DNA from: Theionarchaea archaeon
Lineage (GTDB): Archaea; Methanobacteriota_B; Thermococci; Methanofastidiosales; SZ-28-30
Reading direction: 5' to 3'
Assembly: GCA_018992685.1 (NCBI GenBank)
Contig: JACVGT010000028.1
Location: 1 to 29,885, forward strand
Length of the DNA: 29,885 nucleotides
Both the position numbers and the translations under genes were made by a program. Under the pieces are notes generated by a model. The model saw only the letters and a program-made list of their open reading frames with translations, searched no databases and was not told the origin of the DNA. This document shows, in pieces, positions 1 to 29,885 of this stretch (the stretch's first letter is position 1; each line of letters begins with the position of its first letter).

Positions 1-6
1 GCCAGA

Positions 7-837
7 CTACTGGAGCATCTTCGAAACAAAGAAAATCACCAGGACACTGTACATGCCCGCTTTTTCCAATTTCTGGACTACTGTGATCTTGTCCATTCTC
101 ATTTTCAGCAGGAGATACACAGCATACACCATGAGGGCATCCACAGGTATCACGAGAACCAAGTACAGCCAGCCAAAGATTCCTGCAGAATACGGCAAGA
201 AGGTAGCAACTATTCCCAGGACCAGGCATACAGCAGAAAGTTGTGCTGATCTTCCAACGCCCCACAAAATAGGAAGCGTTCTCGATCCCAGCCTCTGATC
301 TCCTTCTATGTCCTCAATGTCTTTGGCTATCTCACGAGAGAAATTGGCAAAAAACGCACTGACTGCCAGCATACTTACAAGCAGAACCTTCCCGGCAGCA
401 GCTCCCCCGTACACCAACGTCAAGCTCGTCAGGAAGGCCACCACGAAATTGCCACTGAGGGGGCTCCGTTTCAACTTCCAGGAATACACGAAAATCAGTG
501 CTATGGCAGGATACCCAATCAGGATACATATCCAGTTGGTGAAAGCGATAAAAAGAAAGGCCAGCCCGAACAAGAGAAGTGCGAAGATACATGCATTTCT
601 CCTGGTCACCGCTCCGCTGGGGAGGGGCCTCTGAGGCTTGTTAATACTGTCAATGTCATAATCAAAGTAGTCATTCATCACCATTCCGGCAGACGAAGCA
701 GCAATAGTACCTATAACAGCCAGGAAAACGTCCAATGGAGGAACCTGTCTTCCTGCAGCAATCATCCCGGAAAGAAAGACAGCAAATCCAGCCATTATAG
801 AGTTAGAAGGCCTGATCATTTCCAAATATGCTTTCAT
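7..837 (-). CDS. UbiA-family prenyltransferase, probably digeranylgeranylglyceryl phosphate (DGGGP) synthase
   Basis: 276 aa, multiple TM helices, UbiA Asp-rich motifs NDYFDYDIDSINKPQRPLPSG and REIAKDIEDIEGD; N-terminal MIRPSN resembles archaeal DGGGP synthases. Confidence 0.85.
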   Translation of the reverse strand: MKAYLEMIRPSNSIMAGFAVFLSGMIAAGRQVPPLDVFLAVIGTIAASSAGMVMNDYFDYDIDSINKPQRPLPSGAVTRRNACIFALLLFGLAFLFIAFTNWICILIGYPAIALIFVYSWKLKRSPLSGNFVVAFLTSLTLVYGGAAAGKVLLVSMLAVSAFFANFSREIAKDIEDIEGDQRLGSRTLPILWGVGRSAQLSAVCLVLGIVATFLPYSAGIFGWLYLVLVIPVDALMVYAVYLLLKMRMDKITVVQKLEKAGMYSVLVIFFVSKMLQ

Positions 838-923
838 GGTAGCAGAACGTGTACATACTATAAAGAGTTTTCGTCTTCAACGCCCTGCATACTCCACTGT
901 GTGAACTCTGAAAATCCATCAAT

Positions 924-954
924 AAAGAAAAAAGAAAGGTCACAGAATGTGACC
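924..954 (-). terminator. Hairpin plus U-tract terminator
   Basis: Minus strand GGTCACA-TTC-TGTGACC, a perfect 7-bp stem (938-954), followed by TTTCTTTTTTCTTT. Confidence 0.65.
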
Positions 955-1003
955 GATCTCTCACCTCCCTTCGGGACCAGTCCTTCTCTCTACTTCACTC
1001 CTT
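930..1003 (-). ncRNA. Candidate ~70-nt small RNA of unknown family
   Basis: Lies between a consensus BRE/TATA (1040-1025) and the hairpin/U-tract terminator; contains a TCCC-GAA-GGGA hairpin and GGAGGTGA with no properly placed start codon; TSS inferred from spacing. Confidence 0.4.
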
Positions 1004-1024
1004 GCATCTTCAGTACCTTTGGAG

Positions 1025-1040
1025 TATATAAATGTTTCGG
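1025..1040 (-). promoter_or_regulatory. Archaeal BRE/TATA promoter
   Basis: Minus strand CCGAAACATTTATATA. Confidence 0.65.
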
Positions 1041-1123
1041 TTTCAAAGTTGCCGAATGTTACTAAACCTATGTAGTAAGAATAAACTTCATCAATCAGAG
1101 ATGGGCTGCTCTAAACAGACACG

Positions 1124-2149
1124 TCAAGAAGTAGATTGAACCAACTTGTCCCGGGCAATTCTGAAAGCTTGCCTCACTTTTTTGTTAGTGGTCTGAGATC
1201 TCTTTTCAATATAATCCTCGAGGTTGTTCTCTCGAGTAGATTCTCGTATCATTTTCATTTCGTACAGAAAGATATTGAGGTTGTGCAGCGCCAGAATGAT
1301 TTCTGAGTCGCTGTCAGCCTTGATCATATCCTCATGAGTGTACTGCTGGCAGATTGCACACTCACAAGGGGGTAGGCTGTCTACACGTTTGATGTTCTTC
1401 ACCCGGGAAAGAGTCACAGGATGCACAAATTCCTTGAACGCTGCAGCCACCACATAAGCCCAGGAGTCAAAGGTGTCCACTCCCAGGTATGACAATGCGA
1501 AAAGAGCTGGAAACCCTGTTATCCCAAAACAGTGCACCGGCTTCTCAGTTTGCTGGCGCACCTCGTGTATCATGTCCACCAGATGGCCCAAATGATTCTT
1601 CCGGGGGACTAGAGAACCAATGCCGTACCCAGAAAACCCAGAATCAAGTTTCTGCATGTAGTCTGTTATCTCTCGAGGGTTGGAGCCATGGATAGCTCCA
1701 TACAGCTGCATGTCAGTTTTTTTCTGCTGAAGCATAATGTTGGCAGAGGCAATGGAGCGTTCCAGCCTAGCCTCCTTCTCCACGTCGTCAATATCGGGAA
1801 GGATTGGGAAATCAAAGGTGATGCCGATGTCGCAGCCCATGCGCTCCTGGTACTGCAAAACCTCCACCGGCTCAAGTTCCACGCCTTTCTTCATGTACTG
1901 AAACCCTCCGCTGTCAATGTAGACAGGGTTACGTGTGCGCAGCACATCATGAATCCCTTCTTTCAGAATTCGATCCCTGTAGGGATACTTCAAAATATGA
2001 TAGAGACTGAGAATAACGCCCTGAGACAGTTCCCACGGTGCAACGTAATCTCCTCCAATCCACTTGTCCCAGATGCCATAAGAGGCTGCCACAACAGGGA
2101 TAAGGGCGGGAGTCTTTATGATACCATGGTTTGTCACAATGTCGGGCAC
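1124..2149 (-). CDS. tRNA-guanine transglycosylase (TGT) family protein, archaeal-like catalytic domain only, no PUA domain
   Basis: 341 aa, GTG start with SD GGAGGG; motifs DSGGFQ, GIGSLVP, HCFG, nucleophile GVDTFDS, Zn site CECAIC...ALHNL. Confidence 0.85.
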   Translation of the reverse strand: MPDIVTNHGIIKTPALIPVVAASYGIWDKWIGGDYVAPWELSQGVILSLYHILKYPYRDRILKEGIHDVLRTRNPVYIDSGGFQYMKKGVELEPVEVLQYQERMGCDIGITFDFPILPDIDDVEKEARLERSIASANIMLQQKKTDMQLYGAIHGSNPREITDYMQKLDSGFSGYGIGSLVPRKNHLGHLVDMIHEVRQQTEKPVHCFGITGFPALFALSYLGVDTFDSWAYVVAAAFKEFVHPVTLSRVKNIKRVDSLPPCECAICQQYTHEDMIKADSDSEIILALHNLNIFLYEMKMIRESTRENNLEDYIEKRSQTTNKKVRQAFRIARDKLVQSTS

Positions 2150-3270
2150 GTAAGTCCCTCCAGAACCGTCTTCATCCTTTCCAAGTAGTCATCATAAGGA
2201 AAGTACAGTGTTTGATGTTCCTGATCGTAGTAATCCATGGAAATACTCTGTCCTCCCCATAGAGAGATGGTCTTTCGAAGCACAAAAAGCTGCTCATCTT
2301 CTATGAGCTCATACCTGTCCAGCTGATTCAACAACTTTATGGTAAATTCGGGGTGAGAAATACAGTAGATGACTCCATACATTCTCCCCGTTTGATATGA
2401 AGTCCACAGGAAGATCTTCTTGTAGAGTCGGGAATCCTTGGCAAAATTGAACAGCATCTTCTTGGTAGTCGAACTCTGGGGTGTGCGCACCAGGAGAAAG
2501 AAATGGGAGCACTTCCAGTACGACAAAGGAAAAATGTCACATACAGGCTGCAGGATCTTCCTCTCTGTCAAGAGCGTCTTTGCGTCTTTCCATTCTGCGT
2601 ATGTGTAGAAATTCCCCTGGGCCTTCTCCTGTTCCATGATATCAGTGAGGATGTTCTTCCCCTGCTCGAAACAGGTGATGAGCTCCTGTTCCCGGATGGA
2701 CAACTGAAGGCCTTCGAACTTGCCGAACGACAGATCAGGAATCTCCGTCTCGCCGAGCAGGTTGTCAAGAGAGGGGACAAAGTCAGCTTCTTCTGAATCT
2801 CTAAGAAAAACAGGTGGAATCACGTGTGTCTGATGGTCTTGAACATACAACTCATAGTGGAAAATTACCCCTTCCTCCTTGAGGAAATCAAACAGTTCCT
2901 TGACAGCCGTGGTATCACTGTCGAATATACTGACCATGATTCTCTTGAAAAACCGTTCTTCAATAGGATACATGTAGGAAAAACAGCCAATATTCTTAAG
3001 TAGAGAAACCATGAATCCGTACGATTGTTCAAACAGGATGATGGCAATTGACTTTCTCACGCTATTCCTGAAAATCTTGCCATAGTCCGTCTGGTAATAC
3101 GGTCCAACAAAGTATTCCTTCTCGTGCAGTATCCTCTTCAAGGTGGATACATACGGTGGATTCTTAAGATTTAAAAGATGAGCCAGTTCCTTATTGGTGA
3201 GCTCTGGCCATTTACCAATGTAATCGAGGAGTTTCATTTCAGTAAGGTTAAGATCGTCATTTTTTTCCAT
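2134..3270 (-). CDS. Putative transcriptional regulator with tandem wHTH plus alpha/beta (Lrp/AsnC-like) modules
   Basis: N-terminal LTEMKLLDYIGKWPELTNKELAHLLNL..YVSTLKRILHEK is HTH-like; a second similar unit starts at LSIREQELITCF; ATG 3270 preferred over TTG 3288 from the TATA at 3302-3295; overlaps the TGT gene by 16 nt. Confidence 0.6.
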   Translation of the reverse strand: MEKNDDLNLTEMKLLDYIGKWPELTNKELAHLLNLKNPPYVSTLKRILHEKEYFVGPYYQTDYGKIFRNSVRKSIAIILFEQSYGFMVSLLKNIGCFSYMYPIEERFFKRIMVSIFDSDTTAVKELFDFLKEEGVIFHYELYVQDHQTHVIPPVFLRDSEEADFVPSLDNLLGETEIPDLSFGKFEGLQLSIREQELITCFEQGKNILTDIMEQEKAQGNFYTYAEWKDAKTLLTERKILQPVCDIFPLSYWKCSHFFLLVRTPQSSTTKKMLFNFAKDSRLYKKIFLWTSYQTGRMYGVIYCISHPEFTIKLLNQLDRYELIEDEQLFVLRKTISLWGGQSISMDYYDQEHQTLYFPYDDYLERMKTVLEGLTCPTL

Positions 3271-3292
3271 TTGTATAAATTTGACCAACCCT

Positions 3293-3304
3293 ATTATTTA
3301 AGTA
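3293..3304. promoter_or_regulatory. TATA element probably serving both the regulator and the divergent peptide gene
   Basis: ATTATTTAAGTA reads TTTAAGTA on + and CTTAAATA on -. Confidence 0.4.
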
Positions 3305-3368
3305 TTGTGGACAAGGTAGCAGGTACCACGGAAGAGAGTCGTTATTCTGGGCAGGAGTTGGAGATCGG

Positions 3369-3482
3369 ATGCCACAAGAGGATGAATCAAAACCAGAATC
3401 GGAAATTCTGCACAAGAAAAAGAAGGTGGATAAGTCGGAAAAAGAGAATACTCATACAGCCATGTACAGCATTTTCCCATGA
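3369..3482 (+). CDS. Small 37-aa peptide MPQEDESKPESEILHKKKKVDKSEKENTHTAMYSIFP (not in ORF track)
   Basis: ATG at 3369 preceded by GGAG SD-like motifs; TGA at 3480-3482 ends 1 nt from the pelota stop; occupies most of the gap; charged composition looks like a real protein. Confidence 0.55.
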   Translation: MPQEDESKPESEILHKKKKVDKSEKENTHTAMYSIFP

Positions 3483-3483
3483 G

Positions 3484-4506
3484 TTACTCGATCTTGAATC
3501 GTAGGAAAGCTGCAATACCTCCCAGGTGCAGTAGTTTTTCTCCTCCTTCGTGCTGGGATGAAATAATGTGAGTTCTGCCCCCGCGCTGACGCGCCTGTTC
3601 CAGCAAATATTCAGTTTCCCGAGTAGTTCGCAGCAGTGTATCTACAATAAGCAGGTCTTCGCAGGCACTGTACGTAACTGCTCTCTTGACATCTTCCATT
3701 CCGTAGACTGCATCATTTGTGATGATCCTGGCGAAGAGTTCTTCCACCAGCTGAATATCTCGTGCAGCTTTTGAATCCTGATAGACTTTTTCGATCAATC
3801 CCCGTTTGACTATTTCATAGAGCCCTGTCTTTCCTGTGGTGCTCACTGACTCTATTTCCACCTGTTTCTGCCCAGTGTCTGTTAAGAACTTTCTGAACTC
3901 CTCCTTCGTGAATCCAGGACCTGCTACAATAGTAGGAAGATCATATTCAGAGATCTTGGTAGAAACCTCTTTGAAGTACTGGGCCTTGGCTGCTTTTCTC
4001 TGGGAGGGTTCCCTCTTGCCAGGGATACCCGCATGCACGGTGGCTACTTCTTCTATTCCATATTGGCGCATTACACCAAAGTCTGCCTGTTCATCATCCA
4101 TAACGACCAGCAGAATCCGGGGGGTCGTACTCTGCTGGACTGCTTCTTTCAGTCTATCCAGGTGGTACTGCCGCCATTGTTTGATAATGGTACACCTGGT
4201 ACCTTCTTCGAGGTTAATGGTATGGTGACTTCCAGAATCTTCTCCCCCTTCAATGACTCCTGTGGCTCTCAACCAGTTTGAATGGGGGTGAAACTCTATC
4301 TTCTCAATCCGTATGGTGAGGGTTACGGGTTTTTTCTCAGCTCTCTGCGGCCGCAGCAAATCTGAGGGTTGATCAGTCCTCCGGTACGTTCTGGCTTTCA
4401 GCAAGTCTCCCTCCTCCAGAATGTGGTCCAGGTGCCATAAATCTTCCAGTGATTCTATCTGAAGGCCGATGGTTCCCCGTTCTGGATGATAAGAGAAAAT
4501 CTGCAT
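3484..4506 (-). CDS. pelA: Pelota (Dom34) ribosome rescue factor
   Basis: 340 aa; ESLEDLWHL, GSHHTINLE, VAGPGFTKEEF, EGGEKLLHLGGIAAFLRF. Confidence 0.95.
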   Translation of the reverse strand: MQIFSYHPERGTIGLQIESLEDLWHLDHILEEGDLLKARTYRRTDQPSDLLRPQRAEKKPVTLTIRIEKIEFHPHSNWLRATGVIEGGEDSGSHHTINLEEGTRCTIIKQWRQYHLDRLKEAVQQSTTPRILLVVMDDEQADFGVMRQYGIEEVATVHAGIPGKREPSQRKAAKAQYFKEVSTKISEYDLPTIVAGPGFTKEEFRKFLTDTGQKQVEIESVSTTGKTGLYEIVKRGLIEKVYQDSKAARDIQLVEELFARIITNDAVYGMEDVKRAVTYSACEDLLIVDTLLRTTRETEYLLEQARQRGGRTHIISSQHEGGEKLLHLGGIAAFLRFKIE

Positions 4507-4542
4507 ACCAACCTTTTAAAATGCCCACATATAAAGGTTCAT
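4507..4542. promoter_or_regulatory. Compact interleaved divergent promoters for pelota and hjc
   Basis: TTTTAAAA at 4514-4521 (+) and TTTATATG at 4535-4528 (-), each starting 29 nt before its ATG. Confidence 0.6.
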
Positions 4543-4935
4543 ATGTACAAAAAGGGAAGACGGGCTGAACGCTTCCTGGTGGAGAAACTGTGGGATCTGG
4601 AATATGCAGCCATACGAGTCCCGGGATCAGGCAGATCGTACAAGAGGCCCCATCCTGATATAGTAGCCGGGAACGGGAAAAAGTATCTGGCCTTCCAGGT
4701 GAAGAGCACCAGCAAAGAGCGCAAGTACTTCAATGAAAAAGAGATTGCAGACTTGAAGGAGTTCTGCAGTGTCTTTGGATCATTGCCTGTTATTGCAGTA
4801 AAATTCTCACGTTCACTCAGATTATTTCATCCTGAAGATTTAACACCCACAGAAAACGGGTACAAGGTTGATTCCTCGCAAGGACAGACCCTGGAGGAGT
4901 TTCTCCATGATAATACGGCAAGTAACAGAGGATGA
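4543..4935 (+). CDS. hjc: Archaeal Holliday junction resolvase
   Basis: MYKKGRRAERFLV...IRVPGSG...PDIVAGNG...AFQVKST PD-(D/E)xK signature; start moved to ATG 4543. Confidence 0.9.
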   Translation: MYKKGRRAERFLVEKLWDLEYAAIRVPGSGRSYKRPHPDIVAGNGKKYLAFQVKSTSKERKYFNEKEIADLKEFCSVFGSLPVIAVKFSRSLRLFHPEDLTPTENGYKVDSSQGQTLEEFLHDNTASNRG

Positions 4936-5341
4936 CCTCTCGCAGGTAGCTCACATAGAGGAGGTGAGCTTTCAGAACCCGTATCCTGCAGATATTTTCA
5001 CCTTTCTGTTTGAGAAGTATCGGGAGACGTTCCTGGTGATAGAACAGGGGGGAACCGTTTTAGGATACATTACAGGAATTGATAGCTGGCGCGAGGGCCA
5101 CATCGTCTCTCTTGCCATACACCCAGCGTGGAGGAACAAGGGGATAGCCGCCCAATTGGTAGAAGAAATATGTATGATACTGAAAGAAAAGGGAAAGAAA
5201 CGGGTGAAACTTGAGGTGAGGATCTCAAATGAGGCAGCCCTCAATCTGTACAAAAAGGTAGGATTTGAAGAGCAGAAAATCGTACAGAACTATTATGAAA
5301 ACGGAGAAGATGCCGTCCTGATGAAGCGACGACTGCAATAA
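4907..5341 (+). CDS. rimI: RimI/Ard1-like N-terminal acetyltransferase (GNAT)
   Basis: GHIVSLAIHPAWRNKGIA, LEVRISNEAALNLYKKVGF, YYENGEDA; SD GGAGGA before ATG 4907. Confidence 0.88.
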   Translation: MIIRQVTEDDLSQVAHIEEVSFQNPYPADIFTFLFEKYRETFLVIEQGGTVLGYITGIDSWREGHIVSLAIHPAWRNKGIAAQLVEEICMILKEKGKKRVKLEVRISNEAALNLYKKVGFEEQKIVQNYYENGEDAVLMKRRLQ

Positions 5342-5342
5342 C

Positions 5343-5741
5343 TTATTCTTGTTCTAATTCTTCCGCCATTTGTTTGAACAGGCGGGCCAGCCTCTGCCTC
5401 TCTTCAGAAGGATAGGTACGGAACGTCTTGAGGTGAGGTTCAGTAGCCCTTCTTATGAGCTCCAGGTGCTTCTCAGGAGTCTCAATGGCTTTGATGACCT
5501 GCCTCGTCTTTTCCAGAAGGACATGCTCAGCGTACGAAAGCCGGGTAGAGACAAACCATAATTTGGCCATTCCCACTTCCTTGTAGTCCAGCAACCCCGT
5601 TGCTCTCATGACTTCCAGGTACTTGACAGTAGTCGTTCTTGACATATTGAGTCTGTTTGCAATATCTGTAACTGTAGCCCCCATGGGTTGTTTCTTAAGG
5701 AAATCCAATATCAACTTCTCTGTATCAGTTTCCATTAACAA
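5343..5741 (-). CDS. Winged-helix transcriptional regulator
   Basis: GATVTDIANRLNMSRTTTVKYLEVMRATGLLDYKEVGMAKLW is HTH plus wing; start is TTG 5741 or ATG 5735. Confidence 0.8.
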   Translation of the reverse strand: MLMETDTEKLILDFLKKQPMGATVTDIANRLNMSRTTTVKYLEVMRATGLLDYKEVGMAKLWFVSTRLSYAEHVLLEKTRQVIKAIETPEKHLELIRRATEPHLKTFRTYPSEERQRLARLFKQMAEELEQE

Positions 5742-5797
5742 TTCTTATCATCCTCCCTATATAAACGTTACGGATAAAGATCACGCTTATCTATGTT

Positions 5798-5838
5798 CAC
5801 CGAAAACTTTATATAGTATTGATTAACAATAATGAATA
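5798..5838 (+). promoter_or_regulatory. BRE/TATA promoter with palindromic operator TATTG-ATTAA-CAATA (5817-5831)
   Basis: CACCGAAAACTTTATATAGTATTGATTAACAATAATGAATA; 36/41 identical to 24639-24599 (-). Confidence 0.7.
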
Positions 5839-5849
5839 GGTGAAATGAT

Positions 5850-5948
5850 ATGAAAAAGAAGACACCATTAATAGTTTACATCCAATTATTACTCATCTTG
5901 ATTGTTGAAGGGCTAGCCGGAAAGAGAGGAAAATTCACCGGCCGCTGA
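5850..5948 (+). CDS. Small 32-aa signal-peptide-like/membrane peptide MKKKTPLIVYIQLLLILIVEGLAGKRGKFTGR (not in ORF track)
   Basis: Own promoter, SD AGGTGA (5838-5843), basic n-region plus hydrophobic core, stop followed by CTTTTTCT. Confidence 0.6.
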   Translation: MKKKTPLIVYIQLLLILIVEGLAGKRGKFTGR

Positions 5949-5963
5949 CTTTTTCTAGAAATA

Positions 5964-6449
5964 TTATAGCGCATCAACAACAGCCTTTTCAGAGACAATG
6001 CAGCTGAACCCTCTAGAATCCTCAAGGATCACCGTAACTGCGTCCTTGCCTTCCAGGACATTCACCAATTTCTTCAATATTTTCTTTCCTTTCTTTTTCT
6101 GTTCATGATCACCCCAGCGAATAGCTGTCTTCAGAGCACTCTCCACCCGGCGAAGAATGCCTTCAATGTTAGTGACCACCCCCTCGGATGCAGGACCTGG
6201 ATCTACCCGGACGCCCAGCTCTGGTATCTCTATGACACATGTAGATGACTTTACTACCCGGACACACAGCGCGTCCTCTCCCACAGACAGTGAATATCGC
6301 ATGGGGACCTTCTCCTCAAAAGGAAAGATATCTACAAAGCGATATCCACAAGAACACACAAAGGTAGACTGGAGAACCATACCAAAATAAGGAATATCAT
6401 AGGTTTCAGTAATGAGAGTGAGCGCGCCACCACAAGCAGGACATTCCAT
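5964..6449 (-). CDS. ZPR1-related zinc-finger protein
   Basis: CPACGG...IPYFG...CSCGYR, RVVKS, IPELG..VDPGPASEGVVTNIEG. Confidence 0.92.
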   Translation of the reverse strand: MECPACGGALTLITETYDIPYFGMVLQSTFVCSCGYRFVDIFPFEEKVPMRYSLSVGEDALCVRVVKSSTCVIEIPELGVRVDPGPASEGVVTNIEGILRRVESALKTAIRWGDHEQKKKGKKILKKLVNVLEGKDAVTVILEDSRGFSCIVSEKAVVDAL

Positions 6450-6454
6450 ACGAT

Positions 6455-6880
6455 CTACTCTTTGCTTCTATATATCCGAATATTGGTAGGAGTCACCAGA
6501 ATTTTGCTTTCCCCGATCCCGATGATGTCACCGCCAATTCCTCTGCAGATCCCTTTCAGCTGATCTACGGCTCGCTTTAGCTCCTGAGGATCCCGATTGA
6601 GCAGAGGAGTAATATCGCCCAGTACGATGTTCCCTTCACTGAGTTCCTGGTTCACTTTTTGCACGTCAGCCAGACTCCTCAATTTAACGGGCTTTACATA
6701 GGTGACACCGTACTCTAAGAACTCCTCTGAAAGGATGTCCTCTTCATAGCTGACCGCATCTACATCTCTAAACCCTCGAGACATGGAAAGGCCGCCAGTG
6801 TCCGTATCTTCATAGTATTCCTCTGCGTGCCCTTTTTCTTTCGAGAGTTTGTCTCCGAGCACTTCGCTGAGCTTTTTCAT
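6455..6880 (-). CDS. sepF: Cell division protein SepF
   Basis: ELSEGNIVLGDITPL...LKRAVDQLKGICRGIGGDIIGIGESKILVTP; start moved to ATG 6880; upstream of ZPR1 as in other archaea. Confidence 0.88.
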   Translation of the reverse strand: MKKLSEVLGDKLSKEKGHAEEYYEDTDTGGLSMSRGFRDVDAVSYEEDILSEEFLEYGVTYVKPVKLRSLADVQKVNQELSEGNIVLGDITPLLNRDPQELKRAVDQLKGICRGIGGDIIGIGESKILVTPTNIRIYRSKE

Positions 6881-6931
6881 TCCAACACCGTCAAATAATA
6901 TATCGCATTCACTCCTTATAAACGTTTGCAT

Positions 6932-6960
6932 TGTTGATTAGAATTATCAATTAACAATAA
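6932..6960. promoter_or_regulatory. Two degenerate copies of the TATTG-N5-CAATA operator upstream of the sepF TATA box
   Basis: TGTTGATTAGAATTA (6932-6946) and TATCAATTAACAATA (6945-6959); the 11-mer ATTAACAATAA is identical to 5822-5832. Confidence 0.4.
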
Positions 6961-7042
6961 AGATTCACATTATGGAAAACCGACAGTAGTATTCAACATG
7001 TAGTGATAGGGAAATCGAAACGAATGCATTCAGCATACAGAA

Positions 7043-8365
7043 TCACATCTGAAAGCCCTTAGGAAGTCTAAGCTTCTTTCCTCTCTTTCCGAACTGCTTG
7101 AACAATTTCCTCATCATGTTATACTGATCCAGGAGTTCCTTGACCTCCTTGTTACTGGTGCCCGAGCCCCTCGATATCCTCTTTACGTTGGAGAAATGAA
7201 TCTTCTTGGGAGTTTCCAGCTCTTCTTTTGTCATTGAATCCATAATAACCTTGAATTTCTTAAGCCGCTCTTCAGACATCTCAATCATATCAGAGGGTAC
7301 ATTCATTCCAAGTCCAGGGATCATTTTCATGATCTGCTGGAGGGGGCCCATGGAAGACACCATTTCCAGCTGCTGATACATGTCTTTGAGGTTGAATTTC
7401 CCGGTCATGAATTTCATGGCATCCTTTTCGGTCACGTCGTGGTGTTCAGTAGCTTCCTTCACTCTGGAAAGCAGAGATTCTATGTCACCCAGCCCCAAGA
7501 GACGGGCAACATACCGCTTGGGATCGAATTCTTCTAAAGCATCAATCTTTTCTCCCTCTCCAATCATTTTAATGGGTGCTCCTGTGGCATGCACAGCAGA
7601 GAGTGCTCCACCACCCTTGGCAGACCCATCAAGCTTTGTGATGATAATCGACCCGATGTCCGTAGCCTGCATAAATGCTTCAGCCTGCTGGTAAGCCTGT
7701 TGACCGATCGTACCATCAATTACGAGAATAACCTCTTGAGGGCTAACAGCACGGGATATTCTTTTCATTTCCTCAATCAATCCTGTTTCCTCTTTGTGCC
7801 TTCCCGCAGTATCTACAATGATTAGATCCATTTTTCTATCAGAAAAGTATTTTACCCCTTCTTTGGCCATCTTAATAGCATCTTCTGCTTCGGGATCTCC
7901 GAATACCTCCACTGTCGAGAACTGTTTCAGCTGTTCAAATGCGCCCGGCCTGAAGGTATCAGTACACACAAGACCCACTTTAAATCCTCTCTTCTGAAAA
8001 AATCTGCCCAGTTTTCCGCAGGTCGTGGTCTTTCCAGAACCCTGAATCCCCACCATAAGGAGCTTCGTGGGATGTGCTGAAATTTGAATCTTCTCCTTCC
8101 TGTCTCCCAGAACGGTGGTAATCTCGTCATAGACAATCTTGGTTACATGCTCTGCCCTGGAAATTCCTGGAGGAAGTTTCTCCTTAAGAGCTCGCTCTTC
8201 AATTCGTTCGGTAAGCTCAAATACCAGTTTGACATTTACATCTGCCTGTAGAAGAGCTCTCTGAATATCCCTGCATATCTCTTTCACCAGTTCCTCATCC
8301 ACAACTCCACGGGTTAATTTTCTCAGAGCTGCATTAATGGCTTTTCCCAGATTATCGAGTGCCAT
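7043..8365 (-). CDS. srp54: Signal recognition particle protein SRP54
   Basis: [29 protein letters not shown], Met-rich M domain. Confidence 0.97.
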
Positions 8366-8577
8366 GCTCTTCTTTCCTTCTCACCCTTTAAAAACACTTG
8401 TATAGTGAGATCTTCTTTGAAGACAGATATCATCGTGCGGGGAAGAAACTGTGTTCTGGACTACCAGATTTACATGAAAGTGATAGCTGGAGATCATGTA
8501 TCAAGTTGTTCAGCAAAAATAGAACTAATATTCAAAATAATAGAAACATTTATAAAGGGGAGAGTGTGAGTGATGGC

Positions 8578-9450
8578 ATGGATGTGAACAGCTCAATGAA
8601 CAACCTGGGAAAGACGATAGCTGAGTCATGTGAAGATATCGCTCTTATACTGGGTGCTCTCGCTCATGAGAAACGACTGCATCTGGCTGTAGCACTCTTG
8701 GCAGGTCGGGGTACCTTTGAGGAATTGAGACAGGCAACAGGGCTTGGAAAGACAGCTCTGGCACACCACCTTGCGCTTATGGTAGGATCAGGTCTGGTAC
8801 TCCGAACTGGAAGAGGCCGTTACGAGTTGAGTAGTGATGGCAGAGACCTACTGAACATTGTGGGTAGAACGTATTCGGGCTCGAGACGGAGGAGAGAAGT
8901 AGAAGCGGCAAAACGAGCAAACTACATCCAGAGGATACACACCAAGGAGGTACATACCATGAAGAAACTCAATGTTGAGATAGTCACTCTTGAACCCATG
9001 CATGTGGCGAGCGTTCAAGTCATTAGTGAGACGCCTGAACACGACGCATGGAAGAAGATGCGGGCATGGGCAGAACCCAAGGGACTGCTTGAAGATATTG
9101 AGGAACATCCGGTATTCGGATTCAACAATCCTAACCCTTCTCCCGGGAAAAAGGAGTATGGCTACGAATTCTGGATACAGGTAGAACCTGATGTGAAGTC
9201 AGAGGGTGCAGTAAAGATCAAGAAGATCAATGGTGGGAAGTACGCTGTTACTACCTGCAACCTGAAAGAAGAACTGGAATCGGAGTTCTTCAAGGAGAAT
9301 GGGTACCTAGAGTCTTGGAAAAGGCTCGCAGAGTGGGTCGAAAATAGCAAGTATCGATATGGCAGTCACCAGTGCTTGGAAAAGGCACACGACCCGGATG
9401 CCTCTGACGAGAACCTGATTCTGGACCTGTACTGCCCCATCGAAGAGTAG
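8578..9450 (+). CDS. ArsR-type wHTH fused to a GyrI-like small-molecule-binding domain
   Basis: ALAHEKRLHLAVAL...FEELRQATGLGKTALAHHLALMVGSGLV (ArsR); C-terminal EIVTLEPMHVAS...GGKYAVTT...CLE...DLYCPIEE (GyrI-like); TATA TTTATAAA at 8549 is 29 nt before ATG 8578. Confidence 0.8.
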   Translation: MDVNSSMNNLGKTIAESCEDIALILGALAHEKRLHLAVALLAGRGTFEELRQATGLGKTALAHHLALMVGSGLVLRTGRGRYELSSDGRDLLNIVGRTYSGSRRRREVEAAKRANYIQRIHTKEVHTMKKLNVEIVTLEPMHVASVQVISETPEHDAWKKMRAWAEPKGLLEDIEEHPVFGFNNPNPSPGKKEYGYEFWIQVEPDVKSEGAVKIKKINGGKYAVTTCNLKEELESEFFKENGYLESWKRLAEWVENSKYRYGSHQCLEKAHDPDASDENLILDLYCPIEE

Positions 9451-9458
9451 ATAGTAGT

Positions 9459-9510
9459 ATTTTTTTCTCATTTTCTTTTTATTTTTCTTTTCTCACTTTT
9501 CTTTCTTATT
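9459..9510 (+). terminator. Oligo-T terminator region
   Basis: Multiple T-tracts right after the stop codon. Confidence 0.5.
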
Positions 9511-9583
9511 CATTAGAGAATCACCTCTACTAGAGCACTCTCCTAAACTCACCCTCACCAGGGTAAATCCTTTTCAATGAGAA

Positions 9584-10438
9584 ATGCGTGTCATGAGTAT
9601 GAAAATCACTCCTCTAGCCTTTGATTCCATGGGAGTGCGGAGCATGAGCTGTTTCATACAAGGAGATCGCAACATACTTGTCGATCCGGGGGTGAGTCTG
9701 GCACCCCATCGATCTGGACTACCTCCCCACCAACGGGAATTAGAACAGTTGGCAAAAAAGAGGAAGATAATAAATGAAAAAGGCGAAAAAGCTCATATTA
9801 TTATCATATCCCATTGGCATAATGACCGTCACACTCCTTTCACTACAGAGTTATACGGGTCAGTCACTCTGCAAATGGCCAGTAGACTCTATCAAGGGAA
9901 AAGCATCTTTGGAAAGAGTCTGTCTGGATTGAACTACATGCAGAAGAGAAGAGCTCTTTCCTTCCTTGATTACTGTTCTTTCACTCCCGCAGATGGGCTC
10001 TCCTTTTCCTATGGAGACATGAAAATCACATTTTCTCAGTCTGTTCCTCACGGAGCTGCTCACAGAATACCCGTTATCATGGTGGTTATAGAAGGGGAAA
10101 GAAAGATTCTTCATGCATCAGATACCCAAGGGATATCTGGAATCCAGTACATCCTGCAGGAATCTCCTGATCTTGTACTCATGAGCGGACCCCCTGTATA
10201 CCGTATGAGTTCTGAACAGATTCAAAGAGCCCAGTCAGATATTCTTGCCCTGGCAGATTGTACAGGAGAGATCATCCTGGATCACCATCACCTGAGAGAC
10301 CTCAAGTACAGAGAGCAACTTCCTGAAGTATGGAAGAATACTAAGGTGAAGACTGCGGCAGAATACCTGGGGCATCCCAACCTCCTTCTGGAAGCCAGAA
10401 GAAGAGAGTTATTCAGGGAGCAATGTCCACATCTATGA
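9584..10438 (+). CDS. Metallo-beta-lactamase-fold protein (UPF0282-like)
   Basis: DSMGVRSM, DPGVSLAP..GLPPH, SHWHNDRH, HASDTQG, ILDHHHLRD, TAAEYLG; start may be 9593 or 9599. Confidence 0.8.
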   Translation: MRVMSMKITPLAFDSMGVRSMSCFIQGDRNILVDPGVSLAPHRSGLPPHQRELEQLAKKRKIINEKGEKAHIIIISHWHNDRHTPFTTELYGSVTLQMASRLYQGKSIFGKSLSGLNYMQKRRALSFLDYCSFTPADGLSFSYGDMKITFSQSVPHGAAHRIPVIMVVIEGERKILHASDTQGISGIQYILQESPDLVLMSGPPVYRMSSEQIQRAQSDILALADCTGEIILDHHHLRDLKYREQLPEVWKNTKVKTAAEYLGHPNLLLEARRRELFREQCPHL

Positions 10439-10450
10439 CCTGAATGGAGA

Positions 10451-12025
10451 CTATATCGCTTTCATGATCATTTCTGAAACTCGTTGGGGGCCCACCCCAC
10501 TTATCAGAGTTCCTGCTCGTGGTCCTCGATCTGTTCCAATGACAACTCTGTACAGCACCTGAAAGAATCTCCCTGGTTTCACCTGATGTTCCTGGGCAGT
10601 GAGAAAGATCAGCTCCTGGATTTGTTCACCATCTGTGTACTCAGGTAGCTTCTCAGCCAGTCTCCTGAGAGCACTCCTTTCAGGTTCACTGAGAGAGACC
10701 TCTTCCTCTTCAGCTTCTTCTGCCTCCTCCACCCAGTTTGTGGCATACTCGATCTTCTGACACAATTCTTCGTCTGAAAACTCCTCATCAATCAATCCGG
10801 AACGCATCAGAATATCCTTGAAGAGCGCGAACCTGTTCTCCACAGTCTTGGGCAGCATCCGTGCCAACTGAACCAGGGTGTAGTAGTTTATGAGAAGCCC
10901 CATGTGATCGGGAGGGTGTAAGAAAGTTACATACTCATACAATCGGCGGACATGCTGTTCTTCTCTCTCGTTCGTAATCTTCTCTTTCCCGAAGAAAATC
11001 TTCTTCAGAGAATCCACCTCATTCATGAACTTGGGGATTTCTTCCACATCCACCACACGGGTAGTCCCCAGTCTTTTCAACATGAGAAGACGGAGGCTTT
11101 CTGGTGAACCATACGAAAGCCACACCTGTGGGGTAAACACATTACCCTTGCTCTTTGAAATGCGGCCTCCTCCTCGCTCGATAAATAACTCATAAAAAGC
11201 GTGTACAGGATGACGTATGTGAAAGATTTCCTTGGCTATGTGGTCATTCACTCGAACAGAATCCAAAATATCCTTGCCAAAGGCCTCAAAACTGATGTCC
11301 AGCGCCTTCCAGCGGGCGGCAAATTCTACTTTCCATGTGAGCTTTCCATCCCGAATGGACGCTTCTCCCCGGTGACCGCATCCAGAAACTGTCAGTTCCT
11401 TCCCTGTCTTTGAATCCGCCCCCTTGAATTCCTGGTCACATACATACAGTATTTTCTTTTTCTCCGGAATCCACTCATACGCCCGGGTGGTATAAATCTT
11501 GCCACATTCTGAACAGATGACATTGAAAGGCAGCTGCTCAAGATACTTTTTTTGCCCTGTCATCTCGAAAATGATTTGTCCTGCCTCTTTCCAGTTGTTC
11601 AAGGCCTCCACAACGACATCATCCAAAGTCCCATCCTCATATGCCATGGTTCCGCTCTGAAAGACGAACCTGACACCTACCTTGTCCAATGCATCAAGAA
11701 GCAGGGACGACATGTGTTCCCCATAGCTCGTATGACATTCAAAGGGATCTGGAATCGTGGACACGGGGCGACCAATGTGTTCCTCCAGGAAAGCAGGAAA
11801 TCCCCGGGGCACCTTCCTCAGTCCGTCCCTGTCGTCCGAGAAGGCTACAAACTCACTGGGAACTCCCCTATCCTCTAGGGCAAGAGTAACAGCGTAGGCT
11901 CTGATCCCGTCGCCCACAGAACCCACGTGAGGAATACCTGATGCACCTAATCCGCATTCTGTTCTGTACAGTTTCTTTTCTCTTCTGATTATCTTTTCTG
12001 CAGTCTTGTCTGCCCAGAATATCAC
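10451..12025 (-). CDS. lysS: Lysine--tRNA ligase, class I
   Basis: MIFWAD, SGIPHVG (HIGH-like), CSECGK, FEAFGKD, RISKSKGN (KMSKS-like), GPRAG. Confidence 0.95.
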   Translation of the reverse strand: MIFWADKTAEKIIRREKKLYRTECGLGASGIPHVGSVGDGIRAYAVTLALEDRGVPSEFVAFSDDRDGLRKVPRGFPAFLEEHIGRPVSTIPDPFECHTSYGEHMSSLLLDALDKVGVRFVFQSGTMAYEDGTLDDVVVEALNNWKEAGQIIFEMTGQKKYLEQLPFNVICSECGKIYTTRAYEWIPEKKKILYVCDQEFKGADSKTGKELTVSGCGHRGEASIRDGKLTWKVEFAARWKALDISFEAFGKDILDSVRVNDHIAKEIFHIRHPVHAFYELFIERGGGRISKSKGNVFTPQVWLSYGSPESLRLLMLKRLGTTRVVDVEEIPKFMNEVDSLKKIFFGKEKITNEREEQHVRRLYEYVTFLHPPDHMGLLINYYTLVQLARMLPKTVENRFALFKDILMRSGLIDEEFSDEELCQKIEYATNWVEEAEEAEEEEVSLSEPERSALRRLAEKLPEYTDGEQIQELIFLTAQEHQVKPGRFFQVLYRVVIGTDRGPRAGTLISGVGPQRVSEMIMKAI

Positions 12026-12172
12026 GCGATCACCTGAGTGACTTTCCTTTCATGGTTTATAAGGTTTTAGTAGTCAATAGGTGGTAGTTACAGGTCACCA
12101 GACAATCCCAGATAAGCTCGCACATCGCATCCTGTTCAGACTGCCCTCTTCCAGAGATCTTTGTAATTCAAT

Positions 12173-15100
12173 CTACTTCGGCAGGGTGAAGTGAAAGGTA
12201 CTTCCCAATCCGAATACACTCTCAACCCAGATGTTCCCCCCATGTTGTTCTACAATATTCTTGGCTATGAACAGGCCCAACCCAGTTCTCTCTTCCACGC
12301 GTTTGTATTCGCTCTCTGAAGGAACAATGACAAATGGCTGGAAGATCTTCTCCTGGTCCTCCTGTTTGATACCAATTCCTTCATCCATGATAGCGACTTC
12401 AACGCTGTCTTCATGATCGTAGATCTTTGCTGTTATTCTGGATTCTTCGGGAGAGTACTTTATGGCATTCTCCAGCAGTGCTGCCACCACTTTCCACATG
12501 GCTGTCTTATCTGCCTCCACCGGAGAGAGTTTGTACGGTCCTCGAACTTCAATCTTTTGCTTCCTGAGCTCCCATGAGGGGCGAAGTTGACTGATGACAT
12601 CCTGAATCAGCTCACTGAGAGATATCATCTCCATTTCCAGGTCTTTCTTCCCCTTCCTGGAGGATAGAAGCGTATTGTCAATTATTTCTCCTAGTCTGTT
12701 TGAGCTGGCCTGAATCAAATTGATTTTCTCCTCCAATTCGGGGGCAAGGTGTCCATAACGGCCCATCTTTATCATTTCCAGGTATAATTTGATGGAAGTG
12801 AGAGGTGTTTTCAGTTCATGGGAAGCAATGTCAATGAAGTCTGATTTCACCTGGTTTGCTTCCCTCAACTGCTCATACAACCGAGCCTTGTGAATGGCCA
12901 GTACTGCCTGGTCCAAGAATCCGCTGATAGCATTGATATCTGCCTGTTCCAGCTTCTTCTTGCTTCCAACCACAAGCATACCCACAGGTTCCTCCTCGGC
13001 AGTCAACGGAAAGGCAGCGACCCAGTTCACATTCCCCATTCTGTACAAGACTCCCGCCAGTTTACGCAGGGACTCCTTGTCCGTGTAGTCCTTCAGGAAT
13101 GCAGTGATGTCGCTGGTGATCAGAGGGCACTTCTCGTCTATAACCTTTTTCAGCTGACTCCCCTCAAACAAGGGGATCTTGTATTTTTCCGGGCTGAATC
13201 CCACCAGCTTCGTAATTCCATCCAGCAGCCTGTGACTGATGTCTATTTCCTTCACCAGAAGATACCTCTTATCTTCACTGAGCAGGTAGACAGAAGGTGT
13301 GGTATACCCAAAGACTGAACTCATTCCCTTTACCAAAATCCTGAAAATCTCTCCCAGATCCATGGTGGAGTTTAGCGCATTATTGATCTCCTGCAACAGG
13401 CTGAGCTGTTCATTGGTCATCTTTAGCTCCTGTGACTTTCTCTCCAGTGCTTCGGAGTAGTTGAGCCTCTCCAGGGCATCTCCCGCCATTTGCCCCACTG
13501 TTTTCAGAATAACGAACTCATGATGTGTCAGAATGCGAGGACTTGCCACAACGAAAGCTCCTCTGCATTTTTTTGCCACGTACATAGGAATGCAGAAGGC
13601 TGACTGTAGAACAGCCAGGTCTTCCACCTGGTTGTACCTGGGGTCTCCCAGCCACAATTCCATGAACTCCTCCATGGTCAGGGGATGAACCTCCTTCTCG
13701 TCCTGCAACAGAACATTCTGTGTGATTAACGCAATGTTCTCTCGGACACCTTCTCTGTAGACTGCCCTTTCTGCAATACTGATCCTATCAAGCTGAGGTT
13801 TGGTTCCCGTGAGCTGCTCCATTCTCTTCTCGACCTTCTTCACCAGATTGTCCGGTTCAGTGTACACCAGTCGTGCTGAGGTGTCCTCATCCCGGCTGAT
13901 CACTGCGAGATACTCGTGGCCCAGCTGAAACAGGTGCTCTCCCACCAGGTCCATCACTTCTTTTTCAGTCTGGGTTGTATACAGCTTTTCTGCCAGCTCT
14001 CGCAAGGTGGTTTGTTCTTTCAGATGGGACTGCAGCTCTATTGAAGTTCTCTGGATAATGTCATCAAGGTGGGCATGATGAAAAGCCATCGCCAGGTGCC
14101 CGGAAATAGATTCCATCCTGTGGAAGTCGTCCTGTCCCAGAACGAGTCGGGATCCCACAATCATCACACCAAAGACTTCATTCTCTACAGTCAGGGGAAG
14201 AACGACTGCTGACCTCATCAGAGTCTTCTCGAGAATGCTGGTTGCTGCACCCTGGGCAAGAGCTCCTCCAAATATCTGACCAAGAGATTCTTCTTGCACC
14301 AGATAGCTCCTTTTCTTCTCTGCCGCCTTCCCAATGAGACTTCCCCTGTCCAGGTTGAACACGATCTCCTGAGGTTCTTCTTCCAGATCGAGTATGTGAC
14401 GGATTGCAGGAGAAGCAGCGAAACAAGGCAATCTGACTCTCTCATCCTCTTCGAGGAACACGATAGCTGCAATATCAGAATCAAAAATCTTTTGAACTTC
14501 CTGGACTGCCAGGTTCAGAATCGTGCTGAGATCTTGCCCAGTATTCAATGCATGGTTTATCCTTGACAGGAGCCTGAGATCTTCATTCCTCTTCTTTATT
14601 TCTGTTTCCTTCTCCTTTATCACGGTCAGATCCATGAATACTGATATGACACCCGTGAAGGTATCATGGTCAAACAGGGGCGTGGCTCCTACCATGACCG
14701 GTGTAATCTTGCCACTCTTAGCAATAAGGGCTGCTTCATACTGGCCGCTGGCGCCCTTCTTTCTTCTGGAACTTTCCGCCTTCACTTTCTCAAGATAGTC
14801 GGGAGCTACAAATTCTCTCCAATGATGACCGATGATTTCCTCTCTCGGGGCTTCCAGCAGGTTCTCCACTGTGGAATTGACATACGTGATAATGCCCTTA
14901 TCATTTTCAATGAACAGAGCATCATGCAGGGATTGGATGATGTTCTCACTGAACTCCTTCAGGACTCGTATTTCCTCTTCAGCTTTTTTCTGGGCAGTCT
15001 GATCCGTGAAAACAGTGAGGTTTCCTGTATATGTCCCGTTTTCAAAGAGAGGAGTAGCACTGACAATGACCGGTATTGTAGACCCATCTTTGCGCACCAC

Positions 15101-15889
15101 ACCTGCTTCGTACTGGCTCTTTACCCCCTGGGGTCTCTTCCTGGTTTCCGCTTCCACCAAAGAGAGACTCTGGGGACTGACAATGCAGGAATAATGCTTA
15201 CCAAGGATCTCGTCTGCAGAATAACCCAGCATTTCAAGGATTTTTGGATTGACGAACATGATTTCTCCTTGAGTGTTCTCCATGAGAATACCTTCTTGCA
15301 CTTCCCGCACGATTCTCTCCGAAAAATCTTTCTGCTCCTCGATTTCTCTCATTCGGCTTCTTATGTGAATAAAAGACTCTACGACATTCCTGAAAATGGA
15401 AAAAAGCGGAATTTCCTTTTCTGTGACGTCATCTCGGCCCAGAATCAGGACAGAACGGTGATCCGGCAGGGGGATTACGGCCCCTCCATTGGGAATGTAC
15501 TCGGTGCAAAGGTCAGGGGGCACTCCCAATCCACGAGCCAGGTGCCTAAAATCACACGGAACCACGGCGCCGTCTTCGGGTAATTCTCTCTGGAAAAGGG
15601 TATCTCGTGTCAGTTTTTTACCTCTAGAAGCGGTTTCCATGATTTCTGTTCCCTTTTCTGCTGGCAATGACGGAAAATGAATAGCCACAAGTCTCAAATT
15701 CTTGCTGGGAAGATCATCCCGCAGGAAAACACTGTGAAATCCTGCTTTCCCCAGCTCCTCAGAAAGGATAAGATGAATGTCTCTGGCATCTACCGTTCTC
15801 TCAAATGCTGCCAGTGCAGCACTCAGAGAAGAAAGCACATGCTTTCTCCGCTCACTTCCTGAATTCTCAGAGCTCGTCACGGTCACCAT
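12173..15889 (-). CDS. Cytoplasmic PAS-PAS-GAF-GAF-GAF sensor histidine kinase
   Basis: Two PAS repeats (GEIMFVNPK, GIITYVNST), three GAF-like segments, H-box SHELKTPLTSI, N-box LLENAIKYS, DEGIGI, GLGLFIAKNIV; SD AAGGAG. Confidence 0.9.
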   Translation of the reverse strand: MVTVTSSENSGSERRKHVLSSLSAALAAFERTVDARDIHLILSEELGKAGFHSVFLRDDLPSKNLRLVAIHFPSLPAEKGTEIMETASRGKKLTRDTLFQRELPEDGAVVPCDFRHLARGLGVPPDLCTEYIPNGGAVIPLPDHRSVLILGRDDVTEKEIPLFSIFRNVVESFIHIRSRMREIEEQKDFSERIVREVQEGILMENTQGEIMFVNPKILEMLGYSADEILGKHYSCIVSPQSLSLVEAETRKRPQGVKSQYEAGVVRKDGSTIPVIVSATPLFENGTYTGNLTVFTDQTAQKKAEEEIRVLKEFSENIIQSLHDALFIENDKGIITYVNSTVENLLEAPREEIIGHHWREFVAPDYLEKVKAESSRRKKGASGQYEAALIAKSGKITPVMVGATPLFDHDTFTGVISVFMDLTVIKEKETEIKKRNEDLRLLSRINHALNTGQDLSTILNLAVQEVQKIFDSDIAAIVFLEEDERVRLPCFAASPAIRHILDLEEEPQEIVFNLDRGSLIGKAAEKKRSYLVQEESLGQIFGGALAQGAATSILEKTLMRSAVVLPLTVENEVFGVMIVGSRLVLGQDDFHRMESISGHLAMAFHHAHLDDIIQRTSIELQSHLKEQTTLRELAEKLYTTQTEKEVMDLVGEHLFQLGHEYLAVISRDEDTSARLVYTEPDNLVKKVEKRMEQLTGTKPQLDRISIAERAVYREGVRENIALITQNVLLQDEKEVHPLTMEEFMELWLGDPRYNQVEDLAVLQSAFCIPMYVAKKCRGAFVVASPRILTHHEFVILKTVGQMAGDALERLNYSEALERKSQELKMTNEQLSLLQEINNALNSTMDLGEIFRILVKGMSSVFGYTTPSVYLLSEDKRYLLVKEIDISHRLLDGITKLVGFSPEKYKIPLFEGSQLKKVIDEKCPLITSDITAFLKDYTDKESLRKLAGVLYRMGNVNWVAAFPLTAEEEPVGMLVVGSKKKLEQADINAISGFLDQAVLAIHKARLYEQLREANQVKSDFIDIASHELKTPLTSIKLYLEMIKMGRYGHLAPELEEKINLIQASSNRLGEIIDNTLLSSRKGKKDLEMEMISLSELIQDVISQLRPSWELRKQKIEVRGPYKLSPVEADKTAMWKVVAALLENAIKYSPEESRITAKIYDHEDSVEVAIMDEGIGIKQEDQEKIFQPFVIVPSESEYKRVEERTGLGLFIAKNIVEQHGGNIWVESVFGLGSTFHFTLPK

Positions 15890-15980
15890 CCTCTCCTTAC
15901 CCTACAGACTTGTGCCCCTTAATATACCTTTTGTTGACACATGCCCTCTAATAGCTGCTTGCTCCATCAAGAAAAACGGG

Positions 15981-16196
15981 CTATTGCTTTCTGTAGAGAG
16001 TCGAAGCTTGATCTCCATCTCTTTTCAATACTTTGAGATAGGGTCTCTCAACAGGACCAAAAACATCCACCACGATTCCTACTGGCTTTTTCTTCTCCGA
16101 ATACACTGTCTGCCCCAGCAACAATTTGGCTTTCTTCTTAGTCCTGCAGACCAAGAATCGATTGAACCGAGAGATTACTTTTCCAATTTCTTCCAT
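15981..16196 (-). CDS. gar1: H/ACA RNP protein Gar1
   Basis: 71 aa with GIVVDVFGPVERPY signature. Confidence 0.85.
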   Translation of the reverse strand: MEEIGKVISRFNRFLVCRTKKKAKLLLGQTVYSEKKKPVGIVVDVFGPVERPYLKVLKRDGDQASTLYRKQ

Positions 16197-16301
16197 GCTA
16201 TCAACTCTGGCAACCTATGGAAAGATGCCATCCCTTCCCACCACCACTTATAAGTTCTTCTGTTTACCGGTTGTAGTGAGCATCTTCACAATCTTGGAAC
16301 A

Positions 16302-16406
16302 TCATCTGCGCTCCAACTCGCCCCCACATACGGGACACGCTTCGTAGCAATCTGGACAGAGATGTGCCACATTCACGGTGTATTCGCACTCTGAACACTG
16401 ATACAT
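16302..16406 (-). CDS. 34-aa Cys-rich small metal-binding protein MYQCSECEYTVNVAHLCPDCYEACPVCGGELERR (not in ORF track)
   Basis: Three CxxC motifs including CPVCGG; purine-rich GGATGTGA upstream of the ATG. Confidence 0.7.
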   Translation of the reverse strand: MYQCSECEYTVNVAHLCPDCYEACPVCGGELERR

Positions 16407-16579
16407 GATATCACATCCTGAACTTCTTCTCCCCTGTTATAGGACTTTGCCGAGAGCACGGGAAAAATAGGAAGTCATGAAGCGGGGACCGTTTTCATCT
16501 CATCAGAAGGATTATTCGCCCCGTATGGACACTTCTCCGATAACCCACACCTTCTTATATCTCCTTTCAAATGAGGGAC

Positions 16580-17203
16580 ATGGATATACGAACACAGGTT
16601 CTGACTATCGCGAAACGAATCTACTCAAACAGGCTGGTTATCGCTTCATTAGGAAATGTCTCCTGTCGAGATGCATCTGGAACGATCGCAATAACACCCA
16701 GTGGTATAGATTATGAAGAGCTCTCCATACAAGATATCGTGACCGTTGATCTCCAGGGTACTCCAATGCACCAGGGTTGCACTCCTTCATCAGAAACTCC
16801 CATGCATACACTGATTTACAGGAAGAGACCTGACATTTCTGGGATTGTACATACCCATTCGCTTTCAGCCAGTGCATTTTCTGTGGTCAATCAGGAAATT
16901 CCTGTAGAAATGGTGGAAGTAGCGGCTCACGTGGGAGGATCCATTCCTGTTGCTCCGTACAGACCACCAGGAACTAAAGAGTTGGGAGAAGCAGCTCTGG
17001 ACGTGCTGAAAGACCGGAGAGCATGTCTGCTACAGAACCATGGTGTTCTGGCGGTGGGTACCACTCTGGAAAAGGCGTACAAAGCAGCAGCCATCACCGA
17101 GATTGCTGCTCGCATTCACATACTTGCTTCTGTATTGGGAACCCCAGGAGAACTGCCAGAGCATGAAGTGAAAAAAGTGAGGGATCTCTACTTCACACTA
17201 TGA
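16580..17203 (+). CDS. Class II aldolase/adducin family protein (FucA-like)
   Basis: GNVSCR, ITPSG, PSSETPMH, HTHS, QNHG metal motifs; alternative start 16571. Confidence 0.9.
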   Translation: MDIRTQVLTIAKRIYSNRLVIASLGNVSCRDASGTIAITPSGIDYEELSIQDIVTVDLQGTPMHQGCTPSSETPMHTLIYRKRPDISGIVHTHSLSASAFSVVNQEIPVEMVEVAAHVGGSIPVAPYRPPGTKELGEAALDVLKDRRACLLQNHGVLAVGTTLEKAYKAAAITEIAARIHILASVLGTPGELPEHEVKKVRDLYFTL

Positions 17204-17836
17204 AAAAGCAATCCTCGCCTGAGGCGCGTATTCTTCAATTTTTCGCTTCACCAGTTCCTCAGGGTTTCGTTCTTTTCCTCTGGATGCACTGTCCAGTTTA
17301 ATTGAATAGACCTCTCCGTCTGCAACAACTCTTCCCCTCATCCCGAGAAGCCTGATAACTGCCTCAATTTGCTCTCCTGTGTCCTCTATTCTTTTGTGAA
17401 GTGAAACAGTGTATGTAAGTATTTTCCCGGATAGGGGATGGTTGAAGTCGAGGGCAACCCTTCCTGAGGAAACACTTCTGATAGTTGCCCACTTCTCATT
17501 GATTTCGATACGCATTCCTGCCTGTGGCTTCAATCCATGTCTCCTAAACTCTTTGAGAGGAACAGTGGTCACCAGGGAACGATTTCTCTTGCCAAAGGCC
17601 TGCTCAGGAGGGATATCTACTTCTCGTTCTTCTCCGACCTCCATGGTTAGAAGGACTTCCTCCAGCCCAGGGATGACATGACCTTCCCCCAGGATTATGG
17701 TAACAGGGCCATATGACGCATTTGGAGTGTGAATGCCTTCCTTTTCTGCCACTTCCTGAAATGTCGTATCCACTACCTGGTTTGACTCCTTTATTCTGGC
17801 AGTGTAGCCAAAAGTGACAAAGTCTCCTTTGTGCAT
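17198..17836 (-). CDS. slyD: Long-type archaeal FKBP peptidyl-prolyl isomerase (SlyD-like)
   Basis: GDFVTFGYT, VIPGLEE, IPPEQAFGKR, LDFNHPLSGK. Confidence 0.9.
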   Translation of the reverse strand: MHKGDFVTFGYTARIKESNQVVDTTFQEVAEKEGIHTPNASYGPVTIILGEGHVIPGLEEVLLTMEVGEEREVDIPPEQAFGKRNRSLVTTVPLKEFRRHGLKPQAGMRIEINEKWATIRSVSSGRVALDFNHPLSGKILTYTVSLHKRIEDTGEQIEAVIRLLGMRGRVVADGEVYSIKLDSASRGKERNPEELVKRKIEEYAPQARIAFS

Positions 17837-17867
17837 TCATGTGAAGACTGAAGCCGAATTTATAAAG

Positions 17868-19019
17868 CTACCGCTCGCGGGTTTCTCCTTTTCTCCCAAA
17901 AGCAAAAAAGAAGAAGAGCCCAATGCCCACAAGCATACAGGCCAGACTGAGAAAGGCGGCCTGATAGCTCACAACTGAGATGAGAATTCCAGTGATAATT
18001 GGGCCTGAAGCCTGCCCCACATCCATAATCATGCTGAGAACTCCCAAAGCAGATCCATATGCACCCTGTGACAAATCTGAAACCAATGCTGAGGTGGAAG
18101 CTGTGACAGTGGCCAGACCAAGACCGTACAGGGATGCTGCGCCTCCCAGAGCCAGCCAGTGACGATTGTAAGGAATAATGATCAAAGAAATAGCTCCCAG
18201 CAGTACGCCCAAACTGATGGAGGGTAGTCTGCCTGCCGAGTCAGAAAGCTTTCCCATGACAGGCTTGGTGAGCAAGGTGACTACAAGCTGGATGGTAAAG
18301 ATAACCCCGATATAGGAAGGAGTAATTCCAACAGAAACAGCATACAGGGGGAGAAATGTTTCAAGACCTCCAAACGTGAAATACTGGCACGCCTCAACAC
18401 TTGTGGTAATCATGATATCTTTGTTTGCCAGAACGGCCCTGTAATCTTTACGTTCTGTTTGAGGAGCTTGAGGAGACGTATCTTCCAGGAATGTGCCTAG
18501 GATGAAGGCAATCAGTCCCCCTGCAGCACAGGCTATGTAGACGCTGGAGAAACTTCCCAGAGTCAATAAGAATCCTCCCGCAGCAGGTGCCATCATCCTT
18601 CCCACCATGGTGGCAGAAGAGAACAGACCGAGGCGAGCAGCTCTGTCCCCACTGTATCGTTCAGCAACTGCTGCCATGGCTACCGGGCCGAAGATTGCCG
18701 TTGCCACTCCATGATAGAACCGTACGACAGCCAGCTGCCACAATTCGTTCACTATCAAATACATAAAAGGGGCTGTTGCAAAAACAAAGAGAGCGATGTG
18801 CAGGATACGTTTTCTTCCATACAGGTCGGAAAGAACCCCTGCGGGCATACTGATGAGGATACCAGGAATGGTGGAAGCAGCTGATATAACACCAATATAC
18901 TCTTTAGATGCTCCCAGAAAATCAGCGAATAGCGGCAGCACCGGATTCTTGGACATTGTAGAAGAGAAAATTGCACAAGCACCAATGATACTCAACAACC
19001 AGAAATAGTTCCTCCTCAT
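17868..19019 (-). CDS. MFS transporter
   Basis: About 12 TM segments; motif A GVLSDLYGRK and its repeat GKLSDSAGR. Confidence 0.92.
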   Translation of the reverse strand: MRRNYFWLLSIIGACAIFSSTMSKNPVLPLFADFLGASKEYIGVISAASTIPGILISMPAGVLSDLYGRKRILHIALFVFATAPFMYLIVNELWQLAVVRFYHGVATAIFGPVAMAAVAERYSGDRAARLGLFSSATMVGRMMAPAAGGFLLTLGSFSSVYIACAAGGLIAFILGTFLEDTSPQAPQTERKDYRAVLANKDIMITTSVEACQYFTFGGLETFLPLYAVSVGITPSYIGVIFTIQLVVTLLTKPVMGKLSDSAGRLPSISLGVLLGAISLIIIPYNRHWLALGGAASLYGLGLATVTASTSALVSDLSQGAYGSALGVLSMIMDVGQASGPIITGILISVVSYQAAFLSLACMLVGIGLFFFFAFGRKGETRER

Positions 19020-19134
19020 GGAGCACGATTGGGCTGTCCATTTAAGAATCTTTGCTCATCCTGATGCCACAGGAATGCGTGAGCATTTCTCGCGTGCCGA
19101 ATCCAGAACGTGGTGTCCTTCAGAGCAGAGATTT

Positions 19135-20508
19135 TCAGTACGATCCCAAAGGAACGTGCTCATATTTCGTACCCACCCTTCTATACAGAAACGCCGCACT
19201 CACCAGTATGACTGCTGAAATACCAAGTAACCACAAAGAACGCTCCATCAACGAGAGAATGCTCATCACCAGCAGTACGGGGAGAATCAGAAGGAGATAC
19301 CTCGCAAGAACAGCGCCATCAAACAACCGTGTATTGGGATACAATCCACACAGCCAGGCAGTAACGGCTGCAACATAGAACGATGTGGAGCCCATGATCA
19401 CGATGGACAATGGAACAAGATACAGTGCCTCCAGTATGTACCCGAGAACAACCAGATATACCATGGCAACAGTAAAGGAGAACAGCAGAAACAACATGAT
19501 CTTCCTCTTGATAACAGCAGAAGTGGTAATGGGAAACGTGCTGAGAGAAGAAGGAGCATCAATGTTGTTCAGCCAGCTGTACACCAAGGTACTCAGATAC
19601 CCAATGAATCCAGCATAGAACACCAGAGGGATATCAATACGGAATTGGAATAATCGTCCTGAAAAATAGAAGATCCCGTAGATGAAGATCAGAGGGAAGA
19701 GATAGGAGGTAGCAATAATCTGCCAAGTACCACTTCTCCGGACATCGATAATTTCCTTGGCCAGAACAGGATCCATTCTGTGAAACAGGTTAGTCCTGGA
19801 GAACAGTTTTTTTCTGGCTCGATACACAGGCTTGGTGATGGCCAGGGAGAGTATTGAAAGAGCCACAAAAATCCCTGCTGAGAGGAAGGCTGCCCCCCAG
19901 TCTCCGTAAACAAACGACACCAGAGGAGGGAAGTCCTCTACAGAACCAGTTCCCACCATCACTGCTGCCACCACCAGCATGCCAACAAGGGACAGTCTGC
20001 TGCGCACATAAAGGGAAGAAACAAGGAAGCTCACTGAAACCCCTATCAGGAAAGAAAGAAGCGATGAACCAAAGAGGCGGGCAACTACACCCAAAGAAAC
20101 ACTAAACGATAGGAATAATCCCAGGAATAACGGTACAATGGTCAAAAACAGGTAATAGACGATATCCTTTATGTAGAACCAGGTGAGAAGCTTCCGGAAT
20201 GATATGGGCAAAATAGTGTACATGTGAATCAGCAAGTGAGCATCTCTGAACCAGGTATTGGCCACCTCATCTGCAAAGAATCCAAAAGCACCAACAAACA
20301 GCCCGTACACCACCATGAGAACGTGGAAAGCAACAAGTAATTCAGACATCTCAAAAGCTTCCCTGAACAGTGGAAGCAACCATCCCATGATAACCCCAAT
20401 AACCACCAGAACTGCAGGAAAAGCAAAGAATAGGTTTTTCGAACTGAAATAACTGGTGAGCATCCGCCATTCTTCTTTCAAATTGAGGGATAACAGAGTA
20501 TCAGCCAT
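19135..20508 (-). CDS. ABC exporter permease-like membrane protein
   Basis: Polytopic membrane protein with two similar halves, overlapping the ATPase gene by 8 nt. Confidence 0.7.
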   Translation of the reverse strand: MADTLLSLNLKEEWRMLTSYFSSKNLFFAFPAVLVVIGVIMGWLLPLFREAFEMSELLVAFHVLMVVYGLFVGAFGFFADEVANTWFRDAHLLIHMYTILPISFRKLLTWFYIKDIVYYLFLTIVPLFLGLFLSFSVSLGVVARLFGSSLLSFLIGVSVSFLVSSLYVRSRLSLVGMLVVAAVMVGTGSVEDFPPLVSFVYGDWGAAFLSAGIFVALSILSLAITKPVYRARKKLFSRTNLFHRMDPVLAKEIIDVRRSGTWQIIATSYLFPLIFIYGIFYFSGRLFQFRIDIPLVFYAGFIGYLSTLVYSWLNNIDAPSSLSTFPITTSAVIKRKIMLFLLFSFTVAMVYLVVLGYILEALYLVPLSIVIMGSTSFYVAAVTAWLCGLYPNTRLFDGAVLARYLLLILPVLLVMSILSLMERSLWLLGISAVILVSAAFLYRRVGTKYEHVPLGSY

Positions 20509-21214
20509 GGGTTCTCACCAGGGTGAAAAATACATCTTCCAGGGTGGGTCCTTCCCGGAGCAACTCGGAAAGCGTTCCCGATTTGAGTACAGTTCCTTTT
20601 GAAAGAACCGCAATCCGGGAACACAGCTTCTCTGCCATCTCCAGTATATGGGTGGACAGGAAAACTGTTCCTCCTTCTGTTACATATTCATTAAGAAATG
20701 TTCTCAACTTCTTTTGCATCAAAGGGTCAACATCTGCAAATGGTTCATCCAGAAACACCAATGACGGTTTATGAATAAATGCCGCTGCAAATGAGAGTTT
20801 TTGCTTCATTCCCTGGCTTAAATCCTTGCATAGTACATTCTCACTCTCATTGAGTTCCACAAAATCCAGCCAGAAGGCAGCCTGGCCCTCATCAACATGT
20901 CTCACGCCGCACACAAACTCCAGGTATTCAGTCACTGTGAGGAAACTCGGAAGTAAAACAACTTCCGGGACTATTCCCACAGCTTTCTTCACCTCAATGT
21001 GATGGGTTACATCGATGCCCAGAACACGCGCCTCCCCTGAGTCAGGTGGTACCTGTCCGGTGAGCATCTTTATGGTAGTAGTTTTCCCTGCTCCGTTTGG
21101 CCCCAGGAATCCAAAGAACTCTCCCTTGTTCACAGCAAGCGTAAGGTTCTGGACAGCCCTGGTGGGCCCATAGGATTTCGAGAGGTCCTGTACTTCAATG
21201 ACACTGGTATCCAT
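20501..21214 (-). CDS. ABC transporter ATP-binding protein
   Basis: GPNGAGKTT, LSQGMKQK, VFLDEP, STH. Confidence 0.95.
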   Translation of the reverse strand: MDTSVIEVQDLSKSYGPTRAVQNLTLAVNKGEFFGFLGPNGAGKTTTIKMLTGQVPPDSGEARVLGIDVTHHIEVKKAVGIVPEVVLLPSFLTVTEYLEFVCGVRHVDEGQAAFWLDFVELNESENVLCKDLSQGMKQKLSFAAAFIHKPSLVFLDEPFADVDPLMQKKLRTFLNEYVTEGGTVFLSTHILEMAEKLCSRIAVLSKGTVLKSGTLSELLREGPTLEDVFFTLVRTHG

Positions 21215-21447
21215 GCCTGTGGTGTTCTTCCTAGATACTTATAAACCCTTTGATCCTGGTCAGTCACACCAGAGAACCGCTCTTTCAGTGTCTGAGCTTC
21301 CTTGAGAAGTAGAACCAGATTATCCACCGAAGTTCAAGACCAAGAAGCTGTGCAATGAATCATGACGCAGAAATACCAGTAAAAGAGAGAGAAGAAATCA
21401 AACCCAAAAAAAATGTTGAAAAGAAAACTAAAAGGAAAAGAAGGAAT

Positions 21448-24400
21448 TTATATTCTTCCTAGGCAGCTGAGCACCTCATACACTTTCATCAGGGCTTGTA
21501 TTGCTTTGGTGGATGCTTCCTTGCACTTGCCCATCTCAAAGTACAGCTCCGCCTGGTCAATGTACATTTCTGCTTCTCTGAGAAGTTTCTCACAGAGCCT
21601 CACATCCCAGTTCTGCTTCTTCTTCTCCTCGAGCTTTGTTCTGGTTTCATACAGCAGGTTCTTGACCTTCTGGATAGTCCTCTCTACCTTGGAGCATTCA
21701 GAACTGAGTTTGGGCGACTCTGATTGATCGTCCTGGTCCTGATCGTCCTGATCTTGATCCTGATCATTTTGGTCCTGATCGTCCTGATCTTGATCCTGAT
21801 CATTTTGGTCCTGATCGTCTTGATCTTGATCCTGATTGTCTGAGCTTTGCTGTCCCTCTGTAATCGTCAGTGTATTGGACTTCTGCTCGGGGACTGTGAG
21901 GACGTCCCCTGTGCTGGTATCCACACCCTGTGCTGTTCCTGAAAAGACTACTGTTCCTTGCTTGACTGCGACATATGTCCAGAGGATAATTTCAAAGCTG
22001 TGACTGGGAACGCTAATAGATGTTCGGGATGGACCTGAAACGAGTTCTACAGCCCCCGTTCCTGAGACAGTCAATTCTGATGGGACTACGTTTACAGCTT
22101 CTGCCTGCCCAATGTTCTGCACCGTCATAGCCACGGTAAGAAGATCACCTTCTGCCACCTCTCTCGGAGTAACGATGACAAAGGCGGTCAGAATTGCAGG
22201 TGAGGCGACACCCACTGTTGACATGGCAGTGCTGGACACGAAAACCTGGCCTTCTGCTTCTCCTGAAACATAGCCGGTGAACACCACCGTTCCCCCCTGT
22301 GTGCCAGGGGTGGCTGCATACTTCCACTCAAATGTCTTTGTTTCACCCGGTTCCAGGGAGATGGGGGGTTTTGGTAAGGGACCAATCACCAGGCTGGCAG
22401 CTGCTGTGCCGGTCGTTGATGTGGACAGTGTTGAGGGCGTGACGTCTTCCAGAGTTACCTCTCCTGTGTTGTAGACCTCCATGGTCATGGTAATGGTAGA
22501 CCCTTCGATCACTCCGTAGAGCAGTGCTGAAATGTTTCCAGGTACGTCCGGTTCTATTGTTACAGTCACCGTTCCTGATTCAGCTTCTGATGACTCAATC
22601 TCTGCTCCAGTATCTTCTGCTCCTGCAGCGCTTCCTGTAAATATCAGTGAAGTACTCTCTTCTGCAGTGACTTCATATTCCCAGACAAAAGCTGCTGATT
22701 CTCCTCCGGGAATGTCCTGAGTCTCAGGCTCGGGGCCAGAGATCAACGTCACAGCATCGGGTGCTACCAGTGTCGGTACCACTGATTTCGCTAGTGCTTC
22801 CATGGTGTTGGTAACAGTCATGATGACTGTTATCTCATCGCCTTGTCCAGCTTCTGAACGGTTGGTTGAAATATCACAGTGGAGGGGTTGATCATCCTGT
22901 TCTGAAGGCTCTGCGGTTCCTGGTTCATCATCAGCCTGGTTGTCATCCGCTTCCTGTTCATCATCTTCTGATTCTCCAACAGTGAAGGTCACTGACTCTG
23001 TTTGACTCCAGTTCCCGACACTGTTCTGAGTCTTGACATCTAGGGTGTGATCCCCATCAGCCATATCAGTTGTGCCAAAGTCGAGGGTGAATTCCTCTTC
23101 AGGTTCATCAAAGCTACCGTCAGACGGAGTGGCTTGTTCCCATTCTCCCTGATCGACTCTGTACTGGACATCAGAAATGGTGTTCAGGCTGATATCGGTC
23201 TCTCCTGTCAAAGGATTCTGGTTAGGCAGTGGTGATTCCTTGGCTGTCCCAGCCCAGGATGTGTCCTGTTGGGTCAATGTAATAGCAGGCACTGTGTCAA
23301 AGACATCCAGGATTCCGTCAGAATCACTGTCACTCCAGCCCAGCTGTGTTCTCGCACTGACTTCGATCTGAGTATCCAGCATCCGCTCTCCTTTCATGAG
23401 AGAGGACACAGTAGACGTACAGGCTGTGCCATTCCACTCTGAATTGGTGGTTTCTCCACCGAGATATCCTGATGCTGTACTCTGTTCCACTTCGCTAGTG
23501 CATGCCTGATCCAATGCCCAGAAAACGTGACAGATCTCGTGGGCAATGACAGTGTCCATATTGGCAATTCCCCAGATGGAGTTGGAATAGGTAATAACCA
23601 CTCTCGGCCCACCCAGGAAAGAATAAGCTGAGTACCCGTCTGCAAACGCATTGTCTTCGTCTTCTGAATCATCCACCACAAAGATGATGAATGCCCAGTC
23701 CGAGTCATACGTATTCCGAAGATCATTGACGTATGAGTACTCATTGACCACATAATTCGGGCTTCCATATCCCAGGTGGTGCATAGCCTGCTCTTCCCAC
23801 AGGTCGTCATCAGTGTGGGGTCTTGTAATTGGTTCATAACCTACAGGTACATTGAAGTGCCACTCATATACAAAGGACAGCTGAGCTGCGGGTTCCTGCA
23901 TGAGTAGCCAGTTCAACCCATTCTGGATCTCTGAAACTACATTAACTTGCTCCTCTTCTGTCCAGTTCTCTGTGTCATCATCGATTGTTCCATTGCTCTC
24001 CAGGAACAGAACACTGACTGCCACAGTTCCTGCCAGATAGGCTGAGGTGTCCTGAAATCCTGCTCCGTACGGAAGCGCACCGTCATACTGAGAGGGCATC
24101 AGATACGATGAAATGTCAGGAAGAAGCTCACAATCATCTGGAGGAGGTTCAGGAGACAAGGGGGGTTCGTTCAACCCTGCGTCCACCGATAATCCCATGT
24201 AGTTGTAGTTCCATGCAGTCACTGGGTACAGCACGTCTTCAGGCCACTCCTTGCCTTCCGTATCTACTGGTCCTCTGTACACAGAAATACTGGGATCTTC
24301 AATCAGTGTCTCTTCTGCCTCCACAGAGAGCTTTCCAATAATAACTTCCGGCGGAAATACATGCATGACTTCTCCGTCAAGGTCCCGTATCAAGTCGCAG

Positions 24401-24558
24401 ACAGTGTCAATCTCTGGACCTTCTCCGTCCAGCAGTACAAGTGCTGGCAGATCTTCCAGGTCAGACTCTGATGCTACCGTCACTCCTGAAACCAGGAGTA
24501 GTGCTATCAATGAAAGCGAGTAGGTTACTCTCTTGCGGTTCGTCTGGTTTTTCTTCAT
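21448..24558 (-). CDS. Large secreted acidic zinc metalloprotease-like protein with Ig-like repeats and a C-terminal helical domain
   Basis: Signal peptide, prodomain-like N-terminus, VIAHEICHVFWALD (HExxH, 23541-23527), Ig-like VQYRVDQGEW module, three similar beta-rich repeats (TVTNT/EVYNTG/TVQNIG...FxWxY), D/Q linker; SD AAGGAGGT. Confidence 0.75.
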   Translation of the reverse strand: MKKNQTNRKRVTYSLSLIALLLVSGVTVASESDLEDLPALVLLDGEGPEIDTVCDLIRDLDGEVMHVFPPEVIIGKLSVEAEETLIEDPSISVYRGPVDTEGKEWPEDVLYPVTAWNYNYMGLSVDAGLNEPPLSPEPPPDDCELLPDISSYLMPSQYDGALPYGAGFQDTSAYLAGTVAVSVLFLESNGTIDDDTENWTEEEQVNVVSEIQNGLNWLLMQEPAAQLSFVYEWHFNVPVGYEPITRPHTDDDLWEEQAMHHLGYGSPNYVVNEYSYVNDLRNTYDSDWAFIIFVVDDSEDEDNAFADGYSAYSFLGGPRVVITYSNSIWGIANMDTVIAHEICHVFWALDQACTSEVEQSTASGYLGGETTNSEWNGTACTSTVSSLMKGERMLDTQIEVSARTQLGWSDSDSDGILDVFDTVPAITLTQQDTSWAGTAKESPLPNQNPLTGETDISLNTISDVQYRVDQGEWEQATPSDGSFDEPEEEFTLDFGTTDMADGDHTLDVKTQNSVGNWSQTESVTFTVGESEDDEQEADDNQADDEPGTAEPSEQDDQPLHCDISTNRSEAGQGDEITVIMTVTNTMEALAKSVVPTLVAPDAVTLISGPEPETQDIPGGESAAFVWEYEVTAEESTSLIFTGSAAGAEDTGAEIESSEAESGTVTVTIEPDVPGNISALLYGVIEGSTITMTMEVYNTGEVTLEDVTPSTLSTSTTGTAAASLVIGPLPKPPISLEPGETKTFEWKYAATPGTQGGTVVFTGYVSGEAEGQVFVSSTAMSTVGVASPAILTAFVIVTPREVAEGDLLTVAMTVQNIGQAEAVNVVPSELTVSGTGAVELVSGPSRTSISVPSHSFEIILWTYVAVKQGTVVFSGTAQGVDTSTGDVLTVPEQKSNTLTITEGQQSSDNQDQDQDDQDQNDQDQDQDDQDQNDQDQDQDDQDQDDQSESPKLSSECSKVERTIQKVKNLLYETRTKLEEKKKQNWDVRLCEKLLREAEMYIDQAELYFEMGKCKEASTKAIQALMKVYEVLSCLGRI
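21735..21836. repeat. Coding tandem repeat, 36-bp unit x ~2.8 (D/Q/N-rich 12-aa unit)
   Basis: GGTCCTGATCGTCCTGATCTTGATCCTGATCATTTT at 21735, 21771 and partially at 21807. Confidence 0.9.
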
Positions 24559-24598
24559 AATGAAACCTCCTTGAAGTTAGGCTTGATGCCATTATCTT

Positions 24599-24639
24599 TA
24601 TACATTATTGCTAATCAATAGCATATAAAGCTTTCGGTG
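24599..24639 (-). promoter_or_regulatory. BRE/TATA promoter with palindromic operator TATTG-ATTAG-CAATA (24620-24606)
   Basis: Minus strand CACCGAAAGCTTTATATGCTATTGATTAGCAATAATGTATA; near-copy of 5798-5838. Confidence 0.7.
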
Positions 24640-24730
24640 GCAACAAGGGTAAGGGAGGGAAGAAAACTGACCATCATGGATAAGACACTATGAAGAAGGA
24701 GACACGGAATGGAGAACAGATGGCAAAATG

Positions 24731-24752
24731 AAGAAAAAAAGGCCGAAAGGCC
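24731..24752 (-). terminator. Hairpin plus U-tract terminator of the YbjQ-family operon
   Basis: Minus strand GGCC-TTTC-GGCC followed by TTTTTTTCTT. Confidence 0.55.
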
Positions 24753-24764
24753 CAGAGGTCGTGA

Positions 24765-25013
24765 TCACACTTTTTCGTGGACTTCTTCTGTTTTCACAGA
24801 TCGATACCGATCATACATGGCTGACAGGAGCATGAGAATGATTCCCAGAATGAATGCAGTAATTCCAACCAACACGAGCTGGGCAGAAAGAGGGAGTGGT
24901 CCCTGAACGAAGAACTGGAAGAGTACTTTAACGATTCCGTACACGATGAGCCCTGCAAAAATCAGTCCTCCCAGCACAACCAGGGCAAACCCTGCTTTGC
25001 CGAAAATGTTCAT
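24765..25013 (-). CDS. Small 2-TM membrane protein
   Basis: 82 aa, two hydrophobic helices, SD-like AAGGTGGA, directly downstream of the YbjQ gene. Confidence 0.75.
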   Translation of the reverse strand: MNIFGKAGFALVVLGGLIFAGLIVYGIVKVLFQFFVQGPLPLSAQLVLVGITAFILGIILMLLSAMYDRYRSVKTEEVHEKV

Positions 25014-25032
25014 GATTCCACCTTCATTCAGA

Positions 25033-25347
25033 CTACTTCAGCGTAACAGCAGTACCATATGCAAGTATTTCTGCAGCAGATGACGCTACCTGCGAGGTGG
25101 TGAATCGTACGTTTACCACAGCGTCAGCCTTCAGCTTCTCAGCTTCTGCAATCATCCTGTTCAGTGCTTCTTCCCGAGATTCAGAGATCATCTCAGTATA
25201 TTCCAGGAGTTCTCCTCCTACAATATTCCTGAGCCCAGCCATAATATCCTTTCCCAGATGCTTGGCTCTGATGGTGTTTCCTCTAACCAACCCAAGTACT
25301 TCTGAGATTTCTCTTCCTGGAATTGTATCAGTATTCACAACAATCAT
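25033..25347 (-). CDS. YbjQ/UPF0145 family protein
   Basis: GLVRGNTIRAKHLGKDIMAGLRNIVGGEL...ADAVVNVRF...AYGTAV. Confidence 0.93.
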   Translation of the reverse strand: MIVVNTDTIPGREISEVLGLVRGNTIRAKHLGKDIMAGLRNIVGGELLEYTEMISESREEALNRMIAEAEKLKADAVVNVRFTTSQVASSAAEILAYGTAVTLK

Positions 25348-25461
25348 GGTATCACCGGTAGTATGAAGGTGTTCGTGCTTTTAATCTTTTCTCCAGGCCA
25401 GACATGACATTCTATCGTGCGGCGTACCCAACCTTTTTAACGGGGAATCAGAGAGTGTCCC

Positions 25462-26472
25462 ATGTACACAGTGAACTCCGGGTACTCGCAATTTGACGGC
25501 AGGAACATTATTTTTGCCCGTGCCCTGTCTGATCCTCAATGCCCGTGCTACGGTCACTCGGTCGAGGAGCATCTTCCAGATATTGTTAAGGAGGGGAAGT
25601 CTGGGTATTCTCTGATTGATGTTGCCCTGTATGAGGCAGCATGGGTAGTATACGAGACGTATGGGGGTGCCTTTTCATGGGGACGCCTCCGTCCTTTGGA
25701 TGCAAAACCCGAGCTGGACAGGCTTGAATCATATAATCCCGGTCCAGAACAGCTGACTGCAGTGGTGAAGAAAGCAGCTCGCTTTTATGGGGCCTCTCTC
25801 GTGGGTATTTCCAGAATTGACTCCCGATGGGTATATTCACACGATCGAGAAGGGACTCCTGTAGAGATTCCTGAAGGAGCAACCCACGCTGTAGTCATGG
25901 CCCTTGAAATGGACCCCCGGGGCATTGGGACTACTCCTGCGCTGACGTCATCAGCTGTCGTGGGGCTAGCATATTCCAGAATAGCCTTCTTGCTTGCCTG
26001 TATGGGTGAATTCATTAGAAACCTGGGATACAAGGCCATTCAGATGGGTAATGATACAGCCCTGAGCATTCCACTGGCTGTGGATGCGGGATTGGGAGAA
26101 CTGGGAAGACATGGACTGCTGATCACTCCTCAACTCGGGTCCAGAGTACGCATCTGCAAGATATTCACTGACATGGAGCTGGTGTGCGATAACCCTCTTG
26201 ACACAGGAATTCAACAGGTTTGTAAGACGTGTAGAAAATGTGCGGAAGCCTGTGAGGTTGACGCCATCTCTTTTGAGGAAGAACCCACCTTCGAACCAGT
26301 GTGTAAATCAAACAATCCGGGGGTCCTGAAGTGGCCGGTGAACGCGGAGAAATGTTATGCGTTCTGGTGTGAAAATGGCGGAGACTGTGCCACGTGTATC
26401 ACAGCATGCCCTTTCACCGTAAGGACAGGTGTCAAGGAGACAGCACCCGATGACTTCTGGAATACCTTGTAG
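25462..26472 (+). CDS. Reductive dehalogenase (RdhA)-like corrinoid/2x[Fe-S] protein, no Tat signal
   Basis: VKKAARFYGASLVGI, IRNLGYKA, AVDAGLGELGRHGLLITPQLGSRVR, CKTCRKCAEACE and C..FW..GGDCATCITACPF. Confidence 0.85.
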   Translation: MYTVNSGYSQFDGRNIIFARALSDPQCPCYGHSVEEHLPDIVKEGKSGYSLIDVALYEAAWVVYETYGGAFSWGRLRPLDAKPELDRLESYNPGPEQLTAVVKKAARFYGASLVGISRIDSRWVYSHDREGTPVEIPEGATHAVVMALEMDPRGIGTTPALTSSAVVGLAYSRIAFLLACMGEFIRNLGYKAIQMGNDTALSIPLAVDAGLGELGRHGLLITPQLGSRVRICKIFTDMELVCDNPLDTGIQQVCKTCRKCAEACEVDAISFEEEPTFEPVCKSNNPGVLKWPVNAEKCYAFWCENGGDCATCITACPFTVRTGVKETAPDDFWNTL

Positions 26473-26527
26473 AGGACATGTGCAGCACCATTACCGTATC
26501 CTTTCAAGCAGGTTCACCTGTGATGCT

Positions 26528-28741
26528 CTAGATCAGCTGAAGGGTGGGATCACCAAATAACACAAAGCAGCTCCAGGCAATATTATGAGTGGCAAAGGCA
26601 TGCTCTTTTGCTTTCCGCAGGGCCTCTCCCAGGGTATGGTGATGGAGACAGTTGGTGTAAAAATCCACTGCCAGACGGGCCGCTGCCACATCATGAACAT
26701 CCCAGAGACTGCCCAGATATCCCAGGGCCCCTCCCTGCAGGAATGCTCCTGCCAGAGAAGTCGCCAGAACCCCTGCTGATCTACATCCATTAACAAAGAC
26801 AAGCGGGGCTCCTGCAAGGTGACGCAATATGACATTCCCTTTCAGCACGCCATCTGACAGATCGAGTCCATGTTCAGTGACGTGTCCCGCATAATGGATA
26901 ATGGTATATCCTGAGTGCAGTCGTGCTCTCACGGTTTCTGTTGTGGCTTCCTCCTGTTTAATATAATCAACAGTATCTATGAGCCGACTCAACGATTCAG
27001 CCAGGTAATCACACTCGCGCACAGCCTCTCCCAGGGTGCTGTCAGGATCAGCTATGACTAATGCCCTGTTCTTTTCCACCTCCTGGGGCAGATTGAGAAC
27101 CAGCGGGCCATGCACCCGGAGACGGCGTCCAATCCCATATTGGAGGGCAAAAAAGGTTTGATCCCACATGAGCTCAAAAGGAACATCAACCAGATCTGTT
27201 TCCAGCACAAGGTGAGAAATGTCAGGAACCCGGTATGATGATTCACTGAGCACACTCTCAAATAGAGATTCCCCTTTTTGCTTTAAGATGTCAAGAACAG
27301 GGGGATTATCCACCGTGTACGTTCTCAGATATGCAAGGGTACCCAAAGCAGATTTCATGACTGAGTTGATATCATATGCCTTCTGCTGAAGTTCATTCAC
27401 AGAACAGGTGGTGACAGATGGTACGACTGCAGAAAGTGTTCCTCCTGCAGGCTCCAGAGACACTTCTACCTTATCGCCCCGTGACATCACAGAGAGCAAT
27501 ACCGATTTGGGGACTCTCACTCTTCTCTTCCCCAGAATGTATTCCAACAGGTCTCGATCTCTTTCTGGAAGTTCTGTCCTTACGAGGTCAAACTTCTCAG
27601 TGAAGGCATCCATCTCTGCTGAGGGCTGCAATCCATAAACGAGCCCCTTTGGACTTTCGTAAACCGACAATTCGCCCTCCTCTTTGAGCTCATTAAGCAG
27701 TGGAAAGGTGTCTTCAAGTTTCAGTCCCAGCCTATCTGCCACTATCTCTGGTTCCAGTACATATTCATTTCTACTCCATGTAACAATGTCCTTACGCCAC
27801 TGCTGCACTTGCTCTTCCCTGCTCTGCAAGTACTGGCTGACTGGGATGAGGACAATCGGCGTCATTAAAGCCCAGAAGAGGAGCTCAATCACAGAGCACG
27901 CACGGAAAACTCCTGCAGGAGAATAGCCTAACACGAGATCACCGCAGAAGGATGTCGATTTCACAGGGCGAAAGGGAAGAGGATTGGGTAGAAAACGCTT
28001 CATACGTTGAAAATCCAGCTCAGATCCTCTGAGAAATTCCAGGACTGCAAACACAAACGGAGGAAGAAGTATGAAAATGAGAACCCACCCATCCGTTCGC
28101 ACCATGTAGTACAGGACAGCAACAGGAATTCCCATACTGAAGACTACATCACGTCTGTAGCTCACCTGAAATCGCGTAATCGCAACAAGTATTCCCATGA
28201 CCCATGCCCAGAAAATCGTGAAAATCATGGCCACCTCCAGGTATCCTCTGTTCGTTATCACGTGGACGAAGTCAACAAGAATCACACAGGAGAGAATGGC
28301 TATTAACTTGTGACCAACAATATAGTGGTGTTCTTGCCGGTAATACCAGCGAGAAATCAAGAAAAAGATCAGGACAGAGCTGAGACGTACCAGGCGATCA
28401 TCTGTAGTCCCCAGTGATCCTCTGAGGAGATTCTGGATTATGATTGTCCCACCAATGGCCAAACTCCCCAGGAAGGAGAGTACAAATAGATAGAATGAAA
28501 TGTACGTTGTCTCAAAAAACCGGTGATGCGTGTGATGATAGAACTGGTGGTGTTTGGTATGCGCTTTCACCAGGGCCTGGGGGGTGGGACGTTTTCTGGA
28601 ACGAAGAAATCGAGTCCACAGTCTGTGAACAGAGAACACGTCATCTATGATCACAGCAGCAGCAAGGATTCCCGCCCCAAGAAGAATAACTGCAAACTGA
28701 AACTCCTCCTCGCTCATGATTCTTTGTGACAGTTGCATCAT
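26528..28741 (-). CDS. Multi-TM membrane protein with central wHTH and C-terminal CHAT (caspase-like) protease domain
   Basis: About 8 hydrophobic helices; EIVADRLGLKLEDTFPLLNELKEEGEL HTH; CHAT motifs VPFELM, IIHYAGH, VFVNGC, YLGSLWDV, FVLFGDP. Confidence 0.82.
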   Translation of the reverse strand: MMQLSQRIMSEEEFQFAVILLGAGILAAAVIIDDVFSVHRLWTRFLRSRKRPTPQALVKAHTKHHQFYHHTHHRFFETTYISFYLFVLSFLGSLAIGGTIIIQNLLRGSLGTTDDRLVRLSSVLIFFLISRWYYRQEHHYIVGHKLIAILSCVILVDFVHVITNRGYLEVAMIFTIFWAWVMGILVAITRFQVSYRRDVVFSMGIPVAVLYYMVRTDGWVLIFILLPPFVFAVLEFLRGSELDFQRMKRFLPNPLPFRPVKSTSFCGDLVLGYSPAGVFRACSVIELLFWALMTPIVLIPVSQYLQSREEQVQQWRKDIVTWSRNEYVLEPEIVADRLGLKLEDTFPLLNELKEEGELSVYESPKGLVYGLQPSAEMDAFTEKFDLVRTELPERDRDLLEYILGKRRVRVPKSVLLSVMSRGDKVEVSLEPAGGTLSAVVPSVTTCSVNELQQKAYDINSVMKSALGTLAYLRTYTVDNPPVLDILKQKGESLFESVLSESSYRVPDISHLVLETDLVDVPFELMWDQTFFALQYGIGRRLRVHGPLVLNLPQEVEKNRALVIADPDSTLGEAVRECDYLAESLSRLIDTVDYIKQEEATTETVRARLHSGYTIIHYAGHVTEHGLDLSDGVLKGNVILRHLAGAPLVFVNGCRSAGVLATSLAGAFLQGGALGYLGSLWDVHDVAAARLAVDFYTNCLHHHTLGEALRKAKEHAFATHNIAWSCFVLFGDPTLQLI

Positions 28742-28851
28742 AAGAACCTTTGCCAGCGAGCGAGTGATATATTCTAAACTATACTGTTGATTACCCAGTC
28801 AGGGAGCACGGCACGACTACTACGCCTGCAGAAATGCCACCCTGATATCAC

Positions 28852-29601
28852 TTATGTTGTGGGACCTTCTGTAAAAAGTTCTTCATTATATACTTCAATT
28901 CCAGAGTTGGTAATCTTCAATGGGCGCATGTCTTCATCAAACCCTGTCCCTCGCATTTTCTGAATCTCGATCGCCCTTCGCTTTCTCCCGCTCTCGATAA
29001 AGGTGTGCATCTTCAAGACTCCATCGCTGATGTAGTTCTCCAGGCTGGGGGTGTCTTCTGTGGTCTCTGATGTAAGAAGACAGGTACATCCTGATTCTAT
29101 CAGAAATTCCATCAATCTAAAAAGCATCCGTCTCTTCTTGACCTCATCTCCATAGAACATCTTGAGAGTGCTGAGGGAATCCAGGGCAATCCTCCTGGTA
29201 CTTGGCTTCAAGGCAGAAGATATAAGTCTTGTGACACTGGGCAGGTTGATAATCACATCAGTCTCCGTCACTAATTCCTTCTTCTGGGAACCCGTGCCCA
29301 GAACAGCGTCTAGCCGGGGTCCTGGTTCACGCCTGGGAGTATGTTCAACAGGATTAATAAAGGTTATCTGATTAAGATCCCATCCAAAGGTCTCAATATT
29401 TCTTTGTATCCGTTCTTTGCTCTCACCCAGCGAAAGGAAAATACCGTCTTCACCATCCATTACCCCGCGCATGAGAAACTGAATGGATAGAATTGTCTTT
29501 CCTGAACCTGGTCCTCCTGCTACAATGATGGCACTGTTCTCTGGAAATCCGCCACTGAACATCCTGTCGAGGCCAACAACGCCGGTTGGAACTTTTTTCA
29601 T
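28852..29601 (-). CDS. Single-domain KaiC-like (RecA superfamily) ATPase
   Basis: VPTGVVGLD, GGPGSGKT, IALDSLS, LLTSE, IQKMRGT. Confidence 0.9.
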   Translation of the reverse strand: MKKVPTGVVGLDRMFSGGFPENSAIIVAGGPGSGKTILSIQFLMRGVMDGEDGIFLSLGESKERIQRNIETFGWDLNQITFINPVEHTPRREPGPRLDAVLGTGSQKKELVTETDVIINLPSVTRLISSALKPSTRRIALDSLSTLKMFYGDEVKKRRMLFRLMEFLIESGCTCLLTSETTEDTPSLENYISDGVLKMHTFIESGRKRRAIEIQKMRGTGFDEDMRPLKITNSGIEVYNEELFTEGPTT

Positions 29602-29742
29602 GGAGCATTTTGTGGTTGATTCTATTTAAGGTTTTGTGTCAGCACTCAAGATCTTCATCATCGATTAACTCAGCAGGGTTCTCTCATCATGCTAATAGTT
29701 CCGAGGGGTCTCACGTTATAAAGGTACTGTCACTGAGAACGG

Positions 29743-29885
29743 TGTAATATCACCAGACATGGGTGACACTTTTGACACCACACATAGGTAACACTTCTTA
29801 TAAGTCTCATGGCAACCGCTCCTCATATCTCGCGTGAGGCGTTGCACCGTTGATGCCCATGTGAGACCTTTCGTGATTGTAGTAG
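29743..29885 (-). mobile_element. Right end of an IS481-like insertion sequence (truncated by window edge)
   Basis: Terminal TGT at 29743, two 21-bp subterminal direct repeats (29751-29771 and 29776-29796, 18/21 identical), immediately after a transposase stop. Confidence 0.7.
29807..29884 (-). CDS. C-terminus of an rve/integrase-core DDE transposase (partial)
   Basis: ...YYNHERSHMGINGATPHARYEERLP* matches the YNxxRxHxx(L/I)xGxTP motif of IS3/IS481 transposases. Confidence 0.8.
   Translation of the reverse strand, partial: YYNHERSHMGINGATPHARYEERLP

Follow-up and report, generated by a model that had tools for sequence, protein, structure and literature searches.

What do four tightly packed elements between the pelota and UbiA genes of a Theionarchaea archaeon have to do with one another, and on what does the TGT-family enzyme among them act? 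A first-pass annotation had read the four (a small peptide gene, a double-wHTH protein, a TGT paralogue, and a small RNA) as a single cassette, a "regulated base-exchange module". We asked how far each element is conserved, what the enzyme resembles, and whether the parts share a common history.

Four elements between two housekeeping genes

The window, by which we mean the whole stretch of DNA that was analysed, is an entire contig of 29,885 nt (GCA_018992685.1 JACVGT010000028.1) whose sequence stops just past the UbiA gene, so that genes beyond this point are out of view. On one side of the locus is the gene for the mRNA surveillance protein pelota (3484-4506, minus strand; TIGR00111, 303.3 bits against a cutoff of 177.65; eRF1 domains 1-3), and on the other that for a UbiA-family prenyltransferase resembling DGGGP synthases (7-837, minus strand; PF01040, 170.7 bits), whose top NCBIfam match, NF009521, scores 257 bits and falls below the cutoff of 296. 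Both are flanking housekeeping genes, and the UbiA gene lies outside the module. A TATA-like box, CTTTATAG (858-865, minus strand), read from the sequence ca. 25 nt 5' of the UbiA ATG, is probably the gene's own promoter, and the motif (CTCTTTATAG / CCTTTATAT) is kept in G000, G001, and G002, the three genomes of the genus.

The layout drawn by the first-pass annotation was borne out. A 37-aa ORF (3369-3482, plus strand) is divergent from the wHTH gene (2134-3270, minus strand), the latter overlaps the TGT-family gene by 16 nt (2134-2149), the ca. 378-aa wHTH protein does have two wHTH modules in its AlphaFold model, the TGT-family protein has no PUA profile match, and a unit without an ORF has both promoter-like elements (ca. 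1025-1059) and a hairpin with a T-run (954-925). Seven metagenome loci, as well as G001 and G002, have the elements in the same order. Six loci of the genus (G000, G001, G002, L036, L038, and L040) contain the full set and four others a partial one; locus L041 has the peptide, regulator, and TGT genes without the RNA unit and the UbiA gene. The constant order in all full loci makes a functional link at the level of the genus possible.

A short TGT paralogue with intact catalytic residues

The TGT-family gene, here called TGTp (1124-2149, minus strand, GTG start), encodes a 341-aa protein that belongs to the TGT superfamily by both PF01702 (135.7 bits, cutoff 26.3) and TIGR00449 (128.1 bits, cutoff 47.6). 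It falls below the TgtA equivalog cutoff (TIGR00432, 186 vs. 350 bits) and below those for DpdA (NF041059, 63.5 vs. 200 bits, with a PADLOC DpdA match of only 59.3 bits) and ArcS (NF040592, 47.1 vs. 440 bits). TGTp covers positions 15-334 of 441 in the profile search and ends at 341 aa, and members of its family are 334-354 aa long; apart from the catalytic TIM barrel and its zinc subdomain it has no further domains, C1, C2, and PUA all being absent. The structures closest to its AF2 model (pLDDT 92.0) are those of ArcTGT, 1iq8 and 1j2b (TMq 0.79-0.81, 27-28% identity).

Alignment to 1IQ8 shows that D95, D130, and D249, as well as the zinc ligands C279, C281, C284, and H307, all have counterparts in TGTp, whose own D79, D113, D228, C262, C264, C267, and H289 are invariant in a 23-row alignment. 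In the TGTp family, every one of 50 rows has the catalytic and base-binding Asp residues, and 49 of the 50 have the zinc ligands. TGTp is thus predicted to be catalytically competent. Its pocket loop reads GSL where TgtA has GGV or GVV, and the position of Gln169 is taken by His in all 50 family rows, in 33 of 41 rows of the wider short clade, and in 9 of 97 canonical rows. This His, which some canonical enzymes also carry, is a signature and not proof of a changed substrate.

TGTp is the fourth member of its family in this genome, which also encodes TgtA (541 bits, 567 aa), an ArcS-like protein (294 bits), and DpdA (418.7 bits), along with QueC and QueD for preQ0 synthesis. The first-pass annotation had allowed that TGTp might be the only TGT of the genome and group with the canonical split ArcTGTs; a separate canonical TgtA is present, and in the tree TGTp falls apart from both canonical and split ArcTGT. 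The true DpdA of the genome is encoded at another locus, where its neighbours are a UvrD-like helicase and a Cas4-like nuclease. A search of 41 genomes turned up DpdA in just 1 of them, so the occurrence of TGTp is not linked to that of DpdA.

TGTp is fixed throughout the Methanofastidiosales

Matches to TGTp at E <= 1e-95 were found in 30 of 33 other Methanofastidiosales genomes, the three misses being in genomes that are 85-88% complete, and in none of seven Thermococcaceae genomes. Identity drops with kinship: it is 75-88% within the genus and 63% for the sister genus, lies at 56-62% for other families, and is lowest, at 42-46%, for genus g4. A second, TgtA-level match is listed for 29 of the 30 TGTp-bearing genomes of the order. 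The neighbours of TGTp are genes for GMP synthase, a PRTase, and a PyrK-like protein in family f4, a metallophosphoesterase in f2 (six loci, two of them with EF-2), a HerA-like protein and a histidine kinase in g4, and MarR-family and transglutaminase-like proteins in g2. In the sister genus, it is preceded by a MarR-family gene that is not homologous to the wHTH gene of our locus. Across the order loci examined, no recurring nuclease, helicase, or ATPase partner was found, and no gene for the C-terminal half of ArcTGT lies next to TGTp in any of the loci examined. TGTp is a single-copy, vertically inherited gene, fixed throughout the Methanofastidiosales beside canonical TgtA.

Relatives in defence-like operons and a possible DNA target

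In a single FastTree run, with SH-like supports only, the TGTp family (support 99) falls within a group of 48 rows that are mostly short TGTs (support 94), separate from a canonical group of 98 rows (support 98); the short rows that fall in the canonical clade stand apart from the TGTp family. The nearest relatives outside the family are 28-33% identical to TGTp and belong to its length class, and most of them carry the His as well. Their operons encode a BrxC/D-like (STAND) ATPase in 30 of the 32 loci examined, a protein of ca. 285 aa with weak wHTH matches (p285) in 28, and a DpdA-like TGT+DUF6884 protein in 23. These short TGTs are patchily distributed among Halobacteria (some on plasmids), Methanosarcina, Methanoregula, Bathyarchaeia, and Aenigmatarchaeota, and were always found within a multi-gene operon in the loci examined. 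The operons may be related to the BRC systems, BREX-related capture systems with TGT modules that are proposed to mark DNA in the accessible part of the article describing them (PMC12839542).

Because its nearest relatives reside in defence-like operons, descent favours a DNA target for TGTp. The enzyme would then be a DpdA-like DNA transglycosylase that marks the Methanofastidiosales' own DNA with 7-deazaguanine, and the wHTH protein of this genus its DNA-targeting or regulatory partner. Consistent with this idea, TGTp resembles DpdA in having neither PUA nor C-terminal domains, and a wHTH gene lies immediately 5' of TGTp in both Theionarchaea genera; the wHTH protein might serve for targeting in place of regulation. 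Nevertheless, we regard a DNA target as unlikely. TGTp scores far under the DpdA cutoff and does not have the insertions of the genome's true DpdA, and its single-copy, order-wide distribution among housekeeping neighbours, with sequences that track kinship and no recurring nuclease, helicase, or ATPase, differs from that of the operon-borne enzymes. Moreover, homologues of p285 and of the ATPase do not occur near TGTp in G000, and p285 is unrelated to the wHTH protein encoded there (hhalign probability 0.4%).

A tandem Lrp/AsnC-like protein precedes TGTp in this genus

The wHTH gene, wh384 (2134-3270, minus strand), encodes 378 aa from an ATG at 3270, although its longest ORF begins at a TTG at 3288, and its stop overlaps the TGTp start. 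Its AF2 model (pLDDT 90.7) consists of two modules in a single chain, each a wHTH followed by a ferredoxin-like RAM domain. In Foldseek, NirDL, a fused protein with a double Lrp fold, ranks first (4czc; E 5e-8, ca. 10% identity, TM 0.47-0.55), ahead of many Lrp/AsnC regulators that match with a probability of 1.00 over one module. The only Pfam matches, MarR and HTH_24 (E 0.012), are below threshold, so the tandem-wHTH assignment leans on the AlphaFold model; no Pfam or NCBIfam cutoff is reached, including those of the Lrp/AsnC profiles (HTH_AsnC-type / AsnC_trans_reg). At the level of the modelled fold, which has the wHTH-then-RAM order, wh384 is a tandem Lrp/AsnC (FFRP)-type regulator.

There are ca. 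6-8 wh384 paralogues in the Theionarchaea genome, and wh384 adjoins TGTp only in this genus. The first-pass annotation had suggested looking for a divergent small ORF and a coupled enzyme beside homologues of this protein; among the other paralogues, neither a similar peptide nor a coupled enzyme is present. In 10 of 10 loci of the genus, wh384 and TGTp overlap by 7-34 nt with a GGAGG-type Shine-Dalgarno sequence, an arrangement by which the two genes are judged to be translationally coupled. The promoter region that wh384 shares with the small-protein gene contains a TATA-like, A/T-rich element, CTTAAATAATAG (3291-3302, given for the minus strand), and the sequence AATA(C/T)TTAAATAATA between the two genes is invariant in 7 of 7 loci. 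The element at 3291-3302 may drive transcription in both directions.

The divergent small ORF carries a coding signature

The small-protein gene (3369-3482, plus strand) is convergent with the pelota gene, their stops being 1 nt apart, and encodes 37 aa, compared with 31-48 aa in its relatives. The predicted protein has a K/E-rich, variable middle and a conserved C-terminus, [MKR][YF][ST]IFP (the YSIFP motif), whereas its N-terminus is not conserved across loci. It was found only in this genus, and gene callers have predicted it in four public clusters, all of one group. The ORF is intact in 7 of 7 loci, with length changes in frame, and shuffling gave a 2-15% chance per locus that the frame is open by composition alone. 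Differences between G000 and G001 number 6, 2, and 14 at the three codon positions; in the stretch from YSIFP to the stop, which may be TGA, TAG, or TAA, the variable columns number 0, 3, and 5. We read this pattern as a protein-coding signature, and the protein is presumably expressed. Upstream of its ATG, the motif GGGCAGGAG(T/C)TG (3349-3363, plus strand) is kept in six of seven loci, L041 having GGAGGG in its place; the motif could be the Shine-Dalgarno sequence of the small protein or, on the opposite strand, an operator for wh384.

Frames stay open easily on the purine-rich strand, and in G000 and G001 the spacer is traversed by a second open frame.

The RNA unit has paralogues upstream of unrelated genes

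The remaining element is a candidate small RNA or leader without an ORF (925-1014, minus strand). It opens with a purine-rich 5' part of variable sequence, followed by a small hairpin (UCCC-GAA-GGGA); a single-stranded segment that is conserved (GGAGGUGA(A/G)AGAU) then leads to a terminator made up of a hairpin (954-938), which a terminator scan also picks up, and a T-run (937-925). Upstream (1025-1059, minus strand) are a TTTATATA box (1032-1025), a BRE-like GAAAC, and a conserved ACATTCGGCAACTTTGAAACC. These are near-invariant in six loci and recur in slightly altered form in L039 and L040; going by the archaeal consensus, we take them to be a promoter. The unit occurs in 8 of the 9 loci of the genus that have downstream sequence, and the covariance model R1 scores 89.8 bits in G000, 83.9 in G001, and 73.4 in G002. 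The first-pass annotation had considered that neither the peptide ORF nor the RNA might be conserved or expressed; both are conserved within the genus, and the RNA, too, is probably expressed.

The terminator stem contains one compensatory change (C-G to U-A, in two of seven sequences), the unit has few covarying pairs among sequences that are closely related, and its folding energy is no better than that of shuffled sequence (z = +0.65). These data lend weak support to a predicted structure. No part of the window matched Rfam at gathering thresholds, and the best permissive hit, SNORD75, scored 13.7 bits where 50 would be required. Two paralogues of the unit, on contigs C27 and C6, have the same extended promoter and lie upstream of other, unrelated genes, and no TGT-family match is present on either contig. 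Most simply, the unit would be an independent sRNA or an upstream leader, and not a substrate of TGTp.

A genus-specific juxtaposition around an order-wide enzyme

The reading we favour, and to which we would give about an even chance, is that the locus is a genus-specific juxtaposition of four real, separately evolving elements, and not one mobile or functional cassette, around a TGTp with an RNA target. As the core element, a catalytic-domain-only enzyme of the short-TGT clade in which His mostly replaces Gln169, TGTp would carry out an Asp-mediated guanine/7-deazaguanine exchange that draws on cellular preQ0. Its target would be a nucleic-acid site other than that of TgtA, with a housekeeping RNA (a tRNA or rRNA position) favoured over DNA; against this, none of the C-terminal domains with which ArcTGT binds RNA is present in TGTp. 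Only here, within this genus, has TGTp come to lie in an operon behind, and translationally coupled to, a tandem Lrp/AsnC-type regulator that is probably ligand-responsive and autoregulatory and that probably also controls the divergent small-protein gene through the shared promoter region.

That peptide, regulator, TGT, and sRNA instead form one unit, for example with the peptide or sRNA as substrate or with the peptide controlling the regulator, seems improbable. The order of the elements is constant in the genus (six full and four partial loci), the divergent peptide and regulator genes have a conserved promoter region in common, and Cap10 provides a precedent in which, by the accessible text of the preprint, a protein N-terminus carries 7-deazaguanine (bioRxiv 10.1101/2025.04.06.647259). 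However, the proposal of a single cassette is unsupported because its parts differ in phyletic range, TGTp being order-wide and the other three having been found only in the genus. The sRNA has its two paralogues upstream of unrelated genes, and L041 lacks both it and the UbiA gene yet has the other three elements. Nor do the other wh384 paralogues have a similar peptide or coupled enzyme, the N-terminus of the peptide is unconserved, the zinc site reported lost in the accessible description of Cap10 is kept in TGTp, and no QueC-like gene is adjacent, QueC being encoded on contig C10. The "regulated base-exchange module" is thus supported in part: with a separate TgtA in the genome, TGTp apart from canonical and split ArcTGT, and a peptide ORF and RNA conserved within the genus, the locus can fairly be read, for this genus, as a non-canonical base-exchange enzyme that a coupled regulator controls.

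It seems equally improbable that TGTp is a redundant duplicate, or the catalytic half of a split ArcTGT, that makes preQ0-15 beside a non-functional ORF and RNA unit. In favour, ArcTGT is its top match in sequence and structure, Sabina and Soll reportedly found in 2006 that ArcTGT without its PUA domain still makes preQ0-15, the purine-rich strand easily keeps frames open, and a second frame is open in the spacer of G000 and G001. Against it, the genomes searched encode a full-length TgtA in addition to TGTp, TGTp is conserved separately (42-88% identity across the order, with an invariant active site) in a different clade and with no adjacent C-terminal-half gene, the peptide shows third-position, synonymous variation and in-frame indels across seven loci, and the RNA unit retains promoter, core, and terminator and has paralogues.

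A wider proposal can be offered tentatively, as one that is unlikely to hold. The short TGTs, in most of which His replaces Gln169, may be a distinct base-exchange class whose target or base is unlike that of TgtA, of bacterial Tgt, and of DpdA. Two-TGT defence operons would be their setting in most archaea, whereas in the Methanofastidiosales one of them would have been domesticated. Now a core gene, it would place a 7-deazaguanine-type mark at a site of its own, be it in genomic DNA, in rRNA, or at another tRNA position. The cotranslated tandem Lrp-like protein of this genus would make that mark dependent on a ligand, with the divergent YSIFP small protein in the same regulon.

Comparison with known systems

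TGTp has the same TIM-barrel and zinc-subdomain fold as ArcTGT/TgtA (1IQ8, 1J2B), keeps its catalytic Asp and zinc ligands, and has a predicted supply of preQ0 in its host through QueC and QueD. It differs in missing C1, C2, and PUA, the C-terminal domains that hold tRNA, and in its His for Gln169, its GSL loop, its separate clade, and its coexistence with a full TgtA. In Nanoarchaeum and some Thermoproteota, ArcTGT is split and one polypeptide consists of the catalytic domain only. TGTp is likewise a stand-alone chain of this kind; however, no gene for a C-terminal half adjoins it in the loci examined, and its genome has an unsplit TgtA.

Like DpdA, TGTp is a PUA-less TGT paralogue with the catalytic Asp residues and a zinc motif (PMC5699537). 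In contrast to DpdA, it scores below the family cutoff, lacks the DpdA-specific insertions when compared with the genome's true DpdA, has His where both DpdA and TgtA have Gln, and lies outside defence islands, among housekeeping genes. With the short TGTs of defence-like operons it shares length class and His, but it has no such partners nearby and is order-wide and not patchy.

Cap10 of type IV CBASS is, in the accessible text of its preprint, a TGT-family enzyme that binds a protein N-terminus carrying 7-deazaguanine, with its zinc site lost, its tRNA surface remodelled, and Lys154 at the base-reading position (bioRxiv 10.1101/2025.04.06.647259). It resembles TGTp in being a short TGT with a non-Gln base-reading residue and is a precedent for a partner that is not a nucleic acid. 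By that description, TGTp is set apart in keeping its zinc ligands and does not belong with Cap10, as it has no CD-NTase or Cap9/QueC-like neighbour; PADLOC returned DpdA hits only, with no CBASS match. Finally, although wh384 reaches no family cutoff and is only ca. 10% identical to 4czc, its model likewise has two wHTH and RAM modules per chain, a fold-level likeness to Lrp/AsnC regulators and to the fused NirDL/AhbAB siroheme decarboxylases.

Gene content of the locus

The locus lies on contig C21, which makes up the window (29,885 nt, of a 3.03-Mb genome; GC 46.7%; 91% complete). Four genes are read from the minus strand: pelota (3484-4506), wh384 (2134-3270), which encodes a 378-aa protein with tandem Lrp/AsnC-like modules, TGTp (1124-2149), a TGT-family paralogue, and a UbiA-family gene (7-837). 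The wh384 and TGTp genes overlap by 16 nt. A 37-aa peptide ORF occupies the plus strand at 3369-3482, and an RNA unit, a promoter-terminator element without an ORF, lies between TGTp and UbiA (925-1059, minus strand); no tRNA gene was found in the window. The first-pass annotation had joined the peptide, the winged-helix (wHTH) regulator, the TGT and the small RNA into one cassette. Every element that it named was found at the locus and the parts are real, but their phyletic ranges differ, and demonstrable coupling is limited to the wh384-TGTp operon, in one genus only. Two overlapping plus-strand ORFs divergent from pelota (4486-4935, 149 aa; 4868-5341, 157 aa) are kept in loci of the genus at 66-76% identity, with 50% and 47% in the sister genus.

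TGTp is a fourth TGT-superfamily member in its genome

TGTp matches PF01702 at 135.7 bits and consists of the catalytic domain only. It is not the sole TGT of the genome: a separate canonical tgtA is present on C3, encoding a 567-aa TgtA with a PUA-type C-terminus (TIGR00432, 541 bits). A 517-aa ArcS-like protein is encoded on C14 (68890-69894; locus L060, 988-2541), scores 294 bits against a cutoff of 440, and aligns with the ArcS profile at positions 219-573 only; its first ~172 residues gave no NCBIfam match. A true DpdA is encoded on the plus strand of C4 (63744-64976; locus L175, 7622-8995; NF041059 418.7 bits, cutoff 200; PADLOC DpdA 410 bits), and QueC and QueD are encoded on C10. Because TgtA, the ArcS-like protein and DpdA are all encoded elsewhere, TGTp is a fourth superfamily member; it scores under all three equivalog cutoffs (TgtA, 186 vs 350; DpdA, 63.5 vs 200; ArcS, 47 vs 440). 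Only 1 of 41 related genomes gave a DpdA match, so TGTp is not a partner of DpdA. Immediately 5' of dpdA itself are genes for a UvrD/GajB-like helicase (812 aa) and for a protein of 399 aa whose matches to Cas4-like nucleases are weak, and PADLOC detected neither DpdB nor DpdC among its 10 scanned neighbours.

Alignment to the Pyrococcus horikoshii ArcTGT (1IQ8, residue numbers counted from the alignment itself) shows that D95, D130 and D249 and the zinc ligands C279, C281, C284 and H307 are kept in TGTp; D95 and D249 are also named in PMC5699537. Across the TGTp family, the three aspartates are found in 50 of 50 rows and the zinc ligands in 49. The AlphaFold model (pLDDT 92.0) best matches the ArcTGT catalytic domain (TMq 0.79-0.81, 27-28% identity). 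In whole-genome searches, 30 of the 33 other Methanofastidiosales genomes, but 0 of 7 Thermococcaceae genomes, gave a TGTp-level match (E <= 1e-95); the three order genomes lacking one are 85-88% complete. A canonical TgtA-level match is listed for 29 of the 30 genomes with TGTp. Identity to TGTp declines as kinship does, and 52 public protein clusters of the family (55-100% identity) come from this lineage alone, the next match being at 29%. TGTp is intact and old by these measures.

Short TGTs of about 315-420 aa, 28-38% identical to TGTp, were numerous in a search of 1.84 billion representatives; they score equal to or slightly above long canonical ArcTGTs. In a FastTree phylogeny of 149 rows (SH-like supports), the TGTp family (support 99) falls inside a 48-row group with support 94, made up of 39 short, 7 family and 2 long rows; the canonical group, which includes the TgtA of this genome, is separate (98 rows, support 98). 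Input to the tree and to the residue counts excluded representatives under 300 aa, and sequences were trimmed to their first 400-430 residues; two long branches lying outside both clades, P0184 and P0191, do not enter the counts. A residue signature follows this division: at the Gln169 position, His occurs in all 50 TGTp family rows and 33 of the 41 rows of the short clade, and canonical rows have Gln (88/97) or His (9/97), with Gln in both the TgtA and the DpdA of this genome. TGTp fits best as a novel variant, at the subfamily level, within the TGT superfamily. A viral origin was rejected, as just one viral contig carries a relative.

TGTp has no constant partner, and its neighbours vary by family. 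In family f4, GMP synthase, PRTase and PyrK-like genes lie upstream and an F420-oxidoreductase-like gene downstream; at loci L066, L070, L071 and L079 TGTp ends a conserved run that starts with a divergent GMP synthase gene and continues with genes for a PRTase-domain protein and a PyrK-like Fe-S/NAD-binding protein. This purine-salvage-like context could relate to guanine freed by base exchange. Family f2 has a metallophosphoesterase and, in two loci, EF-2. In the sister genus (g2), TGTp is preceded by a MarR-family gene of 167 aa and followed by a transglutaminase-like gene, and genus g4 has a histidine kinase and, divergently oriented, a HerA-like gene whose tail is weakly MarR-like. In Methanofastidiosum (L082, L085-L087, L090), an 807-835-aa HerA-like protein is divergent from TGTp and is followed by a ~503-aa protein of unknown family, an arrangement kept in 5 of 5 full-flank loci; the HerA-like C-terminus gave a weak MarR_2 match in L082, the one scanned.

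Coupling of wh384 to TGTp

Pfam matches of wh384 are limited to MarR and HTH_24, both sub-threshold. Its predicted structure (pLDDT 90.7) is a tandem pair of modules, in each of which a wHTH is joined to a beta-alpha-beta-beta-alpha-beta domain, and the top Foldseek match is NirDL, a fused double-Lrp-fold protein (4czc, E 5e-8), followed by many Lrp/AsnC regulators that match one module each. Its neighbours by language model are archaeal families of hypothetical proteins (about 355-445 aa) labelled HTH_24 or HTH_AsnC. Only within the genus does wh384 lie next to TGTp, and there a stop-start overlap of 7-34 nt with an upstream GGAGG-type motif was seen in 10 of 10 loci (three genomes plus seven metagenome loci, partly non-independent). 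A complex prediction for the two proteins (score 0.00, mark 0.32) carries no weight for or against. The genome encodes about 6-8 wh384 paralogues, none of them coupled to a downstream enzyme or preceded by a similar peptide. Upstream of two paralogues are long intergenic regions of 525-609 nt (C23, 8832-9356; C12, 107336-107944) with TATA-like boxes, then short purine-rich stretches, AGGTGAGATG-like motifs and T-runs, which may be further small transcription units.

A probable small protein and a candidate small RNA family

All seven loci spanning the pelota-wh384 spacer contain an ATG-started ORF of 31-48 aa that ends in [MKR][YF][ST]IFP and stops a few bases from the pelota stop, so the reported peptide is conserved within the genus; it was found only in this group. 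The middle of the peptide is K/E-rich and barely alignable, with frame-preserving indels. Shuffling gave a 2-15% chance per locus of an open frame from composition alone. Between the genome and its congener G001, differences number 6, 2 and 14 at codon positions 1, 2 and 3; in the YSIFP-stop stretch the variable columns number 0, 3 and 5, with changes that include AGC/AGT, ATT/ATC, TTC/TTT, CCA/CCC/CCT and TGA/TAG/TAA. Because the frame is kept, length changes are in-frame and differences are biased by codon position, the peptide is very probably a real small-protein gene. A profile run against 5.8 billion proteins returned 4 clusters only, all of the same group. In other genera, 26 loci showed no such peptide downstream of pelota, nor was it present upstream of five wh384 paralogue loci, and no paralogue was found in the genome, the closest being an 8-codon MSKYTIFP on C8 that we take as a chance match.

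Between the TGTp stop and UbiA are a strong archaeal-type BRE/TATA promoter, about 80 nt without a conserved ORF, a GC-rich hairpin and a T-run; a sigma-70 promoter scan is uninformative in the window, the host being archaeal. Among 9 genus loci with downstream sequence, 8 keep the promoter, a core that contains GGAGGUGA, and the terminator hairpin, the unit being missing from L041. The terminator stem has one compensatory change, and the folding energy is unremarkable (z = +0.65). A covariance model, R1, recovers the unit in all three genus genomes and, under stricter filters, gave 0 matches in 38 genomes outside the genus; Rfam gave no match for the unit or elsewhere in the window. No run with matching RNA was identified, word share being 0.00 in each of six metatranscriptome runs from the same studies. 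Of 10 units readable at the triplet that follows GGAGGUGA, 7 have AUG, and the three genus genomes have AUC or AUU; a coding gene was rejected because those genomes have no AUG there and downstream frames vary.

Weaker R1 matches in the genome are paralogues, both on minus strands (C27, 76122-76210; C6, 11728-11815). They have the extended promoter (ACATTC..TAA..CCGAAAGATTTATATAC) in common with the unit of the window, as well as the core GGTCTCGAAGGGAGGTGAA(A/T)GATG, but differ in their terminator hairpins, and lie about 90-120 nt 5' of unannotated same-strand ORFs of 330 aa (C27) and 474 aa (C6); a TATA-like box could not be discerned in the gap that separates the C27 copy from the gene downstream. 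Since neither C27 nor C6 has a TGT-family match, the unit belongs to a small family of candidate sRNAs or leaders that is not TGTp-specific. The conserved 31-48-aa protein and this three-member RNA family enlarge the small-gene inventory of an uncultured lineage.

Relatives of TGTp in defence-like operons

Named genomes with TGTp relatives at 28-33% identity include Bathyarchaeia, Methanosarcina, Methanoregula, many Halobacteria (some plasmid-borne) and one Aenigmatarchaeote. At the 32 short-TGT loci examined, a BrxC/D-like STAND/AAA ATPase is present in 30, a ~285-aa protein with weak wHTH matches (p285) in 28, and a DpdA-like TGT, either fused with DUF6884 or accompanied by it, in 23; two long cyanobacterial forms among the 32 lack all three partners. 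The conserved archaeal operon (loci L091-L142, e.g. L093, 3974-7060; L100, 3983-8784; L113, 967-7052) comprises the short TGT, p285, then the ATPase (~385-415 aa), and the DpdA-like TGT+DUF6884 protein (563-1158 aa) brings the TGT-family genes to two per locus. The wider short-TGT clade is, by its operons, defence-like. Near TGTp in this genome no homologue of the ATPase, p285 or DpdA-like partners was found, and a relationship of wh384 to p285 was rejected (hhalign probability 0.4%).

Possible targets of TGTp

The TGT superfamily is, to our knowledge, the sole known route of 7-deazaguanines into tRNA (Tgt, TgtA) and DNA (DpdA). TGTp is intact, order-wide and kept beside TgtA, and therefore a second target is implied, one that would have been long under selection and is so far undescribed; if TGTp just repeats the job of TgtA, the finding is ordinary. 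An RNA target is favoured because TGTp behaves as a core housekeeping gene, and we judge the chances of such a target to be about even. A DNA target, in favour of which stand descent from a defence-associated clade and the missing RNA-binding domains, we consider improbable. A protein-linked substrate is conceivable because Cap10, also of the TGT family, is tied to a protein-linked base in a recent preprint (bioRxiv 10.1101/2025.04.06.647259), and would be unlikely here.

Literature searches returned no paper on TGTp; these TGT subgroups may be covered in supplementary tables of PMC12839542 and PMC10516641. In haloarchaea, methanogens and Bathyarchaeia, distant TGTp relatives share defence-like operons with a DpdA-like gene, which offers a testable link between housekeeping and defence base exchange. 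PMC12839542 describes BREX-related capture (BRC) systems that recruit TGT modules, and the short-TGT/ATPase/DpdA-like operon may be related to them.

Follow-up and report, generated by a model that had tools for sequence, protein, structure and literature searches.

Among small archaeal repressors, MDR1 of Archaeoglobus and LrpA and Phr of Pyrococcus bind between the TATA box and the start site; they belong to the DtxR, Lrp/AsnC and ArsR-like families, respectively, and each controls one or a few operons. MarR proteins dimerise through N- and C-terminal helices on either side of the winged helix-turn-helix (wHTH). On a genome-wide scale, the closest described system is TrmBL1/Tgr with its palindrome TGM (TATCAC-N5-GTGATA) in Pyrococcus and Thermococcus, members of the sister order Thermococcales, where the regulon is sugar metabolism. 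According to the passages of PMC4706686 that deal with TGM position in Pyrococcus, BRE/TATA directly precedes the TGM at 21 of 28 sites, and from these TrmBL1 represses by inhibiting RNA polymerase (RNAP) recruitment, while sites upstream of BRE/TATA activate.

The locus analysed here lies in a 29,885-nucleotide stretch of DNA (the window) from an uncultured sediment archaeon. As with TGM, its palindrome is centred on N5, occurs genome-wide, and sits mostly directly downstream of BRE/TATA and at a few sites upstream, so far as TGM placement is covered in the passages cited above. The operator is TATTG-N5-CAATA, however, not the TGM sequence, and the genes behind it code for surface proteins and a micropeptide or yield short RNAs; repression through a block of RNAP recruitment is demonstrated, in those same passages, for TGM only and is proposed here by analogy (PMC4706686). 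The spacing to the TATA box is also rigid, unlike that of TGM; one fixed base exceeds what steric blocking needs and could hint at a positive or architectural role. The features of the window are the following.

5343..5735, minus strand: gene of the 130-residue wHTH protein, the candidate regulator (ATG at 5735; the list of open reading frames begins it at TTG 5741, a 132-residue form)
5758..5765, minus strand: TATA box of the wHTH gene, TTTATATA, read directly, 22 bases before the ATG
5798..5838, plus strand: module 1, promoter/operator, in a register common to 13 other promoters of the genome
about 5799-5807, plus strand: BRE of module 1
5808-5815, plus strand: TATA box of module 1, TTTATATA, followed by spacer base G at 5816
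5817-5831, plus strand: palindrome of module 1, TATTGATTAACAATA, followed by AATGAATA
5850..5948, plus strand: micropeptide gene, 32 residues (MKKKTPLIVYIQLLLILIVEGLAGKRGKFTGR), stop codon at 5946-5948
6944..6963, minus strand: weak motif-like element in the SepF-ZPR1 promoter (PWM score 16.6)
19135-20508, minus strand: 457-residue multi-pass membrane protein, downstream of the 1036-residue protein gene (19135..21214 together with the ABC ATPase)
20501-21214, minus strand: ABC ATPase, directly downstream of the 1036-residue protein gene
21448..24558, minus strand: 1036-residue predicted exported surface protein, behind module 2
24599..24639, minus strand: module 2, promoter/operator including its BRE
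24629-24622, minus strand: TATA box of module 2, TTTATATG, followed by spacer base C at 24621
24620-24606, minus strand: palindrome of module 2, TATTGATTAGCAATA, followed by AATGTATA

The preliminary description had read 5798-5838 (+) and 24639-24599 (-) as near-identical, and a count by script returns the same 36/41 from sequences that had been read exactly. Both modules consist of a consensus BRE/TATA, one spacer base and the palindrome, whose full form is TATTGAT-N-ATCAATA; its placement just past the TATA box holds, with the correction that it starts one base after the TATA octamer. Similarity that extended as a relic of gene duplication had been considered as well, but the flanks are unrelated (10/60 upstream and 14/60 downstream, 60 bases being compared per side), which makes this a discrete module and not such a relic. 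The window contains two copies of TATTG-N5-CAATA (5817-5831 and 24606-24620) against 0.02 expected, and two of a 35-base composite pattern against 0.00 expected (100 shuffles each). The 9-mer ATTAACAAT is present 21 times in the genome and three times in the window (5734, 5822 and 6950), the third copy falling in the weak SepF-ZPR1 element, whose membership in the regulon is doubtful.

When the motif and its position relative to TATA boxes were checked across the source genome (G000), the palindrome proved to be promoter-linked. It is borne by 14 of the 75 strongest-consensus BRE/TATA promoters, all in the same register, one base after TATA; for each of these fourteen, six or more others agree with it at 15 or more of the 24 positions past TATA, while most pairs of strong promoters match at just 6-7/24. 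A search with TATTGATNATCAATA gave 8 matches at up to one mismatch and 30 at up to two, against 2 and 3, respectively, for the reversed control. Exact TATA-N-TATTG-N5-CAATA is found in 32 of the 41 genomes searched (65 matches versus 4 for the control), among them 31 of the 33 other genomes of the order, taken as Methanofastidiosia/Theionarchaea after the names that the sources give to the homologues. By family the counts are 3/3 (f1), 6/6 (f2), 16/17 (f3) and 6/7 (f4), and 0/7 in the sister family Thermococcaceae (f5). The palindrome promoters, at about fourteen places in the source genome, are one shared promoter architecture used throughout the order.

Modules inside the source genome match at up to 23/24 bases and four of them have no recognisable gene downstream, as would be expected if duplication or recombination had copied a promoter cassette that no dedicated factor serves. 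We regard this explanation as very improbable: besides the unrelated flanks, the arms TATTG/CAATA are nearly invariant and are kept across four families while centre and surroundings diverge, orthologous genes keep the element while their flanks drift, and order-wide conservation at orthologous promoters largely refutes it. The promoter of the 1036-residue protein gene has kept both BRE/TATA and palindrome in G001 and in G002 (same genus as the source), and carries a shifted double site in G003 (same family, f1, other genus); S-layer gene promoters retain the palindrome in f1, f3 and f4.

Divergent from module 1 lies the wHTH gene, which has one copy per genome in 34/34 members of the order and was detected in 0/99 genomes outside it in a sample of the phylum; in Thermococcaceae, the protein was found in none of 97 genomes and the palindrome composite in none of the 7 searched. 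The gene stands divergent from palindrome and micropeptide gene in the source genome, in G002, at 6/6 f2 loci and at 15/15 g4 loci (those having upstream sequence), the arrangement recurring in families f1, f2 and f3. At f4 loci, a palindrome-like site occurs 84 bases upstream of the wHTH gene in 2/4 and a degenerate site only in the other 2/4, with no micropeptide gene at the four loci examined; G003 has the wHTH gene, but neither palindrome nor peptide within 700 bases. Because the arrangement recurs in three families and the distribution of the protein matches that of the motif, the divergent wHTH protein is the best candidate regulator of the palindrome promoters, even though related genomes are non-independent and the phyletic match is therefore weak statistics. 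Other regulator-like genes beside sites are narrowly distributed (a 180-residue protein in 3/41 genomes, a 77-residue protein in g4 only, 17/17).

The candidate consists of a wHTH (residues 1-65) followed by three long helices (68-129). Across 14 orthologues the recognition helix and the wing keep R33, T35, V37-E41 and G55-K58 without exception, in line with palindrome arms that are likewise invariant. A homodimer is predicted with a score of 0.68 against a best of 0.00 for three controls, a mark reached by 20/30 proteins solved as same-chain pairs and 1/23 solved as single chains, counts that hold only roughly since the alignment was our own. At least 71% of contacts are common to the runs, with a partner pLDDT of at least 79 and an interface at residues 67-130, so that dimerisation is predicted to take place via the C-terminal helices. 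The 132-residue form matches 14 Pfam families at E <= 0.01, all generic HTH models (MarR_2 7.3e-8, HTH_IclR 1.6e-7); its C-terminal domain found no structural match with Foldseek or in a wide VIA search, which matches residues 1-63 only. Like MarR, it is a winged-helix protein of about 130-140 residues predicted to bind palindromes as a dimer. Unlike MarR, it has the wHTH at the N-terminus, with the modelled dimer formed through residues 67-130 only; MarR_2 (32.9 bits, cut-off 27) covers just residues 5-55, the HTH, and the best MarR-type Foldseek matches are weak (E 0.1, TM 0.34). With MDR1, LrpA and Phr it would share a small dimeric HTH build and an operator overlapping the RNA polymerase region; it differs from them in matching generic HTH models only and in having an envelope regulon as its candidate target. 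Fe_dep_repress (DtxR/MntR-type) scores below cut-off (E 0.0027, 18.3 bits, cut-off 26) and leaves the C-terminal domain unmatched; invariant E6, H90 and H101 are no more than a lead.

Autoregulation is not required by the layout, which puts about 50 bases between the wHTH gene's TATA box and the module 1 palindrome upstream of it. This TATA box, 22 bases before the ATG, implies a leaderless mRNA, and the operator position of the promoter holds only a degenerate core, GGAGGATGATAAGAA, with the 9-mer ATTGTTAAT over the start. The half-site earlier noted over the wHTH start is real (ATTAACAAT at 5734-5742), but it is kept with one change in G002 and absent from the other families.

The palindrome might instead be a true operator of a surface regulon read by another protein, a HerA-ATPase/TrmB-wHTH fusion or a different winged-helix protein, the wHTH-micropeptide pair being merely one further target locus. 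The source genome codes for many further wHTH proteins, with 15 TrmB-model matches, seven of them over cut-off, and TrmB-family proteins bind the architecturally similar TGM, as the cited passages describe (PMC4706686). An 834-residue HerA/TrmB fusion is present order-wide (32/33 relatives) and its promoter carries the motif in 4/4 f1 genomes, but the fusion gene has no motif promoter at six f2, f3 and f4 loci examined. It is the 130-residue wHTH gene that the palindrome adjoins in f1, f2, f3 and partly f4, a conserved adjacency seen for no other candidate, and we consider a different binder unlikely, if worth keeping in mind. Our candidate itself differs from TrmBL1 in lacking both a TrmB domain and a sugar-binding domain: PF01978 (TrmB) is not among its 14 Pfam families, nor is its gene among the 15 TrmB-model matches.

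Leaderless targets have their start codon 21-22 bases past the palindrome start, which puts the transcription start about 23 bases after TATA and lets the palindrome span about -22 to -8. Motif, register, enrichment, conservation, target genes and synteny with the wHTH gene are observed; binder, sign of regulation and signal are inferred. With modest confidence, we read the palindrome as operator of a homodimeric repressor, likely the 130-residue wHTH protein, that switches a candidate envelope regulon. Bound to that stretch, the dimer would leave TBP/TFB still able to bind while blocking RNAP recruitment, so that intrinsically strong promoters would be switched as a group. At a minority of sites the palindrome lies directly upstream of the BRE (C13:136 in G000; g4 loci L105 and L106), where positive action would be possible.

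A rather improbable alternative makes the palindrome a core-promoter element of positive or architectural function, marking promoters of highly expressed envelope genes; its reader would be a dedicated initiation cofactor, or one of two TFB paralogues with RNAP/TFE, instead of a repressor. The spacing of one base in 14/14 promoters, the conserved targeting of S-layer genes, the two TFB genes in the source genome, and the TFE winged helix as top hit, if a weak one (E 0.005), of the wHTH profile among PDB sequences would all fit. Help should be unneeded, however, where a near-perfect BRE/TATA is already present, and a two-fold palindrome of 15 bp points to a symmetric dimer rather than an oriented basal factor; asymmetric variants of it occur in either orientation relative to TATA (f2 TATTGCTCATCAATA, f4 TATTGATGAGCAATA). 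To our knowledge, archaeal factors binding between TATA and +1 all repress.

Under the repressor reading, the candidate regulon would be that of the cell envelope and comprise S-layer proteins, giant Ig-repeat surface proteins (the 1036-residue protein, with a zincin-like HExxH, being one), a conserved membrane micropeptide and ORF-less, short-RNA-like units. The 665-residue target at C22 matches PF05124 (S_layer_C; 5.1e-24) and TIGR01564 (3.7e-17), and the 277-residue target at C25 matches PF05124 (1.7e-6). S-layer genes are expected to be strongly expressed, and control by a repressor is odd for them on that account. The RNA-like units are CU-rich, 30-90 nt long, and each has a CCUCC/CUCCU stretch like the anti-Shine-Dalgarno end of 16S rRNA. 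The suggestion that exported products are co-controlled agrees with predicted protein-coding targets, which are mostly exported or surface proteins; that of an undescribed regulon survives as a promoter-linked element with surface targets, in a set far wider than the two genes first paired. Judged by the titles listed, a full-text literature search found no description of control of the archaeal S-layer or surface proteome, and titles among the matches listed for Theionarchaea/Methanofastidiosa concern metabolism and phylogeny.

The micropeptide gene has a ribosome-binding site, GGTGA, at 5839-5843. Its product has the look of a single-pass membrane micropeptide, in which a basic N-terminus is followed by a single hydrophobic helix and a short tail of charged residues. 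Genes of like build follow the same palindrome in G002, at 6/6 f2 loci and at g4 loci with upstream sequence. By inspection, the tail past the helix is 4-12 residues long and unconserved between families (KRGKFTGR; RGEKSSSSRFVY; RVRD), a short, variable sequence that argues for a membrane micropeptide. The 1036-residue gene has a 5' UTR of about 40 nt with GGAGG; the protein begins with a signal-peptide-like N-terminus (by inspection), followed by a domain with invariant HExxH...D, CARDB/DUF7507 Ig-like repeats, an acidic D/Q/N repeat and a C-terminal helical tail. H241, E242, H245 and D251 (fragment numbering) are retained by every homologue, close (5/5) or wider (41/41). The protein itself matched no peptidase family in Pfam, NCBIfam or PDB sequences; among 41 relatives, Reprolysin_5 is matched in four (best E 3.4e-7) and Reprolysin_2, DUF2268 and Peptidase_M7 in two each, and the AF2 model (pLDDT 38.9) is unusable. 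The domain may be zincin-like; of the secreted metalloprotease in the preliminary description, the conserved zinc-binding motif stands, as sole basis and with no family match. A peptide-signal/protease circuit is not supported, the peptide looking membrane-type with a variable tail and the protein itself matching no protease family. To judge by spacing only, the ABC ATPase and membrane protein may share an operon with the 1036-residue gene.

Much more speculatively, and as a long shot, wHTH protein, micropeptide and short CU-rich RNAs could make up a circuit for envelope homeostasis, of which no archaeal counterpart is described. The micropeptide, made from the best-conserved operator beside the regulator gene, would serve the regulator as its sensor at the membrane or as its titrator, and the co-regulated 30-90-nt RNAs would damp translation of envelope mRNAs. 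If so, one lineage-specific switch would set S-layer and surface output both transcriptionally and translationally.

Our comparison brings out conserved genes for micropeptides and small RNAs that escape gene callers, and the palindrome promoters represent strong, probably switchable parts for future genetic tools. The candidate system is open to testing with recombinant 130-residue protein and synthetic 41-bp DNA, without cultivation. A whole uncultured order thereby gains a sharply defined cis-element, a short target list and one prime candidate regulator.

The two 41-bp modules read as the preliminary description had claimed, with 36 of 41 positions identical and the palindrome TATTG-N5-CAATA in each. 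The window holds two such palindromes against 0.02 expected (100 shuffles), and two copies of the 35-base composite against 0.00. The modules are made up as follows:

5798-5838 (+): module 1, before the gene of a 32-aa peptide
24639-24599 (-): module 2, before the gene of a 1036-aa protein
Upstream of TATA in the modules: BRE, ACCGAAAnC
5808-5815: TATA octamer of module 1, TTTATATA
24629-24622: TATA octamer of module 2, TTTATATG
Between TATA octamer and palindrome: one spacer base in both modules
5817-5831 and 24620-24606: 15-bp palindrome of modules 1 and 2
After the palindrome: AATGNATA in both modules

Since the 60-base flanks of the modules are unrelated (10/60 and 14/60 identical), the similarity is that of a discrete module, and the same values rule out a gene-duplication relic, the alternative raised in the preliminary description. 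The half-site noted over the start of the divergent winged-helix (wHTH) gene is present, but it is kept solely in the relative G002, with one change, and is not counted as evidence.

The proposed scan of the whole host genome (G000; 3.03 Mb, 45 contigs) returned 10 copies of TATTG-N5-CAATA where pentamer frequencies predict about 3.3; six lie directly 3' of a BRE/TATA and one more touches a BRE on its upstream side. In its full symmetric form the palindrome reads TATTGAT-N-ATCAATA, with a perfect copy at C10:8542, and this form gives 8 matches with up to one mismatch and 30 with up to two, against 2 and 3 for the reversed control. We then compared pairwise the 24 bases after TATA in 75 strong BRE/TATA promoters of this genome (66 in a first list). 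The bulk of the pairs have 6-7 of 24 bases in common, whereas 14 promoters form a tight cluster in which each shares at least 15 of 24 with at least six others, all in the same register with the 1-base spacer. A generic core-promoter feature is ruled out, and the palindrome is no part of the general core promoter, because the remaining 61 carry unrelated sequence after TATA. The similarity is thus that of a promoter family rather than of a pair.

Sites of the 14 clustered promoters in the host genome (C-numbers are contigs, C21 being the window; L-numbers are examined loci), with two further sites

C21:5817: 32-aa peptide
C21:24620: 1036-aa protein
C22:36500: 180-aa protein, then 665-aa S-layer protein (PF05124 5.1e-24, TIGR01564 3.7e-17)
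C25:17942: 277-aa S-layer-like protein (PF05124 1.7e-6)
C24:24475: 125-aa protein, then 2183-aa DUF11/CARDB protein
C14:57233: 841-aa protein with weak FG-GAP matches
C5:70970: 137-aa membrane protein, then 561-aa ferredoxin-domain membrane protein
C27:17745: 91-aa hydrophobic protein
C13:9151: 135-aa protein
C22:35168: doubtful 52-aa ORF, nothing else
C1:287373 (+), L078:190-290: no plausible ORF
C10:8542 (+), L076: no plausible ORF
C3:83981 (-), L077: no plausible ORF
C24:22472 (-), L069:1360-1460: no plausible ORF
C14:53146 (weaker site): before a HerA-ATPase/TrmB-wHTH fusion gene
C13:136: palindrome directly upstream of a BRE

The common theme of the targets is the cell envelope; signal-peptide-like N-termini of the large target proteins were judged by eye. 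Two of the operons open with genes that received no family assignment, those of the 125-aa (C24:24497-24874) and the 180-aa protein (C22:36542-37084), the latter being confined to genus g1 and winged-helix-like by eye at its N-terminus. The ATG falls 21-22 bases after the palindrome start, with no room for a leader, in the genes of the 125-aa and 841-aa proteins, in six micropeptide genes of family f2 and in the fusion gene of the relative G003. With these ATGs leaderless, as predicted, +1 would be about 23 bases 3' of TATA, a distance usual in archaea, and the palindrome would span roughly -22 to -8. The same leaderless geometry recurs in the wHTH gene (TATA 5765-5758, ATG 5735).

The two targets in the window had been described as a tiny secreted-type peptide and a giant secreted metalloprotease, possibly in a peptide-signal/protease circuit. 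Micropeptides next to wHTH have a basic N-terminus, one hydrophobic helix and a short charged tail, a build more in keeping with a membrane micropeptide than with a secreted signal, and little of their sequence is shared between families. In the 1036-aa protein, CARDB and DUF7507 are the sole Pfam matches, and nothing informative was found in NCBIfam or among PDB sequences. The N-terminal domain of the protein falls into a large family with no name (2588 representatives at E <= 0.001), in which H-E-x-x-H and a D six residues on are invariant in 41 of 41 aligned members; four of these weakly match Reprolysin_5 and two each match three other zinc-peptidase models. The AF2 model of the domain has a pLDDT of 38.9, the ESM Atlas returned unnamed clusters only (scores <=0.89), and a PDB profile search with the 41 sequences gave 0 matches. 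The protease claim is therefore based on the invariant HExxH, the protein itself matching no peptidase family, and a zincin-like peptidase domain is plausible, though unproven.

Transcripts predicted for the four ORF-less units would be short and rich in C and U, containing a CCTCC/CTCCT stretch followed by a T-run. The relatives G001 and G002 keep the C1 unit; it carries the hairpin CCGGGGC-UUCG-GCCCCGG (fold z -2.2) and has TTGTCTCCTAYC in common with the family f4 locus L124 (minus strand). Conserved ORF-less units also stand behind the palindrome in f4 (L025, L027 with two copies, L028, L030) and in genus g4 (L105, L106). In the f4 unit, which is some 2.4 kb away from the wHTH gene, GCTCCAAC is followed by the hairpin GAATCCAG-loop(CCACC)-CTGGATTC and a T-run; in the g4 units the palindrome is directly upstream of BRE/TATA, with hairpin and CCTCC after. 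The hairpin stems are invariant and hence show no covariation. Rfam assigned no family to nine loci with ORF-less targets, the single match being at chance level (E 0.51).

The 9-mer ATTAACAAT has 21 copies in the host genome, three of them within 1.2 kb in the window (5734, 5822, 6950). The third is inside the leaderless SepF-ZPR1 promoter (element 6944-6963), upstream of SepF (6455-6931, minus), and G000, G002 and G003 all keep TAATCAACA directly 5' of the SepF start codon. A weak link between cell division and the regulon is possible. The window also contains these genes:

26528-28741 (-): 737-aa membrane protein with a C-terminal CHAT/C25-like protease domain
12173-15889 (-): 1238-aa PAS/GAF histidine kinase
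2134-3288 (-): 384-aa protein, no Pfam match

The exact composite TATA-N-TATTG-N5-CAATA occurs in 32 of the 41 genomes searched, with 65 matches against 4 for the reversed control. By family of the order it is found in 3/3 genomes of f1 (that of the host), 6/6 of f2, 16/17 of f3 and 6/7 of f4, and in 0/7 searched of the sister family f5 (Thermococcaceae). With a 2-base spacer the pattern has five matches order-wide, and a looser 24-mer search was positive in 26/41 genomes. The palindrome arms are nearly invariant and the centre is family-specific (ATTAG in f1, ATGAG or its complement in f2 and f4, mostly TATTA in g4). Each of the three closest relatives has 9-12 BLAST copies of the ~40-bp module. 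The orthologous 1036-aa gene keeps it in G001 (TATCGATTATCAATA) and G002 (TATTGATTACTAATA), with the upstream flank diverged; in a G003 paralogue there are two sites that overlap each other and are displaced downstream. S-layer genes carry the module in G001 and G002 (f1), G029 (f3) and G006, G009 and G015 (f4).

The candidate regulator is the product of the wHTH gene, 5343-5735 (-), 130 residues counted from the ATG, in which Pfam recognises generic HTH models alone (MarR_2 7.3e-8, HTH_IclR 1.6e-7). The gene is single-copy in 34/34 genomes of the order, the host included, and the protein is absent from 99 other genomes of the phylum sample (E <= 1e-8). Its 57 relatives among 5.8 billion protein clusters are all close (E <= 4e-39) and are labelled, with inconsistent generic names, Theionarchaea or Methanofastidiosa/Methanofastidiosia archaeon, and one Methanomicrobia. 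The strongest argument for this protein as candidate regulator is a conserved arrangement: in G000 and G002 the gene is divergent from a BRE/TATA-palindrome promoter of a small hydrophobic peptide, and the wHTH/palindrome/peptide order recurs at 6/6 f2 loci (where the palindrome is 103 bases away from the start of the wHTH gene and the mRNA of the peptide is predicted to be leaderless) and at all 15 g4 loci having upstream sequence (~331 bases away). No peptide was found at the f4 wHTH loci, two of four of which have a palindrome-like site 84 bases upstream, and neither peptide nor palindrome was found at that of G003. In f2 (L046, L058, L059, L061-L063) a single palindrome stands between the two genes, and on each strand a TATA-like element flanks it with a 1-base spacer, as though two divergent promoters shared an operator.

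Across 14 aligned orthologues the recognition helix and wing are invariant, as are H90, H101 and Y108 in the C-terminal part. In the AF2 model (pLDDT 78) three long helices come after a winged helix; Foldseek gave no match at E <= 0.001, a wide VIA search matched generic wHTH at residues 1-63 alone (best Z 8.4, Lrp/AsnC heads), and the best match of a PDB profile search was TFE (E 0.005). A two-copy model scored 0.68 against at best 0.00 for three controls, and so passed the test mark. Among proteins of solved structure, 20/30 one-chain pairs and 1/23 single chains reach this mark, counts that apply only approximately to a model made from our own alignment. At least 71% of contacts are common to the runs of the two-copy model, with pLDDT of at least 79 and the interface at residues 67-130, which supports, but does not show, the symmetric dimer that the palindrome would require.

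Two other candidates are ruled out as order-wide regulators, the 180-aa protein of C22 (in 3/41 genomes) and a 77-aa winged-helix-like protein of g4 only. The latter is in 17/17 g4 genomes, mostly as two paralogues, and its gene stands behind the variant TAATGAT(T/A)ATCAATA (L010, L012, L014-L016, L018, L020-L024, L035, L037); the protein could be a factor that is subordinate or regulates its own gene. The g4 variant TAATGATTATCAATA resembles the bacterial Fur box, and invariant His residues are present in the wHTH C-terminal domain; no family evidence for a Fur-box/DtxR link was found, and we treat it as a lead only.

If a symmetric wHTH dimer sat on -22 to -8, it would keep clear of BRE/TATA and cover DNA required by RNA polymerase and TFE. 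The 14 promoters would be strong by default and held down as a group, which fits the near-consensus BRE/TATA in all of them. This repressor reading is weakened in that control of S-layer genes by a repressor would be unexpected and the rigid 1-base spacing goes beyond the need of steric blocking. It is weakened further by a second wHTH-bearing protein that is also order-wide, and by the many other winged-helix proteins and two TFB genes of the host. The identity of the binder, the direction in which it regulates and the signal it responds to are all inferred.

That second protein, an 834-aa fusion, joins a HerA-like ATPase (DUF87, HerA_C) to a TrmB-type winged helix at the C-terminus (C14:50643-53144; L070:641-3145, minus) and is kept in 32 of 33 relatives; its motif promoter is found in f1 only (4/4 genomes, 0/6 other loci examined). 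The TBP gene (C7:82214-83143, minus) has its repeats 441 bases apart in one 317-aa open frame, and hence a long insertion between them.

MDR1, LrpA and Phr act downstream of BRE/TATA in the same mode as TrmBL1. For TrmBL1, of the sister order, 21 of 28 TGM sites are placed directly downstream of BRE/TATA, where it works in the mode outlined above for the wHTH dimer, with repression shown in vitro; at upstream sites it activates (PMC4706686). By analogy the wHTH/palindrome system would work alike, yet it is outside the TrmBL1/TGM system: the wHTH protein is without a TrmB domain, motif and regulon are different, and the search of Thermococcaceae genomes found neither the motif nor the protein. 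Judged by titles, no account of it in print was found. A lineage-specific candidate regulator family, with its putative operator and envelope regulon, is well supported in silico.
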